Translations under genes and position numbers: made by a program
Part shown: piece by piece, positions 1 to 64,000 of the stretch
Layout: the number at the start of each line of letters is the position of its first letter
Numbering within the stretch: position 1 is the first letter of the stretch
Source of the DNA: an uncultured Clostridia bacterium
GTDB lineage: Bacteria; Bacillota; Clostridia; TANB77; CAG-508
Assembly: GCA_944387425.1 (NCBI GenBank)
Contig: CALXEV010000002.1
Span: 13,673-77,672 of the forward strand
Direction of reading: 5' to 3'
DNA length: 64,000 nucleotides
Notes under the pieces: model-generated
What the model was told of the DNA's origin: nothing
Seen by the model: the letters and a program-made list of their open reading frames with translations, nothing else
Databases searched by the model: none

Positions 1-1
1 A

Positions 2-421
2 AGAAAATGTTTAATAGAATTTGGAGCAAATCATGAAGGAACAGCATGGACAGACCCTGATTTAGGAAGATTTTCTGAAATATATAACACAGATGGAAAT
101 AAATATTGGATAGCTGAAGATGAAAACAAAAAGATTGTTGGTGGAGTTGGAATAGGAAAGCTAAGAGGAATAGACGAAGTTTGTGAATTACAAAAAATGT
201 ATTGTTTGCCAGAAGTAAGAGGAACAGGAATATCACATAAATTAATTGAAACAGCAATAGAATATGCAAAGAAATATTATAAAAAATGTTATTTAGAGAC
301 ATTAGAAAATATGGTTGCAGCTCAAAGGTTTTATGAAAAATATGGATTTAAAAGAATAGCTCATCCGCTAGTGCAAACAGGACATTTTGCATGTGATGTT
401 TGTTATATTAAAGAACTATGA
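2..421 (+). CDS. GNAT family N-acetyltransferase; the 5' end lies outside the window
   Basis: The frame is open from nt 2. The translation ...NKKIVGGVGIGKLRGIDEVCELQKMYCLPEVRGTGISHKLIETAIEYAKK...RFYEKYGFK shows the GNAT acetyl-CoA binding pattern (RGxGxx). The track ORF 197..421 is only the C-terminal part. Confidence 0.8.
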   Translation, partial: RKCLIEFGANHEGTAWTDPDLGRFSEIYNTDGNKYWIAEDENKKIVGGVGIGKLRGIDEVCELQKMYCLPEVRGTGISHKLIETAIEYAKKYYKKCYLETLENMVAAQRFYEKYGFKRIAHPLVQTGHFACDVCYIKEL

Positions 422-448
422 AAGAAGATAAAAATATCTTCTTTTTTT
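422..448 (+). terminator. Rho-independent terminator after the GNAT gene
   Basis: A 9-bp stem, aagaagata (422-430) pairing with tatcttctt (435-443), has an aaaa loop and is followed by a T-run. Confidence 0.75.
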
Positions 449-515
449 AATTATTAATAATTTATTAAACCACTTTCCAAAAAACTTTCAATATTGTAAT
501 ATAATAGTAATAAAA

Positions 516-601
516 TTGTCAATAAGGTAGGGAAAAAACAATTGTCATAAAGGTTCATCCCGATGACAAAAATTTGCCATTAAGGTACGTCCCCGTGACA
601 A
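516..601 (-). repeat. Three tandem copies of the module-1 hairpin repeat: one half copy, one degenerate copy and one good copy
   Basis: The copies are ttgtcaataaggtaggg (516-532), ttgtcataaaggttcatcccgatgacaa (542-569) and ttgccattaaggtacgtccccgtgacaa (574-601). The last is near-identical to the copies at 1300 and 31437. Confidence 0.8.
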
Positions 602-617
602 AAAACAGGAGCAAAAA

Positions 618-1262
618 ATGAACAAGAGAACTATAAAAAGAGAATTAATAACAATATTTTGGATATTTATAATAGGCAGTATATTAGGTTATATTTTTGA
701 AATGACTGTAGTGTTATTTCAAAAAGGACATTTTGAAACAAGACAAGGTTTAATATATGGACCATTTATACCGGTATATGGAATTGGAGGAATAGTATAT
801 TACATATTGTTAAGTCAAATAGAGACCAGAAATAAAGTTAAAATATTTTTTATAACTATGGTCTTAGGAGGAGTTACCGAATACATTAGTTCTTATGTAC
901 AAGAAAAAGTGTTTGGTACAATATCTTGGGATTACACATATATGCTATTTGATATAAATGGAAGAACAAGTTTACTACATTGCACATATTGGGGAATTGC
1001 AGGTGTAATATATGTTTCTTTTATAGAACCAGGTATAAAAAAATTGAAAGAGCATACAGAAAATCCAAGCCTACAAGTAATGACTTTAGTTTTAGTGATT
1101 TTTATGGTATTTGATATAAACATATCTTGCCTTGCATCTACAAGACAAGCAAATAGAAGAAAAAACATTCCACCTCAAAATAAAATAGATGTATTTTTAG
1201 ATAAACATTATCCTGATGAATATATGAATTCAATTTATACAAATATGAAAGTTAAAAATTAG
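618..1262 (+). CDS. Polytopic membrane protein, resembling the 'putative ABC-transporter type IV' (DUF1113) family
   Basis: The 214-aa ORF has an RBS (aggag) upstream and several hydrophobic helices. The N-terminal pattern FxIGSxLGYxxExxxxxxxxGxFxxRxGxxxGPFxPxYG fits that family from memory. Confidence 0.6.
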   Translation: MNKRTIKRELITIFWIFIIGSILGYIFEMTVVLFQKGHFETRQGLIYGPFIPVYGIGGIVYYILLSQIETRNKVKIFFITMVLGGVTEYISSYVQEKVFGTISWDYTYMLFDINGRTSLLHCTYWGIAGVIYVSFIEPGIKKLKEHTENPSLQVMTLVLVIFMVFDINISCLASTRQANRRKNIPPQNKIDVFLDKHYPDEYMNSIYTNMKVKN

Positions 1263-1299
1263 CTTAAAAAACTAATTGTATCAACTATTAATAATAAAT

Positions 1300-1327
1300 T
1301 TGCCACTAAGGTACGTCCCCGTGACAA
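1300..1327 (-). repeat. Module-1 hairpin repeat copy
   Basis: The sequence ttgccactaaggtacgtccccgtgacaa differs by 1 nt from the copies at 574 and 31437. Confidence 0.85.
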
Positions 1328-1404
1328 AAAATTAGTCATAACTTTAGTACAACCCACATAAAATTGAAAAGGTCAACAAAAACAATACAAAGGAGAGAAA
1401 GTTT

Positions 1405-4008
1405 ATGTGGGAAATTTTGAAAAAGGAAGATGTGCTAAAGAAAATAGGCTCTAACGAAAAAACAGGTCTTGGAAGAAGAGATATAAAACAGCGAAAGCAA
1501 AAATACGGCTTAAACAAATTAGAAGACAAGCCACAAGAAAGCTTGCTAGTAAAATTTATTAAACAATTTGATGATTTTATGATAATTATTCTAATTGTTG
1601 CCTCAATAATATCTGCAGGAGTTTCTTATATACAAGGAGAAAATGACTATGTTGATTCAATTATCATAATTGCTATAGTTATTTTAAATGCTCTTATGGG
1701 TGTAATACAAGAAGCTAAAGCAGAAAAAGCAATTGAATCATTAAAAAAGATGACGCCACCTAAAGCAAAAGTATTAAGGGAAAGTGTAACAACAGAAATT
1801 AATGCAGAAGATTTAGTTCCAGGAGATATTATAATATTAGAAGCGGGAAATTATGTCCCTGCTGATTGTAGACTATTAGAAACTCATAATTTAAAAATTG
1901 AAGAATCAAGTTTAACAGGAGAAACAGAACCTGTTGAAAAAAATGCAGATATAATTTGCAAACAAAATGTACCACTAGGAGATAAGCTCAATATGGCATT
2001 TATGGCAAGTATTGTTGTAAATGGTCATGCAAAAGCAGTTGTTACAGAAATAGGAATGAACACAACTGTTGGAAAAATAGCAAATATGATGCTTCAAGAT
2101 GAAGCTCCAGAAACTCCAATCCAAAAAAAGCTAGAGCAAGTAGGTAAAATACTTGGAATATTATGCCTAGTAATATGTGTTATAATATTTGCTATTGGAC
2201 TAATAAATAAAATAGAACCAATTGAAATGTTTATGACATCAGTTGGGTTGGCAGTAGCTGCAATACCAGAAGGACTTCCTGCTATAGTAACAATTATGTT
2301 ATCTATAGGAGTAACAAAAATGGCAAAAAACAACTGCATAATTAGAAAACTTCCAGCTGTTGAAACATTAGGAAGTAGTAGGGTAATTTGCTCAGATAAA
2401 ACTGGTACATTAACACAAAATAAGATGACAGTTGTAGAAATAAAAGCAAGAGATGCTGATTTAACAAGTGAACTTAGCTGTATGTGTACAGACTGTGAGA
2501 TTATTCGTAAAAGAGGAAAATTAGAAATAAATGGTGAACCAACAGAAATTGCATTAGTTCAAAACGCTTTAAACAGGAACAAAAATAAAACAGAATTAGA
2601 ACAAAACATGCCAAGAGTAGAAGAAATACCATTTGATTCAAATAGAAAAATGATGACAACTATTCATAAAAAAGAAAATAAATATCTTGTTATAACAAAA
2701 GGTGCGCCAGATGTTCTAATAGAAAAATGTAAATTAACATTTGATGAAAAAAGAAAAATCCAAAGAGAAAATATGCAAATGGCAGAAAAGGCTTTAAGAG
2801 TAATTGCTGTATCATACAAAGAATTAGATTTTCTACCTATAAAGATAGATTCTCAAACAATTGAAAATAATTTGAATTTTGTTGGATTAGTAGGAATGAT
2901 AGATCCTCCACGAGAAGGAGTTAAAGAAGCGGTTAAAACATGTAAACAAGCAGGAATAAAAACAGTTATGATAACAGGTGACCACATAGAAACAGCAAAA
3001 GCTATAGCAAAACAACTTGATATATTAGGAGTAAAAGATAAAGCAATAACAGGTCAAGAGTTGGATAGAATTTCACAAGAAAGATTAGAAAAGGAAATTA
3101 GTTTATATTCAGTATTTGCGAGGGTTACACCTGAGCATAAAGTTAGAATAGTAAAAGCGTGGCAGAAAACAGGTGCAGTTGTTGCAATGACTGGTGATGG
3201 CGTAAATGATAGCCCAGCATTAAAAAATGCTGACATTGGAATTGCAATGGGAAAGAGCGGAACTGATGTGGCAAGAAATGCATCAGACATGATTTTAACA
3301 GATGATAACTTTGTAACAATTGTAAAAGCAATCAAGCAAGGCAGAAATATATATGATAATATAAAAAAAGCAATACATTTTTTAATTGCAACAAATATAG
3401 GAGAAATCATAACAATATTTATGGGCTTAATTCTTGGTTTTAAATCAACATTACTAGCAATTCAACTTTTATGGATTAATTTAGTAACAGACTCATTACC
3501 AGCAATTGCAATAGGTCTAGAGCCACCTGAAAAAGACATTATGAGAAGAAAACCTGTAAATAGTAAAAAAAGTATATTTGCAGATGGACTATGGAATAAA
3601 ATAATAATAGAGGGTATTATGCTAGGTACACTTACATTGTTATCATTTAGTATAGGAAATAAATATTATGATTTAGAAGTGGCTAGAACAATGGCATTTA
3701 TTTCACTTGGATTAATGGAACTTGTACATAGTTTTAATATTAAAAGCGAAGACTCAATATTTAAAGTTGGAATATTTGAAAATAAGTTTTTAATTGGAAG
3801 CTTTATATTAGGAGTATTTGTTCAAACAATAGTTGTTTTCATTCCAGCACTGGCAGACATATTCCAATTAGTTCAACTTACTCAAGAACAATGGCTGATA
3901 ACAATCGGAATATCACTTTTACCAATCCCATTAATGGAAATACAAAAGAAAATCCATGAAATAAGATTTGGAAAAGTAGTTTATATAAAAGAAAAGACTG
4001 CAATTTAA
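1405..4008 (+). CDS. P-type cation-transporting ATPase of the Ca2+ (PMCA/SERCA-like, P2A) type
   Basis: The 867-aa protein has the phosphorylation motif DKTGTLT, the TGES actuator motif (SLTGET), the hinge TGDGVNDSPALK and 10 predicted TM segments. An RBS (aaaggagag) lies upstream. Confidence 0.92.
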   Translation: MWEILKKEDVLKKIGSNEKTGLGRRDIKQRKQKYGLNKLEDKPQESLLVKFIKQFDDFMIIILIVASIISAGVSYIQGENDYVDSIIIIAIVILNALMGVIQEAKAEKAIESLKKMTPPKAKVLRESVTTEINAEDLVPGDIIILEAGNYVPADCRLLETHNLKIEESSLTGETEPVEKNADIICKQNVPLGDKLNMAFMASIVVNGHAKAVVTEIGMNTTVGKIANMMLQDEAPETPIQKKLEQVGKILGILCLVICVIIFAIGLINKIEPIEMFMTSVGLAVAAIPEGLPAIVTIMLSIGVTKMAKNNCIIRKLPAVETLGSSRVICSDKTGTLTQNKMTVVEIKARDADLTSELSCMCTDCEIIRKRGKLEINGEPTEIALVQNALNRNKNKTELEQNMPRVEEIPFDSNRKMMTTIHKKENKYLVITKGAPDVLIEKCKLTFDEKRKIQRENMQMAEKALRVIAVSYKELDFLPIKIDSQTIENNLNFVGLVGMIDPPREGVKEAVKTCKQAGIKTVMITGDHIETAKAIAKQLDILGVKDKAITGQELDRISQERLEKEISLYSVFARVTPEHKVRIVKAWQKTGAVVAMTGDGVNDSPALKNADIGIAMGKSGTDVARNASDMILTDDNFVTIVKAIKQGRNIYDNIKKAIHFLIATNIGEIITIFMGLILGFKSTLLAIQLLWINLVTDSLPAIAIGLEPPEKDIMRRKPVNSKKSIFADGLWNKIIIEGIMLGTLTLLSFSIGNKYYDLEVARTMAFISLGLMELVHSFNIKSEDSIFKVGIFENKFLIGSFILGVFVQTIVVFIPALADIFQLVQLTQEQWLITIGISLLPIPLMEIQKKIHEIRFGKVVYIKEKTAI

Positions 4009-4026
4009 CAGTCTTTTCTATTTTTT
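3991..4026. terminator. Bidirectional terminator between the convergent ATPase and htrA genes
   Basis: A 10-bp perfect stem, gaaaagactg (3991-4000) pairing with cagtcttttc (4009-4018), is flanked by an A-run on one side and a T-run on the other. It overlaps both gene ends. Confidence 0.75.
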
Positions 4027-5133
4027 GGCTAAAGTAACTTCAAATGTTTTTGTGATATAACCACGACTAATATTAATAGAAACTTTATCTCCTGGAAGCT
4101 TTGAATAGATATATTCTTTTAATTCAATCATATTATTAATTACATTACCATCAATTGATGTAATAATATCACCAACTTGAATTCCGCTCGAAAACGCAGG
4201 ACTATTTTCAGCAATTTGTACAATATATATTCCAGAAGAATAGTTAGGGCTTGTAGAGATAAAAGGAATTACTTCTTTATCATATGCCCAAATACCAAGG
4301 AAAGCTTCATCAAAATTATTATCATTAACAAACTTTTCTATAACAGGCTTAACTACATTAATTGGAACAGCAAAACCTATACCCTCAGCAGAAGAAATCT
4401 TAACAGTATTTACACCGATTACTTCTCCATTTGGCAAAATAAGCGGACCCCCACTATTACCGGGATTGATTGAGGCATCAGTTTGAATTAAATCAGTCAT
4501 ATAAGAAACAGAATTATTTTCTTCAATTTTAATTGTTCTATTTGTAGCACTAATTATACCAGAAGTAACAGTTCGTCTAAATTCATATCCTATAGGATTT
4601 CCTATAGCATAAACAGTCTCACCTGTCTTAATCTTAGAAGAATCACCAATAGTAGCATAAGGTAAATCTGTAGCATTAATTTTTGTAAGAGACAAATCTA
4701 ATTCTGAATCACACCATACAACTGAACCTTCGTAGGTATATCCATTTTCTAATGTAATATAACAAGTGCTAAGAGTTTCTCCAGTAACATGACAATTGCT
4801 TAAAATATATCCATTACTTGATACAATTATTCCTGTACCAAGACCAAGTTCATTAATAGAACTATTTGATGAGAATATTGAATTAGAATGAGATTTTATT
4901 TTTGAAATACCAACGACACTTTGAGAAACATTTTCTACCATATTTGTTATTGATATGCTATTTTCTAAGACATTATCCACGGTTTGAGTTTGTGAAGATG
5001 TTCCTGTACGGGTTATGTTATATTCTGGAGTAACATCAATGCCTTGATATGTAGTGTAAAAATAATATGCTCCCAATACTAATCCACAAACTGATAAAAC
5101 TATGATTAAAAATTTTCCAATCTTTTTCAACAT
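4018..5133 (-). CDS. htrA: HtrA/DegP-family serine protease (trypsin-like domain plus PDZ), membrane anchored
   Basis: The protein has the catalytic GNSGGPL motif, the His/Asp context (SNCHV, DLSL), a C-terminal PDZ-like region (GIYIVQIAENSPAFSSGIQVGDIITSIDG) and an N-terminal TM anchor. The track ORF starts at GTG 5160, but ATG 5133 has a better RBS (ggtga) and gives an MLKKIGKF N-terminus. Confidence 0.88.
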   Translation of the reverse strand: MLKKIGKFLIIVLSVCGLVLGAYYFYTTYQGIDVTPEYNITRTGTSSQTQTVDNVLENSISITNMVENVSQSVVGISKIKSHSNSIFSSNSSINELGLGTGIIVSSNGYILSNCHVTGETLSTCYITLENGYTYEGSVVWCDSELDLSLTKINATDLPYATIGDSSKIKTGETVYAIGNPIGYEFRRTVTSGIISATNRTIKIEENNSVSYMTDLIQTDASINPGNSGGPLILPNGEVIGVNTVKISSAEGIGFAVPINVVKPVIEKFVNDNNFDEAFLGIWAYDKEVIPFISTSPNYSSGIYIVQIAENSPAFSSGIQVGDIITSIDGNVINNMIELKEYIYSKLPGDKVSINISRGYITKTFEVTLAKK

Positions 5134-5237
5134 ATAGATCACCAATATTAGTATGCTCACAATATAGCCAAGTTAATCTTAATAGAATAAGTTATGCAAA
5201 AATATTTCACAATAAAGAAAAATTTTCTACAAAAAAA

Positions 5238-5266
5238 TTGCAAAAAATACAAAATAATGGTACAAT
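5238..5266 (+). promoter_or_regulatory. Sigma-A type promoter for the NRPS operon
   Basis: TTGCAA (5238-5243), a 17-nt spacer and TACAAT (5261-5266), with TG at the extended -10 position. Confidence 0.6.
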
Positions 5267-5303
5267 ATGGAAGTGTAGAATATACTGAAAAAGGGTGAAA
5301 AGG

Positions 5304-8300
5304 ATGTTGGGGAAAAATTTAAATGATTTAACAAATTCCCAAAAATCAATTTGGGTAACAGAACAATACTATAAAGGCACAAGCGTAAATAATATTTGTG
5401 GAACAGCAATAATATATGAAAAAGTAGACTTTCTGATTTTAGAGAAAGCCATAAAAATTGTGTGCCAAAAACATGATAATTTTAAAACAAAACTAAAGAT
5501 AAAAGAAGATAATATACGACAAACATTTGAAGAACCTTTAAATAGTGAAATACAAATGATAAAAGTTGACAGTAAAGAAGAACTAGAAAAAAGAAGAGAG
5601 GAAATTGTAAGAAAACCTTTTGACGTAAATCAACATTTATTTAAATTCTATATTTTTAAATTTTCAAATGATTATGGGGCTTTTATGCTCAATATACATC
5701 ATTTAATTTCTGACGCGTGGACTTTAGCGCTTATTTGTAATGAAATAATCAAAACATATTCAGCAATAAAACAAAATAAAGAAGTAGAAACAAAGGCTAT
5801 ATATTCATATATAGACTATATTAATTCTGAAAAAGAATATCAACAAAGTGAAAAATATCAAAAAGATAAAAAATATTGGCTTGAAAAATATCAAACAATA
5901 CCAGAAGTTGCAAGAATTCCTGGTAGCAAATATGAGAATGATAAAATAACAAATATAAAAGGTGAAAGAACTCAATTTTCAGTAAAAAAAGATGAAATTA
6001 ATAAAATAAAAGAATACTGTAAAGAGAATAAAATTTCTTTATATAATTTCTTTATGGCAGTTTTTGCTATATATATTGCAGAAATATCAAATTTAGATGA
6101 TTTTGTTATAGGAACACCAATTTTAAATAGAACTAATTTTAAAGAAAAAAATTGTGCTGGTATGTTTATAAATGTAGCACCATTAAGAATTAATTTTAAA
6201 GAAGATATAGAATTTAAAGAATTTGTTAAAAACATTGCAATAGATAGTATGAATATGTTAAAACACCAAAAATATTCATATCAATCTTTACTTGAGGAAT
6301 TAAGAAAAAAAGACATTAACATACCTAATTTATATAATATTTTATTATCATATCAAATAACAAATACTCAAATGAGTGGAGGAGATATTAAATATAAAAC
6401 AGAATGGACATTTAATGGATGTTCAGCAAATGATTTAGACATACAAATATATGATATAAATGATACAGGGAATTTGAATATAGCATATGATTATAAAAAG
6501 AGCATTTATACAAAAAAAGATATAGAAAATTTACATAGTAGAATACTTTATATAATTAAACAAATTATTGAACAGAACAATATAAATATGCAAGATATAG
6601 AGATTATCACACCAGAAGAAAAGGAAAAAATATTAAATGAGTTTAATAATACTGAAGCCAAATATGATGAAAATGCTTTAATAATTAAATATTTTGAAGA
6701 ACAAGTGGTAAAAGAACCAAATAAAATTGCATTAATATCAAACGGAAATAAAATAACTTATGAAGAACTAAATAAAAAAGCAAATATGCTTGCCAAGTAT
6801 ATTGTAAATAGAGGAATAAAAAAAGATGATGTTATTGGTATAATGGTTAATCGTTCACCAGAAATGATAATTGGACTAATTGCAATACTAAAGTGCGGAG
6901 CAACATATTTACCTATAGACTCAGAATATCCATTAGATAGAATATCATATATGATTGAAAATAGTGAAACAAAGACAGTATTAGTAAATAATAAGACGGA
7001 AAAATTGATTCCGCAAAATTGTTCAAAAATAAATATTGAATTAAAAAATACTGAAATATATAAAGAAACAAATATTCAAAATATCAATATAGGAATAGAA
7101 ACAAATACATTAGCATATCTGATATATACATCAGGTTCTACAGGAAAACCAAAAGGAGTAAAAATAACACATAGAAATCTTAATAATTTTATAATAGGTA
7201 TGAAAAAAATTATAGACTTTAATCCAAATAAAGTCATGGTATCTGTTACAACAATTAGTTTTGATATTTTCGGATTAGAAATATGGTGTTCTCTTTCTTC
7301 AGGACAAACACTAGTGCTTGCTAATGAAGAAGAACAAAACACACCTTCATTATTAAATAAATTATGTATGGAAAACAAAGTTAATATTATACAAACAACT
7401 CCATCAAGATATTCAACTATTTTTGAAAATCCAAATAATTTAGGATTTTTAAAAAATATATCAGAAATATTGGTTGGTGGAGAAGCTATAAATAACAAAT
7501 TATTGCAAAATATGAAAAAATTTTCTAATGCAAGAATTTTTAATATGTATGGACCAACAGAAACAACAATATGGTCAACAGTAAAGGAATTGACAAACGA
7601 GAAAAAAATTACGATTGGAAAACCTATAGCAAATACGCAATGTTATATACTAAATAAAAATCATAAGGTATTACCTACAAACATAGCAGGAGAATTATAC
7701 ATTGGAGGAGATGTGTTATCAAAAGGATATTTAAAACGAGATGATTTGAATGCAGAAAAATTTATAAGATCTCCATTAAAAAAACATGAAAAGATATATA
7801 ACACAAATGATTTAGCATATTTTAAAGATAATGGTGAAATAGTACACCTTGGTAGAACAGATTACCAAGTAAAAATACGTGGATTTAGAGTTGAACTTGG
7901 AGAAATAGAAAATATTATTGAAAAGGAAAAAAGCATTACACAATGTGTTGTTGTAAAAAAGAAATTATTAAATGGACATGATGCCTTAATAGCATATTAT
8001 ACAACAAACCAAGAAAATGACGATAATAATTTAGAAAACAGGTTAAGAGAAGAATTAAACAAAGAGTTACCACAATATATGGTTCCTCAATATATTATAA
8101 AGTTGGCACAAATGCCATATACTCCAAATGGAAAAATTGATAGAAAGTCATTACCTGAACCACATATCAAAAACGAAAGAAAAGAAATTATAAAACCTAG
8201 AAATGAATTAGATAAAGAGTTAATAAAAATATTAAGTAAAATGCTACGTGTAGAAAACATTAGTATTGAAGATAGCTTGCTTGAATTAGGCGGAGACTCA

Positions 8301-11300
8301 TTAACAGCTATAACATTATCAACCAAAATACTATCAAAATATGATGTACAAGTTAGCATAAAAGATATTTTAACAAAATACAAAATAAAAGATATATCTG
8401 ATTATATTTCTGAAAACAAATCTAAAGGTAATGAAAAAATAAAAATCAAAAAAGCTCCTATACAAGAATTATATCCTTTATCAACAGCACAGAAAAGAAT
8501 CTATTATAATTCTAAAATGATAGGAGAAGAAAATATAGTTTATAATTTATCAGGAGCTATATTAGTTGAAGATATATTAGATAAAAATAAAGTAAAGGAA
8601 ATATTTGAAAAAATAATAGAAAGACATGAAATACTTAGAACATCATTTGTAGTAAAAGAAGGTGAATTGTTCCAAAAAGTAGAAGACAAATTTGATTTTG
8701 AAATACCAATATATAATGATAAGAATGAAGATATTCAAGAAATAGTTGACAATTTTTCTAAACCATTTAATTTAGAAAAAGCTCCATTAATACGAGTAGA
8801 GCTACATTACATAGATAATGCAAAAACATTATTATTGTTAGAAACTCATCATATTGTAATGGATGGAACAGGACTAAATAATTTAATAATTGAATTCAAT
8901 AGATTATATAATGGAGCAAACTTAAAGAAGATACCTATACAATATAAGGATTATGCTGTTTGGGAAAATGAGTATATTAAAAGTAAAAATATAGAAAAAT
9001 ATGAACAATATTGGCTAAATAAATTTAAAGATATTGAATTATCACAGCTAAATTTACCTTATGATTATAAATTGCCAACAAATAGAAGTTATAAAGGTGC
9101 TAAAGTTAGTAATATGATGCAAGAGGCAGACTTCATGAAAATAGAGAGATATGCTAAAAAGATAGGTGTATCACCATATATGTTCTTTATAACTACATTT
9201 TTAATTCTACTATATAAATATACTGGACAAAATGACATTACAATAGGTAGTCCAATTGCAAATAGAAATATAAATGAAACCAAAAGAATGATAGGTATGT
9301 TTGGAAATAATATAGTTGTAAGAGGAAAAATAAATTCAGATAGCACTTTCATCGACTTTCTAAATGAAATAAAAAATCAAATATTAGATGACTTATCAAA
9401 CCAACCATATCCGTTTGATATGTTAGTAAAAAAATTGAATATAAAAAATAATAGTTCTAATAATCCACTATTTGATATAATGTTCACATATCAGAACAAA
9501 GAAGAAAATATAATAGAAATAGGCGAGAAACATAGTCAAATAATAGAACTTGACAATAATATATCAAAATTTAATTTATCTATAGAAGTAAAACCTAAAA
9601 CTCATACAATTAACATAGAATATTGTACTGACTTATTCAAGGAAGATACAATAAAAAGATTGTTTATACATTATATGAACACAATTAAGAGTGTTGTAGA
9701 AGATAAAGAGATAAAAATAAAAGATATTAGCATAATTTCACAAGAAGAAAAAAATAAAATACTATATGAATTTAATAATACAAAAACAGAATATCCTAGA
9801 GACAAAACAGTAGCTCAACTATTTGAAGAACAAGCTCAAAAAACTCCAGATAATATAGCAGTTGTTTTTGATGACAAAAAGCTAACATATAGAGAATTAA
9901 ATGAGAAAGCAAATCAGTTAGCTGATTATATACTAAAACAAGATATACATAGTGGTGATGTAATTCCATTATTATTAGATAAGTCATTAGAATCTATAGT
10001 TGCAATAATAGCAATATTGAAGATTGGATGTGCTTATTTGCCAATAGATATAGGATATCCAAAAGAAAGAATAGAATATATTTTAAAAGATTCAAAAGCA
10101 AAGATTTTATTAACATCAAGAAATTTGAACTTAGAAACAAGATTACTTATAAAAACAATATATATTGACTTAGATACAGAAAATATATATTCTTCAAGTG
10201 CAAAACAAAACATTAATTATAAAGGAAATACTTCAGATTTAGCTTATATAATGTACACATCAGGCTCAACAGGAAAACCAAAAGGAGTTATGATAGAAAA
10301 TAAAAATATAGTAAGACTTGTTAAAAATACTAATTATATAGAATTTAAGAAAGATGATAAGATTTTACAAACAGGTTCAATTGTTTTTGATGCATGTACA
10401 TTTGAAATATGGGGAGCATTATTAAATGGATTAGAATTATATATAATCAAAAAAGAGGAATTATTAGATGCTGAAAAACTACATACTTATATAATAAAAA
10501 ATAAAATAAGTGTTTTATGGCTAACAGCACCATTATTCAATCAATTAACTGAAGATAATCCACATATGTTTAGAACAGTAAGATGTGCATTAACAGGAGG
10601 AGATGTCTTATCATGTAAACATATAAATATGGTAAAATCAGCTAATCCTAAACTAATTTTAATAAATGGATATGGACCAACAGAAAATACAACATTTTCT
10701 TGTTGCTTTAAAATTGATAAACAATATAAAAATTCAATACCAATCGGAAAACCAATTGCAAACTCAACATGTTATATAATGTCTAAAGATGAGAAATTGC
10801 AACCTATAGGTATTCCGGGAGAACTATGGGTTGGTGGAGATGGAGTTGGTAGAGGTTACCTAAATAATCCAGACCTAACAAAAGAAAAATTTATAGACAA
10901 TCCTTTTAATGATGGAAAGGCATATAAAACAGGAGATTTAGCAAAATGGAATGAAGATGGTACTGTAGAATTTATGGGTAGAATTGATAGTCAAATAAAA
11001 ATAAGAGGTTTCAGAGTAGAATTAAGTGAAATAACTACAGTTGTTTCTTTATATTATGGTATTAAAGAAGCATATACTATATATAAAGATATAAAAAATG
11101 AAAAGGCAATATGTACATATATCGTTTCTAAAGAAAAGATTGATACTGAAAAATTAAAAACATATATGGCAAAATTTTTACCACAATACATGATACCTAA
11201 ATATATTATTCAACTAAAAAGTTTACCTAAAAATCAAAATGGAAAAATTGATAAAAATGCATTGCCAGAAATAAAACAAAGTGTAAAAAATGAAAAAACA

Positions 11301-19230: not shown

Positions 19231-19260
19231 AACAAGGGAGTTATTTCAACTCCCTTGTCC
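19231..19260 (-). terminator. Terminator of the ankyrin gene
   Basis: On the minus strand, the stem caagggagt/actcccttg is followed by ttcattttt. Confidence 0.65.
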
Positions 19261-19263
19261 ATT

Positions 19264-19725
19264 TTACTTTTTAATATAGTTATTCAAGATGTTCAAAATA
19301 ACATCAGAATAATGTTCTCTGCTATTAGCCAATTCCAAAGTTCTTTTGGTAACTGTAGCACCATGTTCACAAAGAAACTTGATAGTTTCAATTTGTTCAC
19401 ACATGACTGCAGAATAAAGTGGTCTGTCGCGATACTTTCTGGAAGATTTGAGGTTTACTGGAACACCATGATTAACAAGATATTCAAGCATACTGATATT
19501 CCCAGAAGCTGAAGCAAAAATCATTGCAGTTTCTTTAACTTCTTGCAAATCAATACCATGTTCAAGAAGCCAAATAGCGGTTTCAGTTTGATTTGCACAA
19601 ATAGCACAAATAAAAACATGATCACATCTTTCGTGAATATTTGCGCCGTTTTTAATCATCCTATCAAGACCATTAATATCTCCAAGTTCAGCCAACCGAT
19701 AGAAAAAGTCATAGTTAATCTGCAT
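19264..19725 (-). CDS. Small ankyrin-repeat protein
   Basis: There are three to four ANK-like units (LAELGDINGLDRMIKNGANIH; TAIWLLEHGIDL; GNISMLEYLVNHGVPVN; IETIKFLCEHGATV). The second ATG (19725) has a GGAGGT RBS 7 nt upstream, whereas the track start 19740 lies inside that RBS. Confidence 0.75.
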   Translation of the reverse strand: MQINYDFFYRLAELGDINGLDRMIKNGANIHERCDHVFICAICANQTETAIWLLEHGIDLQEVKETAMIFASASGNISMLEYLVNHGVPVNLKSSRKYRDRPLYSAVMCEQIETIKFLCEHGATVTKRTLELANSREHYSDVILNILNNYIKK

Positions 19726-19873
19726 AGAAACTACCTCCATTTAGTCTGTGAAATTAATAGCATACTAACAAATTCTACATATGGAATTTTCCATAAGCTA
19801 TAACATTATAACACAAAGTTACATAAAACGCAATGATTGTAGTAAATAAGTTTATTAAGAAGCCTGATTTTTA

Positions 19874-19902
19874 TTGACAAAACGGATTATTATATTTATA
19901 AT
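19874..19902 (+). promoter_or_regulatory. Consensus sigma-A promoter of pflBA
   Basis: TTGACA (19874-19879), a 17-nt spacer and TATAAT (19897-19902). Confidence 0.65.
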
Positions 19903-19955
19903 AGCAGATGGATAAAAAATATTAAAAAGTTAATAATAATAACGGAGGTATAAAT

Positions 19956-22193
19956 ATGGATTTTGAACAATGGAAAGGATTTGAAGATGGTGAGTGGAAA
20001 AGAAGAATAGATGTAAGAAACTTTATTCAAAAAAACTACACACCATATGAAGGTGATTCAAGCTTTTTAGCTGGAACAACAGAAAAAACAAAAAAACTAT
20101 GGGATGAAGTATTAGAACTATACAAAAAAGAACATGATTCAGAAGGTGGAGTGCTAGATATAGACACAAAAACAATATCAACAGTATCAAGCCATGAAGC
20201 AGGATATATAGATAAAGATTTAGAAGAAATAGTAGGACTTCAAACAGATGCTCCACTAAAAAGAGCAATAATGCCGTTTGGAGGTATAAAAATAGTAGAA
20301 AAATCATGTGAAGCATATGGAAGAAAAGTTGACCCAGAAGTAGACGAAATATTCCATTCTGTAAGAAAAACACATAATGATGGAGTATTTAGTGTATATA
20401 CACCTGATATAAGAGCAGCAAGAAGTTCACATTTAATCACAGGATTACCTGATGGATACGGAAGAGGAAGAATAATAGGAGATTACAGAAGAGTTGCTTT
20501 ATATGGTATAGATGCATTAATAGATGAGAAAAAAGAAGAATTAGAAATATTAAATGTAGATAACTTTACAGAAGACGTAATTAGAGAAAGAGAAGAAATA
20601 TTTGAACAAATAAAAGCATTAGAACAATTAAAAGTAATGGCTTCAAAATATGGATTTGATATTTCAAAACCAGCAACAAACGCAAAAGAAGCTGTTCAAT
20701 GGTTATATTTCGGATATTTAGGAGCAGTTAAAGATCAAAATGGTGCTGCAATGAGTATTGGTAGAACATCAACATTCTTAGATATTTACTTTGAAAGAGA
20801 TTTTAAAAATGGAACATTAACAGAAGAACAAGCACAAGAAATTATGGACCATTTTGTAATGAAACTAAGATTAGTAAGATTTTTAAGAACACCTGAATAT
20901 AACGAATTATTTAGTGGAGATCCAGTTTGGGTAACAGAAAGCATCGGAGGAATGGGAATAGACGGAAGAACATTAGTTACAAAAAATTCATTCAGAATAT
21001 TACACACATTAGAAAACTTAGGACCAGCTCCAGAACCAAACTTAACAGTATTATGGTCAACAAGGCTACCAGAAGGATTCAAAAAATACACAGCTAATTT
21101 ATCAATCAAAACATCATCAATTCAATATGAAAATGACGATGTAATGAGAGCAACATTAGGCGATGACTATGGAATTGCTTGTTGTGTATCACCTATGAAA
21201 ATAGGAAAACAAATGCAATTCTTTGGAGCAAGAGCTAATCTAGCAAAAACACTATTATATGCAATAAATGGTGGTAGAGATGAAAAAACAGGAAAACAAG
21301 TGACACCAAGATTTGAACCAATAACGTCAGAATATTTAAATTATGATGAAGTAATATACAAATTTGACCAAATGATGGATTATGTAGCAAAAATTTATAT
21401 AAAAGCATTAAATGCAATTCATTATATGCATGACAAATATTCTTATGAAGCAATAGAAATGGCTTTACATGATAAAGACATAATTAGAACGATGGCATGT
21501 GGAATAGCTGGATTATCAGTTGTAGCAGATTCATTATCAGCTATAAAATATGCTAAAGTTAAAGTAATAAGAGATGAAACTGGATTAGCAGTAGATTATA
21601 AAATCGAAGGAGATTATCCACAATTCGGAAATGATGATGACAGAGTTGATCAAATTGCAGTAAATGTAGTTAAGAAGTTTTTAAACAAAATAAAGAAACA
21701 CCCAACATATAGAAATTCAAAACACACATTATCAATATTAACAATAACATCAAATGTAGTATATGGAAAAGCAACAGGAAATACACCAGACGGAAGACGT
21801 GCAGGAGCACCATTTGGACCTGGAGCAAACCCATTACATGGTAGAGATGTAAATGGAGCATTAGCAGTAATGAATTCAATTGCAAAACTACCATTTGAAG
21901 ATTCAGAAGATGGAATTTCTTATACATTCTCAATTACACCAGGAACACTTGGACAAGATGAAGAAACAAAAGTAAACAATTTAGTCAATATGTTAGATGG
22001 ATACTTTGCTCAAACAGGACATCACATTAATGTAAATGTATTTGATAGAGCATTATTAGAAGATGCAATGGAACATCCTGAGAAATACCCTCAATTAACA
22101 ATTAGAGTTTCAGGATATGCTGTTCACTTCACAAAACTTACAAGAGAACAACAATTAGATGTTATAAATAGAACAATTCATGAGAGGATATAA
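19956..22193 (+). CDS. pflB: Pyruvate formate-lyase (glycyl radical enzyme)
   Basis: The 745-aa protein has the active-site CCVS (GIACCVSPM) and the glycyl-radical motif RVSGYAVHF near the C-terminus. Confidence 0.95.
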
Positions 22194-22921
22194 TGGAAAA
22201 AGATTTGAAATATTATGCAAAAGTACACTCAGTTGAAAGTTTTGGAACTGTTGATGGACCTGGAATAAGATTTGTATTGTTTTTACAAGGTTGTCATTTA
22301 CAATGCAAATATTGTCATAACAGAGATACATGGGATTTAAACGGTGGAGAATATAAGACATTAGACGAAATATTTGAAAAGATTAAAAGGTATAAAAATT
22401 ATATAATTCCATCAGGTGGAGGAGTTACTGTAACAGGTGGAGAACCTCTGTTACAGGTTAAGTTTTTAATAAAATTATTTAAAAAGTTAAAAGAAGAAAA
22501 AATCACAACATGTATTGATACATCTGGAATGGTAAGTTTAACAGAAGATATAAAAGAAGTGTTAAAACTTACTGATTTGGTTTTATTAGATATAAAGCAC
22601 ATAGATAATGAAAAATGTAAAAAACTAGTGGGAGTATCTAATAAAAAGGAATTAGAGTTTGCAAAATATTTAAGTGAAAATAATATAAGAATGTGGATTA
22701 GACAGGTTCTTGTTCCTGGCTATACAGATGATGAAAAAGATTTGTTGAAATTAAAAAAATTTATAAGTACACTAAAGACAGTAGAGAAAATTCAAATTTT
22801 GCCATATCATAGCATGGGAAAATTTAAGTGGGAAAAGTTAGGTGTAAAATATGAATTAGAAGGAGTGCGTGATGCAACTCAAGCTGATGTTGATAGAGCT
22901 AAAAAAATATTGGAGATTTGA
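22193..22921 (+). CDS. pflA: Pyruvate formate-lyase activating enzyme (radical SAM)
   Basis: The radical-SAM cluster motif is CHLQCKYCHN and the GGGVTVTGGEP SAM motif is present. The start overlaps the pflB stop (taATGg). Confidence 0.93.
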   Translation: MEKDLKYYAKVHSVESFGTVDGPGIRFVLFLQGCHLQCKYCHNRDTWDLNGGEYKTLDEIFEKIKRYKNYIIPSGGGVTVTGGEPLLQVKFLIKLFKKLKEEKITTCIDTSGMVSLTEDIKEVLKLTDLVLLDIKHIDNEKCKKLVGVSNKKELEFAKYLSENNIRMWIRQVLVPGYTDDEKDLLKLKKFISTLKTVEKIQILPYHSMGKFKWEKLGVKYELEGVRDATQADVDRAKKILEI

Positions 22922-23007
22922 CAAACAGTGCCGGTTCTCTTTTGCTATTGCAATTGGTACCGGTTCTTTTTTGCCATTTTGACATTTGGTGCTGGTTCTC
23001 TTTTGCA
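22918..23007 (+). repeat. Three tandem module-2 repeat units of about 30 nt each
   Basis: The units are ttgacaaacagtgccggttctcttttgc, tattgcaattggtaccggttcttttttgcc and attttgacatttggtgctggttctcttttgca. The first unit contains the pflA stop codon TGA (22919-22921). Confidence 0.8.
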
Positions 23008-23123
23008 ATTTTTAGCATTTAAGCACAAAATTTTAAAAAACACTACAAATTTTAATAAAAGTATGATAAAATAGCGGAAGAAAAAGCTTTTTAACAAAAA
23101 AGAAAGAAAGGATTGATAAAACA

Positions 23124-23831
23124 ATGTCAGAAGCAAAGTATAAAAGAGTACTTTTAAAGCTAAGTGGAGAAGCTTTAGCAGGAGAACAAAAAGTAGGAGT
23201 TAATGCTAAAGTTGTAGGCGAGATTTGTGACAAAATCAAAGAAGTAATAGACATGGGCGTTCAAGTAGCAATAGTTGTCGGAGGCGGAAACTTCTGGAGA
23301 GGCAGAAATGGTCATGAAATGGAAAGAACAACTGCCGACTATATGGGAATGCTTGCAACATCAATGAATGCATTAGCATTACAAGACGCTTTAGAAACTA
23401 GAGGGGTTAATTCTAGAGTACAAACTGCAATAGAAATGAGAGAAATTGCAGAACCATTTATCCAAAGAAAAGCAGAAAAACATTTAAACAGAGGAAGAGT
23501 AGTAATATTTGCTTGTGGTACTGGACATCCATATTTTACAACAGACACAGCTGCGGTGCTAAGAGCGACAGAAATAAAAGCAGATATAATATTATTAGGA
23601 AAAGCAATAGATGCTGTATATTCAGCAGATCCTAAAATACAACCAGATGCAATAAGATTTGAAGAAATATCATATTTAGATGTACTAAATAAAGATTTAA
23701 AAGTTATGGATTCAACTGCTACAGCAATGTGTAGAGATAATAATATTCCATTATTAGTGTTTGGAATAGCTGACCCAGAAAATATTGTAAGAGCAGTAAA
23801 AGGTGAAAAAATCGGAACAATAGTGTCTTAA
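23124..23831 (+). CDS. pyrH: UMP kinase
   Basis: The N-terminal [12 protein letters not shown] and the motifs [10 protein letters not shown] and [13 protein letters not shown] are present. Confidence 0.95.
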
Positions 23832-23842
23832 TAAAAAAATAA

Positions 23843-23898
23843 CAAAAAAGACCCGGTCCCAATTGGCAAAGTGCCAAAAAAGACCCGGTCCCAAATGG
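23843..23898 (-). repeat. Two tandem variant module-2 units
   Basis: caaaaaagacccggtcccaattggcaaa (23843-23870) and gtgccaaaaaagacccggtcccaaatgg (23871-23898). Their reverse complement, catttgggaccgggtcttttttgg, parallels module 2, catttggtgccggttcttttttgc. Confidence 0.7.
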
Positions 23899-23912
23899 AA
23901 GGAGAAAAAATT

Positions 23913-24461
23913 ATGGACTATACAAATTTAAAAGAAAGAATGGAAAAATCAATAGGAGCTTATACAGAAAAATTAGCAGAAATAAGAGCTGGAAGAGCAA
24001 ATCCAGCAATACTAAACAAAATAAAAATAGACTATTACGGAACACCAACACCAATAAATCAAGTGGCTGGAATATCAGTTCCAGAAGCAAGGTTAATAGT
24101 TATCCAACCATGGGATATGAGTGTATTAAAAGAAATTGAAAAAGCAATACTTGCATCAGATATAGGAATAAACCCAAATAATGATGGAAAAGTCATAAGA
24201 CTAGCTTTCCCTGAATTAAATGAAGAGAGAAGAAAAGAATTAGTTAAAGAAATTAAGAAAATAGCTGAAGAAGCCAAAGTTGCAATAAGAGCAATAAGAA
24301 GAGATGGAATAGATGAAGCAAAAGCAAAACAAAAAAATAGTGAAATTACAGAAGATGAATTAAAATCCGCAGAAGCTGAAATTCAAAAAATAACAGACAA
24401 AAACATTGAACAAGTAGACAAAATACTATCAGACAAAGAAAATGAAGTAATGAGTATATAA
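23913..24461 (+). CDS. frr: Ribosome recycling factor
   Basis: Frr-typical sequence is present (RAGRANPAILNKIKIDYYGTPTPINQVAGISVPEARLIVIQPWD). ATG 23913 is preceded by the RBS ggaaggag. The track start 23871 lies inside the repeat. Confidence 0.93.
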   Translation: MDYTNLKERMEKSIGAYTEKLAEIRAGRANPAILNKIKIDYYGTPTPINQVAGISVPEARLIVIQPWDMSVLKEIEKAILASDIGINPNNDGKVIRLAFPELNEERRKELVKEIKKIAEEAKVAIRAIRRDGIDEAKAKQKNSEITEDELKSAEAEIQKITDKNIEQVDKILSDKENEVMSI

Positions 24462-24514
24462 AAATGGAAAAAAGTAGAAATAAGCGGAAGATTTGCTTTA
24501 GGAAGGAATAAAAA

Positions 24515-25228
24515 ATGGAATTTGATAAAGAAAATATGCCAAAACATATCGCTATAATAATGGATGGAAATAGAAGATGGGCTAGAGCACAAGGAAAACC
24601 AGCAAGTTTTGGACATAAAGAAGGGGCAAAAACATTAGAAAAAATTGTAAGATATGCAAATAAAATAGGACTAGAGCATATTACAGTATATGCATTTTCA
24701 ACAGAAAATTGGAAAAGAGCAGAAGAAGAAGTTAGTGCATTAATGTTATTACTACAAAATTATCTTGATGACTATAGCAAAAGAGCTGATTCAGAGAATA
24801 TTAAGGTTAAAATTCTTGGTGATATAACAGCACTTTCACCAAAAATGCAAAAAAGTATTATAAACTGTATGGAAAGAACAAAAAATAATACAGGTGTAGT
24901 ATTCAATATAGCATTAAATTATGGTGGAAGAGACGAAATCACAAGAGCAGTTAAAAAAATTGCAACAAAAGTAAAAGAAGGAGAAATAAATGTTGATGAT
25001 ATAAATGAAGAACTTATATCAAATGAACTATATACTGTGGGTCAACCTGATCCTGATTTGGTAATAAGAACAAGTGGAGAAAAAAGACTAAGTAATTTCT
25101 TGCCATGGCAATCAACATATTCAGAACTTTTAATTATAGACAAAAATTGGCCAGATTTTAATGAACAAGATTTAGATAATGCAATAATAGAATACCAAAA
25201 AAGAACAAGAAAATTTGGAGCAAACTAA
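24515..25228 (+). CDS. uppS: Undecaprenyl diphosphate synthase (isoprenyl transferase)
   Basis: The motifs HIAIIMDGNRRWA, FSTENWKR and RTSGEKRLSNFLPWQ are present. Confidence 0.95.
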   Translation: MEFDKENMPKHIAIIMDGNRRWARAQGKPASFGHKEGAKTLEKIVRYANKIGLEHITVYAFSTENWKRAEEEVSALMLLLQNYLDDYSKRADSENIKVKILGDITALSPKMQKSIINCMERTKNNTGVVFNIALNYGGRDEITRAVKKIATKVKEGEINVDDINEELISNELYTVGQPDPDLVIRTSGEKRLSNFLPWQSTYSELLIIDKNWPDFNEQDLDNAIIEYQKRTRKFGAN

Positions 25229-25269
25229 ATAAAATAAACAGTAGAAAAAAGTGGAAAAAAGGAGAAAAA

Positions 25270-26085
25270 ATGGATTTTAAAAGAATACTTTCAGCATTAT
25301 TAGGTTTTCCTTTAGTAGTAATAATGTTGATATTTGGAAATAAATATGTAGTAGATATATTTTTGTCAGCAATTGCATTATTATCAATGCAAGAATACTT
25401 TAATGCAGTATCCAAAGATGCTAAGCCTGTAAGATGGGTAGGATATTTATCTTGTATTATTATTGCATTAATACATATTGTGCCAGAAAATGTTTCGGAA
25501 GCAAAATTGAACTTAATAAAATTAATACTACTACCAACAATAATGTTAATTTTATTTGCTCAAGTAATAATAACAAACATGAAAACAAATTTTAAAGATA
25601 TAGCTTATACTCTTTTTGGAATGGCTTATGTAGTCGGATTTACACTTTTTGTAGCATTAATAAGGGGTATGGATAATGGAAGAATACTAATATGGTATGC
25701 AATAATAGCAGCATGGGGAACAGATACATTTGCTTATTTTATTGGAAAAAAATTTGGAAAACATAAATTTAGCTCAATAAGTCCAAAGAAATCATTAGAA
25801 GGATGTATAGCAGGAATAATAGGAGCAGTAGTTTTAGCTATAATCTACACGATTGCTATTAACTCAATATATGATATGGGATATCGATATATTTATGTAT
25901 TTTTGGCAACAATACTTTTAAGCATAATAAGCCAAATTGGAGATTTTGCAGCATCTAGTATAAAAAGATTTGTTAATGTAAAAGATTATAGTAACTTGAT
26001 ACCAGGACATGGTGGAATGTTAGATAGAATAGATAGTTTAATATTTTTAGCACCATTTGCATATGTATTTTTTAATATAATATAA
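25270..26085 (+). CDS. cdsA: Phosphatidate cytidylyltransferase
   Basis: A polytopic membrane protein with the CTP-transferase signature SxIKRxxxVKDxxxLIPGHGGMLDRIDS. Confidence 0.92.
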   Translation: MDFKRILSALLGFPLVVIMLIFGNKYVVDIFLSAIALLSMQEYFNAVSKDAKPVRWVGYLSCIIIALIHIVPENVSEAKLNLIKLILLPTIMLILFAQVIITNMKTNFKDIAYTLFGMAYVVGFTLFVALIRGMDNGRILIWYAIIAAWGTDTFAYFIGKKFGKHKFSSISPKKSLEGCIAGIIGAVVLAIIYTIAINSIYDMGYRYIYVFLATILLSIISQIGDFAASSIKRFVNVKDYSNLIPGHGGMLDRIDSLIFLAPFAYVFFNII

Positions 26086-26115
26086 TTGCTTACTATGTCA
26101 GAGGAGGAAAATTAG

Positions 26116-26886
26116 TTGGTCAATTTTATAGTAAATGCAATAAAAATAATATTTTTATTAGGATTTTTGATTTTCATACATGAGGGAGGCCATTTTCTTG
26201 TCGCAAAACTTTGCAAAGTAAAAGTAAATGAATTTGCAATAGGATTTGGAAAAAAAATCTGGCAAAAACAAGGAAAAGAAACAACATACACAATTAGAAT
26301 GATTCCTCTTGGTGGATTTTGTGCTATGGAAGGAGAAGATGAAGAATCAGATGATGAAGCTTCATTTGCCAAAGCAAATGTATGGAAAAGAATTGCAATA
26401 GTTCTTGCAGGAGCAACAGTCAATATAATATTTGGAATATTAGTATATTTTATCTTGATGGCAACAGCTGGAATAGAATTTGCAAACCCTACAATGGATA
26501 CAATATTAAATAGAATTTATTATGCGGGTCAAGCAACAGGAACATTTATATTAACAATGTTTGAGAGTATAAAAATGTTATTCACAGGTGGTTTAGCAAC
26601 AGACCAAATGGTTGGAATTGTTGGAATATCAGAAATTGTTGTAAATACAAATGGAATACTAAATTATATATATTTATTGTCAGTAATCTCTGTTTCATTA
26701 GGCGTAACCAATTTACTTCCAATACCTGCTTTAGATGGTGGAAAATTAGTAATTTTAATAATAGAAGTAATAAGAAGAAAACCTATGAAAATAGAAACGG
26801 AAGCAAAAATACAATTAATAGGATTTTCATTATTAATGGCAATATTTTTACTTGTTACTTATAATGATATAATGAGAATATTTTAA
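26116..26886 (+). CDS. rseP: Site-2 (M50, RseP-like) intramembrane zinc metalloprotease, a short form with no PDZ domain
   Basis: The HEGGHFLVAK (HExxH) motif is in TM1 and the NLLPIPALDGG motif is present. The protein is only 256 aa, with a short linker where the PDZ domain(s) normally sit. The start is TTG, preceded by the RBS gaggagg. Confidence 0.85.
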   Translation: MVNFIVNAIKIIFLLGFLIFIHEGGHFLVAKLCKVKVNEFAIGFGKKIWQKQGKETTYTIRMIPLGGFCAMEGEDEESDDEASFAKANVWKRIAIVLAGATVNIIFGILVYFILMATAGIEFANPTMDTILNRIYYAGQATGTFILTMFESIKMLFTGGLATDQMVGIVGISEIVVNTNGILNYIYLLSVISVSLGVTNLLPIPALDGGKLVILIIEVIRRKPMKIETEAKIQLIGFSLLMAIFLLVTYNDIMRIF

Positions 26887-26916
26887 AAAATCAGAGTTTA
26901 TAAACTCTGATTTTTT
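26885..26916. terminator. Bidirectional terminator between the rseP-like gene and the convergent ORF
   Basis: A perfect palindrome, aaaaaatcagagttta/taaactctgatttttt. Confidence 0.75.
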
Positions 26917-27386
26917 GCTTGTAATTCAACTTCTGAATCTACTGTTGTAGTATAATACCAAACTCCATCTTGTTGAATGCCTCTTGCATAATATATGTGA
27001 TGGCTTTGTGCATCTATTATATAAACATCATCTTTAGTCAAAGTATCATTTTCATTAGTTATAGAATTAAAATCAAGTCCATAATTTAATGTAACACCTT
27101 CTATTGCTTTTAAATCTATTACATAATACTCTCCACTATCATTTGGTTGCATTGTAAAATTAATATCACCTATATATCTTATTTCTATTGGTAAAGCTCC
27201 ATATCTTACATAATACGAATTAATTTTATCATCAAGTATTTCTATGTCATTTTCCATCATATTTAAATTTCTCATTTTAATACCATTTTTTGCATTATAA
27301 ATTAACATAGATGATATAATAATTAAAACTATAACAGTTATTGTTAATGATATTAAACTTATTCCTGAGTTTTTACTTTTTTTCAT
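26898..27386 (-). CDS. Hypothetical secreted or anchored protein with a prepilin-like N-terminus
   Basis: An RBS (aaggaag) lies upstream. The N-terminus MKKSKNSG/ISLISLTITVIVLIII fits the class III (prepilin) leader pattern except that Glu+5 is replaced by Ser. Confidence 0.55.
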   Translation of the reverse strand: MKKSKNSGISLISLTITVIVLIIISSMLIYNAKNGIKMRNLNMMENDIEILDDKINSYYVRYGALPIEIRYIGDINFTMQPNDSGEYYVIDLKAIEGVTLNYGLDFNSITNENDTLTKDDVYIIDAQSHHIYYARGIQQDGVWYYTTTVDSEVELQAKNQSL

Positions 27387-27499
27387 TTGTTGCTTCCTTT
27401 CTTTTTCATTAAGGTATAACCTTAATGATAAATGTTAAATTAATTATATCAATAAAGATTAGTTAAATCAATAGTTTTATATAAAATTAAGCATAAGGT

Positions 27500-27781
27500 A
27501 TGAAAGTAGAAAACAATAAGAGTACAAAGTATATAACAGTTTATCCAACGGGCTCAGAAACAGAAATATCATATAGTTATGGTTTGTGGCAATCTAATTA
27601 TGGGGATTCAATATATGAAATTAGTGGAGGAATTGTTGATACAAAAGGGTGGTTTTCTGATTGTACTGGAGAATTACTTTCAGGAGGATATTTCGTAAGA
27701 GGAGTAAGCCATAATAGAGAGTTATTACAAGGAATATTTGCTTTTACTGATAATCATGAACAAAAAGATTGGGATGTATAG
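27500..27781 (+). CDS. Hypothetical 93-aa protein; possibly the C-terminal remnant of a pilin-like protein
   Basis: The ORF has a weak RBS and is followed by a good terminator. The tail YFVRGVSH...GIFAF resembles the RGG...G(I/L)FAF tail seen in some prepilin-type proteins, recalled from memory and unverified. Confidence 0.35.
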   Translation: MKVENNKSTKYITVYPTGSETEISYSYGLWQSNYGDSIYEISGGIVDTKGWFSDCTGELLSGGYFVRGVSHNRELLQGIFAFTDNHEQKDWDV

Positions 27782-27815
27782 GATAGTTTTAATATGTGAG
27801 TGATGAAAAAAGATA

Positions 27816-27844
27816 AAATAGCAAGTTAATCTTGCTATTTTTTT
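27816..27844 (+). terminator. Rho-independent terminator
   Basis: The stem aaatagcaag (27816-27825) pairs with cttgctattt (27831-27840), followed by a T-run. Confidence 0.75.
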
Positions 27845-27899
27845 GCATTTGTAGTAAAATATAGAAACGAAAGTAACGAATTCAAAGGGAGGAAAAACA

Positions 27900-29660
27900 A
27901 TGTATAGAACACACAATTTGGGAGAACTAAGAATATCAAACATAGGAGAAGAAGTAGAACTATCTGGTTGGATACAAAAAATTCGTAATTTAGGCGGAAT
28001 GATATTCATAGATTTAAGAGACGAATTCGGAATAACACAAATAGTAATAAATGATGAAAAACTACAAGAACAAGCTAAAGAATTTACAACAGAAAGCTGT
28101 GTGCACATATATGGAAAAGTTGTGGAAAGAAGCAACAAAAATCCTAAGATGGAGACGGGAGAAATAGAAGTTATTGCTAATAAAATAGAAGTATTAGGAA
28201 AATGTAAAAATGTATTACCATTTGAAATAAATACAGACCAAGAAGTAAGAGAAGATTTAAGATTAGAATATAGATTTTTAGACTTACGTAATCAAAAATT
28301 ACATGACACAATATTATTACGTTCAAAAATACTAAAAACTATTAGAGATAGAATGGATGAATTAGGATTTAGTGAAATTCAAACACCAATACTTGCAAAT
28401 TCATCACCAGAAGGAGCAAGAGACTTTTTAGTACCAAGTAGATTACATCCAGGTGAATTTTATGCATTACCACAAGCACCACAACAATTTAAACAATTGT
28501 TAATGGTAAGTGGATTTGATAAATATTATCAAATAGCTCCATGCTTTAGAGATGAAGACCCACGTGCTGATAGAGCTCCAGGAGAATTTTACCAATTAGA
28601 CTTTGAAATGAGTTTTGCAACTCAAGAAGATGTATTCAAAGTAATCGAAGAAGTAGTGCCATACACATTCAAGAAATTTACAAATTGGAAAATAGAAGAT
28701 GGACAAATACTAAGAATTCCTTATAAAGAAGCAATGGAAAAATACGGAATTGATAAACCAGACTTGCGTAATCCATTAATCATTCAAGATGTAACAAAAG
28801 TATTTGAAAATACAGAATTTAATGCATTCAAAGGAAAAACAATTAAAGCAATCATAGTACCAAATGGTGCAGAACAAGGAAGAAAATTCTTTGATAAAAT
28901 GACAGAGTTTGCAGTAGAAGAATGTGAAGCAAAAGGTTTAGCATGGACAAAATTTGAACAAGATGGAAATGTTCAAGGAGGAATTGCTAAATTCATAACA
29001 GATGAAGCAAAATCAAAATTAGAAAACGAATTTGGAGCAAAAGCAGGAGATAGCATATTCTTTATTGCTGATGAATTACACAATGCACAAAAAATTTCGG
29101 GACTAGTACGTATAGAATTAGGAAAACGTCTAGATTTAATCGAAAAAGATGTATATAAATTCTGCTTTATAATAGACTTTCCAATGTATGAACTATCAGA
29201 TGAAGGAACTATAGACTTTTGCCATAACCCATTTTCAATGCCACAAGGTGGGTTAGAAGCATTAAACACAAAAGACCCATTAGATATACTTGCATATCAA
29301 TATGATTTAGTATGTAATGGATATGAAATGGCATCTGGAGCAGTAAGAAATCATGATCCAGAAATAATGGTAAAAGCATTTGAAATAGCAGGTTATACAG
29401 AGGAAGATGTAAAAAATAGATTTGGAGCATTATATAATGCATTTCAATATGGAACACCACCACATGCAGGAGCAGCACCAGGAATTGATAGAATGGTAAT
29501 GCTAATAGCAGACTCAACAAATATTAGAGAAGTAATTGCATTCCCTAAAAATAAAAAAGCAAGAGACTTATTAATGAGAGCACCATCAGTTGTTTCAAAA
29601 CAACAATTAGATGATGTACATATTCAAATAAAGGAAAGGGAAAAAGATGAAGAAATATAA
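27900..29660 (+). CDS. aspS: Aspartyl-tRNA synthetase
   Basis: The 586-aa class IIb synthetase has FRDEDPRADR (motif 2), QLDFEMSF and GxGxGxDR-like GIDRMVMLI (motif 3), plus an N-terminal OB anticodon-binding domain. Confidence 0.95.
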   Translation: MYRTHNLGELRISNIGEEVELSGWIQKIRNLGGMIFIDLRDEFGITQIVINDEKLQEQAKEFTTESCVHIYGKVVERSNKNPKMETGEIEVIANKIEVLGKCKNVLPFEINTDQEVREDLRLEYRFLDLRNQKLHDTILLRSKILKTIRDRMDELGFSEIQTPILANSSPEGARDFLVPSRLHPGEFYALPQAPQQFKQLLMVSGFDKYYQIAPCFRDEDPRADRAPGEFYQLDFEMSFATQEDVFKVIEEVVPYTFKKFTNWKIEDGQILRIPYKEAMEKYGIDKPDLRNPLIIQDVTKVFENTEFNAFKGKTIKAIIVPNGAEQGRKFFDKMTEFAVEECEAKGLAWTKFEQDGNVQGGIAKFITDEAKSKLENEFGAKAGDSIFFIADELHNAQKISGLVRIELGKRLDLIEKDVYKFCFIIDFPMYELSDEGTIDFCHNPFSMPQGGLEALNTKDPLDILAYQYDLVCNGYEMASGAVRNHDPEIMVKAFEIAGYTEEDVKNRFGALYNAFQYGTPPHAGAAPGIDRMVMLIADSTNIREVIAFPKNKKARDLLMRAPSVVSKQQLDDVHIQIKEREKDEEI

Positions 29661-31104
29661 ATTAGAAATAATAGTATTTTTAAGTGGTGCAATAGGAATG
29701 GGACTTGAACTAATAGCAGCGAGAGTCCTTTCTCCTTATGTAGGAAGTTCAAATGTAGTATGGACAAGCATAATTGGAATAATTTTAGTAAGTATGAGCT
29801 TGGGATATTGGCTTGGAGGAAAAAAAGCAGATAAAGAAGCTAGTGGAAATGTCCTATCTAGATTATTATTAGGTTCAGCACTATTCACAAGTATTATTCC
29901 ATTATTAGAAACTATAGTTGTGAAAGAATTTGCGGGAATAGTAAGTAATTTAATAGTTGCAGCAATATTATGTGCAATAATAGTATTTTCAATTCCAAGT
30001 TTTATTTTAGCAATGATTTCACCATTTGCTGTGAAAATGAAAAGTATGCAAGAAACAGAAATAGGCTCACTATCTGGTAGAATATCATCACTTTCAACAA
30101 TAGGAAGTATAACAGGTACATTTTTGATGGGATTTGTATTAATTCCTAATATTGGTGTAACAAATATAAATATAGGAATAACAATATTATTAGTTGTAAT
30201 GTCAATTCTAGCAAGAGATGATATAAACAAAAAATATATTTTATCAACAATATCTTTAGTTGTTGTAATGATAATTTTGATGTTTATAGGCAAATGGGTA
30301 TTCAAATTAGCAAACCCAGAAATTTTAGTAGATACAGACTCACAATATAGTAGAATATGGGTAAAACAAATAAATACCTCTAAAACAACATATAAAACAT
30401 TACAAGTCGACACAGGGTTGGAATCTTATATAGATACTGAAACTGGAGAAATGGGAGCAATGTATTTAAGATATTATGACTTATTTGAATATCTTAATAA
30501 AGATGCAAAAAGTACATTAATGATAGGTGGAGCAGCTTATACATATCCAATACATTATTTACAAAAATATCAAGATAAAACAATTGATGTAGTAGAAATA
30601 GATGAAAAAATGACCCAAATTGCAGAAGAACAATTTGGGTTAAATACTAAAGATGAAAGATTAAAAATTTATACACAAGATGGTAGAAGCTATTTGAACT
30701 ATAGTGAAAATAAATATGACACAATACTAATAGATGCTTTTAAAGGACTTAATGCTCCATTTGAATTAACAACATATGAAGCACTTATTCATGCCAAAAA
30801 TATGTTAAATGACAATGGAATAGTATTAACAAATATAATATCTTCATTAGAAGGTGAAGATGCGGATTTTATTAAATATGAATATGCAACATATAAGGCT
30901 GTTTTTGATGATGTAAAAATATTTCAAGTACAAGATAGAGATTATACAGAAAGTCAAAACTTAATTTTAGTTGGAATAAAAGGTAATCCTCAAATAAACG
31001 AAGATAAATATGAAGAATATAAAAATTATCTTAATATGGAAATCACAAATTTTAAAACAGGTAAGAACATTGTAACAGATGATTTTGCTCCTATTGGAAA
31101 CTAA
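29647..31104 (+). CDS. Fused membrane-domain / spermidine-synthase-like protein
   Basis: The N-terminal half has about 7 TM helices. The C-terminal half is spermidine-synthase-fold-like (TLMIGGAAYTYP...IDVVEID...ILIDAF). It overlaps the aspS 3' end by 14 nt. Confidence 0.75.
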   Translation: MKKYKLEIIVFLSGAIGMGLELIAARVLSPYVGSSNVVWTSIIGIILVSMSLGYWLGGKKADKEASGNVLSRLLLGSALFTSIIPLLETIVVKEFAGIVSNLIVAAILCAIIVFSIPSFILAMISPFAVKMKSMQETEIGSLSGRISSLSTIGSITGTFLMGFVLIPNIGVTNINIGITILLVVMSILARDDINKKYILSTISLVVVMIILMFIGKWVFKLANPEILVDTDSQYSRIWVKQINTSKTTYKTLQVDTGLESYIDTETGEMGAMYLRYYDLFEYLNKDAKSTLMIGGAAYTYPIHYLQKYQDKTIDVVEIDEKMTQIAEEQFGLNTKDERLKIYTQDGRSYLNYSENKYDTILIDAFKGLNAPFELTTYEALIHAKNMLNDNGIVLTNIISSLEGEDADFIKYEYATYKAVFDDVKIFQVQDRDYTESQNLILVGIKGNPQINEDKYEEYKNYLNMEITNFKTGKNIVTDDFAPIGN

Positions 31105-31111
31105 AAAACTC

Positions 31112-31140
31112 TTTACAAACTCACAAAAGTATGTTACAAT
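31112..31140 (+). promoter_or_regulatory. Promoter of the pheST leader
   Basis: TTTACA (31112-31117), a 17-nt spacer and TACAAT (31135-31140), with an extended -10 TG. Confidence 0.6.
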
Positions 31141-31146
31141 ATGGAC

Positions 31147-31404
31147 TATAATATAAAATCCTATGAAAAAGCAAAGTAGATATATTTATAAAGTATCACA
31201 GAGAAAATGACATAGCTGAGAGTCATTTATACAAAATATATTGAAAATTCACTTTGGAGGACTTACCTTGAAAATAGTAGAGGTAAGCGGTTGAACCGTT
31301 AAAACTACAATGAGGTTAATAATGCTAATATAAATGTTAGCTATTAATAAAATTAGGTGGTAACACGTTTAAATTCGTCCTATATGAATAGGGCGAATTT
31401 TTTT
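31147..31404 (+). promoter_or_regulatory. T-box riboswitch leader, Phe-specific
   Basis: AGAGA- and GNUGAGAG-type Stem I elements are present (cacagagaaaatg, gctgagagtc). The specifier is UUC (31248-31250), followed by A. The T-box sequence is aaattaggtggtaacacg (31349-31366). The terminator is aattcgtcct/agggcgaatt (31372-31399) plus a T-run. Confidence 0.88.
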
Positions 31405-31464
31405 GAGCAAAAAAGAACCGGCACCAAATGTCAAATTTGCCACCAAGGTACGTCCCCGTGACAA
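31405..31464 (-). repeat. Composite intergenic repeat (module 2 plus module 1) inside the pheS leader
   Basis: gagcaaaaaagaaccggcaccaaatgtcaaat is followed by ttgccaccaaggtacgtccccgtgacaa. Its reverse complement aligns almost base for base with 19165-19223. Confidence 0.88.
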
Positions 31465-31487
31465 AATTTATGAAAGGAGAAAATCGC

Positions 31488-32567
31488 ATGAAAGAAAAAA
31501 TTTCAAAAATCAAACAAAACGCACTAGAAGAAATATCAAATATACAAGAGAACTTAAAAGGTGCAGAGCTAGAAAATGCATTGAAAACTTTAAACGAAAT
31601 AAAAGTAAAATACTTAGGAAAAAAAGGAGAATTAACAAGTGTATTAAGAGGAATGGGAGCATTAGCACCAGAAGAAAGACCTGTTATTGGAAGCCTTGTA
31701 AATGAAGTAAGAGAAGAAATAGAAAACTCTTTAAAAGAAAAAGAAGAAAAACTAAAAGAAGCAGAATTGCAAGAAAAACTTGAAAAAGAGACAATAGACA
31801 TCACACTTCCAGGAACAAAAATAAAAAGAGGAAGCAAACACCCTGTAAACAGAGTAATAGAAGAAATAGAAGATTTATTTGTGTCTATGGGATATGATGT
31901 TATACCAGGACCAGAATTAGAAACAGACGAATTTTGTTTTGAAAGATTAAATCTTCCAAAAGGACATCCAGCAAGAGATATGCAAGACAGTTTTTACATA
32001 ACAAATGAATATTTATTAAGAACTCAAACATCAGCAGTTCAAGCAAGAGCAATGCTTGCAAACAAAGAAAAAACACCAATCAGAATGATATGTGCAGGAA
32101 AAACATATCGTAGAGAAGATGATGCAACACATTCACATCAATTTGGTCAAGTAGAAGGATTAGTAATAGATAAAAAAGAAAGAAATGTATCATTAGCTGA
32201 TTTAAAAGGAACATTAGAAGTATTTGTAAAAAAGCTAATAGGAAAAAACTGCGAATTACGTTTTAGACCAAGTTATTTCCCATTCACAGAACCATCATAT
32301 GAAGTAGATGTTAGTTGTTTCAAATGTGGTGGAAAAGGATGTAATCTATGTAAACACACAGGCTGGATAGAAGTATTAGGTTCAGGAATAGTACATCCAA
32401 ATGTATTGAAAATGAATGGGTATGACCCAAATGAATATGGAGGATTTGCATTTGGAACAGGACTTGAAAGACTAGCAATGTTTAAATATGGAATACCTGA
32501 TATGAGATATTTATATGCAAATGATGTTAGATTTTTAAATCAATTTGACAGAAAGGATGAGGAATAA
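31488..32567 (+). CDS. pheS: Phenylalanyl-tRNA synthetase alpha subunit
   Basis: The protein has [11 protein letters not shown], a class II core ([11 protein letters not shown], GxGxGxER-like [10 protein letters not shown]). ATG 31488 follows the RBS gaaaggag. The track start 31428 is a read-through of the repeat. Confidence 0.95.
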
Positions 32568-34930
32568 TGAAACTAAGTACAAATTTTGTAAAAGACTATG
32601 TAGATATAGATGTAGATGTACACCAACTTGCAGAAGATATGACAAGAATAGGTAATGAATATGATAGTGCTGGTAAATTAATCAATGCAACAAAACTAGT
32701 AATAGGAAAAATCATAGAATGCAAAGACCATCCAGATTCAGATCACTTACATCTATGCAAAGTGGATATAGGAACTGAAATTCTAGATATAGTATGTGGT
32801 GCACCAAATGCAAGAAAAGGAATAAAAGTAATTGTAGCACTAGATGGTGCAGAACTTCCAGAAAAAACAATAAAAAGAGGAATGATTAGAGGTCAAGAAT
32901 CAAATGGAATGATGTGCTCAATAGCAGAATTAGGTATGGAAAATAAATTCTTAAAACCAGAAGATAAAGAAGGAATAGCAGAATTAGGCGAAGATGCAGT
33001 TATTGGAGGAGACCCTATACAATATCTTGGATTAGATGATGGAGTAATAGATTTTGATTTAACTGCAAATAGAGGAGATTTATTAAGTATCTTAGGAATG
33101 GCATATGAAATAGGTGCAATATATGATAAACCTGTAAAAGAAGTAGACCTAAAACACAAAGAACAAGGTGAGGACTTAAATAAAAGCTTTAAAACAGAAG
33201 TAAAAACAGAAAATTGTAAATTATTACTTGTAAAAAAAGTAGAAAATGTAGAAATCAAAGAAAGTCCAACATTTATAAAAAATAGACTAATAGCTTCTGG
33301 AATAAGACCAATAAATAATGTTGTAGATATCAGTAATTATGTAATGCTAGAATTAGGTCAACCATTACATTTCTATGATGCTGATAGACTAGGAAATACT
33401 TTAATTGTAAGAATGGCAGAAGAGGGAGAAAAATTAACAACACTTGATAATATAGAAAGAACATTAAGTGATACAGATATAGTAATAGCAGATAGTACAC
33501 ATGGTGTCGGATTAGCAGGTGTAATGGGAGGACTTGAAACAGAAGTTGAACCAGATACAAAAAATGTAATAATAGAATCAGCGATTTTCGATTCTGTAAA
33601 AATAAGATTGACATCAAATAAAATATTAAGAAGTGAAGCAAGTAACAGATTTGAAAAAGGATTAGACCCAGCAAGAACACATATGGCAATAGAAAGAGCA
33701 TGTGCATTACTTGAAAAATATGCAAATGGAAAAGTTGTAACTGGAACAGTAAAATATGATAAAACAGAAAATAAAGAAAAAGAAATAGATATAACATTCC
33801 AAAACATAAATGATGTTCTTGGTGCAAAAATTCCAAATGAGGAAATCCTTAATGTATTTAGAAAATTAGGATTTACTTACAAAGTAAAAGGTGAAACTAT
33901 AACAGTCAAAGTACCAACAAGAAGATTAGACATATCTATAAAAGAAGACTTAATAGAAGAAGTAAGTCGTATATATGGTGTAGACAATATTCAAGGAAAA
34001 CTTCCAACAGTACCTATGAAAGCAGGAAGTTATGATAAAACACAAAGAGAAATACGCAATAAAATGATTGCACTAGGTTTAAATGAAACCTTATCATATA
34101 TATTGATAAATGATAAAGAAGCTCATAAATTCACAACAGATGATTTCGAAGAATTACACTTATTAGCACCAATTACAGAAGACAGAAATACATTAAGATA
34201 TACTATGATACCATCTCTTTATAAAATATATGAATATAATAATGCACATGGACAAAAAGATGTATCAATATTCGAAATAGGAAAAGGATTCTATAAAAAA
34301 GGAGAAGTATATGGAGAAGACACAAAATTATGTGCATTAATGACAGGAAAATACTTCTTAGGATTAAACAATAATAAAAATGTAGACTTTTATGCAATCA
34401 AAGGTGTATTAGAAGAAATATTAGAATATCTTGGATATGCAGGAAGATATACATTAGTAAAACAAGAAATGCCAAAAGAATTTCATCCAGGACAAAGTGC
34501 ATATATAAATGTTAATGGAACAAATGTTGGAATAATTGGTAAATTACATCCAAATGTAACAAAAGATGATGTATATGTGTTTGAAATAAATTTAGATGAA
34601 TTATTCAAAAAGAGAGTAGGAAAAATGAAATATAAAGAAATTTCTAAATTTCCAAATATTAAAAAAGATGTTGCATTTGTTGTTGACAAAAACATTATTT
34701 CAAAAGATATAGAAAAAGTAATCAAAAATGCTGGCGGAAGCTTGCTTATAGATATAGAAGTTTTTGATGTTTATACAGGTTCAAATGTAGCAGATGATAA
34801 AAAATCTATAGCTTATTCATTAACATTTAATGATAGTAAAAAAACATTAACAGATGAAGAAGTAAATAATTTAATGGAAAAAGTTATCGAAAATGTTAGT
34901 AAGAAATTTTCGGCAGAGATAAGAAAATAA
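32567..34930 (+). CDS. pheT: Phenylalanyl-tRNA synthetase beta subunit
   Basis: The 787-aa protein has an N-terminal tRNA-binding OB domain (HPDSDHLHLCKVDIG), then B3/4, B5 and a C-terminal FDX-ACB-like domain. The start overlaps the pheS stop. Confidence 0.95.
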   Translation: MKLSTNFVKDYVDIDVDVHQLAEDMTRIGNEYDSAGKLINATKLVIGKIIECKDHPDSDHLHLCKVDIGTEILDIVCGAPNARKGIKVIVALDGAELPEKTIKRGMIRGQESNGMMCSIAELGMENKFLKPEDKEGIAELGEDAVIGGDPIQYLGLDDGVIDFDLTANRGDLLSILGMAYEIGAIYDKPVKEVDLKHKEQGEDLNKSFKTEVKTENCKLLLVKKVENVEIKESPTFIKNRLIASGIRPINNVVDISNYVMLELGQPLHFYDADRLGNTLIVRMAEEGEKLTTLDNIERTLSDTDIVIADSTHGVGLAGVMGGLETEVEPDTKNVIIESAIFDSVKIRLTSNKILRSEASNRFEKGLDPARTHMAIERACALLEKYANGKVVTGTVKYDKTENKEKEIDITFQNINDVLGAKIPNEEILNVFRKLGFTYKVKGETITVKVPTRRLDISIKEDLIEEVSRIYGVDNIQGKLPTVPMKAGSYDKTQREIRNKMIALGLNETLSYILINDKEAHKFTTDDFEELHLLAPITEDRNTLRYTMIPSLYKIYEYNNAHGQKDVSIFEIGKGFYKKGEVYGEDTKLCALMTGKYFLGLNNNKNVDFYAIKGVLEEILEYLGYAGRYTLVKQEMPKEFHPGQSAYINVNGTNVGIIGKLHPNVTKDDVYVFEINLDELFKKRVGKMKYKEISKFPNIKKDVAFVVDKNIISKDIEKVIKNAGGSLLIDIEVFDVYTGSNVADDKKSIAYSLTFNDSKKTLTDEEVNNLMEKVIENVSKKFSAEIRK

Positions 34931-34931
34931 A

Positions 34932-34972
34932 AAATAAAGTGTGGAAAAATTTAACTCCACACTTTATTTTTT
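34932..34972 (+). terminator. Terminator of pheST
   Basis: A 14-bp stem, aaataaagtgtgga (34932-34945) pairing with tccacactttattt (34956-34969), followed by a T-run. Confidence 0.85.
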
Positions 34973-35050
34973 GACTAAAAACGCCTTGAAAGTCAACATA
35001 CACAAAGGACTCAAAAAACAACAAAATGAGATAAAAAAATACAAAAAAGT

Positions 35051-35079
35051 TTGCAATAAAACTTGCATTATGTTATAAA
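35051..35079 (+). promoter_or_regulatory. Promoter of the adhesin gene
   Basis: TTGCAA (35051-35056), a 17-nt spacer and TATAAA (35074-35079), with an extended -10 TG. Confidence 0.5.
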
Positions 35080-35149
35080 TATAATAGGAAAACTAGATGA
35101 TAAAATAATAAACTTAAAATTTTCGGAAGATGAAAGAAAAGAGGTTCTT

Positions 35150-35635
35150 ATGAAAAAAAGAATTGCTATAATATCTGTTATATTTCTGGTTTTAGCATAT
35201 ATAATATTTAATGCTATAAGTTATGCTAATGCCACACTAACAGTACACTTAGAAACTGCAGATACGAGTAATGTTGGCTATGGAATAGGAAATCCATTAC
35301 AACAGGGAATTAATATTTGGGATTTACGAAATACTGCAAACAAGAAAAATTTATATTGTATTAGGGCAGATTACTCAGATACATGGAATAATGATGGAAG
35401 AACAACTGATGTAAATTATAATTTATCATATGACTTGCAAAATGATAGAGAAAAAATATTAAATTATTTAACAGACAATGGAAATGATGGAGATGAATTA
35501 TTAAAACAATTATTAAATCCATCAGGAAATGCATATAGACAATTATTGTGGTTATTTGATAATGCATATCTAGAAGAGGAAGATGCTGAAACATATTTAA
35601 ATAATCTAGGTCTATATGATTCAAAGACATTATAG
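35150..35635 (+). pseudogene. N-terminal fragment of the thioester-domain adhesin (signal peptide plus the Cys-bearing half of the TED)
   Basis: The fragment starts MKKRIAIISVIFLVLAYIIFNAISYANA (signal peptide; RBS aagagg) and contains the NLYCIRAD Cys motif. It ends at TAG 35633-35635, while the downstream frame is already open from 35620. Confidence 0.75.
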
Positions 35636-35943
35636 CAGTACAGAAAGCAGCAGTTTGGTATTTTACAAACTATAGAGTAGGTAACAATGGCTCATATAAT
35701 AGAAAAGGGAGTTCATCATCTTGGTTATATTTAACTACAGATGGAGGCTCAAGTTTTAGAGCAATATCAGATATTGGCGTATCAGGTCAAGATAGAAGCT
35801 ATGAAGCACAATTACTTTATGATTATTTAGTTACACAGGCAGAAGAACAAGCTGGAAAATATACTGCATCAAACAATTATAATCTAAACACAAAACCTGC
35901 AAGTGTAGATACAAGTGGATTAACTGAACAAAATGGAAAATAT

Positions 35944-38900
35944 GTGGTAAATGCAGAAATAAGCTCAGATTATGATTATAATATAGTAGGACCAATTGTA
36001 ATAGATAAAAATAGCACATCTGATTATAGTATTTCTATGACAGTTACAAATCAAAGCGGAACAACAATTCATTCATCAAATTATAGTTTTGTAGATAAAA
36101 ATGGCAATTCTTTAGGAAGTGTAACATTAAAAGATTTAGTAGGTAGAAGCGGAGGATTTTATGTAAAAGTTGCTAGGAATTTAGCTACTACCGTAAATAT
36201 AAAAATAGAAATAACAAGTAATGTAACAAAGAAAACTTTATGGCTAAAAGGTACAGAATCATCAAATCAAATAAAATTAAGTGGAACAGGTGAAGCAGAA
36301 CAACCAATTGTAGAAATATCAGAAGCTCCTGAAACTGAAACAGTGGAATTAACTGGAACACCTGAAACAATAAATATACCTGTAACAAAATCATGGTCAG
36401 ATAGTAATAATCAAGATGGTTTAAGGTCAACTTCAGTAACGGTAACATTATATGCAAATAATGTAGCAGTAAATGGAAAAACACTAACATTAAATTCATC
36501 AAATAGCTGGAAAGGAACATTTACAGATTTACCAAAATACAAAAATGGAATAGAAATAACATACACAGTAAAGGAGAATAATCCGCCAACAGGATATACG
36601 CCAACAGTAAGTGGTTCAATAACAAATGGATTTACAGTAACAAATACACATACTCCAGAAACAATAGAAATTCCAGTAACAAAAATATGGGCAGATAATA
36701 ATAACCAAGATGGAATAAGACCACTTTCAGTAACAGTAGCTCTTTATGCAGATAATGTTGCAGTAAGTGGAAAAACATTAACTCTAAATAGTTCAAATGG
36801 ATGGAAAGGAACATTTACAGATTTACCTAAAAATAAGGATGGAAGAGAAATTGTTTATACAGTTAGAGAAAACAATCCACCAACAGGATATACGCCAACA
36901 GTAAATGGTTCAATATCAAGTGGATTTACAGTAACAAATACACATACACCTGAAACCATAAATATACCAGTAGAAAAAATATGGGAAGATAACAATAATC
37001 AAGATAGAATAAGACCAGCTTCAGTAATAGTGACATTATATGCAGATAATGAAGCAGTAGGTGGAAAATCGTTAACATTAACTTCTTCAAACAGTTGGAG
37101 AGGAACGTTTACAAATTTACCAAAATATAAAGATGGAGAAATAATAAAGTATACAGTTAAAGAAGAGATTGTGCCTTCAGAATATGAAGTTTCTGTAGAT
37201 GGCACAATAGAAGAAGGATTTACAGTAACAAATACGCATATACCAGAGACAATAGATATACCAGTAACAAAAGAATGGGTAGATAATAATAATCAAGATG
37301 GAATAAGACCAAATTCAATAACAGTAAAATTATATGCAGATGATATAGTTGTTGAAGGAAAAATATTAACATTAAATGCATCAAATGGATGGAGAGGAAC
37401 ATTTACAGATTTACCTAAATATAAAAACGGAAATGAAATAAAATATACAGTAAAAGAAGATACTGAACTATCAGGATATATACCAACAATAGATGGCTCT
37501 ATGGCAGATGGATTTATAATAACTAATACACATGCTCCAGAAACAATAGAAATTCCAGTAACAAAAGTGTGGTCAGATAGTGAAAATCAAGATGGAATAA
37601 GACCAACTTCAGTAATTGTAGCATTATATGCAGATGGAGTTGCAGTAAGTGGAAAAACAATAACTTTAAATAGCTCAAATGGTTGGAAAGGAACATTTAC
37701 AGACTTACCAAAATATAAAAATGGAAATAAAATAAAATATACAGTAAAAGAAGATGAACCACCAATAGGATATACACCATCAGTAAGCGGTTCAGCAGAA
37801 GAAGGATTTATAGTAACAAATACACATACTTCAGAAAATGTAGATATTCCGGTAGAAAAAGCATGGGTAGATAGTGAAAATCAAGATGGAATAAGACCAA
37901 CTTCAGTAATTGTAGCATTATATGCAGATGGAGTTGCAGTAAGTGGAAAAACAATAACTTTAAATAGCTCAAATGGTTGGAAAGGAACATTTACAGACTT
38001 ACCAAAATATAAAAATGGAAATAAAATAAAATATACAGTAAAAGAAGATGAACCACCAATAGGATATACACCATCAGTAAGCGGTTCAGTAGAAGAAGGA
38101 TTTACAGTAACAAATACACATGTACCAGATACAATAGAAATACCAGTAACAAAAACATGGTCAGATAATGGAGATCAAGATGGGATAAGACCAACTTCAG
38201 TAACAGTAACATTATATGCAAATGATGTAGCTGTAGAAGGAAAAACAATAACTTTAAATACAGAAAATCAATGGAAAGGAACATTTGCGGATTTACCCAA
38301 ATATCAAGATGGAAAAGAAATAGTTTATACAGTAAAAGAGGACAATCCACAAGAAGGATATACAGTAGAAATAACTGGTACAATTGAAGAAGGATTTACA
38401 GTAACAAATACGCATAAACCTGAAACTATAAGTATTCCGGTAGAGAAAGTATGGGTAGATAATGAAAATCAAGATGGAATAAGACCACCAGAAATAACAG
38501 TAACATTATATGCAAATGATATGGCTGTAGAAGGAAAAACAATAACATTAAATGCAGAAAATGAATGGAAAGGAACATTTGCGGATTTACCTAAATATGA
38601 AAGTGGAGAAGAAATAAAATATACAATAAAGGAAAATGATGTTTTATCAGGATATAAAGTAGCAATTGGTGGAACAGTAACAGATGGATTTACAATAACA
38701 AATACACATGAGACAGATGAAACTTCAATTACAGTAACAAAAGTATGGGAAGATAATAATAATCAAGATGGAATAAGACCACCAGAAATAACAGCAACAT
38801 TATATGCAAATGAAAAACCTAAGGAAACAATAACACTATCTGAAGGAAAATGGACACATACTTTTACTGGATTACCTGTAATGGAAAATGGAACCAAAAT

Positions 38901-41865
38901 AAACTATACAATTGATGAAACAGAAGTGCCAGAAGAATATGAAAAAGTAATTACAGGAGATGCAACTGTAGGGTTTATAATAACAAACAAATATACACCA
39001 GGAGAAACATCAGTAACTGTAAATAAAGCATGGGTAGACGAAAATGACAAAGATGAACTTAGACCAGATTCAGTAGAAATAGCATTATTAGCAAATGGAG
39101 ATGAAATACAGACAGCGACATTAACTGGAGATGATTGGACACATACATTCACAGGATTACCATTAAAAAAAGATGGTGTAGAAATAGAATATACAGTAGT
39201 TGAAAAAACACGAGTACCTGGATATACATCAAGTGTTACAGAAAACTCAAATAATAATTTTACAATAACTAATACACACAAAGTAGAAAAAATATTTGAC
39301 TTGGCATTAAGAAAATACATAACAAAAATAAACAATAATACATTAGAGAGTTTAAGTATACCAACAAGAATACCAAATATAGATACAAGTAGATTAAACC
39401 CAAGAGCAGATGCTGCAACAACTACAGCAACATATAAACACAAAAAGGATCCAGTATTAGTAGCAGAAGGAGATATTGTAACATATGAGATAACTATATA
39501 TAATGAAGGAGAAAAATCAGGATATGCAAGTCAAATAATAGATCAATTACCAACAGGTCTAATATATTCTCCAAGTACCACAGTATCTTCAAAAGATCCA
39601 GAAGGAAATAATAAGAATACATACAATGTGACATATGATCCAACAGAAAATAAAGTAATATTTGACATAGTAAATACTCCTGAAAATCCAGCAAAAGATT
39701 TACAACCATTTGAAACAAAACTAGATTATGAAACACTAGAAATAAAATGTAAAGTTGTATTAAAACCACAAATGGGAGAAACAAATATATTAACAAATGT
39801 AGCATGGATAAGTGGGGCATATGACACAGAAGATGATGAAGTAGCAGTAGATAGAGATTCTGAGCCAGAAAATCATCCAGATGTAAACAAAGACAACATG
39901 GAAGATTATAAAGGAAATGAAAACAACAAAGATGATTTAACAGATAAAGACTATCACTATGAAGGTGAGCAAGATGATGACGACTTTGAGAAACTATATG
40001 TTCAAATCTTTGACTTATCATTAAGAAAATTTATAGTAAAAATAAATGATGATGAATATATTAGCAAAAAAGGAGATTATATTAGAGAGCCAATAGTAGA
40101 TGTAAGCCCATTAGTAAATAAAACAGATACAACATCAATATATAATCATCCCAAAGAACCTGTAGGAGTAAAAGTTGGAGATAGAGTAACATATGTAATA
40201 AGAGTATATAACGAAGGTGAATTAGACGGATTTGCAAGTGAAGTAAAAGATTATTTGCCACCATATCTAACATTTATAGAAGATAGTGAAATAAATGAAC
40301 AATATGGATGGACAGTATCAGAAGATGGAAGAGTAGTAACAACAACATATTTAACAGATAAAGAAATAAGCAAATTCAATGGAACAGAACTTGATTATGA
40401 AGACTTACAAATAGAATGTCTAGTATCAGAAGAAGCACCAGTACATGAAAACTTGACAAACATAGCAGAAATATCAGAATATAAATATGGAGACACAATA
40501 GTACCAGAAGACATAGATTCAACGGCAGATAATATAGATGAAAACTTACCAGGAGATGAAGATTTACCAGGATATAAAGATGATGAAATAGGTCAAGACT
40601 ATGTACCAGGAAACGAAGATGATGACGACTTTGAAAAAATATATGTAAAACAATTTGATTTAGCATTAAGAAAATTCATAACACAAGTACAAGATCAAAA
40701 CATAACAAACAGAGAACCACAAGTAAAATATGAAAATGGACAAATAAGTTATGAACATACAAAAGAACCATTAACAGTACATGTAGGAGATGTAGTAACA
40801 TACACATTAAGAATATACAATGAGGGAGAAGTAGACGGATATGCAAGTGAAATAAGTGATGATATTCCTGAATTTTTGGAATTCTTACCAGAAAATGAAA
40901 CAAACATTAATTATATGTGGAAAATGTATGATGAGAATGGGCAAGAAACAGATAATGTAGAAGAAGCAAAAACAGTAAAAACAACATATCTAGCAAGAGA
41001 AAATAATAAAGATGGAGCAGAAACAAACTTGCTTGTTGCATTTAATGGAACAACACTACATTACAAAGATATAAAAATAGCATTTAGAGTAAAAGACCCA
41101 AATTCAAACACATATATAATAACAAACCATGCACAAATCTCAGAAGATACAGATGAAGACGGAAAACCAGTAGATGATATAGACTCAACACCAGACGAAT
41201 GGAATGAAGGAGAAGATGATCAAGATATTGAAAATGTAAAAGTAGAATATTTTGATTTATCACTACTAAAATTTGTATCAAAAGTAATAGTAATAGAAGA
41301 TGGAAAAGAAACAGTAACAGAAACAGGATATAATGGACATGAAGATCCAGAACCAGTTGTAAAAGTAGAATTACATAGAAATAGTCTAAATGATGTAATA
41401 GTAAAATTCGGATATGGAATAACAATAACAAATGAAGGAGACATCCCAGGATACGCAACAGAAATCACAGACTATGTACCAGAAGGATTAAGATTCGAAG
41501 CAGCAGACAACCCATTATGGACAGACGAAGGAAATAATGTAATATCAACAAAACAACTAGAAAACACACTATTACAACCAGGAGAAAGTGCAACAATAGA
41601 AGTAATATTAACATGGATAAATAGTGAAGATAACTTAAATGAAAAAACAAATACAGCAGAGATATCAGAAGATGATAATCCATATGATGTACCAGATAGA
41701 GACTCAGTACCAGATAATGAAATACCAGGAGAAGACGATATAGATATAGCAAAAGTAATATTATTAGTATCAACAGGTACACCAAAAACATATTTCATCT
41801 TAACATTAGGACTATTAACAATAGTATTAGTTGGAGTAATCTTAATTAAGAAATTTGTTCTATAG
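35944..41865 (+). CDS. Giant cell-surface adhesin: the Gln half of the thioester domain, 10 CnaB-type repeats, 4 DUF11-like repeats and a C-terminal TM anchor
   Basis: The reading frame is open from 35620 and there encodes IAVQKAAVWYFTN, a TQxA(I/V)W-like thioester Gln motif. Ten units of about 97 aa follow (PETIxIPVxKxWxDxxNQDGIRP...TFTDLPKY...YTVKE...GFTVTNTH). Four units of about 215 aa then start FDL(A/S)LRKF and carry GDxVTYxIxIYNEGE...DxLP. The tail is VSTGTPKTYFILTLGLLTIVLVGVILIKKFVL. Confidence 0.9.
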   Translation: MVNAEISSDYDYNIVGPIVIDKNSTSDYSISMTVTNQSGTTIHSSNYSFVDKNGNSLGSVTLKDLVGRSGGFYVKVARNLATTVNIKIEITSNVTKKTLWLKGTESSNQIKLSGTGEAEQPIVEISEAPETETVELTGTPETINIPVTKSWSDSNNQDGLRSTSVTVTLYANNVAVNGKTLTLNSSNSWKGTFTDLPKYKNGIEITYTVKENNPPTGYTPTVSGSITNGFTVTNTHTPETIEIPVTKIWADNNNQDGIRPLSVTVALYADNVAVSGKTLTLNSSNGWKGTFTDLPKNKDGREIVYTVRENNPPTGYTPTVNGSISSGFTVTNTHTPETINIPVEKIWEDNNNQDRIRPASVIVTLYADNEAVGGKSLTLTSSNSWRGTFTNLPKYKDGEIIKYTVKEEIVPSEYEVSVDGTIEEGFTVTNTHIPETIDIPVTKEWVDNNNQDGIRPNSITVKLYADDIVVEGKILTLNASNGWRGTFTDLPKYKNGNEIKYTVKEDTELSGYIPTIDGSMADGFIITNTHAPETIEIPVTKVWSDSENQDGIRPTSVIVALYADGVAVSGKTITLNSSNGWKGTFTDLPKYKNGNKIKYTVKEDEPPIGYTPSVSGSAEEGFIVTNTHTSENVDIPVEKAWVDSENQDGIRPTSVIVALYADGVAVSGKTITLNSSNGWKGTFTDLPKYKNGNKIKYTVKEDEPPIGYTPSVSGSVEEGFTVTNTHVPDTIEIPVTKTWSDNGDQDGIRPTSVTVTLYANDVAVEGKTITLNTENQWKGTFADLPKYQDGKEIVYTVKEDNPQEGYTVEITGTIEEGFTVTNTHKPETISIPVEKVWVDNENQDGIRPPEITVTLYANDMAVEGKTITLNAENEWKGTFADLPKYESGEEIKYTIKENDVLSGYKVAIGGTVTDGFTITNTHETDETSITVTKVWEDNNNQDGIRPPEITATLYANEKPKETITLSEGKWTHTFTGLPVMENGTKINYTIDETEVPEEYEKVITGDATVGFIITNKYTPGETSVTVNKAWVDENDKDELRPDSVEIALLANGDEIQTATLTGDDWTHTFTGLPLKKDGVEIEYTVVEKTRVPGYTSSVTENSNNNFTITNTHKVEKIFDLALRKYITKINNNTLESLSIPTRIPNIDTSRLNPRADAATTTATYKHKKDPVLVAEGDIVTYEITIYNEGEKSGYASQIIDQLPTGLIYSPSTTVSSKDPEGNNKNTYNVTYDPTENKVIFDIVNTPENPAKDLQPFETKLDYETLEIKCKVVLKPQMGETNILTNVAWISGAYDTEDDEVAVDRDSEPENHPDVNKDNMEDYKGNENNKDDLTDKDYHYEGEQDDDDFEKLYVQIFDLSLRKFIVKINDDEYISKKGDYIREPIVDVSPLVNKTDTTSIYNHPKEPVGVKVGDRVTYVIRVYNEGELDGFASEVKDYLPPYLTFIEDSEINEQYGWTVSEDGRVVTTTYLTDKEISKFNGTELDYEDLQIECLVSEEAPVHENLTNIAEISEYKYGDTIVPEDIDSTADNIDENLPGDEDLPGYKDDEIGQDYVPGNEDDDDFEKIYVKQFDLALRKFITQVQDQNITNREPQVKYENGQISYEHTKEPLTVHVGDVVTYTLRIYNEGEVDGYASEISDDIPEFLEFLPENETNINYMWKMYDENGQETDNVEEAKTVKTTYLARENNKDGAETNLLVAFNGTTLHYKDIKIAFRVKDPNSNTYIITNHAQISEDTDEDGKPVDDIDSTPDEWNEGEDDQDIENVKVEYFDLSLLKFVSKVIVIEDGKETVTETGYNGHEDPEPVVKVELHRNSLNDVIVKFGYGITITNEGDIPGYATEITDYVPEGLRFEAADNPLWTDEGNNVISTKQLENTLLQPGESATIEVILTWINSEDNLNEKTNTAEISEDDNPYDVPDRDSVPDNEIPGEDDIDIAKVILLVSTGTPKTYFILTLGLLTIVLVGVILIKKFVL
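36358..39290 (+). repeat. Tandem coding repeat array of 10 CnaB-type units with a period of about 291-294 nt
   Basis: Repeated PETI(E/N)IPV(T/E)K...TNTH blocks. Units 5 and 6 are identical over 220 nt (37576-37795 matches 37870-38089). Confidence 0.9.
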
Positions 41866-41877
41866 AAAATAAAGAAT

Positions 41878-41914
41878 TTGTCAAGAGGGGCGGTCCTTCT
41901 TGACAAATTTTTTT
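41878..41914 (+). terminator. Module-1 repeat copy acting as the adhesin terminator
   Basis: ttgtcaagaggggcggtccttcttgacaa (41878-41906) has perfect 8-bp outer arms and is followed by attttttt. Confidence 0.8.
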
Positions 41915-41941
41915 GACAAATTATGTTAAGCATGATATAAT
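41913..41941 (+). promoter_or_regulatory. Consensus sigma-A promoter with extended -10 for the 42004-45804 gene pair
   Basis: TTGACA (41913-41918), a 17-nt spacer ending in TGa, and TATAAT (41936-41941). Confidence 0.7.
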
Positions 41942-42003
41942 ATGGAATATTAAAAGAGAGGGGAAAATTTTGCACAAATAGCAAAATTAGAAAAGTGGTT
42001 TAG

Positions 42004-43278
42004 ATGGATGAAAGAAGATTAAGAAGTAGTATATTAGTCAAAAAATATGAAGACAAAGATGGAGTAAAAAAAGTCTTACGAAATAAATATGGTACAGTTA
42101 ATAATGCTATACAAATGTTTGAAAATGGTGAAATTACAGAGTTTGAAATAGAAAATTTATTAGAAAAAATGATAGATGTTGTTATTTCATCTAAAGACTT
42201 AACGAGAAGAGAAATTGCAAGATATTTAATGATATATCATGCACTTATTGATGGTGGATTTTATAATGATGTTGGACATAAATATCAATATGATACTAAC
42301 CAAGAAAGATTTGTAAATATAGACGAATTACAAAGAAGAATAAACGAATTAAAACCAATTGCAAAAAGTGTAATAGAACTTAGATATGGAATATCATCTG
42401 GGAAATTAAACACTCAACCTGAAACTAAGGAAGCATTAGGCCTTTCAACAGCATCAGTATCTGTAATAGAAAATGAAGCTTTAAAAAAATTACGTTTTAG
42501 TTTACCCAAAGGAATTGTTGAAGATGCTTATAGTGAAGATATAATGTATGAACTAGAAGAATTAATAAAACAACCTGATGATTATTTTGTGGAATATAGT
42601 GAGCCAGATAAGTCATTTTATAAAATGTATCCAATTTGGGATTTGAATCTATGTATAGGTACATATAATGCATTAAAAAGAGCTAATGTAAATAATTTGG
42701 CAGATTTATCAACAATGAGTGAAGAAGAATTAATGCAAATTAAAATGATAGGAAAATTAAAGATAAAAGAAATTAGAGAAAAGCTAACTTTATATGGGTT
42801 AGATATTAGATATGGTACTGAACAAGTTGAATCAAATAGCACAAGTAGAATTAAAAGGATTAGTTCAGAAAAAATTCAAAAAATAAGAAAATCTGCAAAA
42901 AGAAAATTACAATTGATGGAAGCTTATGGAAGAGGAAAGGAAGAATGTCTCGATATTACAGAAATGTTTGACCCTGAGTCAGTAATACCTGCAACAATTC
43001 ATGAACTAGAAGATTTACAACCAGAAGAATATGAACTTGCAATAAGGTATATAGAATATAGAAAACAATTAGAGCTAGGCGATACTGAGGTAGGAGATGA
43101 GACTTCATTAGGTCCTCAGACATCAAAGCTAGAAACATTTATAAAAGCAAAGAAATCTAAAAAGCAAAGAGTTGATGAATTAAAAGAATTAATAAAAGCT
43201 CAAGATGCCAAGATTGAAGCTTTAACACAATTATTAATAGAAAATGGAATAAAAATACCAAAAGAATTACAAAAATAA
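42004..43278 (+). CDS. Chimeric protein with a sigma-70 region-4-like HTH, an RNA polymerase alpha C-terminal-domain-like HhH domain and a coiled-coil tail
   Basis: SVIELRYGISSGKLNTQPETKEALGLSTASVSVIENEALKKLR matches the region 4.2 pattern (xRxGLxxxxxxTxxExxxxxGxSxxxVxxIExxALxKLR). IWDLNLCIGTYNALKRANVNNLADLSTMSEEELMQIKMIGKLKIKEIREKLTLYGL aligns with alpha-CTD (LDLSVRSYNCLKRAGI...L...EEL..I.N.GKKSL.EI...L...GL). Confidence 0.7.
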   Translation: MDERRLRSSILVKKYEDKDGVKKVLRNKYGTVNNAIQMFENGEITEFEIENLLEKMIDVVISSKDLTRREIARYLMIYHALIDGGFYNDVGHKYQYDTNQERFVNIDELQRRINELKPIAKSVIELRYGISSGKLNTQPETKEALGLSTASVSVIENEALKKLRFSLPKGIVEDAYSEDIMYELEELIKQPDDYFVEYSEPDKSFYKMYPIWDLNLCIGTYNALKRANVNNLADLSTMSEEELMQIKMIGKLKIKEIREKLTLYGLDIRYGTEQVESNSTSRIKRISSEKIQKIRKSAKRKLQLMEAYGRGKEECLDITEMFDPESVIPATIHELEDLQPEEYELAIRYIEYRKQLELGDTEVGDETSLGPQTSKLETFIKAKKSKKQRVDELKELIKAQDAKIEALTQLLIENGIKIPKELQK

Positions 43279-43302
43279 TATAAGAAATATAAGGGGGTTC
43301 AA

Positions 43303-45804
43303 ATGATTAGTAAATTTTATTTAGATAAAGAAAAAGATATAATTGTTAATTTGAAAAAAACTAACCAAGATGAAATTACATATGTGTTAGAAACACCAAA
43401 TCATAATACAGGAAACTTAATTACAAATCTAGCAAAATTATGCGGACTTAAAACAATAAAAAACGAAAATGATATGAAAATAATAACAGGAAAAATTCCT
43501 GCAAGTATAAATGGTGACAATGAAGAAGTATATATATTTAGATTAGGTGGAATAAAAATAGCAAATATTTATGAAGATAGAGTAGAAATAAAAGCAAAAA
43601 TTCCAGCCATAAATAAAACACTTATGTCTCAAACTAAAAATTATAAACTCCCAATAGAAAAAACAATTGTAAAAACATATATTTTAAAAAAATCAAAATT
43701 TAGAACAGACTTACATACCCATATGAATGCAAATTTATCTCCTGATTGTCTGATTGCATTAGGAATTTCAGAACAAGTAAGATATCCATTATATTATATT
43801 AAAAAATTAAATCTTAAATTAAGTTCAAAACAAGAAAAAAATATATATGAACAACGAAAAAATGTTGAAAAACAATTTGAAAATAGTCCATTACAAGGCA
43901 AATATTTAACAAGAAAAATAGATGATAATACTTTTATAAACTTTGCAGACTTCATATTAAATAATATAGAAAATGCACAATATAATATAGAAAAAATAAG
44001 AACAAGTTTAGCAATATTAAAAGATGGACAAGCAGTTTTTACTAATCTTGAAAAATGCTATATTTACAGATATGTATTTGCAAAAGGAATTCCTTCAACA
44101 GAAAAAATAGAACTAACAGAAGAATTAATAAAAACTATTCCAGAAGCAGACATTGTAAAAATGGTATTAAAAATGCAAGATGACAAAAAAGAAGGTAGTC
44201 CATATAAAAACAATACTTTAAGACAGAACAAACTATTGTGGGTTGCAAGAGAATATAAAAAGCAAGGAATAAAATATGTAGAAATTGCAGATACAGATTT
44301 AGCAAAATTAGGAGAACCAGCAGTAAAATTATTACAAGAAGTTCATGATATTTTTCCACAGATAGAAAAAGAAACAGGAGTAAAAATTAGATTTTTATTA
44401 GCAATAAGAAGAATTCCGTTAACAATTATAAAAGACCAAAAAACAAGTAGTACATATTTAAAAGACAATATAAATGTTTTAAAAGCAGTTGCCAAAAGTC
44501 CATATGTTGTAGGTAGTGATTTTATTGGAGAAGAAATCAACGATATTTCAGACTTACAACCAGTAATTCAAAAAATTGTAAAATATGTAAATCAAGAAGA
44601 TAAAGACTTCACAATAAGAATTCACGCAGGAGAAAATGACAGTTTAAGAGATAATGTAAGAAAATCAATTATGTGTGTGAAAGAAGCACTTGTAGATGGA
44701 CAACCAATGCCTAGATGTAGAATAGGACATGGATTATATTCAGAAAACTTAAACAGTGAAGAAGGAAAAGAATTATTAGACTTAATGAAAGAAACTGGTG
44801 TTGTAATTGAATTTCAATTAACATCAAATGTAAGATTAAATAATATTAGTGATTTATCAAATCATCCAATCAAGACATTTTTGAAAAATGGAATTAAATG
44901 TGTACAAGGAACAGATGGTTGTGGATTTTATGGTTCAGATACATTTGATGAACAATTAGCACTTCAAAATTTACTAGGTTTAACAAATAATGATTTTGAA
45001 AAAATGAGAAAAGTAGAAGATGAGATAATTGCTCATAGTGAAAATTTTTTTTTAGAAAAAAGCAAAAAGTTTGAACAATTTTTGAATGGAAGAAGCATAA
45101 AAGAAGCAATACTTGAATTAGAAGAGAAAAATATAAAAGAAACTGAAGGTCAAGAAGAATTAAGAATAACAAATAATATAGAAACAGAAAAAGAATTAAG
45201 CCAAAAAATTAAGCCATTACCAACAGATAAAGTTCCAGTAATAATTGCAGGTGGAAGCTTTAATACAAAAGGAAGAGAAACTGTTGTATCTGAAAATGGA
45301 ATTAAAATATTAAGACAATTAATAAAAAATGTTGATAGTGAAAACGCGTACTTTGTAATAGGTCATAAAATGCAAGGATATGAAAAGGCAATTGTAGACA
45401 TTTCAAAAGAGATGAATAAGAATTTTGAAATAGATGCAATAGTTCCAAAAGTAGTTACTCAAAAAGTAAAAAATAGGTTATTAGATGAAGAAGTAGATGG
45501 AATTTGTATTTCACTTGAAACAGAAGAATTAGGAATTTATAAAAGTTTTAATTATGAAATTTTTGAAAGAAGAAAATCAGTTGTAATTGCTTTCGATGGA
45601 AATTCCCCTGTTCTAAATCTTGTGCAAGAAGCCAAAAATGGAAAAGGAAAATCAAAAATATATGTAAATAAAGAAAATACATTATTACGAGAAAAGGCTG
45701 ATACACTTGAGGGATATGTTGTTCCTTTTGAAATGCAAGATAATCAAGATAATATAGTTAGCAAAATATTTGAGGATAATCCAGAAATTTTAAAACATAA
45801 TTAA
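43303..45804 (+). CDS. Large adenosine/AMP-deaminase-fold protein with an N-terminal extension and a C-terminal LOG/SLOG-like Rossmann domain
   Basis: The RBS is aaggggg. All metal and catalytic motifs are present: DLHTHMN (HxH, about 43710), IRIHAGEN (HAGE, about 44622), RIGHGLY, and QGTDGCGFYG (about 44911). The C-terminal roughly 190 aa read PVIIAGGSF...FVIGHKMQGYEKA...AIVPK...ERRKSVVIAFDGNSPVLNLVQEA. Confidence 0.75.
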   Translation: MISKFYLDKEKDIIVNLKKTNQDEITYVLETPNHNTGNLITNLAKLCGLKTIKNENDMKIITGKIPASINGDNEEVYIFRLGGIKIANIYEDRVEIKAKIPAINKTLMSQTKNYKLPIEKTIVKTYILKKSKFRTDLHTHMNANLSPDCLIALGISEQVRYPLYYIKKLNLKLSSKQEKNIYEQRKNVEKQFENSPLQGKYLTRKIDDNTFINFADFILNNIENAQYNIEKIRTSLAILKDGQAVFTNLEKCYIYRYVFAKGIPSTEKIELTEELIKTIPEADIVKMVLKMQDDKKEGSPYKNNTLRQNKLLWVAREYKKQGIKYVEIADTDLAKLGEPAVKLLQEVHDIFPQIEKETGVKIRFLLAIRRIPLTIIKDQKTSSTYLKDNINVLKAVAKSPYVVGSDFIGEEINDISDLQPVIQKIVKYVNQEDKDFTIRIHAGENDSLRDNVRKSIMCVKEALVDGQPMPRCRIGHGLYSENLNSEEGKELLDLMKETGVVIEFQLTSNVRLNNISDLSNHPIKTFLKNGIKCVQGTDGCGFYGSDTFDEQLALQNLLGLTNNDFEKMRKVEDEIIAHSENFFLEKSKKFEQFLNGRSIKEAILELEEKNIKETEGQEELRITNNIETEKELSQKIKPLPTDKVPVIIAGGSFNTKGRETVVSENGIKILRQLIKNVDSENAYFVIGHKMQGYEKAIVDISKEMNKNFEIDAIVPKVVTQKVKNRLLDEEVDGICISLETEELGIYKSFNYEIFERRKSVVIAFDGNSPVLNLVQEAKNGKGKSKIYVNKENTLLREKADTLEGYVVPFEMQDNQDNIVSKIFEDNPEILKHN

Positions 45805-45850
45805 ACTAAAAAATTAACAAATTTACTCAAAACACTTGACAAATGTGAAA

Positions 45851-45890
45851 AAAAGGTGTAAAGTATATTGGCATTACACCTTTTGTTGTT
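45851..45890 (+). terminator. Terminator after the deaminase gene
   Basis: An 11-bp stem, aaaaggtgtaa (45851-45861) pairing with ttacacctttt (45874-45884), followed by a T-rich tail. Confidence 0.7.
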
Positions 45891-45937
45891 TATAATAACG
45901 AAAATAAGTAATGCAACTAAAGAAAGAGGTAGTAATT

Positions 45938-46285
45938 ATGGAAAAGAAAGTAGAAATAAGTATGTTATGGCAAATTTATGGAAAGCTATTAACAGAAAAA
46001 CAGTATGAGTACATTGATTATTACTATAATGAAGACTTATCTTTATCAGAAATTGCAGAAAATGAAGGCATTACAAGACAAGCTGTAAGAGACATCATCA
46101 AGAAAGGAGAGAGAAAACTTTTCGAATACGAAGAAAAGCTATTGTTTATGAGAAAGACAATTAATCAAGAAAAACAAATACAACATATTTTACTTAATTT
46201 AAACAAAATTCAAAAAGACTCATCAGATAAACAAGTAACAAATATATTGGAAGAAGTTAAAAAAGAATTAAATTGTTTAGTCTAA
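45938..46285 (+). CDS. ylxM: YlxM/UPF0122 putative HTH protein of the SRP operon
   Basis: LLTEKQYEYIDYYYNEDLSLSEIAENEGITRQAVRDIIKKGERKL is typical of YlxM. The gene lies immediately upstream of ffh. ATG 45938 follows the RBS agaggt. Confidence 0.88.
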   Translation: MEKKVEISMLWQIYGKLLTEKQYEYIDYYYNEDLSLSEIAENEGITRQAVRDIIKKGERKLFEYEEKLLFMRKTINQEKQIQHILLNLNKIQKDSSDKQVTNILEEVKKELNCLV

Positions 46286-46305
46286 ACAAAAGATAGGAGG
46301 CAAGT

Positions 46306-47658
46306 ATGGCGTTTGAAGGATTATCATCAAGACTACAAGAAATAACAAGAAAAATCAGAGGAAAAGCAAGAATAACAGAATCAGATTTAAAAGAAATGCT
46401 AAGAGAAGTTAAACTTGCTTTGCTTGAAGCTGATGTAAACTATAAAATAGTTAAAGAATTTATAGCAAATATACAAGAAAAAGCCTTGGGTCAAGATGTA
46501 ATGAAATCATTAACACCAGGACAACAAGTCATAAAAATCGTAAAGGACGAAATGGTAGAATTACTAGGAGGAACTGAAAGTAAAATAAACTTTACTCCAA
46601 ATCCACCAACAATAATAATGTTAGTTGGATTACAAGGTTCTGGAAAAACAACTACAGCAGGAAAACTTGCTAATCTTTTACGAAAACAAGGTAAAAAGCC
46701 ATTACTAGTAGCATGTGATATATATAGACCAGCTGCTATAAAACAATTACAAGTAGTAGGAGCTCAGTTAAATATACCAGTATATGCTAATGAAACATCA
46801 AAAGATGTTGTGCATATTGCAAAACAAGCAATGAATGTTGCAATATCAAAATTAAATGATGTAGTAATACTAGATACAGCAGGAAGATTACACATTGATG
46901 ATGAATTAATGCAAGAACTAAAAAATGTAAAAGCAAGTGTAAAACCACATGAAATTTTGTTGGTAGTAGACTCAATGACTGGTCAAGATGCAGTAAATGT
47001 TGCACAAACTTTCAATGATGAAGTAGGAATTGATGGAGTAATATTAACAAAATTGGATGGAGATACACGTGGTGGTGCAGCACTTTCAGTAAAGAAAGTC
47101 ACTGGAAAACCAATAAAATTTGCAGCAACAGGTGAAAAGTTAAGCGATATTGAAGTATTTAATCCAGAAAGAATGACATCTAGAATACTTGGAATGGGTG
47201 ATGTGTTATCAATAATCGAAAAAGCCGAAGAAGCAATCACAGAGGAAGAAGCAGAAAAATTAGAAAAACAACTTAGAAAAAATGAATTAGACTTAGATGA
47301 TTATTTAGCACAAATCAGACAAGTAAAAAAGATGGGTTCACTATCATCAATATTAAAAATGTTACCAGGAATGAACAAAATAAAAGACTTAAATGTAGAT
47401 GAAAAAGAATTTGATAAAATTGAAGCAATTATTTGTTCAATGACTGTAGAAGAAAAAAGAAATACAAAATTATTAAATGGTAGTAGAAGATTACGTATTG
47501 CAAAAGGTAGTGGAACTACAGTTCAAGATGTTAACAAATTTATGAAATCATTTGAAATGACACAAAAAATGATGAAACAAATGAAATCAAATAAAGGTGG
47601 CATGAAAAACATGTTCAAAAACATGAACATGAATGATTTGAAAAATTTTAAGATGTAG
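46306..47658 (+). CDS. ffh: Signal recognition particle protein Ffh
   Basis: NG domain motifs are present (GLQGSGKTTTAGKLA, DTAGR, TKLDGDTRGGAALS), with a Met-rich M domain at the C-terminus. Confidence 0.96.
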   Translation: MAFEGLSSRLQEITRKIRGKARITESDLKEMLREVKLALLEADVNYKIVKEFIANIQEKALGQDVMKSLTPGQQVIKIVKDEMVELLGGTESKINFTPNPPTIIMLVGLQGSGKTTTAGKLANLLRKQGKKPLLVACDIYRPAAIKQLQVVGAQLNIPVYANETSKDVVHIAKQAMNVAISKLNDVVILDTAGRLHIDDELMQELKNVKASVKPHEILLVVDSMTGQDAVNVAQTFNDEVGIDGVILTKLDGDTRGGAALSVKKVTGKPIKFAATGEKLSDIEVFNPERMTSRILGMGDVLSIIEKAEEAITEEEAEKLEKQLRKNELDLDDYLAQIRQVKKMGSLSSILKMLPGMNKIKDLNVDEKEFDKIEAIICSMTVEEKRNTKLLNGSRRLRIAKGSGTTVQDVNKFMKSFEMTQKMMKQMKSNKGGMKNMFKNMNMNDLKNFKM

Positions 47659-47705
47659 TTATTAATTTTTTAAACTTATATAGAATAAAACGGAGGTGAA
47701 TTGTA

Positions 47706-47936
47706 ATGGTAAAAATAAGATTACAAAGAGAGGGAAAGAAAAAAGCTCCATTCTATCATATAGTAGTAGCTGATTCAAGATCTCCAAGAGATGGAAAAAT
47801 AATAGAACAAATTGGAACATATGATCCAATGACAGAACCATCAACAATAGTTCTAAACAAAGAAAAATTAGAACAATGGATAAAAAATGGTGCACAACCT
47901 ACAGATACAGTTAAAGCATTAATCAAAAATGCTTAG
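47706..47936 (+). CDS. rpsP: 30S ribosomal protein S16
   Basis: The N-terminus [31 protein letters not shown] is present and the gene sits in the conserved operon position. Confidence 0.95.
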
Positions 47937-47948
47937 TTGGAGGAAAAT

Positions 47949-48182
47949 ATGAAAGAGGTTTTAGAAACTATTATTAAAAACTTAGTCGACACTCCAGAAG
48001 CTGTTGATATAAAAGAAGTTGAAGGAGAAAAAAACATAATCTTTGAAGTAAAAGTTGCTGAAAAAGATTTTGGAAAAATAATTGGTAGACAAGGAAAAAT
48101 TGCACAATCTATAAGAACAGTAATGAAATCCGTTGCAAATAGAAAAGACAAAAAAGTTACTGTAGAATTTATAGAACAATAA
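47949..48182 (+). CDS. KH-domain RNA-binding protein (YlqC family)
   Basis: The KH GxxG motif is present (IIGRQGKIAQSIRTV) and the gene lies between rpsP and rimM. ATG 47949 follows the RBS ggagg. Confidence 0.88.
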   Translation: MKEVLETIIKNLVDTPEAVDIKEVEGEKNIIFEVKVAEKDFGKIIGRQGKIAQSIRTVMKSVANRKDKKVTVEFIEQ

Positions 48183-48211
48183 AAGTTATACCATGAAAGG
48201 AATGGTAGAAC

Positions 48212-48718
48212 ATGCAAAAAAGGCTAGAAGTTGGTCAAATTGTTAATACATTTGGTATAAAAGGAGAAGTTAAAGTAATGCCTTTTACAGATGATATAAC
48301 AAGATTTGACGACCTAGAAAAAGTATATGTTAAAACTAAAAAAGAAGAAAAACTATATAAAATTCAAAATGTGAGATATCACAAAAATATGGTATTAATC
48401 AAATTTGAAAATATAGAAACACCAGAACAAGCTGAATTGCTAAGAAATGCTTTTCTAGAAATAGACAGAGAAGATGCAATACCACTAGAAGAAGGAACAT
48501 ATTATATAGCTGATTTAATTGGTATGGAAGTATATTCAGATGATGGAAATAAGCTAGGAATAGTAGAAGACATCTATAATACTGGAGCAAATGACATATA
48601 TGTAGTAAAAAATGATTTAGGAAAACAAATTTTATTACCAGGAATCAAAGAGGTAATAAAAGAAGTTAACTTAGATACAGAAAAAATTACAGTACATCTT
48701 ATACCTGGATTGATTTAA
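48212..48718 (+). CDS. rimM: 16S rRNA processing protein RimM
   Basis: The N-terminal VGQIVNTFGIKGEVKV and a PRC-barrel C-terminus are present, in the conserved operon position. Confidence 0.92.
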   Translation: MQKRLEVGQIVNTFGIKGEVKVMPFTDDITRFDDLEKVYVKTKKEEKLYKIQNVRYHKNMVLIKFENIETPEQAELLRNAFLEIDREDAIPLEEGTYYIADLIGMEVYSDDGNKLGIVEDIYNTGANDIYVVKNDLGKQILLPGIKEVIKEVNLDTEKITVHLIPGLI

Positions 48719-48736
48719 AAAAGTATGGAGGAAAAA

Positions 48737-49462
48737 ATGCAATTTGATGTGTTAACACTTTTCCCAGAAATGTTTGAGCCAATAAAGCAAAGCATAATAG
48801 GAAGAGCTGAAAAGAAAAATTTAATAAATCTAAATTTAGTAAATATTAGAGATTTTTCAAATAACAAACACAAAAAAGTAGATGATACCCCATATGGTGG
48901 TGGAGCAGGAATGGTTATGCAAGCTGATGTTGTATATGATGCTTATAAATCATTAAATACAAAAGATGCAAAAGTAATTTATTTAACTCCACAAGGAAAA
49001 GTTTTAAATCAAAAAAAGGTAGAAGAACTAAGCAAAGAAAAGCATCTTATTCTACTTTGTGGACATTATGAAGGGATTGACCAAAGAGTAATAGACAAAA
49101 TTGTAGATGAGGAAATATCTATAGGTGATTATGTACTAACAGGTGGTGAAATACCAGCAATGGTATTAATAGATACAGTTAGTAGATATGTAGAAGGTGT
49201 TTTAAGTAAAGGTTCAACTTCAGAAGAATCATTTTCACAAGGATTACTTGAATATCCTCAATATACAAGACCTGAAATTTTTGAAGATGAAAAGGTACCA
49301 GAAATATTACTAACAGGCCATCACGAAAAAATAAGCAAATGGAGAAGAGAGCAATCTTTAAAAAATACATATTTAAAAAGACCAGAACTTTTAAAAAATG
49401 TAGAACTATCTAAAGAAGAAAAAGAATATATAAAAAAATTAAATAATGATGCAAAGTGCTGA
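48737..49462 (+). CDS. trmD: tRNA (guanine37-N1)-methyltransferase
   Basis: FDVLTLFPEMF, DDTPYGGGAGMVM, LLCGHYEGIDQRV and SIGDYVLTGGE are present. ATG 48737 follows the RBS ggagg. Confidence 0.95.
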   Translation: MQFDVLTLFPEMFEPIKQSIIGRAEKKNLINLNLVNIRDFSNNKHKKVDDTPYGGGAGMVMQADVVYDAYKSLNTKDAKVIYLTPQGKVLNQKKVEELSKEKHLILLCGHYEGIDQRVIDKIVDEEISIGDYVLTGGEIPAMVLIDTVSRYVEGVLSKGSTSEESFSQGLLEYPQYTRPEIFEDEKVPEILLTGHHEKISKWRREQSLKNTYLKRPELLKNVELSKEEKEYIKKLNNDAKC

Positions 49463-49511
49463 CTTTCAATTCAAGGCACCGCTTGCATAGAAAAAGAAGG
49501 AGGTAAATACG

Positions 49512-49997
49512 ATGGATATCATAAAATCAATAGAACATGAACAACTAAAAAACTCTATTCCTGACATCAAAGTTGGAAATACAGTTAGAGTACATGTTAA
49601 AATAAAAGAAGGAAACAAAGAAAGAATCCAAGTATTTGAAGGAATTGTAATAAAAAAACAAGGTGGAGGATTAAACGAAACATTCACAGTAAGAAAAATA
49701 TCTTATGGTGTAGGTGTTGAAAAAACATTCTTAATTCATTCACCATTAGTTGAAAAAGTAGAATTAGTTAGAGTTGGTAAAGCTAGACGTGCTAAACTTT
49801 ACTATTTAAGAGAAAGAACAGGAAAAGCTTCTAAGACTAAAGAATTAGTTGGAGCAAGAATAGAAGATAAAGAAATCACTCTTAAAGAAGATTTAGCTGA
49901 AGAACCAGCTAAAGAAGCTGTTGAAACACCAGTTGAAGCAGAACCAGCAAAAACTGAAGAAGCAGTTGCTGAGAATACAGAAAAAGAAACAAAATAA
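49512..49997 (+). CDS. rplS: 50S ribosomal protein L19 with an acidic Ala/Glu/Pro-rich C-terminal extension
   Basis: The L19 core ([37 protein letters not shown]...[16 protein letters not shown]) is followed by about 45 extra residues (...[36 protein letters not shown]). Confidence 0.93.
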
Positions 49998-50008
49998 TTT
50001 AATAAAAA

Positions 50009-50035
50009 ATGCATCTCACAAGGGGTGTATTTTTT
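50009..50035 (+). terminator. Probable terminator of the rpsP-rplS operon
   Basis: The hairpin atgcatctc/ggggtgtat has 9 pairs, 3 of them G-U, and is followed by ttttt. Confidence 0.5.
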
Positions 50036-50195
50036 ATTTTTCTAAAATAGATTTATTAGGTAAAATTCACAAAAATTTCAAATAAAAAATGAACAAAAAA
50101 ACTTTACAAAAATGCACAAGTAATATAAAATAAAAAAGAATAAATAGGATAGAATAAAATGCAAAAGATTTAGATAGAAAGGATAGACGCAAAAG

Positions 50196-52592
50196 ATGAA
50201 AGAAAAAAATGAATTAAGTTATAAAGACTTAAAAATGACATGTAATGAAAACATGTTTCACTTTGAGACGACAAAAGAATTAGAACCTATAAATGATGGA
50301 ATAGGCCAAGAAAGAGGAATAAAAGCTTTAGAGTTTGGAATAGATATAAATGTAAAAGGATATAACATTTATCTTGAAGGACCTAGTGGTGTTGGAAAGA
50401 CAATGTATACTAAAAATTATTTAGAGAGTATTGCACCAAAAAAGAAAGTTCCAAATGATTGGTGTTATATATACAATTTTCAAAATCCAAATGAACCAAT
50501 TGCAGTATCATTGCCTGCAGGACAAGGTAAAGAATTCAAAGAAAGTATGGATGGTTTCATAAAAGAAGTAAAAAAAGACATCAAAAAAACTTTTAATGCA
50601 GATGATTTTGAAAAAGAAAAAGCTTTAATTAAAAAAGAATTTGAAGAAAAAAGAGAAAGCTTATTAACAAAGTTAAATGAAGATTCTTTAAAATATGGCT
50701 TCCATGTAAAATCAGCTCAAAATGGTATCTATATGTTTCCAGTAGTTGATGGAAAAGTTGTTCAAGAAGAAGAATTTGAAAAATTAGATGAAGAAATAAA
50801 AAAACAATATGAAGAAAAATCAGTAATAGTACAACAACAAATAATGGAAGTAATAGGACAAATAAAACAAATAGAAAGAGAATCAGATAAAAAGGTATCT
50901 GAATGGCAATCAAATGTTGCATTATTAACAGTAAATGCGCATATAAACTATATAAAATCTAAATATAAAAGAAATAAAAAAATTAATCAATTTTTAAATG
51001 ATGTAAAACAAGATGTTTTGAAAAATGTATCTTACTTTTTAGAAGAAGACAAACCACAACAACCTCAACAGGCTCAACCATCTCCAATGCAAAGAAAACA
51101 AGACCCATGCTTAAATTATAGAGTAAATTTGTTTATAGATAATAGTACAAGAGAAGGTTGCCCAGTAATAATGGATTCTAATTACACATATCAAAATTTA
51201 TTTGGAAAATTAGAATATGAAAATTACTATGGTTCATTGAAAACAGATTTTACAATGTTAAAACCAGGATTAATGCACAAAGCAAATGGAGGATATATAA
51301 TATTCCAAGCAAAAGATTTATTAACAAATGCAATGTGTTATGAAGAACTAAAAAGAATATTAAGGGTAAAAGAAATTGCAATAGATAATACAATGGAACA
51401 ACGTTCATCAATGGCAATGATATCATTAAAACCAGAGCCAATTCCATTAGATGTAAAAGTAATACTTATAGGAAATGCTAGTATTTATCATACACTATTA
51501 TCAATGGATTCTGATTTTAGAAAACTATTTAAAATCAAAGTTGAATTTGAAGAAACAGCTCCAATTGATGAAACAAATGTAAATAAACTTGCAAGATTTG
51601 TTCACACATTCTGCGAGCAAGAAGAATTACCACCACTTGACAAATCAGCAATGGCAAGGCTTGTAGAATTTGCTTCAAGATTAGCAGGAGATAAAGATAA
51701 ATTATCTACAAGATTTACAGATATAGGTCAAGTAGTTGGAGAAGCAGGAACATGGGCAAAACTAGACAAAGCAAAAGTTGTTACAAAACAATATATAGAT
51801 AAAGCATTAGCAGAAAGAATTGACAGAATAAAGAAATATGATGAAAAATATACAGAAATGATAAAAGAAAACACTTTATTAATAAATACAAAAGGTTCTT
51901 TAGTAGGAGAACTAAATGGATTGACAGTAATGACAATTGGAGATTACACTTTTGGAAAACCATCAAAAATTACAGTTAATACTTATACTGGAAAAGGTGG
52001 AGTTGTAAACATAGAAAGAGAAGTTGAACTTTCTGGTTCTACACACTCAAAAGGTGTATATATATTATCTGGATATTTAGGAGAAATGTTCGCACAAGAC
52101 ATTCCATTATGCTTAACAGCAAGTATATGTTTTGAACAATTATATAATGGTGTTGATGGAGATAGTGCATCAAGTACAGAACTATATGGACTATTATCAA
52201 GCTTATCAGGAATTCCTATTAAACAATCAATTGCGGTAACAGGTTCAGTAAATCAAAAAGGACAAATACAACCAATTGGTGGAGTAAATGAAAAAATTGA
52301 AGGATATTTCCAAATTTGTAAAATGCGTGGATTAGATGGTTCTCATGGAGTTATGATACCTGTTCAAAATGTAAATAATCTTCAATTATCAGATGAAATA
52401 GTAGATGCCGTAAAAAATAAGAAATTCCATATTTATGCAGTTTCTACAATAGAAGAAGGAATTGAAGTATTAACAGGAGTACCAGCTGGAAAGAAAGATA
52501 AAGATGGAAAATTCCCAGCAGGAACTGTAAATCATTTAGTTTATGAAAAATTAAAGAAATATGCAAAAATTGTAGAGAAAAATTGTCAGTAG
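50196..52592 (+). CDS. Lon-like protease of the LonC type (AAA-like domain with a coiled-coil insertion, plus a Lon S16 proteolytic domain)
   Basis: The Walker A motif is GPSGVGKT. A long charged coiled-coil insert follows it. The C-terminal Lon protease domain reads GDSASSTELYGLLSSLSGIPIKQSIAVTGSVNQKGQIQPIGGVNEKIEG, containing the Ser-Lys dyad. Confidence 0.8.
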   Translation: MKEKNELSYKDLKMTCNENMFHFETTKELEPINDGIGQERGIKALEFGIDINVKGYNIYLEGPSGVGKTMYTKNYLESIAPKKKVPNDWCYIYNFQNPNEPIAVSLPAGQGKEFKESMDGFIKEVKKDIKKTFNADDFEKEKALIKKEFEEKRESLLTKLNEDSLKYGFHVKSAQNGIYMFPVVDGKVVQEEEFEKLDEEIKKQYEEKSVIVQQQIMEVIGQIKQIERESDKKVSEWQSNVALLTVNAHINYIKSKYKRNKKINQFLNDVKQDVLKNVSYFLEEDKPQQPQQAQPSPMQRKQDPCLNYRVNLFIDNSTREGCPVIMDSNYTYQNLFGKLEYENYYGSLKTDFTMLKPGLMHKANGGYIIFQAKDLLTNAMCYEELKRILRVKEIAIDNTMEQRSSMAMISLKPEPIPLDVKVILIGNASIYHTLLSMDSDFRKLFKIKVEFEETAPIDETNVNKLARFVHTFCEQEELPPLDKSAMARLVEFASRLAGDKDKLSTRFTDIGQVVGEAGTWAKLDKAKVVTKQYIDKALAERIDRIKKYDEKYTEMIKENTLLINTKGSLVGELNGLTVMTIGDYTFGKPSKITVNTYTGKGGVVNIEREVELSGSTHSKGVYILSGYLGEMFAQDIPLCLTASICFEQLYNGVDGDSASSTELYGLLSSLSGIPIKQSIAVTGSVNQKGQIQPIGGVNEKIEGYFQICKMRGLDGSHGVMIPVQNVNNLQLSDEIVDAVKNKKFHIYAVSTIEEGIEVLTGVPAGKKDKDGKFPAGTVNHLVYEKLKKYAKIVEKNCQ

Positions 52593-52617
52593 GGACGGTC
52601 CTTACTGGCAATTTTTT
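52583..52617 (+). terminator. Module-1 repeat copy acting as the LonC terminator, overlapping the last codons and stop of the gene
   Basis: ttgtcagtagggacggtccttactggcaa (52583-52611) is followed by tttttt. The TAG stop (52590-52592) lies inside the left arm. Confidence 0.85.
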
Positions 52618-52715
52618 ATTATAATATTTTATTTAATATACACAATAAAAAATATCTTTAAGTCTTTAACTTAAAGATATCAGAGTGTTGACAAAGTATA
52701 TAAAAATTCGAGTGC

Positions 52716-52744
52716 TTGAATTTTTATGTATATTATGATAGAAT
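52716..52744 (+). promoter_or_regulatory. Promoter for ORF 52829
   Basis: TTGAAT (52716-52721), a 17-nt spacer ending in TGa, and TAGAAT (52739-52744). Confidence 0.55.
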
Positions 52745-52828
52745 AAATTTAATTCGTTTAATCCCCAAAGAGAATCATTCAAAATCTCAGAGAGGATCCC
52801 TCACAAGTAAATACAAGGAGGATTATCT

Positions 52829-53224
52829 ATGATAAGCAAAGCTCAACAAGTACGGATGAGAAGGACTAATGCATTCAAGAGAACTTTATTCTTAAAATTG
52901 GATGAAATCTTTGACTGGATATTGGATATTATAAACAAAAAAACAGATGAAAGAGATTACCATAAATTAATATTGTACATTGACGAATATAGGTATCTTA
53001 GAGTTTTGGACAACGAAAAAAAATGCGAAGATAATTATGGATGCTATGATTTGAGAAAAATTCTTAGCGAATATGACGAAGAATTTTTTGTTGAAAAATT
53101 GAAAAAGAAAATAGAAGATGAAGAAGGATATAAAGTGAAATTGAAAGAAGAATGTTTAAATGGTGCTAAGAAGCCATCTACCGTTATTATTGTTGAAGTT
53201 AGCGTAGATTTTAGCTTAGGTTAA
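52829..53224 (+). CDS. Hypothetical 131-aa protein
   Basis: A strong RBS (aaggagg) lies 7 nt upstream. I recognise no motif. Confidence 0.55.
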   Translation: MISKAQQVRMRRTNAFKRTLFLKLDEIFDWILDIINKKTDERDYHKLILYIDEYRYLRVLDNEKKCEDNYGCYDLRKILSEYDEEFFVEKLKKKIEDEEGYKVKLKEECLNGAKKPSTVIIVEVSVDFSLG

Positions 53225-53411
53225 AAGCTAAGGTACCCAGTTTTCGTAAGAAAGCTAGGTATTTACTTTTTTCTAAATGAAATATTAATTTTATCTATTA
53301 TTTTGAAAATATTAAAAATTAGCCTATCACAAGAATATTATTTGCAAAATTCGACAAAAGTGTTATAATTAATTTGTCCGAGGAATACATTAGTATAGTA
53401 AGGAGGGCATT

Positions 53412-53840
53412 ATGATTTACACTGAGCAAACCAAAAAAGCCATGATAATTGCATATAATGCTCATCATGGACAAGTCGACAAATCTGGAGTACCATATAT
53501 TTTCCATCCAATCCATGTAGCAGAACAAATGGAAACTGAAGAAGAATGTATTGTTGCACTTCTACATGATACTGTAGAAGACACAAACATAACTTTTGAA
53601 GTTTTGGAAAAAGAATTTTCTGCTACTGTCATTGAAGCATTAAAACTTCTCACACATGACGAGTCAATTGATTATTTTGACTATGTCAGAAAGTTGAAAA
53701 ATAACCCAATTGCCAAAAAAGTAAAACTTGCAGACTTATATCACAATAGTGATATAACTAGGATGGAAAATCCTACAGAAAAGGACTGGAAGCGCAAAGA
53801 AAAATATCATAAAGCAATACTGATTTTGCTTGAAGAATAG
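53412..53840 (+). CDS. Small HD-domain protein of the RelA/SpoT hydrolase type (candidate small alarmone hydrolase)
   Basis: AYNAHHGQVDKSGVPYIFHPIHVAE and ALLHDTVEDT are the (p)ppGpp-hydrolase HD signature. The protein is 142 aa with no synthetase domain. The RBS is aaggaggg. Confidence 0.8.
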   Translation: MIYTEQTKKAMIIAYNAHHGQVDKSGVPYIFHPIHVAEQMETEEECIVALLHDTVEDTNITFEVLEKEFSATVIEALKLLTHDESIDYFDYVRKLKNNPIAKKVKLADLYHNSDITRMENPTEKDWKRKEKYHKAILILLEE

Positions 53841-53846
53841 CCCTGC

Positions 53847-53883
53847 ACCAAAAGAGAGACTGTAATAGTCTCTCTTTTGGTGT
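53847..53883. other. Perfect 16-bp hairpin after the HD gene, with no U-tail
   Basis: caccaaaagagagact (53847-53862) pairs with agtctctcttttggtg (53868-53883) around the loop gtaat. No T-run follows on either strand. Confidence 0.6.
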
Positions 53884-53890
53884 AAAAAAG

Positions 53891-53919
53891 TTGAAAAAAG
53901 TATAAAAATATATTAAAAT
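53891..53919 (+). promoter_or_regulatory. Putative ogg promoter
   Basis: TTGAAA (53891-53896), a 17-nt spacer and TAAAAT (53914-53919). The predicted transcription start falls at the edge of the repeat copy at 53924. Confidence 0.45.
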
Positions 53920-53923
53920 AAAT

Positions 53924-53952
53924 TTGTCACAAGGGACGTTCCTTAGTGGCAA
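53924..53952 (+). repeat. Module-1 hairpin repeat copy in the ogg 5' region
   Basis: ttgtcacaagggacgttccttagtggcaa is followed by aaaaaa rather than a T-run. Confidence 0.85.
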
Positions 53953-53986
53953 AAAACGATTAATTTAATTGCATAAGGAGGATACA

Positions 53987-54868
53987 ATGCAAGAACAAGA
54001 ATATAAATTAGAAAATATAGATTCATTTGAATTAGCAGATATATTTGAATGTGGACAGTGTTTTAGATGGAATAAACAGGAAGATGGAAGTTACACAGGA
54101 ATATTCAAAAGAAATGTAATTAATGTAAAAAAAGAAAATTGTCATCAAGGTACGTCCCTAGTGACAATAAAAGGAATATGTGATGGTAATATAAAAGATG
54201 TAGTAGAAGATTATTTTGACTTAAATAGAAACTATGAAGAAATAAAGGAAAAGTTATCAAAAATAGATGATAATGTAAAAACAAGTATAGAATATGGAAA
54301 AGGAATAAGAATTTTAAATCAAGATTTATGGGAAATGATTATATCTTATATAATTTCTGCAAACAATAATATACCACGTATAAAAGGAATTATAGAAAGA
54401 TTATCAAAAGCATATGGTGATGAAATAGAATGGAATGGAAAAAAATACTACACTTTTCCTACACCTGAGCAATTGAAAGATGTAACAGTAGAGGATTACA
54501 GAAAATTAGGAACAGGTTTTAGAGATATCCGCTTATATGAAACAGTGCATATGATTTTAGATAAAAAGGTTGATTTAGAACAATTACAAAATGAACCAGA
54601 TACAAACAAAGTTAGAGAACAACTTTTAACACTTTCTGGAGTTGGACCTAAAGTGGCTGATTGTATTCTATTATTCTCAACATTAAAACGTTTTGAAGTT
54701 TTTCCAATAGATGTATGGGTACGTAGAGTAATGAATGAGCTATATATAAAAAATGAAGATGAAACAAAAGTTAATAAAAAGCAAATTGAAAAGCTTGCAC
54801 ATGAAAAGTTCGGAAATCTTGCAGGAATTGCACAACAATATTTGTTTTATTGGAAAAGAGAAGCATAA
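53987..54868 (+). CDS. ogg: 8-oxoguanine DNA glycosylase / AP lyase (Ogg; HhH-GPD superfamily)
   Basis: The OGG N-domain motif FECGQCFRW is present. The HhH-GPD region reads LLTLSGVGPKVADCILLF (catalytic Lys) and FPIDVWVRR (Asp). ATG 53987 follows the RBS aaggagg. Confidence 0.88.
   Translation: MQEQEYKLENIDSFELADIFECGQCFRWNKQEDGSYTGIFKRNVINVKKENCHQGTSLVTIKGICDGNIKDVVEDYFDLNRNYEEIKEKLSKIDDNVKTSIEYGKGIRILNQDLWEMIISYIISANNNIPRIKGIIERLSKAYGDEIEWNGKKYYTFPTPEQLKDVTVEDYRKLGTGFRDIRLYETVHMILDKKVDLEQLQNEPDTNKVREQLLTLSGVGPKVADCILLFSTLKRFEVFPIDVWVRRVMNELYIKNEDETKVNKKQIEKLAHEKFGNLAGIAQQYLFYWKREA
54139..54167 (-). repeat. Module-1 repeat copy located in frame inside the ogg coding sequence
   Basis: ttgtcatcaaggtacgtccctagtgacaa shares the core caaggtacgtccc and the palindromic ttgtca/tgacaa arms with the intergenic copies. 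It encodes CHQGTSLVT. Confidence 0.8.
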
Positions 54869-54924
54869 CAGAAAGTATAATTTATAAAATATTACTAAAA
54901 ACACAAAGTATACTGAATAAAATC

Positions 54925-54953
54925 TTGACATTTTGTTCAGTATACTTTATAAT
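54925..54953 (+). promoter_or_regulatory. Consensus sigma-A promoter for the ATPase gene
   Basis: TTGACA (54925-54930), a 17-nt spacer and TATAAT (54948-54953). Confidence 0.7.
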
Positions 54954-54972
54954 ATATATAAGAGGTGATAAA

Positions 54973-56487
54973 ATGTCTATTATAAAAGAAGAAGATATTT
55001 TAAAAGTATTAATTTCATATAATCCTTGGTGGAGAAACTTTGAAGTTCCAAAAGAAGAAGTAAAAGAAATGAAGCGTAAAGCTTTTTTTGAAGCACAAGA
55101 GGCTTTTCTAAATAATGAAATTAGGAGATTTGTACTATTAACAGGAGCCAGAAGAGTTGGAAAAACCACAATAGTGTTTCAACAAATAAAAGAATTGATA
55201 GATAAAGGAAAAGACCCTAAACATATTTTATATGTTTCTTTTGATAACCCAATTTTAAAATTTTGTACACTAGATAAATTGATAGAGTTGTATGAGATAA
55301 ACTTTACTGGAGATGGAGAAAAATATCTATTTTTAGATGAAATACAATATGCTGAAGACTGGAATAAATGGTTAAAAGTAATATATGATAAAAATACCAA
55401 TATTCATATTATGGCAACAGGAAGTGCAAGTCCTATCATAAATAAAGGGTTAGCCGAAAGTGGTGCTGGAAGATGGATAACAATAACTGTTCCAACATTA
55501 TCGTTTTATGAATATTGTCAATTAAAAAGTATTAATGAAAAGAAAATAACGGTTAAAGATTTTAATAATATGACAGTAGAGGAAGTAAATAAATTATTAG
55601 TAAAGGATTTAGCAAAAAAAACAGAAATAGAAGCAATAGATAATAATATACCTTCAGATTTAAAAATAGAAGATTTAGAAAACTTAGACGAAAAGAAACT
55701 AGGAGATATCATAAATTCTTTATTAGGATTACAAAAACATTTTAATAGATATTTGAGGATAGGAGGATTTCCAGAACTTGTTTTAGCAACAGATGATGCT
55801 TATGCTGGAAAAATTCTAAGAGAAGATATAGTTGATAAAGTTTTAAAAAGAGATATGCCTAGTCTATTTGGAATTAGAAATATCAGTATATTAGAAAAAG
55901 TATTTTTATATTTATGTTTTGAATCTTCTAATATAATCAATTACAACAAAATGAGTCAAGAACTAGATAACACATCAATAGCAACAATACAAGATTACAT
56001 TATGTATTTAAAAAATGCCAATCTAATTTATGAAAGTAAACCAATTGGTGGAAAAGTTTTAAAATCAAAACCTAAGGTATATATAGCAGATAGTGCTATT
56101 AGAAATGCAGTTTTAATGAAAGATGATATTATAACAGATCCAACAGAAATGGGATATATTGTAGAAACAGCAGTATATAGACATGTATACACTTATATGC
56201 AAAAATTTAATGGAACTGTAGGATATTATAGAGATTCAAAAACAGAAAAAGAAATTGATATTGTAGCAGAATCTGTAAAAACAAACTTATATATAGAAGT
56301 AAAATATAGAGAGAAGACTGCAATAAAAAAAGACAATTCATTATATAATATTCCTAAACAAAACGATAAAATTTATGTTATAACAAAAGACCCTATGGAT
56401 TATGGTATTACAAAATTAGAAAATAATAAAAAGGTTGTAAGAATACCAGCATTTGCATTTTTATATTTGCTAGGAAAACAAGAATAA
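54973..56487 (+). CDS. AAA-type ATPase of the AAA_14 + DUF4143 family (COG1373-like)
   Basis: The Walker A motif is LTGARRVGKTT and Walker B is YLFLDEIQ. The C-terminal region is typical of DUF4143 proteins. ATG 54973 follows the RBS agaggtga. The track start 54850 overlaps ogg and spans the promoter. Confidence 0.8.
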   Translation: MSIIKEEDILKVLISYNPWWRNFEVPKEEVKEMKRKAFFEAQEAFLNNEIRRFVLLTGARRVGKTTIVFQQIKELIDKGKDPKHILYVSFDNPILKFCTLDKLIELYEINFTGDGEKYLFLDEIQYAEDWNKWLKVIYDKNTNIHIMATGSASPIINKGLAESGAGRWITITVPTLSFYEYCQLKSINEKKITVKDFNNMTVEEVNKLLVKDLAKKTEIEAIDNNIPSDLKIEDLENLDEKKLGDIINSLLGLQKHFNRYLRIGGFPELVLATDDAYAGKILREDIVDKVLKRDMPSLFGIRNISILEKVFLYLCFESSNIINYNKMSQELDNTSIATIQDYIMYLKNANLIYESKPIGGKVLKSKPKVYIADSAIRNAVLMKDDIITDPTEMGYIVETAVYRHVYTYMQKFNGTVGYYRDSKTEKEIDIVAESVKTNLYIEVKYREKTAIKKDNSLYNIPKQNDKIYVITKDPMDYGITKLENNKKVVRIPAFAFLYLLGKQE

Positions 56488-56492
56488 AAAAA

Positions 56493-56532
56493 TTGTCAAC
56501 AGAAACGGTTCACTTTACCGTCCTGTTGACAA
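56493..56532. terminator. Bidirectional terminator between the ATPase and leuS genes; an extended variant of the module-1 repeat
   Basis: ttgtcaacag...ctgttgacaa forms a 10-bp outer stem and acggt/accgt forms an inner stem. The hairpin is flanked by aaaaaa and tttttt. On the minus strand the core caggacggt resembles cagggacggtcc. Confidence 0.8.
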
Positions 56533-56537
56533 ATTTT

Positions 56538-58928
56538 TTATTTTACAACTACATTATAAATTTTGTTTTTAACATAAATTTCTTTAACAATAGTTTTTCC
56601 ATCAAGTTTTCCTTCAAGAGCAGAATGAACTTTCTCTTTAACAGAAGCTTCATCCTCATCTAAAGCAATCATAACAGTTGCTTTAAGTTTTCCATTTACT
56701 TGAACAGGAATTTCTTTCTCTTCATCAATAGTTTTTGCTTCATCATAAGTTGGCCATGCTTCATAAGCGATAGTATTATCATGTCCAAACACATTCCAAA
56801 GTTCTTCTGTTATATGAGGTGCTACTGGATTTAATAATTTTAGAAATCCTTCTGCATATTCTTTTGGAAGAATGTCTTCTTTACTAGCAGAATTTATAAA
56901 TATCATCATTTGAGAAATTGCTGTATTGAAATTCATTGTTTCATAATCATTTGTTACTTTTTTAACTGTATAATGATAAATTTTTTCAAGATTTTTATTT
57001 TCTTTATCTTGAACTTTTCCAGATTCAGCAAATAATCTCCATACTCTATCTAAGAACTTCTTAGCTCCATCTATTCCATTAGGATCCCATGGTTTACTAC
57101 TTTCAATTGGTCCCATAAACATTTCATAAATTCTTAAACTATCAGCTCCATATTGTTTAACCATATCATCAGGATTAATTACATTACCTTTTGATTTACT
57201 CATTTTTTCTCCATTGGTTCCCAAAATCATACCTTGATGACGTAGTTTTGCAAATGGTTCTTTAACAGGAACAAGACCTTTATTATAAAGATAATTATTC
57301 CAGAATCTTGAGTAAAGTAGGTGACCAACAGCGTGTTCTGGTCCACCCATATATAAATCTACTGGCATCCAATGCTCTAGTAATTTTTTATTTGCAAATT
57401 CTTTATCATTGTGTGGGTCAATATATCTTAAGAAATACCAACTTGAACCAGCTGATCCTGGCATTGTACTTGTTTCTCTTTTTGCAGGTTTTCCATGGAA
57501 TGTGGCATTTACCCAATCAGTAGCTTTATCAAGTGGTGAAGCACCTGTTTTTGATGGTGCATAATCTTCTAGTTCTGGTAAAACTAATGGTAAATCAGAA
57601 TCATCTAATGCTTTAATTTCATCATCTATATATACAATAGGAATAGGTTCTCCCCAATAACGTTGTCTAGCAAATATCCATTCACGTAATTTATAGTTAA
57701 CTTTTTTAGTACCAATTTTGTTATCTTCAAGCCAATTAATTATTTTTTCGATTGCTGATTTTTTATCAAGTCCATTTAAGAAGTCAGAGTTAATATGTAA
57801 TCCATCACCTGTGAAAGCTTCTTTAGAAATATCTCCACCTTCTAAAACAGGAATAATATCAATTCCAAATTTAGTTGCAAATTCATAATCTCTTTGGTCA
57901 TGTGCAGGAACTGCCATGATGCATCCAGTTCCATAAGTAGATAAAACATAATCTGAAATCCAAATAGGAATTTTTTTATTATTTACTGGATTAATAGCAT
58001 ATGCACCTGTAAATACACCTGTTTTTTCTTTACTAAGTTCAGTTCTTTCTAAATCAGACTTTGAAGCTGTTAACTTCTTATATTCTATTACTGCTTCTTT
58101 TTTGTCTTCAGTTGTAATTTGATCAACTAAATCAAGTTCAGGAGCTAGAACACAATAAGTTGCTCCAAATAATGTATCAGGTCTTGTTGTGAATACAGTA
58201 AATTCTATATCGTCGCTATTTGCAACTTTAAATTTAACTTCAGCACCTTCACTACGACCAATCCAATTTCTTTGAATTTCTTTTGTTGACTCTGGCCAAT
58301 CAACTTCATCAAGACCTTTTAACAATGTTTCAGCATATTTAGGAATATCTAAAACCCATTGTTTCATATTTTTTCTAACAACAGGGAAACCGCCTCTTTC
58401 ACTTTTTCCGTCAATTACTTCATCATTAGACAAAACACATCCAAGTCCTTCACACCAATTTACAGGCATTTCTACTAGTTTTGCTAATCCATCATTAAAT
58501 AATTGCTTAAAAATCCATTGTGTCCATTTGTAAAAGTCTGGGTCACAAGTAGAAACTTGCTTATCCCAATCAAAAGAAAAACCTAACATTTTCAATTGTT
58601 TTGTAAATGTTTCAATATTGGCTTCTGTAAAGCCAGCAGGATGATTTCCCGTTTTTATTGCGTATTGTTCAGCAGGTAATCCAAATGAATCAAATCCCAT
58701 TGGATGTAATACATTATAACCTTGCATTCTTTTCATTCTTGATAAAATATCTGTTGCTGTATATCCTTCAGGATGTCCTACATGTAGTCCTTGACCTGAT
58801 GGATAAGGAAACATATCTAATGCATAGTATTTTGGTTTTGAAAAATCCCATACATCTGTGAAAAATGTTTTATTATTTTCCCAATAATCTTGCCATTTTT
58901 TTTCTATTTCTTTAAAATTATATGCCAT
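56538..58928 (-). CDS. leuS: Leucyl-tRNA synthetase
   Basis: The protein starts [16 protein letters not shown] and has the HIGH motif ([11 protein letters not shown]) and KMSKS ([10 protein letters not shown]). ATG 58928 follows the RBS ggaggg. The track start 58991 lies inside the promoter. Confidence 0.95.
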
Positions 58929-58962
58929 AGAAATTTCCCTCCGTTCATTTTCTAATATATCG

Positions 58963-58991
58963 ATTATACTAGCAAAATGCCCAAAAGTCAA
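58963..58991 (-). promoter_or_regulatory. Sigma-A promoter of leuS, with a short leader and no T-box
   Basis: On the minus strand: TTGACT (58991-58986), a 17-nt spacer and TATAAT (58968-58963). Confidence 0.65.
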
Positions 58992-59082
58992 TGAAAAAAT
59001 TCAAATAATCTATTGAAATATTCACTAAAAACCGATATAATATTATAAGTAAAAAACCAAAAAATTGGAAGGAGTTTTGAAT

Positions 59083-59583
59083 ATGAAAAAACTTAAATAT
59101 ATAATTGCAATAATAGTAATATGTTTACTAGTATTTATAGGTGTAGAATTATTAAGCCAAAATAACACAAACAATCAGAATACTTTGGATGGAACAAATA
59201 CCAATACAAGTAATGAAAATATAGAAAATGAAAATACAACAAATGAAACAAATACAGATAATGTAGAACAAAACAATCCAGAAGAAACCCCAGTAATAGG
59301 AGAGCCTGCAGTAAAAGATGAAATTACAACAGGAGAAGAATTATTAGAACAAGCTGAAAAAACTTTAACAGCAAGAGGCTGGGCTGGTTCATCAAATAAT
59401 ATAATAGGCCTTAAAGATGAAACTATATACTTTTATAATAGAGGAACAGGAGAATTTTACAAAATTGCTACAGGAATAACAGATATTGAATATAGTGAAG
59501 ATGATCCAGAAATTATAATTGCAACTAAAAACTCAAATTCACAGGAATTAGGCGAAAAACCAATGTTCCTAGAATATGAATAA
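59083..59583 (+). CDS. Hypothetical membrane-anchored protein with an Asn/Thr/Glu-rich linker
   Basis: The RBS is ggaaggag. The N-terminal TM segment is MKKLKYIIAIIVICLLVFIGV, followed by a low-complexity N/T/E region. Confidence 0.65.
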   Translation: MKKLKYIIAIIVICLLVFIGVELLSQNNTNNQNTLDGTNTNTSNENIENENTTNETNTDNVEQNNPEETPVIGEPAVKDEITTGEELLEQAEKTLTARGWAGSSNNIIGLKDETIYFYNRGTGEFYKIATGITDIEYSEDDPEIIIATKNSNSQELGEKPMFLEYE

Positions 59584-59609
59584 ATTGTAATAAGAAAAGA
59601 GGAAAATAA

Positions 59610-60383
59610 ATGATAGTAAACCTAGAAAAATCAAAAGAAGAATTTTTGAAATATACAGAAAACTATGATTTAGAAAACGGAAATATAAAAAGAAAACAAT
59701 TACATTCTTTAAGAGTTATGAGAATTTCAAAAGAAATTGCTATAGGCTTAAATTTGAATGATGATGAGATAAAAATTGCAACATTGATTGGTTTATTACA
59801 TGATATAGGTAGATTTGAGCAATACACAAATTATAAAACATTTCGAGATAATGACAGTATTGACCATGGAGATTTAGGTGCAAAAATATTAGAAAAAGAT
59901 ATTAGAAATTATATAGAAACAGATAAATATGATGAAATAATAATTAAAGCAGTTAAAAATCACAATAAATATGCAATACCAAAAGATTTAACAGGAGAAT
60001 TATTATTATTTACAAAACTAGTAAGAGATGCAGATAAAATTGATATATTATATGAGTCTATTGAAATTTTTAATTTGGGAAATGAATTAGAAGTTGAAAA
60101 TTCACAGATTTCACCACAAATTTTTGAAAAAATATGTGATAAAAAACAAATTAAGAGAACTAAAAATATGCAAAAGACACCTGCAGACACAATTGTTTCA
60201 TTTATTGCATTTATATTTGATATTAATTTTAAAACAAGTTTTCAAATTATACAAAGAGAAAACTATATAAACCAAATTTTAGATAGATATAACTTTAAAG
60301 ACAAACAAACAAAAGAAGAAGTAGAAAAAATAAGAGAAATAGCAAACAACTATATAAAAGAAAAGACGCTTGAAAGTGATTAA
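59610..60383 (+). CDS. HD-domain metal-dependent phosphohydrolase (paralog 1)
   Basis: HSLRVMRISKEIA...LIGLLHDIGRFEQ...DHGDLGAKIL...VRDADKIDIL. Confidence 0.8.
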   Translation: MIVNLEKSKEEFLKYTENYDLENGNIKRKQLHSLRVMRISKEIAIGLNLNDDEIKIATLIGLLHDIGRFEQYTNYKTFRDNDSIDHGDLGAKILEKDIRNYIETDKYDEIIIKAVKNHNKYAIPKDLTGELLLFTKLVRDADKIDILYESIEIFNLGNELEVENSQISPQIFEKICDKKQIKRTKNMQKTPADTIVSFIAFIFDINFKTSFQIIQRENYINQILDRYNFKDKQTKEEVEKIREIANNYIKEKTLESD

Positions 60384-60409
60384 TTTTTTTGGAACTAGGA
60401 GGAATAGAT

Positions 60410-61174
60410 GTGCCAATAGATATTTTACATGCAAAACAACAATTCAAAGAATATGTAAAAAAATATAATCCAGAAGATGAAAAAATTAAAATGAAGATAG
60501 CTCATATTGAAAGAGTGTCACAATATTCTAAAAAAATAGCAGAAAATCTAAATTTAAGTGAAGAAGATATTAAGCTAGCAGAACTAATTGGACTATTACA
60601 TGACATTGGAAGATTCGAGCAAGTAAGACTTTACCATACTTTTGTTGACAAAGATAGTATAAATCACGGAGAATATGGAGTAAAAGTTTTATTTGAAGAT
60701 GAGCTTATAAGAAAATTTATAGAAGAAGATAAGTTTGACAAAATAATTAAATTAGCAATATTAAATCATAATAGAGCAAAAATAGAAAGTGGACTAACAG
60801 AAAGAGAAAACTTACATGCTAAAATTATTAGAGATGCTGATAAAACAGATATATTCTATGTTTTGGTAACAGGTGATAAAAAAGCAATCTGGGAAAAGGC
60901 AGACTTATCAGATGATAAAATTTCTGATGAAATATATAGAGAATTTATAGAAGACAAAGAAATAAATTATAAAGAAAGGCGAACTAGTGCAGATATACTA
61001 GTTAGCCACTTTAATTATGTTTATGATTTGAATTTTAAAGAAACTAGACAAATAATTAAAGAAAATCAATATATAGATAAACTATATAAAAGATTTACAT
61101 TTAATGATGCAGAAACAATGAGAAGATTTAATGAGATTTACAGATTAGCAAAAGCAAAAATAGAAGAGGAGTAA
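60410..61174 (+). CDS. HD-domain metal-dependent phosphohydrolase (paralog 2)
   Basis: HIERVSQYSKKIA...LIGLLHDIGRFEQ...NHGEYGVKVL...IRDADKTDIF. The in-frame GTG 60410 sits 7 nt after the RBS aggagg, and the track start TTG 60389 is the alternative. Confidence 0.78.
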   Translation: MPIDILHAKQQFKEYVKKYNPEDEKIKMKIAHIERVSQYSKKIAENLNLSEEDIKLAELIGLLHDIGRFEQVRLYHTFVDKDSINHGEYGVKVLFEDELIRKFIEEDKFDKIIKLAILNHNRAKIESGLTERENLHAKIIRDADKTDIFYVLVTGDKKAIWEKADLSDDKISDEIYREFIEDKEINYKERRTSADILVSHFNYVYDLNFKETRQIIKENQYIDKLYKRFTFNDAETMRRFNEIYRLAKAKIEEE

Positions 61175-61179
61175 TCTAA

Positions 61180-63147
61180 ATGTCCAAAAAACTATTAATT
61201 ACAGAGAAACCATCTGTAGCAATTGAATTTGCAAAAGCTTTAAAAATAAATACAAATAGAAAAAATGGATATATAGAATCAGATAACTGGATTATTACAT
61301 GGTGTGTTGGCCATTTAGTTACTATGAGTTATCCAGAGGTATATGACGAAAAACTTAAGTTTTGGAGATTAGATACATTGCCATTTATACCAAAAGAATG
61401 GAAATATGAAATAATTCCAGCAGTTCAAAATCAGTTTAACATTGTAAAACAACTACTTCAAAGAGAAGATGTTGAAGAAATTTATAATGCAGGTGACTCT
61501 GGAAGAGAAGGGGAATATATACAAAGACTTGTATTTATGATGGCAAAACCAAACCCAAAAGCAAAAATTAAAAGAGTATGGATTGATTCACAAACAGAAG
61601 AAGAAATACAAAGAGGAATAAGAGAAGCTAAAGATGAAAGTGAATATGATAGTTTATCAGATTCAGCATACTTAAGAGCAAAAGAAGATTATTTAATAGG
61701 AATAAACTTTTCGCGTTTACTTTCAATAATTTATGGCAGAAAAGTTGCAAACCAAATACATGAAGAAAAAGCATCTATTTCAGTAGGACGAGTTATGACA
61801 TGTGTATTAGGGATGGTTGTTTTAAGAGAAAGAGAAATACGAAACTTTGTAAAAACAAAATACTATAAAATAATTGGCGAATTTGGAGATGAAACAGGAA
61901 CATTTAAAGCTGAATGGAAAGTAAATGAAAAATCAAAAATGTTTGAAAGTCCAAAACTTTATAATGAAAGTGGTTTTAAAAAACAAGAAGATGCAAAGGA
62001 ATTCATAACAAGTTTGACTGGGAAAAAAGCAATAATAGCAGAATTAAAAAAGACAAAACAAAAAGAAAAAGCACCACTATTATTTAATCTAGCTGAAATA
62101 CAAAATGAATGTACAAAAAGATTTAAAATTAAGCCAGATGAAACCCTAGAAATAATACAAAACTTATATGAGAAAAAATTAGTAACATATCCAAGAACTG
62201 ATGCAAGAGTTTTATCAACAGCTGTAGCAAAAGAAATTTCTAAAAACTTAAATGGGCTTATAAAAGGGTATAAAGATGAAGAAGTTCAAAAACTTATGAA
62301 GAAAATGGTTGATGAAAAATATTCAACAAATTTGAGTAAGACTAAATATGTAAATGATAGTAAAATAACAGACCACTATGCAATAATTCCTACAGGACAA
62401 GGTTTTGAAAATTATGAAAAATTGCCAGAACTTCAAAAAAAGATTTATGATGTTATAGTAAAAAGATTTATCGCAATATTTTATCCTGAAGCAGAATATA
62501 ATAAAATAACATTAACTGTGCAAATAGAAAACGAAACATTTAACGCAAGTGGAAAGGTTTGCACTAATCAAGGATATTTAGAAGTCTTAAAACCAAAAAA
62601 TGATAATAAATTATCCACAGAAAAGCAACAAAAAGTGGAAAACTCTAGCCAAAATCAAAAAAATGAAGAATTAGATGATAATTTAGAAGTACTAAAAAAC
62701 TTAAAAAAAGGTCAAGAAGTACAAGTTCAAAATTTTGAAATAAAAGATGCAGAAACTTCACCACCAACTAGATATAATTCTGGCTCAATAATTCTTGCAA
62801 TGGAGAATGCGGGAAAATTAATTGAAGATGAAGAACTAAGGGAACAAATTAAAGGAGCTGGAATAGGAACAAGTGCAACTAGAGGCGAAATAATAAAAAA
62901 ATTAGAAAAAATAAAATATATTGATATAAATTCAAAAACTCAAATTGTTACACCTACTCAAAAAGGTGAAGCAATTTATGATGTTGTAAATTATTCAATG
63001 CCAGATATGCTAAATCCAAAACTAACAGCTAGTTGGGAAAAAGGGTTGGATATGGTTGCAAAAAAAGAGATTGAATCAAATGTGTTTATGACAAAGCTTG
63101 AAAATTATATAAATTCTAAGTTTGATAAACTTGTGATTAGAAAATAA
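61180..63147 (+). CDS. topB: DNA topoisomerase III (type IA)
   Basis: The Toprim N-terminus is KLLITEKPSVA and the DxD-like motif is AGDSGREGEY. The active-site Tyr context is LVTYPRTDARVL. Confidence 0.88.
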   Translation: MSKKLLITEKPSVAIEFAKALKINTNRKNGYIESDNWIITWCVGHLVTMSYPEVYDEKLKFWRLDTLPFIPKEWKYEIIPAVQNQFNIVKQLLQREDVEEIYNAGDSGREGEYIQRLVFMMAKPNPKAKIKRVWIDSQTEEEIQRGIREAKDESEYDSLSDSAYLRAKEDYLIGINFSRLLSIIYGRKVANQIHEEKASISVGRVMTCVLGMVVLREREIRNFVKTKYYKIIGEFGDETGTFKAEWKVNEKSKMFESPKLYNESGFKKQEDAKEFITSLTGKKAIIAELKKTKQKEKAPLLFNLAEIQNECTKRFKIKPDETLEIIQNLYEKKLVTYPRTDARVLSTAVAKEISKNLNGLIKGYKDEEVQKLMKKMVDEKYSTNLSKTKYVNDSKITDHYAIIPTGQGFENYEKLPELQKKIYDVIVKRFIAIFYPEAEYNKITLTVQIENETFNASGKVCTNQGYLEVLKPKNDNKLSTEKQQKVENSSQNQKNEELDDNLEVLKNLKKGQEVQVQNFEIKDAETSPPTRYNSGSIILAMENAGKLIEDEELREQIKGAGIGTSATRGEIIKKLEKIKYIDINSKTQIVTPTQKGEAIYDVVNYSMPDMLNPKLTASWEKGLDMVAKKEIESNVFMTKLENYINSKFDKLVIRK

Positions 63148-63162
63148 AAGAAAGGATTAGAA

Positions 63163-64000
63163 ATGAATACAATCATAGGAGAGTTAGGAAAAAATCCTAA
63201 ATTTTGTGAATACATAAAAAGCATAGAAGAACAAAAAAGCCCGATAGCTATATCGGGCTTAACAGACGTTGGTATGGCTCAAATAATTTCAGCAACAAAG
63301 GAATTTGCAAAAAAGCCAATATGTATAATTACATATAATGAAATACAAGCCAAAAAATTAGTCGAGGATTTAAAATATTTTACAGATAAAGTAGTATTTT
63401 TTCCTAAAAAAGAAATTGTGACATATGATTATGTAGCTGAAAGTAAAGACTTACCTTATGAAAGAATAGAAGCACTGAATAAAATCCAAGGAATGAAAAC
63501 AGGTATAATTGTAACAACAATAGAAGCAACAATGCAAAAAATCATGAGTAAAAAAGCTCTATATAAAAATGTGTTAAAATTTAAAATACAAGATGAATAT
63601 AATCTTGAAGATGTTAAAAGAAAATTATTAGATTTAGGATATACAAGATGTGATTTAATTGAAGGAAGAGGACAGTTCAGTGTTAGAGGTGGAATTGTAG
63701 ATATTTCTTTAACAGAAAAAAATGGAGTCAGAATTGAATTTTGGGGAGATGAAATAGATTCAATTAGATATTTTAACATTGTAAGCCAAAGATCAACAGA
63801 AGAAATAAAAGAAATAACAATTAATCCTGCACATGAATATTTATTAGAAAAACCATTAGAAACTGTAATAGAAAAAATTCGAAGCACTGTATATAATGAA
63901 GAAGTACAAGAACAGGTAGAACAAGATATAGAGATTATAAAAAATGGAGACTATATTAGTAAAGTTGATAAATATTTTAATGCTTTTTATGAACAGCAAG
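63163..64000 (+). CDS. mfd: Transcription-repair coupling factor Mfd; N-terminal part only, as the 3' end lies outside the window
   Basis: This frame is absent from the ORF track because it stays open to the window end. My own translation, MNTIIGELGKNPKFCEYIKS...GQFSVRGGIVDISL...IEFWGDEIDSIRYF, is the UvrB-homology module of Mfd. Confidence 0.85.
   Translation, partial: MNTIIGELGKNPKFCEYIKSIEEQKSPIAISGLTDVGMAQIISATKEFAKKPICIITYNEIQAKKLVEDLKYFTDKVVFFPKKEIVTYDYVAESKDLPYERIEALNKIQGMKTGIIVTTIEATMQKIMSKKALYKNVLKFKIQDEYNLEDVKRKLLDLGYTRCDLIEGRGQFSVRGGIVDISLTEKNGVRIEFWGDEIDSIRYFNIVSQRSTEEIKEITINPAHEYLLEKPLETVIEKIRSTVYNEEVQEQVEQDIEIIKNGDYISKVDKYFNAFYEQQ

Follow-up and report, generated by a model that had tools for sequence, protein, structure and literature searches.

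What are the short hairpin repeats that recur along this stretch of DNA, and what has spread them? The window, i.e., the whole stretch of 64,000 nt analysed here, belongs to an uncultured, low-GC chicken-gut Clostridium, and an earlier note made from its sequence had proposed that the repeats are a REP/MITE-like mobile element. REP/REPIN repeats with their RAYT transposases (REPtrons) have been described in E. coli, Pseudomonas, and Stenotrophomonas (Nunvar 2010, PMC2817692; Bertels & Rainey 2011, PMC3116915), and systems of this type have so far been characterised almost only in Proteobacteria. Group 1 RAYTs have been noted in Clostridia, and abundant REPs have been reported for Groups 2 and 3 only (Bertels 2017). 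The evidence presented here makes it likely that the repeats, termed module 1, form a REP-type family that was multiplied through intergenic DNA by a dedicated single-copy Y1/HUH enzyme, RAYT-1, a long form resembling TIRYT. The kind of system, REP/RAYT (TIRtron-like), is already known and has not been described before in this bacterial group.

The module-1 consensus, AAATTTGYCAC-AGGGACG(G/T)(T/A)CCTT-NN-TGRCAAATTT, corresponds to a hairpin of ~34 nt with a stem of about 15 pairs. Genome-wide counting, which the earlier note had called for, gave 62 loci in the 1.42-Mb host genome, with nhmmer and a covariance model built on copies from the whole genome in agreement, and the family extends beyond the window. 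Within the window, the covariance model recovers eight full copies (47–55 bits) plus one degenerate copy, and the core GGGACGNNCCTT with at most one mismatch occurs 10 times compared with 0.22 expected from shuffles. The hairpin family that had been claimed is real; among its listed members, eight are full copies, the one at 542 is degenerate, and the one at 516 is only a 3′-half fragment. Module 1 is almost entirely extragenic, with just 3 of 62 midpoints deep inside open reading frames of at least 100 aa, one of these being an ORF-calling artefact. Closely spaced pairs occur in the order ‘+-’ (12 cases), never as ‘-+’, and twice as same-direction tandems, while 13 of the 62 copies adjoin units of two further modules, B and C, which together with module 1 make up about 200 repeat units in the host genome. 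An Rfam scan at gathering thresholds gave no match at any module-1 copy and reported only a T-box at 31154-31385. Identification as a CRISPR array was dropped for want of spacers, and as a DNA-uptake sequence because neither the copy number nor the presence of hairpins together with a transposase agrees with it.

The window copies occupy diverse positions. A cluster of three lies on the minus strand near the left edge: the outermost (516..540) is a truncated fragment holding the 3′ half only, recognised by eye and not matched by the covariance model; the second (541..570; 16.8 bits, E=0.085) is degenerate, with one mismatch in its core GGGATGAACCTT; and the third (571..604; 48.3 bits; L001 2848-2881(-)) is a full copy that abuts the ribosome-binding site (RBS) of gene 618-1262. 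A full copy at 1297..1330 (-; 50.3 bits) stands antisense 33 nt past the stop of the same gene, and another at 19162..19195 (+; 55 bits) is antisense between two minus-strand genes, with a module-B unit adjoining it at about 19196-19223. In the 5′ leader of gene 31488-32567, the full copy 31434..31467 (-; 52.3 bits) is placed between the T-box, a module-B unit, and the RBS. Two full sense copies mark gene ends, one at 41875..41909 (+; 47.2 bits), 9 nt past the stop of a gene for a 1973-aa adhesin, and one at 52580..52614 (+; 51.5 bits), which overlaps the stop codon of gene 50196-52592; the hairpin of the former (-19.3 kcal/mol) is followed by ATTTTTTT and is therefore terminator-like, and that of the latter (-19.6 kcal/mol) by TTTTTT. 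A perfect TTGACA-17-TATAAT occurs at 41913-41941, directly 3′ of the adhesin-gene copy. The gene ogg (8-oxoguanine glycosylase) has a full sense copy 32 nt upstream of its start (53921..53955, +; 49.1 bits) and a second full copy inside it (54136..54170, -; 47.2 bits) that is in frame and translates as ENCHQGTSLVTI. Finally, a longer hairpin between convergent genes at 56493..56532 (-), which the earlier note had listed as a variant, was identified by eye; it has TTGTCA/TGACAA arms and a GGACGGT half-core like module 1 but is not matched by the covariance model; possibly it is a relative that has diverged, or else an ordinary terminator acting in both directions.

Searching the host genome for RAYT/Y1 genes, as had been proposed, revealed two Y1 transposase genes, RAYT-1 and RAYT-2, of which the former adjoins the window. 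The earlier statement that no RAYT or other transposase gene is present was literally true but misleading, as RAYT-1 (C2:12857-13558; Y1_Tnp domain match at C2:12896-13222) lies upstream of the window, its end 115 nt from base 1. RAYT-1 is intact, with an HUH motif of the form H-A-H and the tyrosine within YIYNNPVKAG (class-2 Y---NP motif), and passes the NCBIfam model NF047646 REP_Tyr_transpos with 83.4 bits at a cut-off of 80. Its sole PDB sequence match is 4ER8, E. coli TnpA(REP), where both the HUH and the Y motif align, and 4ER8 is likewise the best fold match (E=1e-7) of an AF2 model with pLDDT 85. The model predicts a C-terminal four-helix domain at residues 168-231, which has no significant Pfam match (best HTH_19, E=0.21). 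A module-1 copy in plus orientation lies 70 nt upstream of the gene (C2:12749-12786 (+); L001 1356-1389(+)), and the minus-strand copies at 541 and 571 follow 655 nt downstream, past a GNAT acetyltransferase gene (160 aa; C2:13614-14093) whose 3′ part fills window positions 1..421 (+). RAYT-1 is bracketed by inverted module-1 copies in ‘+ gene -’ order, which is the REPtron/TIRtron arrangement, with 571..604 as the right-hand flank of the RAYT-1/GNAT unit and 516..540 as the outer end of its cluster. This context, together with the REP_Tyr_transpos match, supports the mobile-element reading of the earlier note, and RAYT-1 is most likely the enzyme spreading module 1.

The association recurs outside the host. 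RAYT-1 has roughly 770 homologues. Three in other organisms, P0005 (58% identity), P0013 (56%), and P0045 (52%), have module-1-like flanks, i.e., TTGCCA/GTGTCA...GGGACGG...TGGCAA hairpins in ‘+ gene -’ order, with the downstream hairpin no more than 70 nt from the stop; no hairpins of this type occur within 20 kb of a further homologue, P0053 (49%). At 10 of 12 RAYT loci in relatives, inverted flanks hold the GGGAC motif or its complement between other arms. The arms follow the enzyme clade, those of the three closest homologues reading TGYCA...TGRCA and those of more distant ones differing. Because close and distant homologues alike carry matching hairpins, the pairing of enzyme and hairpin is testable.

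Module 1 itself has a patchy distribution. Among 40 relatives, 34 have no match, three have 1-2, and three have 9-31, and the nearest congeners, G003 and G004, contain neither module 1 nor RAYT-1; the gene neighbouring RAYT-1 is not conserved in these two genomes either. When 185,579 species genomes were scanned for the exact pattern, a single other genome matched, the G019 MAG, so the exact family is very narrow. Orthologous sites could be compared directly for the T-box leader copy, whose site is empty in both nearest congeners, and for the ogg insert, which is absent in 12/12 congeners, the host Ogg being 5 codons longer than most at this loop; no target-site duplication, which a DDE-type MITE would be expected to leave, is visible at either site, and no IS with ends like module 1 was noticed. 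Congeners also have no module-1 copy upstream of ogg. A third comparison, for the in-frame copy in purA, was discarded as ambiguous, since in G003 another palindrome is inserted at this position. The absence from the nearest congeners and the empty T-box leader and ogg sites provide evidence, at the level of sequence comparison, of a recent spread. Over 50.2-56.6 kb, all copies were kept in four DNA runs from four studies, with no strain insertion polymorphism.

Could module 1 be REP-like and nevertheless owe its spread to something other than RAYT-1, either another GGGAC(G)-recognising Y1 enzyme acting in trans (RAYT-2 or one since lost) or past activity, the repeats being an inactive fossil and the adjacency incidental? 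We regard this as unlikely, given that flank arms track the enzyme clade with the closest three homologues module-1-like, that RAYT-2 is flanked by module B and not by module 1, and that RAYT-1 and module 1 are missing together from the nearest congeners. It would, on the other hand, accommodate the GGGAC(G) tip that recurs in modules B and C and beside many divergent RAYT paralogues, the GNAT gene that separates the right flank from RAYT-1, the uniformity of the four DNA runs, and the situation in G019, where 31 module-1-like hairpins serve as TIRs of ~200-bp elements and the only Y1/RAYT gene has another repeat on its flanks. Against the main reading, a REP-type family spread by RAYT-1, stand the unmatched G019 hairpins, the bare P0053 locus, the lack of polymorphism, and a right-hand flank that is not adjacent as in the homologues; the same applies to the missing GT[AG]G foot, to the lack of replication-strand orientation bias (32/62 of all copies, 16/34 of singles), to outer arms without covariation, and to the silence of a simple terminator scan.

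The internal structure of the hairpin hints at a strand-specific substrate. Genome-wide, 50 of 51 copies have G.U at inner-stem pair 13-23, and pair 12-24 is either A-U (32 copies) or G.U (18). Predicted folding energies are -12.9 kcal/mol for the forward and -9.9 for the reverse strand, the former being predicted to fold more stably in 45/52 copies. Inner-stem G.T pairing and better folding of one strand, both claimed before, hold strongly, but the G.T asymmetry claimed for the arms does not generalise: T is opposite G in five of eight window copies and C opposite A in none, whereas the outer-arm Y/R pair across the genome is CG in 16-17 copies, UG in 13, UA in 12, and CA in 10, with no covariation. 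As these four combinations are near-random, the arm asymmetry in the window is a sampling accident. In the mechanism that we propose, RAYT-1 would recognise the module-1 hairpin on one DNA strand only, the GGGACG strand, whose invariant inner-stem G.T pair would become A.C on the complement; the enzyme would cut and rejoin this strand, seeding new copies, and selection would then retain those that are harmless or useful, with rare in-frame copies persisting in what are presumably surface loops of Ogg and PurA.

Placement relative to genes is non-random. Spacers between convergent genes are enriched in module 1 (15/59, p=5e-4) and those between divergent genes are depleted (3/59, p=0.013). Tandem gene contexts hold 18 sense vs 22 antisense copies, i.e., no net bias, but 15 of the 18 sense copies are nearest a stop codon, the median distance for sense copies being about 3 nt, and sense copies carry T-rich tails, whereas 12 of the 22 antisense copies are nearer the next start, many abutting an RBS, without a preference comparable to that of the sense copies. 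The orientations and positions given earlier for individual window copies were correct; the orientation bias suggested from them persists genome-wide as a moderate positional partition (Fisher p = 0.02) and not as a net excess of either orientation. A terminator function of sense copies is plausible. Directly past stop codons, their hairpin and U-tract would work as an intrinsic terminator, and antisense copies upstream of genes would present a weaker fold and no U-tract. The earlier assertion that such copies act as terminators agrees with the hairpin and T-run at 41875 and 52580, but the simple terminator scan flagged no module-1 copy. RNA contigs from three runs match the window only up to 52616, with 52617-52800 uncovered by any, although contigs break at repeats anyway.

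These features might suggest that module 1 is not mobile at all and serves the host chiefly as intrinsic terminators or RNA-stability hairpins, with selection and gene conversion preserving the similarity among copies. Such a reading would fit the T-rich tails a few nucleotides past stop codons, the convergent enrichment, and the end of the RNA contigs at the 3′ end of the 52580 copy. We consider this improbable, because 22 of 40 tandem-context copies are antisense with many abutting an RBS, others lie in frame within ogg and purA, and tandem and inverted doublets exist; moreover, termination requires neither an invariant asymmetric tip nor a G.T pair, module-1 copies flank a transposase, and the corresponding genes of the nearest relatives are terminated without module 1. 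Least credible of all, and very improbable, is that the palindromes are double-stranded DNA operators for a regulator, be it RAYT-1 through its C-terminal helical domain or some other HTH protein: each arm does behave as an independent TTGYCA half-site and the modelled four-helix domain might bind it, but positions past genes or between convergent ones account for most copies, promoter-rich divergent spacers are depleted, some copies are found within coding sequence, no HTH model matches the domain significantly, and the conserved core is asymmetric and therefore not a dyad.

The proposed mobilisation of module 1 by RAYT-1 can be set against the known repeat systems. In common with REP/RAYT systems, module 1 is an imperfect palindrome in the 20-40 nt range with extragenic copies numbering tens to hundreds, forms inverted doublets and mosaic clusters as do REPIN/BIME, goes with one single-copy Y1/HUH gene per repeat family with inverted copies as flanks, prefers spacers past genes and between convergent genes, and has occasional intragenic copies in repair genes, as known for REPs (PMC3733652); RAYT-1 passes REP_Tyr_transpos and is predicted to fold like 4ER8. 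In contrast to classical REPs, the GT[AG]G guide tetranucleotide is missing, the foot being AAATTTGYCA in all aligned copies, the invariant motif GGGACG sits at the tip and inner stem with AT-rich arms, the enzyme is extended at its C-terminus by a predicted helical domain of about 65-90 aa, and the host is a low-GC Clostridium rather than a proteobacterium. CGTC-tagged REPs have an unpaired terminal CGTC, an 8-9 bp stem, a 4-5 nt loop, and a CCA tail (PMC3733652); membership was rejected, as the module-1 CGTC (complement of GACG) is apical and the stem has ~15 pairs. With IS200/IS605 elements (IS608, ISDra2), module 1 shares the Y1/HUH enzyme, the lack of target duplication, and subterminal hairpins with non-canonical pairs recognised on one DNA strand, such recognition being presumed for module 1. 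An IS200/IS605 insertion sequence was nonetheless rejected as the class of RAYT-1: multiple identical transposase copies are missing, the two host genes being 40% identical to each other, the IS200 model NF033573 scores 22.3 bits, below its cut-off of 55, no tnpB was noticed beside RAYT-1 or RAYT-2, and the repeats show no replication-strand orientation bias. The Firmicute intergenic repeats BOX and RUP (S. pneumoniae), EFAR (enterococci), and Bcr1 (B. cereus) (PMC3733652) are likewise short non-coding repeats of low-GC Gram-positives, modular or mosaic, often beside genes, and transcribed. Module 1 differs from them as a 34-nt hairpin with a predicted cognate RAYT. The four families are MITE-like, roughly 100-200 bp long with TIRs, and are not known to have a dedicated Y1 transposase.

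For genome analysis, the finding concerns a compact 1.4-Mb gut Clostridium in which a long-form RAYT is bracketed by hairpins that recur at about 62 loci. Module-1 repeats break short-read assemblies, with unitigs ending inside them, and their copies provide stop codons and C-termini for several genes; because of these effects, the insertions in ogg and purA, and the possible terminators, annotators of gut MAGs should recognise them. Matching hairpins beside close and distant homologues offer material for testing how enzyme and hairpin pair.

Among the closest counterparts are the TIRtrons, whose TIRYT genes are bracketed by inverted repeats sharing GGGG[AT][CG]A[CG] (Di Nocera 2013, PMC3733652) and have been equated with TnpA-Y1 subclass 2.1 (Quentin 2018, PMC6006769). 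RAYT-1 is similarly long with a predicted C-terminal helical extension, TIRYT extensions being HTH/DnaA_C-like; self-complementarity, moderate abundance, and a dimeric arrangement are known from some TIR families; and the module-1 motif (G)GGGACG[GT] agrees with the TIRtron motif at 6-7 of 8 positions, with G and not A at position 7. Neither PMC3733652 nor PMC6006769 gives a Firmicute example, and subclass 2.1 genes were described without adjacent REP-like structures (Quentin 2018, PMC6006769), whereas RAYT-1 is flanked by clear hairpins of a family that has been amplified to 62 loci. A tentative extension, which we hold to be somewhat less probable than its converse, is that tip-conserved GGGACG hairpins constitute a third REP architecture beside the GTAG- and CGTC-tagged ones, serviced by long HTH-bearing Y1 enzymes of the subclass 2.1/TIRYT type and widespread in uncultured gut Clostridia (TANB77 and beyond). 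Were this so, arms and enzyme would diverge together around a constant tip, yielding an enzyme-hairpin series from which a recognition code could be read. In G021, the flank of one paralogue, GGGGACAG, fits the TIRtron motif exactly.

Module 1, the 34-nt hairpin repeat under study, has a core, GGGACGNNCCTT, of which the window (C2:13673-77672) contains 10 occurrences where 0.22 were expected. In the genome as a whole (1.42 Mb, 48 contigs, 28% GC; the public runs containing the window sequence are chicken-gut metagenomes), a strict regular expression gave 58 matches and nhmmer 62 loci (E<1e-4), with the consensus AAATTTGYCAC-AGGGACG(G/T)(T/A)CCTT-NN-TGRCAAATTT for 51 aligned copies. R1, the covariance model built from this alignment, recognized eight full copies in the window with 47-55 bits, at 19162-19195, 41875-41909, 52580-52614 and 53921-53955 on the + strand and at 571-604, 1297-1330, 31434-31467 and 54136-54170 on the - strand, as well as a degenerate copy at 541-570 (-). 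The fragment at 516 and the longer variant at 56493, both counted in the earlier note, gave no R1 match in the window scan; the proposed family itself is real on these counts. Rfam holds no family matching module 1. In each window copy one strand outscored the other by 17-31 bits, and module 1 therefore has a clear polarity.

Module 1 is a single hairpin of ~15 pairs with a 3-nt tip. Pair 13-23 is G.U in 50 of the 51 copies, whereas pair 12-24 divides into 32 A-U and 18 G.U; the complement strand has A.C mismatches at these inner-stem pairs. The predicted folding energy is -12.9 kcal/mol forward versus -9.9 reverse, with the forward strand better in 45 of 52 copies, and the strand asymmetry is therefore genuine. 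The Y/R position of the arms is occupied by CG (16-17 copies), UG (13), UA (12) and CA (10), and the two TTGYCA half-sites vary essentially independently there. Strand-asymmetric G.T pairing, as claimed earlier, thus holds for the inner stem and not for the arm, where a sampling accident accounts for the window's five T.G cases; this arm detail aside, the observation as a whole was confirmed. Recognition, rather than stability, is the apparent role of the G.T pair and the ACG tip, both of them invariant.

A Pfam Y1_Tnp search of the genome returned two genes. One of them, RAYT-1, is on the contig of the window (C2:12857-13558) and encodes 233 aa from a TTG start; its end lies 115 nt upstream of window base 1, so that the earlier reading of a REP/MITE-like mobile element is supported and gains the transposase it had lacked. 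RAYT-1 scores 83.4 bits against the NCBIfam model NF047646 "REP-associated tyrosine transposase" (cut-off 80) and falls below the IS200 model cut-off (22 bits versus 55). By sequence it matches a single PDB entry, 4ER8, the TnpA(REP) of E. coli, with which the HUH motif (HAH) and the catalytic Tyr (YIYNNPVKAG) line up. 4ER8 is also the top fold match of its AlphaFold model (pLDDT 85; E=1e-7, TM 0.70 on target), ahead of the transposases of IS608 and ISDra2. The model has a four-helix C-terminal domain (residues 168-231), for which Pfam gave no significant match. Module-1 copies bracket the locus, with a + copy 70 nt upstream (C2:12749-12786) and two - copies beyond a GNAT gene downstream (window 541-570, degenerate, and 571-604, full). 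The same + then - order is found in 12 close module-1 pairs, as against none in - then + order and two same-direction tandems. The upstream flank encodes the final 13 codons and stop of a histidine-kinase gene, ending ...KFATGTVLDGKF. Several genes end within a copy (C2:12749-12786, C1:33811, C3:60105, window 52580-52614), the repeat thus supplying the last codons and the stop.

The second gene, RAYT-2 (C3:25617-26393; 40% identical to RAYT-1), is flanked not by module 1 but by another repeat, module B, in the order +,+ gene -,- (C3:25563-25626 and C3:26493-26556), which resembles the inverted bracketing of RAYT-1. The 32-nt unit of module B, GGCATTTGGTGCCGGTTCTCTTTTGCCATTTT, is frequently tandem and numbers ~96 in the genome, and units of a further repeat, module C (CAATTGGGACCGGGTCTTTTTTGRCA), number ~40; example sites of such units are window 19196-19223 and 31405-31433. 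A B or C unit lies next to 13 of the 62 module-1 copies, and the repeats thus form BIME-like mosaics. At C39:3534-4973, a module-1 copy and a module-B unit separate spoIIIAA-like and spoIIIAB-like genes with no in-frame stop, so that the upstream ORF stays open across both repeats and runs into the start of the next gene.

Of 40 relatives, 24 have RAYT-like genes, none with more than 47% identity to RAYT-1, and 10 of 12 such loci have inverted flanking repeats with the GGGAC motif or its complement on differing arms (TGCCAAA..., GACCA..., TGTCCAAA..., GGGATT...). A database search gave ~770 homologues of RAYT-1, of which the closest apart from RAYT-1 itself has 58% identity, and the flanks of four were inspected. 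The flanking hairpins are TTGCCAC-AAGGGACGGAGC-TGGCAA for P0005 (58% to RAYT-1), TTGACAAAAGGGACGGGGCAAAATGGCAA for P0013 (56%) and GTGTCAC-AGGGGACGGAG-TGACAC for P0045 (52%), in each case one ~100-150 nt upstream (+) and another 10-70 nt downstream (-), and their contigs hold additional copies and one +- pair; P0053 (49%) has no such hairpins within 20 kb. Judged from these sequences, similarity of the flanking hairpin to module 1 rises with similarity of the enzyme to RAYT-1, as expected for a cognate enzyme-hairpin pair.

R1, too, gave 62 loci in our genome. Three congeners among the 40 relatives have 31, 15 and 9 R1 hits and the rest 0-2, with none in the nearest congeners, G003 and G004 (Ogg ~85% identical). 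The T-box leader of these two retains the T-box and a module-B/C-like neighbour unit without the 34-nt module-1 copy that precedes the RBS in our genome. Our ogg carries AAAATTGTCATCAAGGTACGTCCCTAGTGACAAT where 12 of 12 congeners have an unrelated stretch, 15 nt shorter in the 11 short-form ones; this copy (window 54136-54170) is in frame and translated ENCHQGTSLVTI. A second in-frame copy, in purA (C9:44478-44512), is translated KLPQGRSFVANQ; six other genomes have no insert there, and the comparison as an empty site is ambiguous because G003 carries a different palindromic insert. Across four DNA runs, near-identical strains showed no presence/absence polymorphism of copies in the stretch compared, 50.2-56.6 kb of the window. 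Congener G001 (L048) has another GGGAC-tip repeat family, with GGGAT.../...ATCCC arms, in the spacer that precedes ogg; this spacer has thus been colonised by different REP families depending on the species. In G019, ~200-bp MITE/REPIN-like elements with a conserved interior (L026-L035, e.g. G019:C12:15931-16134) have module-1-related hairpins as terminal inverted repeats. The element ends are TGCCAA-GGGGACGTTCC-TTTTTGGCA, and in the interior GATATATTAATATT...AATATTAATATATC form an inverted repeat that encloses a central segment seen in both orientations; similar module-B-flanked interiors lie near C1 43000 and C18 1800 of our genome.

Most traits that define REP/RAYT are present in the module-1 system: the palindromes are short and extragenic, they form inverted doublets and mosaics, and each family has one single-copy Y1 gene flanked by its repeats. 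The system lacks the GT[AG]G foot. It also resembles the TIRtron/TIRYT class, whose TIRs share GGGG[AT][CG]A[CG] (Di Nocera 2013, PMC3733652) and which has been equated with TnpA-Y1 subclass 2.1, with C-terminal HTH domains and no REP-like structures found (Quentin 2018, PMC6006769). The main text of neither paper mentions Firmicutes, and Clostridia carry Group 1 RAYTs, abundant REPs being reported for Groups 2 and 3 only (Bertels 2017, PMC5581495). From these shared features and the scope of this literature, we class the system within an already known kind, in which it may represent a separate "tip-conserved" architecture. Quite probably, RAYT-1 would mobilise module 1 as single-stranded hairpins, and copies would secondarily serve as terminators.

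Crude ORF calling placed 41 copies in co-directional spacers, 15 in convergent ones, where they are enriched (p=5e-4), and three in divergent ones, where they are depleted (p=0.013); there is no replication-strand bias. Sense copies in co-directional spacers are nearest the upstream stop codon in 15 of 18 cases, often within ~10 nt, and have T-rich tails (5.4 T per 9 nt). Antisense copies are about evenly split, with 12 of 22 closer to the next start; many of them directly adjoin the following RBS and have no U-tract in the mRNA sense (2.8 in 9). Orientation-dependent placement, as proposed earlier, therefore stands as a positional partition (Fisher p=0.02) and not as a net bias (18 sense versus 22 antisense). 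Contigs of the upstream gene from three metatranscriptome runs, all of one study, match the window only to 52616, the 3' end of the copy at 52580, then carry sequence absent from our genome and rejoin the window at 52800, no contig covering 52617-52800; a fourth run reads through 52616. These ends weakly support termination at this copy, since contigs also break at repeats, and the differing stretch (52616-52800) looks like a strain-level replacement or insertion beside the repeat. The 3' arm of the 41875 copy holds TTGACA, and a second TTGACA 7 nt further on begins a perfect TTGACA-17-TGnTATAAT promoter for the next gene (window 41900-41941), so that this repeat region unites a terminator-like hairpin and a consensus promoter.

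Follow-up and report, generated by a model that had tools for sequence, protein, structure and literature searches.

Among the reductase-terminated NRPSs of gut Clostridia, the version carrying an N-terminal C domain gives N-acyl peptide aldehydes. In reviews, the reductase-terminated NRPSs of gut Clostridia are presented as sources of protease-inhibiting peptide aldehydes, with cathepsins as targets, which were isolated as pyrazinones. R-terminated gut-Clostridia clusters giving dipeptide aldehydes are reportedly those of Guo et al. 2017 (Cell 168:517), and ruminopeptin, from the rup cluster of Ruminococcus bromii, is said to be that of Schneider & Balskus 2018. The NRPS gene studied here lies at positions 5304..12794 on the plus strand of the window, that is, the whole stretch of 64,000 nucleotides that was analysed. 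By description it can be likened to these clusters, being a small R-ending NRPS whose cluster amounts to one large gene, with tailoring genes scarce or absent. It differs from them in its 1.4-Mb chicken-gut host, in its predicted Gly and Val residues and in its setting, since a kinase gene comes right after the NRPS in about 50 of the 56 loci compared and an HD-GYP regulator is usually nearby.

Four other described systems share part of its features. AusA/PznA of Staphylococcus aureus (A-T-C-A-T-R, with the PPTase AusB) is likewise dimodular with reductive release, and its R domain is homologous to the one described here (138 bits, PDB 4F6C). However, AusA is without an N-terminal C domain, so that the dipeptide aldehyde it releases has a free amine and cyclises to pyrazinones, whereas the present NRPS has an extra C domain and its host genome encodes no AusB-type PPTase. 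The AusA model NF047350 is the best NCBIfam model for the protein, but it covers only part of it and scores 1672 bits where the equivalog cut-off is 2500, which leaves the protein outside AusA membership. Among R domains of solved structure, the nearest (215 bits) is that of Mru_0351 of Methanobrevibacter ruminantium, also from a gut/rumen organism, for which a PCP-R structure is available (6VTJ; PMC8024701). Mru_0351 is archaeal, however, its resemblance to the present NRPS is confined to the T-R tail, and the C domains of Methanobrevibacter-type NRPSs fall in another clade. The Bacillales and Pseudomonas lipopeptide synthetases of fusaricidin, surfactin and CLP type have a starter C domain in common with the locus, whereas the latter is without an adjacent FAAL or ACP and has two residues and reductive release rather than a TE. 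Finally, the rpf/DSF system of Xanthomonas groups the genes for the synthase of a small lipid-like signal (RpfF), a membrane sensor kinase (RpfC) and a REC-HD-GYP c-di-GMP phosphodiesterase (RpfG). The locus would share this circuit logic by analogy, as it has an NRPS instead of a crotonase, a 7TM-PAS kinase and no sequence relationship to rpf.

Domain organization and catalytic motifs of the NRPS

The NRPS reading frame is open from GTG 5295 or ATG 5304 to position 12794. The ATG is the better start, since AAAGGG lies 8-9 nt upstream of it and the protein is likewise 2496 aa long in the database. In the intergenic region shared with a divergent HtrA gene, a consensus scan returned a promoter-like site on the plus strand at 5238..5266 (TTGCAA-17-TACAAT with an extended TG), which is a pattern match only.

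The C-A-T-C-A-T-R order read in the initial annotation was confirmed by Pfam, by core motifs located with regular expressions and by homologues, and the protein can be written as Cs-A(Gly)-T-LCL-A(Val)-T-R. Pfam returned two Condensation domains (594 bits across 2 stretches), two AMP-binding, two AMP-binding_C and two PP-binding domains, followed by NAD_binding_4/Epimerase at residues 2118-2370. All domains are on the plus strand. The first module consists of C1 (5304..6629; C3 motif HHLISDAW at residue 135, nucleotides 5697-5720), A1 (6657..8174; A7 motif YNTND at 835) and T1 (8196..8414; GGDSL, with the Ser1002 codon at 8298-8300). The second consists of C2 (8463..9764; HHIVMDG at 1185), A2 (9822..11279; YKTGD at 1877) and T2 (11328..11519; GGDSI, with the Ser2040 codon at 11412-11414). 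Both A domains carry A3 (TSGSTGKPKG in each), A5 (NMYGPTE and NGYGPTE), A7, A8 and the A10 lysine (Lys947 and Lys1984), and both T domains share the GGDS motif.

The C-terminal region gave no TE domain by Pfam or motifs; instead, an SDR thioester reductase is found there, as had been claimed. This R domain (11646..12791; Pfam NAD_binding_4 1e-46) has TGVTGFLG at 2121, ISTIS at 2249 and YVRSK at 2290, together with a Thr2251/Tyr2290/Lys2294 triad. Its best PDB matches are all NRPS reductases: 6VTJ at 215 bits, AusA-R (4F6C) at 138 and MxaA-R (4U7W) at 120.

Homologues number roughly 4900 in all, and conservation was assessed over 28 bimodular ones with 50-72% identity to the NRPS. The catalytic residues are invariant across this set, including His136 and Asp140 of C1, and both carrier serines, the absence of which had been named as grounds to discard the assignment, are kept in 28/28. 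Two motifs had been singled out as unusual. They are real, but their oddity was not borne out: among the homologues the C1 motif conforms to HHxxxD(A/S/G)W, the variable residue after Asp being Ala or Ser in 24/28, and A7 of A1 is YNTNDL in 16/28, with the Asp kept and Gly replaced by Asn. Decay of the C1 and A1 motifs was thus rejected, both being the family consensus. The NRPS is intact, with a complete C-A-T-C-A-T-R organization and every core motif.

Condensation-domain types, substrate codes and predicted product

In an ML tree, C1 is placed among starter C domains (support 100/99), apart from LCL, DCL and E domains, the starter references being labelled by their place in their own NRPS and not by experiment. 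A scan of genome contigs with the family alignment returned a single true family member (L004) and otherwise mostly generic NRPSs, because its patterns were universal NRPS motifs; these other loci served as references in the tree. The N-terminal C domains that C1 groups with come from a FusA-like NRPS of Paenibacillus peoriae and a CLP-type NRPS of Pseudomonas. Its identity is 30% to the Paenibacillus domain, versus 18-24% to C domains from other gut R-NRPSs. C2, on the other hand, falls in the LCL clade and matches TycC C6 (PDB 2JGP) with 288 bits; PDB scores agree with the tree typing of both domains. No other C domain or NRPS was found in the genome, and its carrier domains number 3 only (two in the NRPS and one free ACP), so that C1 cannot receive a peptidyl donor. 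By this placement C1 is a lipo-initiation (starter) condensation domain, in keeping with the earlier proposal that the N-terminal C domain may N-acylate the first residue.

The specificity codes of both A domains were extracted from a MAFFT alignment to GrsA-PheA, in which the code of GrsA itself was correctly recovered. A1 gave DILQLGMIWK, for which Gly is predicted, the identical code having been reported for Gly-activating domains (PMC12283262), and A2 gave DAFWLGGTFK, predicted to select Val as assigned in malacidin MlcM (PMC9113097). Both residues are predictions from the codes, and the atypical A7 motif of A1 counts against this reading.

From a starter C1, an LCL C2 and the Gly and Val codes, the product expected by sequence is an N-acyl-Gly-Val aldehyde or the corresponding alcohol. 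According to the proposed route, A1 would load glycine on T1 and A2 valine on T2, as predicted from the pocket codes, and C1 would transfer an acyl group from a putative acyl-CoA or acyl-ACP donor onto the Gly held on T1. C2 would then join acyl-Gly to the Val on T2, and R, with NAD(P)H, would release the thioester as the aldehyde, or as the alcohol upon a second reduction. The genome has one FabF-type ketosynthase and two FadD-like ligases as possible acyl-donor genes, and no ligase, FAAL or ACP gene was found adjacent to the NRPS in the window. One related genus (e.g. L109) has, beside the NRPS, a gene resembling fatty-acid-CoA ligases and another for an Sfp/AusB-like PPTase, and in another locus (L143) a ligase-like ORF adjoins the NRPS. 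Such a simple predicted molecule is within reach of synthesis, which makes its proposed role as a kinase ligand (see below) directly testable.

An acylated N-terminus leaves the amine blocked, and the aldehyde then cannot cyclise to a pyrazinone; the pyrazinone product initially proposed would consequently not apply to this NRPS if C1 acylates. This bears on the view that nothing sets the enzyme apart from the human-gut Clostridia group. On that view, it would make a free or acylated dipeptide aldehyde inhibiting cysteine or serine proteases of the host, any unacylated product would turn into a (dihydro)pyrazinone, and the kinase would just regulate the gene or be unrelated. The identical architecture with its terminal R domain, the gut habitat, the cathepsin-inhibiting peptide aldehydes isolated as pyrazinones that reviews ascribe to such clusters and a best NCBIfam model that is AusA, the aureusimine pyrazinone synthetase, all agree with it. 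The AusA score, however, stays well under the model's cut-off, C1 is of a conserved starter type that probably blocks the amine, and the C-A-T modules are closer to those of Bacillales lipopeptide synthetases than to those of the gut R-NRPSs fetched for comparison. Acutalibacteraceae, Coriobacteriaceae, rumen Bacilli and Methanobrevibacter have NRPSs with an identical domain order, but in the C-domain tree these form a separate lineage, sharing just the T-R tail with the present NRPS. Since the host-protease view alone also leaves the NRPS-kinase coupling, the joint loss of both genes and the co-variation of the sensor (see below) unexplained, it is considered unlikely.

Carrier priming, conservation and genomic context

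The lack of any PPTase, MbtH, tailoring or peptide-export gene next to the NRPS, noted from the start, was confirmed by Pfam over 8 neighbours. At the genome scale, the only PF01648 match is a 132-aa AcpS, above the TIGR00516 cut-off, and no Sfp-type PPTase was found, including by a homologue search with the Sfp-type enzyme of a sister genus. NRPS carrier domains are usually not primed by AcpS enzymes. Here the sole PPTase, of AcpS type, would have to prime both T1 and T2, and heterologous expression of the NRPS may hinge on the choice of PPTase. Retention of AcpS solely for the NRPS was rejected, given that the genome has a free ACP and a FabF-type ketosynthase.

It could be argued from this PPTase content, with its single AcpS and no homologue of the sister-genus Sfp-type enzyme, that the NRPS is apo and inactive in vivo and its gene a relic. 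Several results make this highly improbable. The 7.5-kb ORF is intact within a genome of 1.4 Mb, and among 61 genomes of the order, sized 0.8-2.4 Mb, 56 retain an NRPS homologue of one, two or three modules. A single PPTase match, nearly always of AcpS size, is the rule in all but one of the 59 order genomes with a match. Strain differences in the NRPS are mostly synonymous (20 of 33, the other 13 being nonsynonymous). In addition, transcripts were detected, as metatranscriptome contigs cover portions of the NRPS and the NRPS/kinase junction, one of them spanning 12616-13424; these are low-depth assembled contigs in which DNA carry-over is possible.

The NRPS gene was found in at least 20 chicken-gut metagenome runs. 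The assignment to gut Clostridia therefore stands, but the human host implied at first does not, and the host is an uncultured 1.4-Mb chicken-gut Clostridia lineage. An integrated island was also considered and rejected, because the gene order HtrA, NRPS, kinase, regulator and Tex recurs in numerous congeneric species and five families have the NRPS and kinase genes as a pair. The only gene of the neighbourhood specific to the window is a tyrosine recombinase at 15929-16873. The GC content is just slightly lower over the NRPS-kinase block (about 23-27%, versus 28-32% in the flanks), which does not suggest recent transfer.

The NRPS-kinase unit and the candidate role of the product

Seven nucleotides past the NRPS stop, a 7TM-PAS histidine kinase gene begins (12802..14610, plus strand; Pfam HisKA_7TM, PAS, HisKA and HATPase_c), and the two genes are apparently co-transcribed. 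It is followed by a REC-HD-GYP response regulator gene (14767..15834, plus strand; Pfam Response_reg and HD_5), which may have its own promoter; among NCBIfam models it matches best one for a response-regulator c-di-GMP phosphodiesterase, with a score below the cut-off. The genome also encodes two GGDEF proteins. The NRPS does not stand alone; it is the first gene of an order-wide NRPS-kinase unit, the histidine kinase lying directly 3' of it in about 50 of the 56 loci and the regulator being near the kinase in most. Among genomes of the same genus that lack the NRPS, the kinase was present in 0/5, versus 6/6 controls, so that the two genes are lost together.

On the other side of the NRPS and divergent from it, an HtrA-type serine protease is encoded at 4018..5160 on the minus strand (Pfam Trypsin_2 and PDZ). 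In two of the order's five families it adjoins the NRPS at most loci, and it may or may not be part of the NRPS-kinase unit. DegP-family proteases favour small aliphatic P1 residues such as Val. An acyl-Gly-Val aldehyde could accordingly be supposed to target an HtrA/DegP-type protease, the producer's own or a competitor's, by binding its catalytic Ser with Val at P1, and the HtrA gene is well covered in four metatranscriptomes. Nonetheless, HtrA is missing from the NRPS neighbourhood in the remaining three families, where the adjacency is seen it may be mere synteny, and the predicted last residue varies widely among relatives, Gly, Thr, Ser and Asn being some of those seen, whereas one conserved target protease would call for less variety. 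HtrA as the target is thus regarded as quite improbable.

The relation between kinase and NRPS was examined by label permutation among one-module relatives whose kinase cores are 75-88% identical. The mean sensor identity was 72% for pairs with the same A code (n=6) versus 27% for pairs with a different code (n=41; permutation p of about 0.0005). For two-module loci, of which the sample was small, this co-variation is weak; two of them (L099 and L100) differ in A2 while their sensors are 87% identical. Sensors measure 223-233 aa with the two-module NRPSs of the host family and a sister family. With one-module NRPSs they measure 281-318 aa, except in one family (f3), where the one-module loci have short sensors. 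The co-variation of sensor and NRPS could also reflect plain linkage, with inheritance or exchange as one block.

The NRPS and kinase genes are hence linked, co-inherited and co-varying, as the genes of a signal circuit should be, with weaker co-variation in two-module loci. From this sequence evidence, a signal synthase serving the adjacent kinase is a plausible role for the NRPS. Since the NRPS-kinase-regulator arrangement is inherited order-wide, the most likely role of the product would be that of a kinase ligand, feeding through the 7TM-PAS kinase into cyclic-di-GMP turnover, with protease inhibition as a possible additional or alternative activity. The conserved unit speaks for signalling no less than for inhibition of host proteases. 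Overall, the best explanation of the locus, to which we give a probability of roughly 0.6, is a functional NRPS for an N-acyl-Gly-Val aldehyde or alcohol that would most likely be the ligand of the downstream kinase.

A kinase ligand of this kind would represent a new chemical class of bacterial signal and would give a reason for the production of peptide aldehydes by gut bacteria. A search of the available literature returned no report of an NRPS in TANB77 and none of peptide-aldehyde quorum sensing via a histidine kinase. Whatever its ligand role, the locus adds to the R-terminated NRPSs a sister lineage present in nearly every member of a small-genome order, nearly all with no more than an AcpS-type PPTase, and an NRPS that is wired to a sensor kinase and usually near a c-di-GMP phosphodiesterase gene.

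The ligand reading can be extended, tentatively and with somewhat less than an even chance of being right, to private autoinducers throughout the order. NRPS-made N-acyl peptide aldehydes of 1-3 residues would each be matched to a co-transcribed 7TM kinase with a REC-HD-GYP output, acyl-Gly-Val being the "word" of the present locus and priming resting on a dual-use AcpS that would serve fatty-acid as well as non-ribosomal peptide synthesis. The small residue alphabet of such a system would comprise Gly, Val, Thr and Ser, together with several codes without assignment.

Architecture and affinities of the synthetase

The NRPS is encoded by a single long forward-strand ORF of the window extending from 5295 (GTG) or 5304 (ATG) to 12794, with a promoter-like site at 5238-5266 and an AAAGGG ribosome-binding site 8-9 nt 5' of the ATG at 5304, from which translation gives the same 2496-aa protein as the protein-collection record. 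Pfam analysis detected two copies each of Condensation, AMP-binding with AMP-binding_C, and PP-binding, followed at the C-terminus by a NAD_binding_4/Epimerase domain. The core motifs are present in the C domains (HHLISDAW and HHIVMDG), the A domains (TSGSTGKPKG twice, NMYGPTE and NGYGPTE, YNTND and YKTGD, and both A10 lysines), the T domains (GGDS, with Ser1002 and Ser2040) and the reductase (TGVTGFLG, ISTIS and YVRSK), while no PPTase, MbtH, tailoring enzyme or peptide exporter was found by Pfam among the eight neighbouring genes. The domain order, core motifs and bare neighbourhood described in the initial annotation were thus confirmed in every detail; the enzyme class had been rightly named and the finding is real. 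HHLISDAW and YNTNDL, which it had called unusual, are present, but they are family traits rather than oddities. In an alignment of 28 two-module homologues (50-72% identical), the C1 motif is HHxxxD(A/S/G)W with invariant His136, Asp140 and Trp142, and the module-1 A7 motif is YNTNDL in 16 of the 28 with Tyr and Asp invariant. Judging from this alignment, both are lineage traits under selection and do not point to decay. At the sequence level, the enzymology of the NRPS is well supported.

Specificity codes were extracted by alignment to GrsA-PheA, which gave back its own canonical code DAWTIAAICK. The A1 code is DILQLGMIWK, reported verbatim for Gly-activating domains (PMC12283262), and the A2 code is DAFWLGGTFK, which is assigned to Val in malacidin MlcM (PMC9113097). 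The relatives of the NRPS, with one to three modules, draw on a small predicted residue alphabet that is combined in every order. Among its codes are those for Gly, Val, Thr (DFWNIGMVHK) and Ser (DVWHFSLVDK), Asn-like and Pro-like ones, and several with no residue assignment, for example DIFQTAGVFK, DVWYLGGICK and DMALQGGSCK.

Among NCBIfam models the closest match is AusA, under whose cut-off of 2500 the NRPS falls with a score of 1672. It was further compared with C-A-T-C-A-T-R NRPSs of rumen Bacilli, Acutalibacteraceae, Ca. Equimonas faecalis, Coriobacteriaceae and Methanobrevibacter (loci L053, L062, L063, L029 and L039), to which its C domains are 18-28% and its A domains 32-38% identical; the values against NRPSs of Paenibacillus or another Bacillota are 30-38% and 35-48%. 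Both C domains of the same-architecture gut NRPSs form their own clade, apart from LCL, DCL, starter and E domains, and the T2-R tail (30-35% identity) is the sole part common to them and the window NRPS. Consequently, on these comparisons, the C-A-T-C-A-T-R architecture occurs in at least two lineages.

Condensation domains, reductase and predicted product

C2 matches the LCL domain TycC C6 with 288 bits, whereas C1 is divergent, with 105 bits against TycC C6 and 74 bits against the RzmA and SrfAA starter domains. The phylogenetic placement of C1 called for by the initial annotation was carried out in a maximum-likelihood phylogeny (51 C and E domains) and is starter-type: the family C1 domains, the window's included, form one clade (support 100/99) that also takes in the N-terminal C domains of two other NRPSs, one fusaricidin-synthetase-like from Paenibacillus peoriae and the other a lipopeptide NRPS from Pseudomonas. 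The family C2 domains are placed among LCL domains, with DCL and E domains in clades apart. Since the genome holds no further C domain and just three carrier domains, two of them within the NRPS, C1 has no peptidyl donor, which together with its clade indicates a starter domain and leads us to expect an N-acylated product. The predicted product is an N-acyl-Gly-Val aldehyde or alcohol. A pyrazinone, as proposed in the initial annotation, is not expected, because the predicted acylated N-terminus would be unable to attack the aldehyde.

Elsewhere the genome encodes possible sources of the acyl group, namely two FadD-like ligases, a FabF-type ketosynthase and a free ACP. Locus L109 exemplifies a sister genus in which the NRPS has as neighbours an AusB-like PPTase of the Sfp type and a gene resembling fatty-acid-CoA ligases; in a second genus (L143) a ligase-like ORF adjoins it. 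The structure nearest to the R domain is the Mru_0351 PCP-R didomain of Methanobrevibacter ruminantium (6VTJ, 215 bits), followed by AusA-R and MxaA-R; for R domains, sequence cannot yet tell aldehyde from alcohol release (PMC8024701).

The window's genome (1.416 Mb, 97% complete) has one PF01648 match, an AcpS-type PPTase of 132 aa above the NCBIfam acpS cut-off (contig C11:30982-31317; 1480-1878 of locus L001, minus strand), and no Sfp-type enzyme. A match was found in 59 of the 61 genomes of the order, exactly one in all but one of these, and nearly always AcpS-sized. In the genus of G044 and G048, the lone PPTase is instead of the Sfp/AusB-like kind (186-195 aa), and its gene is located between NRPS and HtrA, adjoining the fatty-acid-CoA-ligase-like gene. 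We infer that across the order a single PPTase acts on the NRPS as well as in fatty-acid synthesis.

The NRPS-kinase unit

An NRPS homologue is present in 56 of the 61 genomes (11 genera, five families, 0.8-2.4 Mb); C-A-T-R enzymes of about 1430 aa are numerous among them, besides two-module enzymes and 3500-aa forms with three modules. A histidine kinase (in the window of 7TM-PAS type, 12802-14610, forward strand) lies directly 3' of the NRPS in about 50 of the 56 loci examined, often overlapping or a few bases away, and is usually followed by a REC-HD-GYP regulator (14767-15834, forward strand). HtrA (4018-5160, reverse strand) is divergent and upstream in two of the five families, and within the genus tex is located past the regulator. 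Five genomes of the same genus lack the NRPS; in these the kinase was not found either, and the regulator orthologue is absent or strongly diverged. In six of six NRPS-bearing control genomes the kinase stands beside the NRPS. The NRPS is the synthase in an NRPS-kinase unit that spans the order and is inherited vertically, with an HD-GYP regulator nearby.

For sensor comparisons, each kinase was cut at the H-box into membrane sensor, PAS/linker part and kinase core. Sensors are 223-233 aa long beside two-module NRPSs (the window's family and one sister family) and 281-318 aa beside one-module NRPSs, except that short sensors accompany the one-module NRPSs of family f3. Between one-module loci with kinase cores 75-88% identical, mean sensor identity is 72% for pairs sharing an A-domain code (n=6) versus 27% for pairs differing in it (n=41); the same-code effect is +17.7 points by regression (p ~0.0005, label permutation). 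The effect is weaker among two-module loci: the window's sensor is 83% identical to that of its closest relative, both being Gly-Val, versus 62-66% to those of Gly-Gly or Gly-X loci, and one pair differing in A2 nonetheless has sensors 87% identical. From linkage, joint loss and co-variation we infer a signalling role, in which the NRPS product is probably the ligand of the adjacent kinase. Two GGDEF proteins in the window's genome make c-di-GMP signalling plausible in this organism. Within the literature collection searched, no paper was found that ties an NRPS of this kind to a histidine kinase.

A companion proposal of an 11.7-kb integrated island in the same stretch was unsupported: gene order is conserved, and only a lone tyrosine recombinase (Phage_integrase and SAM-like N domains; 15929-16873, forward strand) between the regulator and tex is window-specific. 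It is missing at this position from all related loci examined; in the closest relative (L096) the place is taken by a 149-aa ORF unrelated to it. Strong bidirectional terminator-like hairpins at 3990-4019, between a P-type ATPase and HtrA, and at 16870-16909, between the recombinase and tex, flank the HtrA-to-recombinase block on both sides.

Two loci, L110 (G038:C2) and L143 (G055:C6), have two paralogous 7TM kinases beside one NRPS. In L105 (G024:C1, locus coordinates 7940-12266) the NRPS is in two ORFs of 615 and 829 aa, corresponding to residues 1-592 and 1647-2489 of the window NRPS, which looks like an A1-A2 deletion by which the enzyme went from two modules to one; its kinase sensor is still of the short, two-module type.

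Expression and selection

At least 20 metagenome runs from chicken gut contain the NRPS gene, and contigs of four chicken-gut metatranscriptomes cover it partly and at low depth, with DNA carry-over possible. No terminator-like site was found between NRPS and kinase, and one 809-nt metatranscriptome contig (12616-13424), for which carry-over is likewise possible, runs across the junction from the NRPS stop codon to the start of the kinase gene. Strain-level differences in these contigs are synonymous in 20 of 33 cases, consistent with purifying selection on the NRPS. In four metatranscriptome assemblies from chicken gut, the HtrA gene, which diverges from the NRPS promoter region, has a coverage of 10-60x, exceeding that of the NRPS several-fold.

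Follow-up and report, generated by a model that had tools for sequence, protein, structure and literature searches.

A resident, probably ligand-regulated purine deaminase and a transcription-factor-like gene probably acquired upstream of it in an uncultured gut Clostridia bacterium

Within the 64,000-nucleotide stretch of an uncultured Clostridia genome analyzed here (the window), a large adenosine deaminase (ADA)-domain protein, gene 2, is encoded directly downstream of a gene with transcription-factor-like domains, gene 1. The account that we favor, and consider probable, is that gene 2 is an old resident gene for a ligand-regulated purine deaminase, ancestrally expressed from a conserved promoter of its own, and that gene 1 is a young acquisition. 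In the species of the window and its closest kin, gene 1 would have entered between the ancestral promoter region and the start codon of the deaminase. A single consensus promoter would now give rise to a bicistronic mRNA from which the deaminase is translated, and the product of gene 1 would act on transcription as a regulator. The features of the locus are collected in Table 1.

Table 1. Features of the two-gene unit and its borders, in window positions
Feature	Residues	Nucleotides	Strand	Basis or detail
Terminator-like hairpin 3' of the adhesin gene		41871-41913	+	Fold; ends in T-run
Sigma-A-type promoter, TTGACA-17-TGnTATAAT		41913-41941	+	12/12 positions, upstream TG
Gene 1 ORF		42004-43278	+	424 aa
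Gene 1, sigma-70 region 4	113-164	42340-42495	+	Pfam Sigma70_r4, 2.8e-7
Gene 1, RNA polymerase alpha C-terminal domain	207-262	42622-42789	+	Pfam RNA_pol_A_CTD, 5e-13
Ribosome-binding site of gene 2, AAGGGGG		43291-43297	+	Inside the intergenic gap, 5 nt 5' of ATG
Gene 2 ORF		43303-45804	+	833 aa
Gene 2, N-terminal alpha/beta domain, type unassigned	1-134	43303-43704	+
Gene 2, adenosine deaminase TIM barrel with insertions	135-600	43705-45102	+	Pfam A_deaminase, 5.1e-20
Gene 2, C-terminal SLOG/LSDAT-like Rossmann domain	641-833	45223-45801	+
Terminator-like hairpin and T-rich tail, end of unit		45851-45890	+	Fold of 61-nt segment
Promoter-like site for ylxM-ffh, TTGGCA-17-TATAAT		45868-45896	+	11/12 positions
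ylxM, downstream boundary of unit		45938-46285	+	NCBIfam YlxM, 1.3e-25

The two open reading frames are co-oriented and 24 nt apart, and together with the ribosome-binding site, the perfect promoter and the flanking hairpins they lie where a preliminary description of this DNA had placed them. The pair has the anatomy of one transcription unit with its own promoter and terminator-like hairpins. A promoter scan found no promoter-like site within the final ~700 nt of gene 1, and from the spacing and the promoter and terminator predictions we infer that the genes are co-transcribed. The site ahead of gene 1, predicted to drive both genes, is the sole perfect TTGACA-17-TATAAT in the region. Promoter-like sites number 36 in total against 31.2 ± 5.7 in shuffled sequence, which is no excess, and what stands out is therefore not the number of sites but the quality of this single one. 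A search for riboswitches found none.

The upstream hairpin starts directly 3' of the adhesin stop codon (41863-41865), and its 3' arm abuts the promoter. Its folding energy of -23.5 kcal/mol (z = -5.75) was equalled by 0 of 200 shuffles. The claim that it terminates the adhesin gene agrees with this strong fold and the T-run, but a rule-based terminator scan did not call it. The scan did not call the downstream hairpin either, and both are terminator-like by fold, not by the consensus of that scan. There is modest support for the further suggestion that the upstream hairpin is repeat-derived: it may belong to a family of short palindromic intergenic repeats, GTCAA..GGGNCGG..TTGAC, of which the strict form occurs once in the window and recurs at intergenic sites in the related loci L001 (six times), L009 (four times) and L087 (twice). 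A looser TTGTCAAC..GTTGACAA hairpin is found at 56495-56530 of the window. At the other end of the unit, the hairpin at 45851-45884 has the 11-bp stem described previously plus two more pairs, followed by TTTTGTTGTTT, and the 61-nt segment that contains it folds at -15.9 kcal/mol (z = -3.8). It stands, as also described, ahead of a conserved block with the gene order ylxM, ffh, rpsP, khpA, rimM, trmD and rplS, and its 3' arm overlaps the promoter-like site for ylxM-ffh. The region between gene 2 and ylxM is the stretch least conserved relative to the related locus L004, with 42 gap columns.

The residues D136, H138, H140, E327, H441, E444, H476 and D538 of gene 2 are invariant, and this catalytic set is unchanged in both of the alignments made, of 34 and of 40 family members. 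No metal-binding or catalytic residue of the ADA barrel has been lost, and therefore gene 2 most likely deaminates an adenine compound, whether adenosine, adenine, AMP or ATP, to the hypoxanthine or inosine form. An AF2 model (pLDDT 81) used as a Foldseek query places canonical ADA first, and the family profile detects canonical Add at 58 bits, compared with E-values of 0.2-1 for solved Cad1 proteins. Gene 2 shares with Add (PF00962/TIGR01430) the fold, the HxH, HAGE and GHG motifs and the zinc-binding Asp, and its top sequence and structure matches are the Add proteins of Salmonella, Vibrio, Plasmodium and mouse. It differs from them in its length (833 aa as opposed to ~330-370 aa), in large barrel insertions at residues ~150-310, in two further domains and in a family-wide invariant replacement of the second Asp of TDD by Gly (TDG); its score against the NCBIfam adenosine deaminase equivalog is 55.7 bits, far under the cut-off of 216.55. 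A deaminase of this size with two extra domains is atypical of salvage enzymes.

The LSDAT_prok model matches 14 of 18 C-terminal domains from relatives of gene 2, whose SLOG motifs read TGGTNxGVEK and GGGxxVxDMIQRAHN. In the window's own clade, none of four C-terminal domains has a Pfam SLOG-type match, the corresponding glycine loops are degenerate (IGHKMQGYEK and AFDGNSP), and the SLOG assignment rests on alignment to these relatives. The relatives resemble ThsA (SIR2-SLOG, Thoeris) and the MHR1/2 region of TRPM2 in matching SLOG/LSDAT models, and the TGGTNxGVxK loop is common to them and TRPM2/8. The effector of gene 2, however, is a deaminase, where those proteins have a SIR2 domain or an ion channel; there is no accompanying ThsB/TIR partner, and the ligand-binding loops are those that have degenerated in the window clade. 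We consider the SLOG/LSDAT and N-terminal domains most likely to be nucleotide-binding regulatory or oligomerization modules. SLOG domains of the LOG clade act on AMP-type substrates by cleaving their N-glycosidic bond (PMC9503650), and the paired glycine motifs of the relatives parallel those of LOG; Foldseek matches to gene 2 also include adenine deaminase structures, and in 18 of 80 species a gene for a CDA-fold (TadA/GuaD-like) deaminase lies directly 5' of the ADA gene and in the same orientation, a hint of purine-base metabolism. Gene 2 might on these grounds be a bifunctional catabolic enzyme in which a LOG/PpnN-like N-glycosidase releases adenine from AMP and the amidohydrolase deaminates it, for a net conversion of AMP to hypoxanthine and ribose-5-phosphate. 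This seems improbable to us: the C-terminal domain matches not the LOG branch but the LSDAT (TRPM-type) branch, which is known for binding ligands, both motifs are eroded in the window clade, and the CDA-fold adjacency, confined to a minority of species, could be plain synteny.

Relatives of gene 2 that carry the N-terminal motifs specific to the clade number at least 554 by species-representative genome, all of them metagenome-assembled genomes of gut Clostridia. The order pheS-pheT-ADA-ylxM-ffh without gene 1 is found in seven related loci (L001, L002, L010, L013, L014, L087 and L095). The nearest relatives thus have gene 2 at this position, and in L013 and L095 no genes intervene. From species to species the slot between pheT and the ADA gene holds unrelated cargo (MscS, AAA_5 and DUF2201 genes, two small ORFs or the adhesin) or is empty, and in still other relatives the ADA gene occupies different housekeeping contexts. 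A homologue of one of these contexts, a block of HtrA, NRPS-like and histidine kinase genes, lies within the window at 4018-14610, which argues for rearrangement rather than transfer. Selection on the ADA gene (dN/dS 0.09-0.15) is comparable with that on pheT (0.12-0.16), with ffh at 0.06-0.09, and all three domains are constrained (0.07-0.17 per domain). Ten of ten same-species neighborhood variants carry both genes. Gene 2 thus appears to have been kept by vertical inheritance throughout a large clade of uncultured gut Clostridia, and its counts, synteny and selection suggest a core gene. The preliminary description had read the pair as one accessory cassette inserted beside core genes, and by its own measure that reading largely falls: gene 2 stays at the junction of pheT with ylxM-ffh where gene 1 is missing, the two are not co-inherited, and presence or absence does not vary within the species. 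Its remark that neither gene is obviously housekeeping was likewise too strong for a gene with an intact adenosine deaminase domain and pheT-like dN/dS. Only for gene 1, a lineage-restricted gene, does accessory status hold.

In type III CRISPR-Cas, the effector Cad1 joins a CARF domain to an adenosine deaminase and turns ATP into ITP; RADAR deaminates (d)ATP (PMC11645235). Some SLOG domains, that of ThsA among them, sense nucleotides and are not catalytic (PMC11204291, PMC9503650), and there is precedent for a SLOG sensor gating the effector to which it is fused (PMC11204291). A sensor-type Rossmann domain joined to an ADA domain follows the logic of a defense effector. Gene 2 could accordingly be imagined as a ligand-gated ATP/dATP deaminase whose SLOG domain senses an infection-derived nucleotide, such as an ADPR or cADPR derivative, and whose flood of ITP/dITP arrests growth, with gene 1 as regulator or sensor. 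Like Cad1, gene 2 combines a nucleotide-binding Rossmann-type domain with an ADA barrel whose metal ligands are intact; Foldseek recovers Cad1 structures at E ~1e-6, the PADLOC model CARF5--CARF_ADA (Cad1-type) matches 30 of 34 family members (best E-value 3.8e-20), and the slot 5' of the ADA gene is a hotspot of variable cargo. The PADLOC match is nevertheless limited to the linker and ADA part of the profile (positions 215-565), and no PADLOC model matches the window protein itself. Gene 2 contains no CARF domain, its Rossmann domain is C-terminal and of a different type with degenerate loops, it has an additional N-terminal domain, and canonical Add is closer to it in sequence than the solved Cad1 proteins are. 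The RdrB protein of RADAR is similarly a large (~800 aa) ADA-domain protein, but the window has no adjacent RdrA-type ATPase, gene 2 lies outside any defense island, and there is no match to a PADLOC RdrA or RdrB model. Neither the window nor ~90 related loci contain CRISPR-cas, CBASS, Thoeris or RdrA genes near gene 2, and searches of viral, phage and plasmid collections did not find the gene. With its vertical conservation and fixation within the species also against it, we regard an immune role as unlikely. The earlier suggestion of a defense cassette found no defense, phage or plasmid link; nothing points to a mobile defense system at the locus, and a Cad1-like role for gene 2 has no contextual support.

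The gene 1 protein is all-helical with a charged coiled-coil tail, and its N-terminal part is weakly sigma region-3-like. Its sigma-70 region 4 and RNA polymerase alpha-CTD are each recognized with significant scores. It differs from sigma-70 and from RNA polymerase alpha in fusing both domains in one polypeptide, in having neither sigma region 2 (absent from a domain search) nor the alpha N-terminal domain, and in its added tail. NCBIfam models of sigma factors and rpoA match parts of it, the top solved-structure match is the B. subtilis alphaCTD (3gfk, 1.4e-8), and a phage sigma-factor PHROG is matched only weakly and in part. With sigma region 2 missing, we rejected gene 1 as a true sigma factor. 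The AF2 model reached a pLDDT of just 41, and the role of gene 1 is therefore read from its two domain matches only; they suggest that it is most likely a transcription regulator that binds DNA or RNA polymerase. None of the 80 loci retrieved from species representatives contains gene 1, and among 5.8 billion proteins only three close clusters, and no other comparable fusion, were recovered; wherever it occurs, it sits 24 nt upstream of the ADA gene.

Such a near-orphan distribution would also be expected of a functionless, decaying chimeric ORF, the fossil of a sigma-factor/rpoA rearrangement, carried along because it lies in the deaminase leader. Relative to L004, gene 1 has outpaced its neighbors in divergence (its amino acid identity is 78%, that of ADA 96% and that of Ffh 100%), it lacks sigma region 2, and its model did not fold. 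The residue that we take to be the equivalent of alphaCTD R265, from the alignment to 3gfk and textbook knowledge, is Gly. Decay is nonetheless highly unlikely in our judgment: every pair compared and each segment of gene 1 gives a dN/dS of 0.22-0.33, a constraint weaker than that on gene 2; four variants, with identities as low as 78%, keep an intact frame of exactly 424 aa; a perfect promoter precedes gene 1; and it is fixed in all ten strain variants.

Acquisition of gene 1 as a functional regulator, the reading that we prefer, is consistent with the sequence at its 5' border. Homology between the window and L004 begins at 41908, and the promoter there appears to align, at ~60%, with the conserved ADA promoter of relatives. 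Relatives have the motif of that promoter, CTTTACATAAnTATTGC..TGATATAAT, also at loci in which the ADA gene sits in other contexts, and the window does not contain it; gene 1 appears to have displaced the ancestral deaminase promoter. Family-wide, gene 2 relatives form 858 clusters at 50% identity, and the ADA-SLOG family to which this deaminase would belong is both large and uncharacterized.

Gene 1, which encodes a sigma-4/alpha-CTD chimera, and gene 2, which encodes a protein with an adenosine-deaminase (ADA) domain and a Rossmann-like C-terminal domain of putative SLOG/LSDAT type, have the compact two-gene anatomy that the preliminary description gave them: the reading frames, the promoter, the ribosome-binding site in the intergenic gap and both flanking hairpins were all located (see table). 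A rule-based terminator scan accepted neither hairpin, and the total number of promoter-like sites in the region is not above chance. The final part of gene 1 has no promoter-like site, and the two genes plausibly form one transcription unit. Rfam models for riboswitches and leaders matched neither the unit nor the sequence ahead of the ADA gene in relatives; the sole match is a T-box leader upstream of pheS (31154-31385; RF00230, 114.5 bits), which is conserved in two related loci (L002 and L013).

Features of the two-gene unit and its borders (window coordinates)
Feature	Position	Strand	Details
Adhesin gene, Cna_B repeats	35944-41865		upstream of gene 1
Upstream hairpin, after adhesin gene	41871-41913		fold -23.5 kcal/mol, z = -5.75
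Promoter TTGACA-17-TGnTATAAT	41913-41941		sole 12/12 match in region; upstream hairpin runs directly into it
Gene 1	42004-43278	+	424-aa ORF
Gene 1-gene 2 gap			24 nt; AAGGGGG, 5 nt ahead of ATG
Gene 2	43303-45804	+	833-aa ORF
Downstream hairpin with T-rich tail	45851-45884		closes the unit
Promoter-like site that would serve ylxM-ffh	45868-45896		11/12 match; overlaps 3' arm of downstream hairpin

Gene 2 matches the Pfam A_deaminase family (PF00962; 5.1e-20, 72.3 bits, cut-off 27) and shares with the canonical adenosine deaminase Add (PF00962/TIGR01430) the amidohydrolase barrel and the HxH, HxxE, H and D catalytic set. Two alignments, one of 34 and one of 40 family members, show no substitution at any position of its full catalytic set (D136, H138, H140, E327, H441, E444, H476 and D538). 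The protein nevertheless differs from Add, scoring 55.7 bits with TIGR01430 against an equivalog cut-off of 216.55; whereas Add is a single-domain enzyme, gene 2 is 833 residues long and carries additional N- and C-terminal domains. The AF2 model (pLDDT 81, pTM 0.79) has three parts: residues 1-134 form an N-terminal alpha/beta domain, residues 135-600 the enlarged barrel, and residues 641-833 a Rossmann-like domain at the C-terminus. When the whole model was submitted to Foldseek, the barrel alone was matched, with ADA structures on top at E ~1e-9 and Cad1, the CARF-adenosine deaminase effector of type III CRISPR-Cas, at ~1e-6.

The C-terminal domain was tentatively assigned through its relatives. 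LSDAT_prok ('SLOG in TRPM') matches 14 of 18 C-domains of relatives, with E values down to 3e-5, and none of four from the window clade, the close relatives of gene 2 itself; a profile of the domain reaches the SLOG loop of TRPM2/8 at E 0.02. The glycine-rich loops are degenerate in the window clade, reading IGHKMQGYEK and AFDGNSP in the window where relatives have TGGTNxGVEK and GGGxxV, but constraint on the domain (dN/dS 0.09-0.17) is still as strong as elsewhere in the protein.

Homologues of gene 2 number in the thousands, and the ADA-SLOG architecture comprises 858 clusters at 50% identity that extend to lineages other than gut Clostridia. With one genome per species, and counting relatives that carry the clade-specific N-terminal motifs of gene 2, we found the gene in at least 554 species, uncultured gut Clostridia throughout. 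The best species-representative match to the window protein is 84% identical, whereas metagenome contigs hold many copies at 99-100%, so the window's species is apparently absent from the set of representatives, or its assembly in that set is poor.

The closest relatives, with ADA proteins 77-87% identical, share the arrangement pheS-pheT-[variable]-ADA-ylxM-ffh-rpsP. Between pheT and ADA, L013 and L095 have nothing, L002 has two small ORFs, L001 has MscS, AAA_5 and DUF2201 genes, and the window has the adhesin gene and gene 1; the inserts of L002 and L001 have no kinship to gene 1, and we rejected the small ORFs of L002 as degraded copies of it. In more distant species ADA lies in other housekeeping neighbourhoods, most commonly with genes for a histidine kinase, an NRPS-like protein, an acyl-CoA ligase, HtrA, an M23 peptidase and a CDA-fold deaminase. 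A homologous block (HtrA on the minus strand, then an NRPS-like C-A-T-R protein and a histidine kinase on the plus strand) lies in the window at 4018-14610, inverted and 30 kb from ADA, which indicates chromosomal rearrangement in this lineage rather than horizontal arrival. Related genomes have a family of short palindromic intergenic repeats (GTCAA..GGGNCGG..TTGAC) where one gene gives way to the next, and ADA is often flanked by them: the window has one strict copy (41880-41904) and one looser copy (56495-56530), L001 has copies at 4507, 5625, 9780, 9949, 12496 and 12633, and others are present in L009 and L087.

The proposal that the pair is a co-inherited, defence-type cassette did not hold, since at least 554 species have gene 2 but not gene 1, its neighbours are housekeeping genes and the species shows no variant that lacks the pair; what stood of that interpretation is the anatomy of a transcription unit and the accessory character of gene 1. 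A role for gene 2 as a Cad1-like effector deserved separate consideration, as its layout of a Rossmann-type sensor joined to an ADA domain parallels that of Cad1 (PMC11645235), SLOG domains can act as nucleotide sensors (PMC9503650, PMC11204291), and 30 of 34 family members match the PADLOC model CARF5--CARF_ADA. That match covers only the linker and ADA part (profile positions 215-565 of 605) and leaves the CARF portion unmatched; Cad1 binds cyclic oligoadenylate through a CARF domain at its N-terminus, whereas Pfam finds no CARF in gene 2, and the family profile lies nearer to canonical Add (58 bits) than to solved Cad1 (E 0.2-1). Cad1 is further characterised by ligand-activated conversion of ATP to ITP, and on this point the analysis of gene 2 covers the intact catalytic residues. 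PADLOC gives no hit for the two window proteins, and NCBIfam and PHROGs place neither in a defence family. Although Cad1 is linked to type III CRISPR-cas loci, no cas genes lie near the deaminase in the window or in about 90 related loci, nor did the window and the related loci examined have CRISPR, CBASS, Thoeris or Rdr genes near ADA. RADAR, for its part, pairs an adjacent RdrA AAA+ ATPase with the deaminase RdrB, and the PADLOC Rdr models match neither the window genes nor family members; the AAA_5 and DUF2201 genes upstream of ADA in L001 were rejected as RdrA-like, AAA_5 giving only a weak generic DolB match. Searches of IMG/VR, GenBank phages and plasmids returned no relatives of either gene, only rpoA or add fragments. 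Since gene 2 is moreover clade-wide, vertically conserved and fixed in its species, we regard a Cad1-like effector as unlikely.

In 18 of 80 species a CDA-fold deaminase gene (153 aa) lies directly upstream of the ADA-SLOG gene on the same strand (L015-L017, L023, L029, L032, L033, L035, L037, L039, L040, L045, L053, L058, L064, L068, L077 and L086), and the window has no copy; its best match is TadA (82 bits, under the cut-off), with the motif HAE..PCxxC. This neighbour and a LOG-like motif pattern led us to retain a purine-catabolic or bifunctional reading; in the latter, gene 2 would convert AMP to hypoxanthine. The CDA-fold protein could be a functional partner of ADA, but the adjacency may be plain synteny; the bifunctional enzyme seems to us quite improbable. 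We think instead that gene 2 is probably a resident gene for a regulated purine deaminase, and that gene 1 is a young regulator gene inserted upstream of it.

Gene 1 encodes an all-helical protein with a charged coiled-coil tail. Residues 113-164 correspond to sigma-70 region 4 (Pfam Sigma70_r4), preceded by weak region-3-like similarity, and residues 207-262 to the C-terminal domain of the RNA-polymerase alpha subunit, closest to that of B. subtilis (1.4e-8). Sigma70_r4 is the only sigma domain that Pfam detects; region 2, responsible for core binding and -10 recognition, was not found, which led us to reject gene 1 as a sigma factor of the sigma-70 family. With NCBIfam sigma models only the C-terminal model parts aligned, at scores far under the cut-offs, and PHROGs gave a weak phage sigma-factor match. 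We also rejected the sigma-4 part as a duplicate of the neighbouring ylxM, to which gene 1 is unrelated. An AF2 model built from four sequences reached a pLDDT of 41.

The chimera is a lineage-specific curiosity. Among 5.8 billion proteins it has only three close clusters, at 99, 87 and 78% identity, and none of the 80 species-representative loci fetched contains it; we rejected the idea that its relatives accompany ADA homologues in other lineages. In L089, a locus with the distant ADA-SLOG homologue P0305, whose SLOG loops are intact, a 122-aa ORF (2693-3061) about 5 kb upstream has a weak alpha-CTD match, but no resemblance between it and gene 1 could be detected. The gene directly upstream of P0305 (6837-7817) encodes a type II/III-like DNA methyltransferase. 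Gene 1 is a real gene under looser constraint, as its dN/dS is 0.22-0.33 in every segment and its 424-aa frame is unbroken; the values for ADA, pheT and ffh are 0.09-0.15, 0.12-0.16 and 0.06-0.09, respectively. That it is a functionless fossil is highly unlikely.

Within the species (identical Ffh), the order adhesin-gene 1-ADA-ylxM is kept at constant spacing in all 10 distinct neighbourhood variants. The adhesin differs in length among the window and the same-species contigs L098-L107 (1114, 1317, 1973, 2144, 2173 and 2242 aa) while the surrounding genes are fixed, a pattern that suggests strains differ in the number of repeats. The variable spot is not the gene 1-ADA pair but the stretch downstream of the Lon protease gene (L100, L105 and L107; window ~52600-56500), where some contigs carry a 118-aa plus 482-aa insert and others AAA_14/DUF4143. 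A tyrosine recombinase gene (15929-16873; Phage_integrase, 1.7e-29) has a response regulator-HD gene on one side and Tex on the other, with no obvious mobile-element genes around it; the enzyme may be XerC/D-like.

L004, a contig that also bears gene 1, differs from the window stepwise over 41908-48522: nucleotide identity is ~86% in gene 1, ~95% in ADA, 98-100% in ylxM-ffh-rpsP and ~76% in khpA-rimM. This mosaic indicates that diverged lineages have recently undergone homologous recombination across the locus. Its gene 1 is 78% identical to that of the window, and its ADA gene (2571-5071) is called as 44 aa plus 774 aa, through an N-terminal frameshift or an assembly error, with the remainder 96% identical.

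Loci without gene 1 suggest how the chimera may have come to lie ahead of ADA. There, ADA is preceded by a promoter region of its own, in which a conserved element, CTTTACATAAnTATTGC, is followed after 17 nt by TGATATAAT. The first element lies immediately upstream of the -35 and overlaps it (L001 9890-9935, L002 9878-9920, L013 9914-9957 and others), and because it is kept across species even where ADA sits in different genomic contexts, it may be an operator or an UP-like element. We did not find the CTTTACATAAnTATTGC..TGATATAAT motif in the window. The gene 1 promoter is ~60% identical to the ancestral-type ADA promoter over 43 nt, both having a pair of TTxACA hexamers ~13 nt apart and an extended -10, and homology between the window and L004 starts exactly at this promoter (41908), the upstream gene being different. 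On this inference gene 1 would have landed within the leader of ADA, at a point beyond the ancestral promoter, although consensus promoter elements can also converge.

A more elaborate conjecture, in which we place very little confidence, is that ADA-SLOG proteins are a large unrecognised family of single-polypeptide, ligand-gated adenine-nucleotide deaminases that follow Cad1 logic with SLOG/LSDAT in place of CARF and are fixed in a gut Clostridia clade, the enzyme here being wired to a sigma-4/alpha-CTD chimera that mimics RNA-polymerase surfaces and, as a decoy, senses phage proteins seeking to take over the polymerase of the host.

Our literature searches found no specific description of an ADA-SLOG/LSDAT fusion, and the sources that contain these proteins give them no functional name. 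These proteins form a large and uncharacterised variant within a known class of enzymes, and they deserve biochemical attention. Regulated ATP deamination by Cad1 and RADAR can arrest growth, so whether the role of the family is metabolic or immune is worth knowing. What resembles a two-gene defence cassette would in fact be a resident gene with a recent upstream insertion, and operon-like anatomy alone is for that reason weak evidence for a conflict system. Gene 1 would represent a rare operon capture, in which a young, selected gene with RNA-polymerase-interaction domains took over the transcription of an older one.

Follow-up and report, generated by a model that had tools for sequence, protein, structure and literature searches.

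The window (the whole 64,000-nucleotide stretch of DNA analyzed) carries an intact gene whose product joins a sigma-70 region 4-like domain to a domain resembling the C-terminal domain of the RNA polymerase alpha subunit (alpha-CTD; Table 1). That this sigma4/alpha-CTD gene has a consensus promoter of its own and occupies a hypervariable slot, with pheT on one side and a conserved deaminase-ylxM-ffh block on the other, is well supported, as is its description as chromosomal, restricted to its lineage and rapidly evolving in a gut Firmicute of low GC content. In the window genome the slot holds a frameshifted Cna_B adhesin gene together with the sigma4/alpha-CTD gene, and related genomes carry other cargo there. 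A large adhesin gene lies directly upstream in L001, L003 and L004 as well (the three contigs in which the upstream gene is resolved); this adhesin varies between lineages, whereas the sigma4/alpha-CTD gene stays. The terminator-like hairpin of the adhesin gene, which is absent from the terminator list of the consensus scan, delimits the transcription unit on its upstream side, and at the orthologous locus L001 homology with the window starts at 41908, just past the hairpin. The promoter is identical in three diverged lineages (the window, L038 and L001), and a TTGACAAAT direct repeat is located at it. The sigma4/alpha-CTD and deaminase genes are probably co-transcribed in the window lineage.

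Table 1. Features of the sigma4/alpha-CTD locus, in window coordinates.
Feature	Position	Strand	Basis or remark
Variable slot between pheT and the deaminase gene	34931..43300	+	blastn against L005 and L006, gene tables, Pfam
Terminator-like hairpin of the upstream adhesin gene, TTTGTCAAGA ... TCTTGACAAA, then a T-run	41879..41919	+	Direct sequence reading
Consensus sigma-A-type promoter: TTGACA, 17 nt, TG-extended TATAAT	41913..41941	+	Promoter scan, 12/12 matches
Sigma-region-4/alpha-CTD ORF	42004..43278	+	Intact, 424 aa; orthologues, dN/dS 0.22-0.33
N-module, about aa 8-90	42025..42273	+	jackhmmer on the family set, alignment A3; profile-versus-PDB search
Sigma-70 region 4-like domain, aa 106-166 (Pfam 113-164)	42319..42501	+	Pfam, NCBIfam, Foldseek
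Acidic linker, aa 167-205, net charge -9	42502..42618	+	Charge count; low pLDDT at aa 168-174 and 198-203
Alpha-CTD-like helix-hairpin-helix domain, aa 207-269	42622..42810	+	Pfam, alignment, Foldseek
Charged helical C-terminal region, aa 273-424	42820..43275	+	Invariant columns of alignment A1, AF2 helices, charge count
Adenosine-deaminase-domain gene, 833 aa	43303..45804	+	25 nt past the sigma4/alpha-CTD stop codon

Profile searches and structure prediction agree on the two domains that the original prediction had recognized by eye, and both lie above their Pfam gathering cut-offs. RNA_pol_A_CTD (PF03118) matches aa 207-262 (E=5e-13; 49 bits, cut-off 23.8) and Sigma70_r4 (PF04545) matches aa 113-164 (E=2.8e-7; 30.4 bits, cut-off 24.1). 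The AlphaFold2 model is moderate overall (pLDDT 66.5, pTM 0.43, from a 12-sequence alignment), with pLDDT of about 85-90 in region 4 and the alpha-CTD; Foldseek superposes the latter on 1z3e_B and 1lb2_E (TM 0.89, rmsd 0.9-1.4 A) and the former on 1rio_H (TM 0.88, rmsd 1.2 A). NCBIfam rpoA equivalogs align by their C-terminal ends only (model positions 212-339; 31-47 bits versus cut-offs of 228-523), and NCBIfam sigma models mainly by their region-4 ends (17-37 bits versus cut-offs of 190-550). Pfam returns no Sigma70_r2 or Sigma70_r3 at E<=1, and no RNA_pol_A_bac or RNA_pol_L, in the window protein.

The N-module has no Pfam or PDB match, the family profile aligning to PDB entries over positions 99-166 only. 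A weak NCBIfam hint that this N-terminal region might be sigma region 3 was rejected, as the family profile matches PDB sigma factors over region 4 only. At the other end of the protein, the tail, originally noted as coiled-coil-like and highly charged, is indeed charged and predicted to be helical: 39% of residues 285-424 are charged, AF2 predicts helices at residues 288-313, 340-357 and 372-413, and a short heptad zipper can be read by eye. The C-terminal region also carries a conserved F322-x-P324...I328-P329 motif, and its terminal helix (aa 372-413) has LIENGIKIP at its end.

The pairing of domains could in principle reflect a fusion of two genes by assembly error, a scenario raised in the original prediction, but numerous independent contigs carry the ORF, as do three diverged lineages, and we reject this explanation. 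The 90%-identity cluster of the window protein comprises 80 proteins, of which 15 are listed; most of these are 424 aa long, two are fragments (104 and 217 aa), and a listed member occurs on as many as 30 contigs. The orthologues (87% and 78% identical) match the window protein in length, with zero indels. Among orthologues, dN/dS of 0.22-0.33 points to purifying selection, with the lowest value in the tail (0.16 for aa 346-424), while dN of the sigma4/alpha-CTD gene is six times that of the deaminase gene.

The original prediction described the window protein as a chimera and knew of no characterized protein with both domains. The literature searched indeed contains no description of the region-4 plus alpha-CTD combination and no characterized member, but the protein is not a one-off: it is well supported as a short, helicase-less member of an uncharacterized family in which the same domain order recurs. 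A search of representatives (50%-identity clusters) gave 1346 matches at E<=1e-3, and the domain pair is present in at least 33 of the best 149 cluster representatives, the set in which it was counted. Among 46 members scanned, Pfam finds both domains in 42-45 and an N-terminal SF2 helicase, absent from the window protein, in six. A profile scan of genome contigs yielded mostly rpoA.

The family domain order runs from an N-module of about 80 aa through a sigA-like region 4 (family profile versus PDB sigA region 4, E=7.6e-27) and one to four alpha-CTD copies to a coiled-coil tail, and jackhmmer places the N-module directly upstream of region 4 in about 25 members (E to 8.5e-29 beyond the window's orthologues). 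Proteins of gut Clostridia and Bacilli (P0019, P0061, P0071 and P0029; L020, L026 and L034) share this order and the N-module with the window protein, and P0019 and P0061 also share its C-terminal F-x-P...IP motif and terminal zipper. The long forms carry an N-terminal SF2 helicase plus an HA domain, whereas the window protein has neither and a single alpha-CTD. Family members are found next to ftsZ, glmS/uvrC, pyk and cell-wall synthesis (Mur-ligase/FtsW) genes; the neighbor genes with 133-aa, 191-aa and 197-aa products, considered as possible conserved neighbors, show no similarity to one another or to window ORFs.

In RNA polymerase, region 4 reads the -35 hexamer and R265 of the alpha-CTD reads the A/T-rich minor groove of UP elements. 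Relatives of the window protein retain R265 in 269 of 330 alpha-CTD copies, and their region-4 copies retain R586 (22/32) and Q589 (24/32). Because both domains keep residues for reading -35 and UP elements, typical family members probably dock on promoter-like DNA. Judged by the same contact residues, the window lineage is an outlier within the family. Ungapped alignment with the B. subtilis alpha-CTD (LSVRSYNCLKR versus LCIGTYNALKR) puts a glycine (G219) at the R265 position, as the earlier hand alignment had it, and the alignment of NLGRKSL with MIGKLKI makes the K298 equivalent a leucine (L252) and the S299 equivalent a lysine (K253). The determinant for UP-element binding (R265, N268, G296, K298, S299) thus reads G, N, G, L, K in the window, which keeps N268, G296 and the equivalents of B. 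subtilis Y263 and K267. In region 4 the recognition helix, again ungapped, is VTRERIRQIE in SigA versus LSTASVSVIE in the window, so that STASVSV, with zero basic residues, replaces TRERIRQ and the -35 recognition residues R584, E585, R586, R588 and Q589 (E. coli numbering) become T, A, S, S and V. The per-protein table shows the R265 equivalent and a basic recognition helix to be missing together only in P0001-P0003 and the window. Across the three orthologues these contact positions differ, whereas IENEALKKLR is invariant; net charge is still positive on both domains (+2 to +3 on region 4, +1 on the alpha-CTD).

We tentatively read the window protein as a fast-evolving, probably dimeric paralogue of RNA polymerase modules that acts through protein contacts, as an adaptor or decoy, rather than through canonical promoter DNA binding, and put the probability of this reading at roughly 0.4. 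Canonical DNA reading is left out of the proposal because both domains have lost the contact residues and orthologues differ at these positions, whereas constraint persists on the folds, on the ALKKLR helix of region 4 and on the tail. Most bacterial activators recruit RNA polymerase via sigma region 4 and the alpha-CTD. The window copy, having presumably lost canonical DNA reading, would act as a probable dimer, presenting region 4-like and alpha-CTD-like surfaces to partners that normally touch the polymerase modules; candidates include the beta-flap, Spx-type or other regulators that bind the alpha-CTD or region 4, and anti-sigma-like factors. Genes for rpoA, rpoB and sigA are absent from the window. 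The neighboring deaminase would not be a target of dedicated regulation. A decoy or adaptor had been suggested in the original prediction, and the idea gains some support from the missing DNA-contact residues in both domains and the purifying selection on their folds. Against it, the lost canonical contacts are compatible with a new DNA-binding mode, as both domains are still positively charged, and the elevated dN could mean relaxed constraint on a function that is being lost.

Alternatively, the protein may still bind DNA, as a transcription regulator or nucleoid-associated protein of altered or relaxed specificity. It would then contact promoter-like DNA as its relatives do, via the HTH of region 4 and the HhH of the alpha-CTD, and repress by occluding promoters or regulate nearby surface-protein genes. 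This is possible, if on the doubtful side. Region 4 and the alpha-CTD are both DNA-binding folds, most family members retain the -35-reading and R265 residues, and both domains of the window protein keep a slight positive charge; the adhesin genes directly upstream in L001, L003 and L004 and the TTGACAAAT repeat at the gene's own promoter would suit a local regulator. However, STASVSV offers no basic residue, glycine and leucine stand at R265 and K298, and the contact positions drift among orthologues, which is unexpected of a surface that determines specificity. The adhesin upstream also differs by lineage while the gene stays.

The same losses might instead describe a decaying remnant of a formerly DNA-binding family member that is still transcribed yet largely or wholly functionless. 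Key residues are gone in both domains, dN is six-fold above that of the neighboring deaminase gene, the gene sits in a hypervariable slot alongside a frameshifted adhesin gene, and it is missing from sister genomes. We nevertheless consider decay unlikely, since the ORF is full-length (424 aa) in most listed cluster members and free of indels in three lineages, dN/dS amounts to 0.22-0.33 for the whole gene and 0.16 for the tail, and the consensus promoter is conserved.

A further proposal, also from the original prediction, cast the protein as a sensor or regulator that partners the downstream deaminase in a two-gene system. The 25-nt intergenic gap, the single strong upstream promoter and the adjacency of the two genes in all three lineages carrying the sigma4/alpha-CTD gene are consistent with such a partnership, but synteny argues against it. 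In L005 and L006 (about 83% nucleotide identity), blastn homology with the window breaks off where pheT ends and picks up again precisely at the start codon of the deaminase gene, with no trace of the sigma4/alpha-CTD gene between the two; the deaminase stands without this gene in L007 too. Deaminase homologues number more than 5000, and those at 84-87% identity occupy the same place (pheT ... deaminase-ylxM-ffh), the sigma4/alpha-CTD gene being absent there. Distant full-length homologues of the sigma4/alpha-CTD protein have no deaminase neighbor and lie in unrelated housekeeping contexts. Evolutionary rates are very unequal as well (78% versus 96% protein identity in one genome pair), and neither protein has a PADLOC match. 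A partnership is therefore quite unlikely: on this synteny the adjacency is positional, not a conserved partnership. A lineage-specific functional link may exist, given the 25-nt gap and probable co-transcription. The SLOG part of the label ADA-SLOG given earlier to the downstream protein is not confirmed: Pfam shows A_deaminase only, neither Pfam nor a PDB sequence search of the C-terminus detects a SLOG domain, and the literature searched describes no adenosine-deaminase/SLOG pairing matching the locus.

An origin as a phage or mobile-element host-takeover factor that hijacked RNA polymerase and is now chromosomal is highly improbable: phages do encode small proteins that carry the annotation alpha-subunit C-terminal domain (BFVD matches; Bacillus phage Goe8 gp005) and the gene evolves fast in a variable slot, but tblastn against phages and plasmids gives isolated alpha-CTD/rpoA matches only, IMG/VR scans found no relative, the PHROGs match is a generic sigma family only, the base composition of the gene is not deviant, no integrase or phage gene is adjacent, and family members adjoin ftsZ, glmS/uvrC, pyk and Mur-ligase/FtsW genes. 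An anti-phage defence role was rejected on the absence of PADLOC matches for the sigma4/alpha-CTD protein and the deaminase and on the housekeeping neighborhoods.

That a non-polymerase family of gut Clostridia and Bacilli copies both modules, lies in housekeeping contexts and in some members adds a helicase suggests a form of control, by promoter occupancy or polymerase mimicry, that has not been described so far. On a broader reading, the family could be a class of upstream-promoter-half mimics not recognized before, whose members fuse the modules for the -35 hexamer and the UP element and occupy or remodel gut-Firmicute promoters, sometimes tethered to a helicase, with the window lineage a DNA-blind decoy for factors contacting region 4 and the alpha-CTD or for the beta-flap; this broader picture is doubtful. 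Because it retains the folds but not the DNA contacts, the window copy is in effect a natural separation-of-function variant that could help to distinguish DNA docking from protein docking, and the tempting link to the neighboring deaminase gene is removed as unsupported.

Set against known systems, the window protein resembles parts of several. It shares the helix-hairpin-helix fold of the RpoA alpha-CTD (32-34% identity to that of B. subtilis) but lacks the alpha N-terminal dimerisation/assembly domain of RpoA, and thus cannot be an RNA polymerase subunit. Likewise, its region 4 folds like that of the primary sigma factors SigA/RpoD (TM 0.88 with the T. aquaticus domain), with regions 4.1 and 4.2 aligning ungapped and the LRYG and ALKKLR motifs present, but since regions 2 and 3 are both missing, the protein cannot function as a sigma factor. 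Phages, too, encode non-polymerase proteins with a stand-alone alpha-CTD, such as gp005 of Bacillus phage vB_BmeM-Goe8 (annotated "RNA polymerase subunit alpha"); unlike the window protein, gp005 has no Pfam region 4, no N-module and no tail. In the phage genome record the gp005 gene lies at the left end, among short genes that mostly carry hypothetical annotations. Spx acts on the alpha-CTD, and AsiA, Rsd and phage G1 gp67 act on region 4; complexes of such regulators appear among the Foldseek matches (1z3e, 3gfk, 4g6d and 4g8x). Whereas Spx, AsiA, Rsd and gp67 bind region 4 or the alpha-CTD, the window protein is a copy of those modules themselves.

The original prediction of a protein combining a sigma-70 region 4 with the C-terminal domain of the RNA polymerase alpha subunit (alpha-CTD) is borne out. 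Pfam places Sigma70_r4 at aa 113-164 (E=2.8e-7, 30.4 bits against a cut-off of 24.1) and RNA_pol_A_CTD at aa 207-262 (E=5e-13, 49 bits against 23.8). An AlphaFold2 model built on a 12-sequence alignment has a mean pLDDT of 66.5 but about 85-90 in both domains, which Foldseek matches to sigma region 4 (TM 0.88, rmsd 1.2 A) and alpha-CTD structures (TM 0.89, rmsd 0.9-1.4 A). Charged residues make up 39% of the tail (aa 285-424), which is predicted to be helical; the original description was coiled-coil-like and highly charged. NCBIfam rpoA and sigma models align through their C-terminal ends alone, with scores far under whole-protein cut-offs, and judged by sequence the protein belongs neither among the alpha subunits nor among the sigma factors.

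Locations of features in the window and, where a locus handle is given, in other genomes
Feature	Location	Details
Two-module NRPS	5295-12794	2499 aa; reductase domain at end
Tyrosine-recombinase (Phage_integrase) gene	15929-16873	adjoins histidine kinase and response-regulator-HD pair
T-box leader	31154-31385	upstream of pheS-pheT; Rfam RF00230, 114.5 bits
Variable slot, pheT-deaminase	34931-43300	here adhesin and sigma4/alpha-CTD gene
Large surface adhesin gene	35063-41865	apparent frameshift split at about 35633-35635
Direct repeat, TTGACAAAT twice	41900-41921	13 bp spacing
Sigma-A-type promoter	41913-41941	perfect, TG-extended TTGACA-17-TATAAT; just after hairpin ending upstream gene
GAGAGGGG and mini-ORF	41956-41981	strong Shine-Dalgarno-like sequence and mini-ORF in 5' UTR
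Sigma4/alpha-CTD ORF	42004-43278 (+)	intact, 424 aa
Deaminase gene	43303-45804 (+)	833 aa
Slot cargo, related genome	L005 2460-8000	MS channel plus AAA_5 and DUF2201_N genes
Slot cargo, related genome	L006 6627-7998	two small ORFs, 83 and 197 aa
Split family member, uncultured Eubacteriales MAG	L024 7386-9253	stop codon between region 4 and alpha-CTD; ORFs of 391 aa and 176 aa
Long helicase-fused relative	L034 5316-8132	
Bacillus phage vB_BmeM-Goe8 gp005	L041 1959-2591	210 aa; alpha-CTD aa 147-203

An exhaustive homologue search over 1.84 billion cluster representatives gave 1346 matches at E<=1e-3, mostly via the alpha-CTD. At least 33 of the best 149 carry a region-4-like segment together with one to three alpha-CTD-like segments, and Pfam confirmed both domains in 42-45 of 46 selected members. 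Some 25 members share a module of about 80 aa directly upstream of region 4 (N-module) that has no match in Pfam or the PDB; the family profile matches primary-sigma region 4 in the PDB at E=7.6e-27. Sequence comparison places the window protein in this N-module/region 4/alpha-CTD family. Two distant homologues (P0019 and P0061) align over the full length, share its C-terminal F-x-P...IP motif and terminal zipper LIENGI.IP, and carry an extra N-terminal HA domain. In six long members of about 940-1260 aa (P0018, P0025, P0029, P0071, P0088, and P0137), an SF2 helicase (ResIII/DEAD and Helicase_C) is followed by the HA domain (a Pfam call in one, P0088), the N-module, region 4, and one to three alpha-CTDs. 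In one other member there is a HARE-HTH domain, a fold that the N-terminal domain of the RNAP delta subunit also adopts. Downstream of the split Eubacteriales member lies a pair of genes that by eye resemble DUF4258 and a zinc-finger antitoxin, and a related organism (L010) has an NRPS and HtrA like the window's plus a paralogous family member, P0276.

The Gly originally assigned by hand to the position of E. coli alpha R265 proved correct: B. subtilis LSVRSYNCLKR lies opposite LCIGTYNALKR without gaps, and in the same alignment NLGRKSL lies opposite MIGKLKI, so that Leu replaces K298 and Lys replaces S299. A change in region 4 had escaped notice. VTRERIRQIE of sigA region 4 in PDB entries lies opposite LSTASVSVIE, also ungapped, and the positions of sigma-70 R584, E585, R586, R588, and Q589, the readers of the -35 hexamer, hold T, A, S, S, and V. 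Across three orthologues the recognition helix varies (STASVSV, STSSVSV, SVSFVST), as do the alpha-CTD 265 position (G, G, S) and positions 297-298; IENEALKKLR, just after the helix, is invariant. Relatives retain R265 in 269 of 330 alpha-CTD copies, and R586 and Q589 in 22 and 24, respectively, of 32 region-4 copies; tabulated protein by protein, both contact sets are missing in the window lineage only. The canonical DNA contacts of both domains have been lost specifically in this lineage.

We favor a reading in which typical family members would dock on promoter-like DNA through the two modules that RNA polymerase applies to -35 and UP elements, and the window copy would have shifted to a protein-protein function, perhaps that of a dimer serving as adaptor or decoy toward the partners of region 4 or of alpha-CTD, or toward the beta-flap. 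Alternatively, the protein could be a regulator that binds DNA in a non-canonical way, which we consider possible but doubtful.

The 90% cluster of the window protein comprises 80 sequences; among the 15 listed, most are 424 aa long and two are fragments of 104 and 217 aa, and each is found on up to 30 contigs. The orthologues P0002 (87% identity) and P0003 (78%) match the window protein in length and align without indels. A fusion or assembly artefact is ruled out by the recurrence of the ORF on many contigs and by these indel-free orthologues. By the Nei-Gojobori method, dN/dS comes to 0.22-0.33 for the whole gene, to about 0.25 for either domain, and to 0.16 for the final 79 residues: the gene is under purifying selection, and a decaying remnant is an unlikely description of it. 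The promoter is kept in three of three lineages. The first copy of TTGACAAAT forms the 3' arm of the hairpin that terminates the upstream gene, and the second is the promoter -35 element. Six nucleotides past GAGAGGGG starts a mini-ORF (TTG-CAC-AAA-TAG), which has six codons at the loci of the other two lineages (L001 and L038) because the window's TAG is CAG there; it could encode a leader peptide or have arisen by chance. The Shine-Dalgarno-like sequence at the start ATG (42004) is weak.

The window is an ordinary stretch of chromosome, on which P-type ATPase, HtrA, an NRPS with terminal reductase, histidine kinase and response regulator, an integrase-family gene, Tex, PFL, and aspS precede pheST, the variable slot, the deaminase, ylxM-ffh-rpsP-KH-rimM-trmD-rplS, LonC, and OGG. 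Two related genomes (L005 and L006; ~83% nucleotide identity) have this gene order in common, with homology ending at the pheT stop (34930) and restarting at the deaminase start (43301-43303); tblastn found no trace of the sigma4/alpha-CTD gene in their slots, and the slot is hypervariable among related genomes. The 5' part of the adhesin is a 190-aa ORF with a signal peptide and a 'YCIRAD' Cys; the second part, in another frame, has 2076 open codons beginning 'AVQKAAVWYFTN' and includes 10 Cna_B repeats, DUF11, and a C-terminal membrane anchor. The adhesin's Cys and Gln motifs presumably resemble a thioester domain, and the split could reflect a pseudogene, phase variation, or sequencing error. 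At L001, the locus of the 78% orthologue, homology begins at 41908 and the upstream gene encodes another surface protein, with Laminin_G_3. The comparison with this locus starts at 41908. From there to 48522, nucleotide identity is 98-100% in ffh and rpsP (ffh dS 0.05, dN 0.001), about 91-96% in the deaminase (dS 0.20, dN 0.018), and about 82-87% in the sigma4/alpha-CTD gene (dS 0.38, dN 0.112), and is down again to about 76% past 47900. Such a mosaic of divergence within a few kilobases, between two strains or species, suggests recombination.

The proposed partnership with the downstream deaminase did not hold up, since the sigma4/alpha-CTD gene is absent from the L005 and L006 slots and distant members lack a conserved deaminase neighbor; the adjacency is not conserved. 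Genes near distant members are those of cell-wall synthesis (Mur-ligase/FtsW), ftsZ, glmS/uvrC, and pyk/cotJB, with no deaminase, defence, or mobile-element gene as a conserved neighbor; PADLOC gave no match. The deaminase itself has >5000 homologues and is a fixed neighbor of ylxM-ffh in related genomes. Its sole Pfam domain is A_deaminase (aa 314-570), with ~300 N-terminal and ~260 C-terminal residues outside it, and the SLOG domain was not confirmed by Pfam. The L001 deaminase gene has a 1-nt frameshift past codon 44. A link to the probably co-transcribed deaminase restricted to this lineage is improbable.

Some phages encode stand-alone small alpha-CTD proteins under the annotation 'RNA polymerase subunit alpha' (including BFVD matches), among them Goe8 gp005 at the left genome end among short genes mostly annotated hypothetical; the phage, plasmid, and IMG/VR collections contained no relative past isolated alpha-CTD matches, and a phage-derived factor is very improbable.

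The domain architecture was already visible in precomputed Pfam annotations, but no description of it or of any member turned up in the literature searched, in agreement with the original remark that no characterised protein with both domains was known to its author. The family-level picture, the helicase-fused forms above all, would intrigue transcription specialists. The window protein is a new variant assembled from known modules, and it stands outside the sigma and RpoA families because their defining features fail in it.

Follow-up and report, generated by a model that had tools for sequence, protein, structure and literature searches.

The gene at 43303-45804 of the window, the whole stretch of 64,000 nucleotides analysed from an uncultured Clostridia bacterium, encodes an uncharacterised three-part enzyme in which a core of the adenosine deaminase (ADA) type is preceded by a new N-terminal domain and followed by a SLOG domain. 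Judging by its sequence, the probable activity of this ADA-SLOG protein is a ligand-controlled deamination of adenine nucleotides. We give an even chance to the fuller reading of a vertically inherited, ligand-gated adenine-nucleotide deaminase, which in the organism would keep the pool of adenine nucleotides and NAD-breakdown products under regulation, or arrest growth in response to stress. In such a mechanism, the zinc-dependent ADA core would deaminate a phosphorylated adenine nucleotide (ATP, AMP and ADP-ribose are the candidates) to its inosine analogue, whereas the SLOG domain would bind an adenine- or NAD-derived nucleotide, with ADP-ribose or a relative as the best guess, and act as an allosteric switch of catalysis; the beta-rich N-terminal domain would possibly serve assembly or regulation. 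We infer in this way the substrate, the ligand and the direction of regulation, and the proposed logic newly combines that of Cad1 (CARF-ADA) with that of ThsA (SIR2-SLOG). The protein is built from the following parts:

43303-45804, + strand: ADA-SLOG gene with its three domains (N-domain, ADA, SLOG), from the ORF list and translation
43303-43692, + strand: N-terminal domain, about residues 1-130, beta-rich with helices (AF2 model, pLDDT 88.7)
43693-45102, + strand: adenosine/AMP-deaminase-fold catalytic domain, about residues 131-600 (Pfam PF00962 and PDB profile search)
43795-44202, + strand: enlarged insertion, about residues 165-300, which separates the first strand of the ADA barrel from its remainder, a lineage-specific enlargement
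45103-45228, + strand: charged ADA-SLOG linker, about residues 601-642, of low confidence in the C-terminal model and variable in the family alignment
45229-45777, + strand: predicted C-terminal SLOG (LOG/DprA/TRPM-MHR-like) Rossmannoid domain, about residues 643-825 (AF2 and Foldseek)

The 833-aa reading frame on the + strand starts with ATG and has no internal stops, and a protein of public metagenomes (P0001) is 100% identical to it. The initial annotation did not recognise the fusion of ADA and SLOG as characterised, and no description of this architecture was found in the searchable literature either, the SLOG classification of Burroughs et al. 2015 lying outside that scope.

The catalytic domain scores clearly within the superfamily. 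Pfam A_deaminase (PF00962) matches residues 314-570 with an E value of 5e-20 and 72.3 bits against a cutoff of 27, and the family profile has the canonical bacterial Add 6n91 as its best match in the PDB (2e-21), with Cad1 (9ebt) at 2e-7 and no RdrB entry among the matches at E<=0.01. The metal-binding and catalytic set had been read as intact, which holds for this protein and for its family as a whole, as H138, H140, H441, E444, H476 and D538 are invariant across 47 members. All the motifs originally quoted, here and in the C-terminal domain, were found in the 833-aa translation. Those of the active site are:

43708-43728, + strand: DLHTHMN, residues 136-142, with zinc-binding H138 and H140; N142 occupies the position of mouse-ADA Asp19 (HMMER alignment to 6n91)
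44614-44637, + strand: IRIHAGEN, residues 438-445, with H441 (zinc) and E444 (proton shuttle), invariant in the 47 members
44719-44733, + strand: RIGHG, residues 473-477, with catalytic H476; R473, G475 and H476 are invariant
44905-44928, + strand: QGTDGCGF, residues 535-542, with zinc ligand D538; G539 occupies the position of mouse-ADA Asp296 (alignments)

The second of these aligns to the HAGE motif of the Plasmodium ADA and the last one to the SDDP/TDDP motif of solved ADAs. Other basic or polar residues are also invariant in the family (R256, R363, R370, R439, N451, R473, S508 and N509). The long insertions noticed between the HxH and HAGE motifs amount to about 110 residues beyond the Pfam profile, and they are real, because about 175 residues separate the HxH motif from the Pfam match further downstream, which begins at residue 314, equivalent to profile position 77. 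The enlarged segment ends in a family motif, QxxF..E..Y..R, whose R256 is invariant and whose Y253 is kept in 45 of the 47 members, and it brings the ADA segment to 473 aa, compared with about 380-400 aa in the main clade.

The most telling feature of the active site concerns two aspartates, Asp19 and Asp296 of the mouse enzyme, which hold adenosine and whose mutation in canonical ADA impairs activity (PMC12669630). By the alignments, their equivalents in our protein are N142 and G539. None of the 47 members has Asp at either position: the first one is occupied by Ser in 18, Ala in 17, Thr in 5 and Asn in 4, and the second one by Gly in 43, Ser in 3 and Cys in 1, next to an invariant D538. In TaqCad1 both positions are substituted too, and the enzyme deaminates ATP and not adenosine, while reverting the two residues abolishes activity (PMC12669630). 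The earlier idea of a nucleotide rather than adenosine as substrate thus gains support from the replacement of both adenosine-binding aspartates, as in the ATP-specific Cad1, and from such sequence evidence we infer that the substrate would be a phosphorylated adenine nucleotide and not free adenosine.

The C-terminal domain was resolved only by structure prediction, since sequence searches with Pfam and with a profile against the PDB came back empty. It has no Pfam match, LSDAT_prok (PF18171) included, at E<=1, and a profile of 34 sequences retrieved just noise from the PDB (DHFR and Der, with E values about 1). Its AF2 model (pLDDT 89.8), when compared with the PDB by Foldseek, found members of the SLOG superfamily in all of the top 50 matches (LOG, TRPM MHR1/2, Moco-carrier and DprA proteins), with TM-scores of about 0.45-0.59; 26 matches reached E<=1e-3, the best one being 1ydh at 6e-5. 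On the predicted model, therefore, the domain is a SLOG fold, as had been proposed from the motifs alone:

Residues 645-652: PVIIAGGS
Residues 685-696: VIGHKMQGYEKA
Residues 712-716: AIVPK
Residues 755-761: ERRKSVV
Residues 761-777: VIAFDGNSPVLNLVQEA

Among relatives, 11 of 34 family C-termini match LSDAT_prok at E<=1 (the best at 8.6e-6; P0239 reaches 20.3 bits against a cutoff of 25.4), and the Pfam families found in this way, LSDAT_prok, LSDAT_euk and YAcAr, are sensor-type SLOGs. Two of the glycine-rich loops are kept, IIAGGS and VIGHKMQGYEK, whereas the third motif is degenerate (DGNSP in our protein, GGGGV in the main clade), so ligand binding in the clade of the query may differ or be lost; because the domain is under purifying selection, it can still be argued to be functional. 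The fold matches include ADPR-bound structures of TRPM2, a likeness to TRPM MHR1/2 that holds at the fold level only (TM about 0.5). It is accompanied by the matches of relatives to both LSDAT_prok and LSDAT_euk, and by the presence in some family members of a C-terminal NUDIX domain of the ADPR-pyrophosphatase type, comparable to the C-terminal NUDT9-homology domain of TRPM2. The query protein, however, has no NUDIX domain, and the output would be that of an enzyme and not of an ion channel.

The N-terminal 130 residues or so had been left unassigned and they stay so: the fold is confidently modelled by AF2, without a Pfam match, and the best Foldseek match in the PDB (E 0.31) is not significant. 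A resemblance to type III secretion chaperones, with a probability up to 0.72 and a TM-score about 0.3, is too weak to count as evidence. No CARF domain was found by Pfam, nor among significant PDB matches of the N-domain model, from a library that includes Cad1 structures. With the A6 profile, the domain was detected in distant members of the family as well.

The genomic surroundings are those of a core gene. The ADA-SLOG gene sits between pheST and ylxM-ffh, and the order pheS-pheT-...-ADA-ylxM-ffh-rpsP-rimM-trmD-rplS-LonC is common to the query and to the locus of an orthologue with 85.4% identity, a value within the 82-93% of the neighbouring genes. The dN/dS ratio of the whole gene is 0.04-0.08, with 0.00-0.10 for the N-domain, 0.04-0.11 for ADA and 0.00-0.04, the lowest, for SLOG. 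Orthologues with 62-86% identity are present in 22 GTDB species genomes, and of the candidates scored in a first search, 5634 proteins, ordinary ADAs included, reached E<=0.001; together with the dN/dS, these figures indicate conservation far beyond chance. All in all, it looks like a vertically inherited and strongly constrained chromosomal gene among housekeeping genes. Purine-salvage genes, whose absence nearby had been pointed out, are indeed missing among the annotated genes of 31428-52592, the rest of the window having been screened with PADLOC only. The signals that may drive expression lie upstream, along with another gene:

41913-41941, + strand: candidate sigma-70-type promoter, TTGACA-17-TATAAT with TG (pattern scan, 12/12 matches)
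42004-43278, + strand: 424-aa gene with sigma-70 region 4 and RNAP alpha-CTD (Pfam), 24 nt from the ADA-SLOG gene
43291-43297, + strand: Shine-Dalgarno AAGGGGG, 5 nt before the ATG of the ADA-SLOG gene (read from the sequence)

The promoter, predicted solely by its match to the consensus, likely drives both genes, which are probably co-transcribed in the query genome; the next strong one in the pattern scan (45868-45896) precedes ylxM. The initial annotation had looked to the 424-aa gene as a partner kept by homologs, which it is not, being absent beside every orthologue checked (22 of 22 genome loci and the 85%-identical orthologue locus). This gene and a 1973-aa DUF11 protein are an insertion specific to the query genome.

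An unlikely alternative is that of the anti-phage sensor-effector in one polypeptide originally proposed, where SLOG would sense an infection signal (a cADPR isomer, ADPR or another nucleotide) and ADA would convert ATP/dATP to ITP/dITP, arresting growth as Cad1 or RdrB do. Its appeal comes from the resemblance to Cad1/CAAD, since both are large multidomain proteins with a nucleotide sensor fused to an ADA-fold deaminase, both have lost Asp19 and Asp296, and both have a NUDIX hydrolase as partner in some members, which mirrors the known partner of CAAD/Cad1, a Nudix hydrolase converting ITP to IMP. As in ThsA of type I Thoeris (SIR2-SLOG), moreover, effector and SLOG sensor share a single polypeptide. 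RdrB of RADAR, likewise an oversized ADA-fold protein, is reported (PMC9994260) to convert ATP/dATP to ITP/dITP. The differences are nonetheless many. In Cad1 the sensor is an N-terminal CARF and not a C-terminal SLOG, the substituting residues are G and N in TaqCad1 but N/S/A and G in our family, and the two ADA domains are distant, ours being nearer to canonical Add. Furthermore, the ADA-SLOG protein carries an extra N-terminal domain without a known fold match, and its gene is chromosomal, core-like in the query lineage and devoid of any type III CRISPR-Cas linkage in the window, where PADLOC found no Cas10, Csm or Cmr among 41 proteins and just a weak Cas3-HD-like match (6e-7). The effector of ThsA is SIR2 instead of ADA, its SLOG structures are not among the top 50 fold matches, and its SLOG has been described in a review as STALD-type, whereas that of our relatives is LSDAT-type by Pfam; neither SIR2 nor TIR occurs in the protein or its neighbours, and no ThsB is nearby. 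RdrB lacks a SLOG domain, and the locus shows neither an RdrA ATPase partner nor a PADLOC match to RADAR. By analogy, the best reading is that of a protein that would work like Cad1 or ThsA while being a member of neither.

The locus itself speaks against an effector of a defence island: PADLOC gave no match for the gene and its seven neighbours, which are housekeeping genes, synteny and divergence rate are equally housekeeping, the three domains are under strong purifying selection, and the 424-aa gene is not conserved. A phage origin and a plasmid origin were also discarded, as no relatives were found in IMG/VR (with the query and the main-clade alignment as probes) or in PLSDB (tblastn). 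A single-gene immune function is compatible with housekeeping surroundings. In the query lineage, the gene does not resemble an anti-phage system that is mobile and dependent on a partner, and a dedicated defence role is possible there but unsupported by its locus.

More distant relatives offer a more varied picture. The three-domain layout recurs at 22-37% identity, the family reaches from gut Clostridia to Ignavibacteriales, and 162 representative matches, full-length and fragments, fall below an E value of 1e-30; metagenomes were scanned with the main-clade alignment A3. Some settings are of the conflict type: relatives adjoin Cas9-Cas1-Cas2 and a resolvase (loci L028-L030), a sister-clade member (P0150) occupies a tight three-gene operon on a mobilisable Mob_Pre/TnpV contig, and a secreted protein of 4275 aa, which also has a Fic domain, contains the module. 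A role in defence or as a toxin would explain these settings equally well or better, and a conflict role for the module is possible. On the other hand, recurrent co-location with defence genes is absent in this limited sample of 143 neighbours from about 45 loci, where the defence-specific matches listed were Cas9 and Cas1 at one locus, others such as mad8, mad3 and dCTPase being generic or unresolved, and where no signal-generating partner (TIR, cyclase or CD-NTase) recurs. A small protein, c7, is encoded immediately downstream at four loci and close by at another three or four, yet it was rejected as a universal partner because the window lacks it and because it is also found after unrelated proteins of 654 aa and 706 aa. 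Other relatives point to metabolism. ADA-SLOG-NUDIX fusions form three representative clusters whose NUDIX is nearest to NadM-Nudix, NrtR and NUDT9, a Nudt16-like NUDIX adjoins a relative at locus L068, and others adjoin cvpA-purF or, in one subclade (L053, L054, L057 and L059), pncB, nadE and nadM. These NAD-salvage and NUDIX associations belong to distant subclades with about 25% identity and not to the query lineage. Homologs in metabolic or riboswitch-controlled operons had been named as an argument against the anti-phage proposal: the first part applies to the NAD-salvage subclade, but riboswitch control does not, the only Rfam match in the window being a T-box before pheS.

A broader proposal, quite unlikely in our estimation, is that of a hitherto unrecognised class of stand-alone SLOG-gated deaminases of ATP (or ADPR/NAD), with an effector logic like that of Cad1 but with a NAD-derived signal such as ADP-ribose in place of cyclic oligoadenylate. 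When NAD-breakdown products accumulate, be it through phage attack, NADase immunity or stress, the adenine-nucleotide pool would be turned into inosine nucleotides, the NUDIX domain that some members carry would process the product, and giant secreted proteins would have taken over the module as a toxin domain.

It is very improbable that we are just dealing with an ordinary housekeeping adenosine or adenine deaminase, whose accessory domains would serve oligomerisation or localisation without ligand gating or a nucleotide substrate. The core-gene context and the purifying selection would suit it, as would the profile search, in which canonical adenosine deaminases of bacteria and Plasmodium come out as the closest solved relatives; with canonical Add and eukaryotic AMP deaminase, the best PDB sequence matches, the protein shares the (beta/alpha)8 zinc-hydrolase fold and the catalytic residues. 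Nevertheless, it scores 55.7 bits against a cutoff of 216.55 for the Add equivalog TIGR01430 of NCBIfam and falls far under the cutoff of ten ADA models out of ten, it carries two extra domains and the insertion, both adenosine-binding aspartates are missing family-wide, and the SLOG and N-terminal domains are under no less constraint than the catalytic one.

The LOG family has PGGxGTxxE as its catalytic motif. The least probable reading of all, a bifunctional salvage enzyme in which a LOG/PpnN-like SLOG would cleave AMP or another nucleotide to base and ribose-5-phosphate for ADA to deaminate the released adenine or adenosine, can appeal to the best matches of the C-terminal fold, which are LOG phosphoribohydrolases, some solved with AMP bound, and to the relatives beside cvpA-purF and NAD-salvage genes, but that motif is absent (the corresponding segment is FDGNSPVLNLVQE, with DGNSPVLNL in the query and GGGGVVRDM in the main clade), which makes a catalytic SLOG unlikely, TM-scores to LOG are only about 0.5 without sequence-level similarity to LOG in the PDB, and neither the protein nor its relatives match the Lysine_decarbox (LOG) Pfam family, the Pfam matches of the relatives being of the sensor type.

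Returning to the ligand-gated deaminase, enzymes of this kind, of which Cad1/CAAD and RdrB are examples, have only recently been added to what is known of bacterial immunity and of the control of nucleotide pools, and the ADA-SLOG family would bring to them a third type of sensor, SLOG, and a new N-terminal domain. The aspartates missing family-wide provide a simple sequence marker that may separate nucleotide-specific from nucleoside-specific ADA-fold enzymes. NAD/ADP-ribose turnover may be connected with purine-nucleotide deamination, a link not described before, to which the NUDIX fusions and the genes pncB/nadE/nadM beside some relatives point. The hypothesis is directly testable with one recombinant protein. 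Eukaryotic AMPD is a nucleotide deaminase of roughly 800 aa under allosteric regulation and, if the gene is a housekeeping one in low-GC gut Clostridia, the ADA-SLOG enzyme may be a bacterial counterpart of regulated AMP deaminase.

The gene at 43303-45804 (+ strand) is an intact ORF of 833 aa with an ATG start and a strong Shine-Dalgarno sequence (AAGGGGG) 5 nt before it, in a window with a G+C content of 28%. Its product, ADA-SLOG, combines a complete adenosine deaminase (ADA) catalytic apparatus with a SLOG fold and a third conserved domain, all three of them under strong constraint. In an exhaustive search of 1.84 billion representatives, 858 proteins scored E≤1e-3, 162 of these E≤1e-30. 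Many are 750-1000 aa long, show 22-37% identity and span all three domains (N-domain, ADA, SLOG); the family is fairly widespread and uncharacterised. The genomic surroundings of ADA-SLOG in the window are as follows:

31154-31385, + strand: T-box leader upstream of pheS-pheT (Rfam RF00230, 114.5 bits)
31428-32567: pheS
32567-34930: pheT
35063-35635: 190-aa ORF
35944-41865, + strand: 1973-aa DUF11-repeat protein (TIGR01451), a probable surface protein
42004-43278, + strand: 424-aa protein with sigma-70 region 4 (residues 113-164) and RNAP alpha-CTD (residues 207-262)
43303-45804, + strand: ADA-SLOG
Downstream of ADA-SLOG: ylxM, ffh, (rpsP, KH), rimM, trmD, rplS, LonC

A putative sigma-70-type promoter with a perfect match to the TTGACA-17-TATAAT consensus (41913-41941) lies ahead of the 424-aa gene, the gap between this gene and ADA-SLOG is 24 nt, and a further strong putative promoter occurs only ahead of ylxM, an arrangement suggesting that both genes are probably co-transcribed in the window. 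The presence of sigma-70 region 4 and RNAP alpha-CTD in a single 424-aa protein is an unusual fusion. The largest ORF in the window (2499 aa) maps at 5295-12794 (+ strand). An Rfam scan of the window found nothing besides the pheS T-box, with no riboswitch ahead of ADA-SLOG.

The locus of an 85%-identical orthologue (L024) has the order pheS-pheT-83aa-197aa-ADA-ylxM-ffh-rpsP-KH-rimM-trmD-rplS-...-LonC, with an extra 100-aa ORF ahead of LonC and neither the 1973-aa nor the 424-aa gene, the two together being an insertion relative to L024; the 1973-aa gene is also missing at the syntenic position in L006, another orthologue locus. The initial annotation had named the upstream 424-aa gene as a partner, a reading that did not hold: the gene is missing not only in L024 but also beside the orthologue in all the GTDB species loci (0/22), and therefore the proposed partner is a genome-specific insertion. 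In gut Clostridia MAGs (L001-L022), many related species carry the orthologue in another conserved block, composed of an HtrA-like protease, an M23-peptidase-like protein, a TadA-like cytidine deaminase, ADA-SLOG, a cohesin-domain protein and a sortase; two housekeeping settings thus occur in the lineage, and ADA-SLOG has moved between them.

ADA-SLOG diverges at the rate of its housekeeping neighbours. Between the window and L024 its identity is 85.4% (pheS 81.9, pheT 85.1, trmD 82.7, LonC 86.7 and ffh 93.2), and against L006 it is 79.3% (pheS 80.3, pheT 82.3). Close orthologues give an overall dN/dS of 0.04-0.08 (SLOG 0.00-0.04, N-domain 0.00-0.10, ADA 0.04-0.11). This divergence rate and the low dN/dS, together with the lack of relatives in IMG/VR and PLSDB and of any riboswitch, mark it in this lineage as a chromosomal gene that is inherited vertically and kept under functional constraint.

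The contexts of distant members are heterogeneous, and it is here that the initial reading of ADA-SLOG as a one-polypeptide defence effector finds some support, since some relatives occur in conflict settings. In the metagenome loci L028-L030, Cas9-Cas1-Cas2 genes lie directly 3' of ADA-SLOG, and genes for a resolvase and a P-loop protein precede it. Since a related locus, L027, carries uvrA where these three have the CRISPR genes, the Cas cassette was inserted next to ADA-SLOG. A member of the sister clade, P0150, is part of a tight operon of three genes (303aa-ADA-157aa) on L070, an 8.4-kb contig that also carries a Mob_Pre relaxase, TnpV and DUF6414 and is a mobilisable element. Moreover, a 4275-aa ORF (L052:2156-14983, + strand) encodes a signal peptide, a hydrophobic stretch and the N-domain of the family, as well as ADA (2661-3017), SLOG (3067-3253) and, after them, a Fic domain (HPFFDGNGR; matched by Fic proteins in PDB), and its sequence looks like that of a multi-effector secreted toxin reusing the ADA-SLOG module. 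P0209 (1779 aa) resembles this protein and has a glycine-rich, hydrophobic C-terminus.

Against the defence reading stand the housekeeping synteny, the lack of a PADLOC match to ADA-SLOG and the lack of a recurring partner: a census of 143 neighbouring genes (up to two on each side in ~45 non-redundant loci) revealed no universal partner and no recurring TIR, cyclase or CD-NTase family. Other members also have housekeeping settings (e.g., L069: radA-cvpA-purF, mla-alr-dnaB). On balance, the defence reading is partly supported, and a dedicated anti-phage role for ADA-SLOG is less probable than a physiological one.

Among 41 window proteins, PADLOC gave isolated single-model matches (DpdF-like 1e-86, PDC-S01 5e-65, RT-protease-like 1.5e-15 and pVip-like radical SAM 5e-11), all located outside 42004-52592 and none among the genes adjoining ADA-SLOG. 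An uncharacterised family of ~150-aa proteins with 766 homologues and no Pfam match (L032:5795-6268, L033, L034, L070:3590-4063, L068:6825-7067, L024:2272-2730, L019:14197-14649) is encoded directly 3' of ADA-SLOG in several lineages that are not related to each other, and elsewhere its genes overlap the 3' ends of those for unrelated proteins of 654 and 706 aa; the window has no member.

The motifs quoted in the initial annotation were all found in the translation, in the order and positions claimed. The sole Pfam domain of ADA-SLOG is A_deaminase (PF00962, residues 314-570, E 5e-20, 72.3 bits vs a cutoff of 27), and the HxH motif (residues 138-140) lies ~175 residues ahead of this match; the long insertion claimed for the first part of the ADA barrel is therefore real. 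The nearest PDB matches of the ADA family profile are canonical bacterial Add (6n91, 2e-21) and Plasmodium ADA, more distant ones being ADAL/N6-mAMP deaminase (3e-12) and AMP deaminase (1.5e-10), and still more distant Cad1 (9ebt, 2e-7; 9c67, 5e-6), with no match to RdrB among PDB sequences. All NCBIfam adenosine-deaminase equivalog models fell far under their cutoffs (best 55.7 bits vs 216.55). ADA-SLOG thus belongs to the ADA/AMP-deaminase superfamily and fails the tests for a canonical Add.

In a 47-member alignment, the catalytic residues H138, H140, H441, E444, H476 and D538 are invariant, as are R256, E327, D406, E411, N451, R473, E503, S508 and N509. HMMER alignments to solved ADAs (HLDG vs HMNA; TDDP/SDDP vs TDGC) place mouse-ADA Asp19 at query N142, which is S, A, T or N in the family, and Asp296 at G539 (G 43, S 3, C 1), with Asp at neither position in any member (0/47). 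Those two positions are also substituted in TaqCad1 (Gly264 and Asn549), which deaminates ATP and not adenosine, AMP or ADP, and whose ATP deamination is abolished when both are changed back to Asp (PMC12669630). Because of this shared replacement, we infer that the family substrate would be a phosphorylated adenine nucleotide rather than adenosine. A plain adenosine deaminase, to which the closeness to Add might point, is improbable.

A Pfam search of the C-terminal domain (residues ~643-825) gave no match, nor did a 34-sequence profile against PDB sequences. An AlphaFold2 model from the same 34-sequence alignment (pLDDT 89.8, pTM 0.88), searched with Foldseek against PDB, gave SLOG-superfamily proteins as all of its best 50 matches, including LOG phosphoribohydrolases (1ydh, 6e-5; 5its; 5zbl, with AMP), the MHR1/2 region of TRPM8/2/3/4 with ADPR-bound TRPM2, Moco-carrier proteins and DprA. 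Moreover, several Pfam SLOG families are matched among the 34 family C-termini: LSDAT_prok by 11 (best 8.6e-6), LSDAT_euk by four, YAcAr by three and LDcluster4 by two. Since model and relatives agree, the SLOG assignment originally proposed is supported at the fold level, and placement within the LSDAT clade is only suggestive. Two of three glycine-rich SLOG motifs are retained in the query (IIAGGS, VIGHKMQGYEK), and the third is degenerate in its clade (DGNSP vs GGGGV in the main clade). A catalytic, LOG-like SLOG, which the phosphoribohydrolase matches would favour, is likewise improbable, since the LOG catalytic motif PGGxGTxxE is missing. The N-domain (residues 1-130), kept across the family, is predicted as beta-rich with helices (pLDDT 88.7) and, as anticipated, resisted assignment, with no significant Foldseek match of its model in PDB (best E 0.31). 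Altogether, the earlier domain interpretation was confirmed.

Several relatives are linked to NAD and ADP-ribose. In the metagenome loci L053, L054, L057 and L059, pncB is the divergently transcribed neighbour of ADA-SLOG(-NUDIX) genes. In L053 and L054 nadE follows pncB, and L054 adds a NadM-Nudix gene (2qjo, 2e-71); this NAD-salvage cluster might be under NrtR control. A NUDIX domain of ADP-ribose type forms the C-terminus of the members in L053, L055 and L057 and of three representative clusters (P0250, P0265, P0267); its closest curated relatives are NadM-Nudix, human NUDT9 and NrtR, a repressor that responds to ADPR. A Nudt16-like NUDIX gene lies directly 3' of ADA-SLOG in an Ignavibacteriales genome (L068); NUDT16 is reported to remove IDP and ITP (PMC2875033). 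CAAD/Cad1 is likewise known to pair with a Nudix hydrolase, one that turns ITP into IMP.

ADA-SLOG resembles Cad1 and ThsA in uniting a sensor domain with a nucleotide-pool effector, but it belongs to neither, as it lacks the CARF domain and type III CRISPR locus of the former and the SIR2 domain and ThsB of the latter; unlike the RdrB system, it has no RdrA. Full-text literature searches, with the primary SLOG classification paper outside their reach, found no description of the fusion. ADA-SLOG would be a ligand-sensor-fused nucleotide deaminase, a variant of a kind already known. The ADA domain would deaminate an adenine nucleotide, with ATP, AMP and ADP-ribose as candidates, whereas the SLOG domain would bind a nucleotide, our best guess being ADP-ribose or a relative in view of a fold like that of TRPM2, the fusions to ADPR-type NUDIX domains and the NAD-salvage genes next to some members. 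Such binding may gate catalysis, as CARF does in Cad1 or SLOG in ThsA. Given the housekeeping synteny, the divergence rate and the lack of partners or defence neighbours, we favour, with roughly even confidence, a physiological role in the organism, where ADA-SLOG may control the pool of adenine nucleotides and NAD-breakdown products, or bring about a stress-induced arrest.
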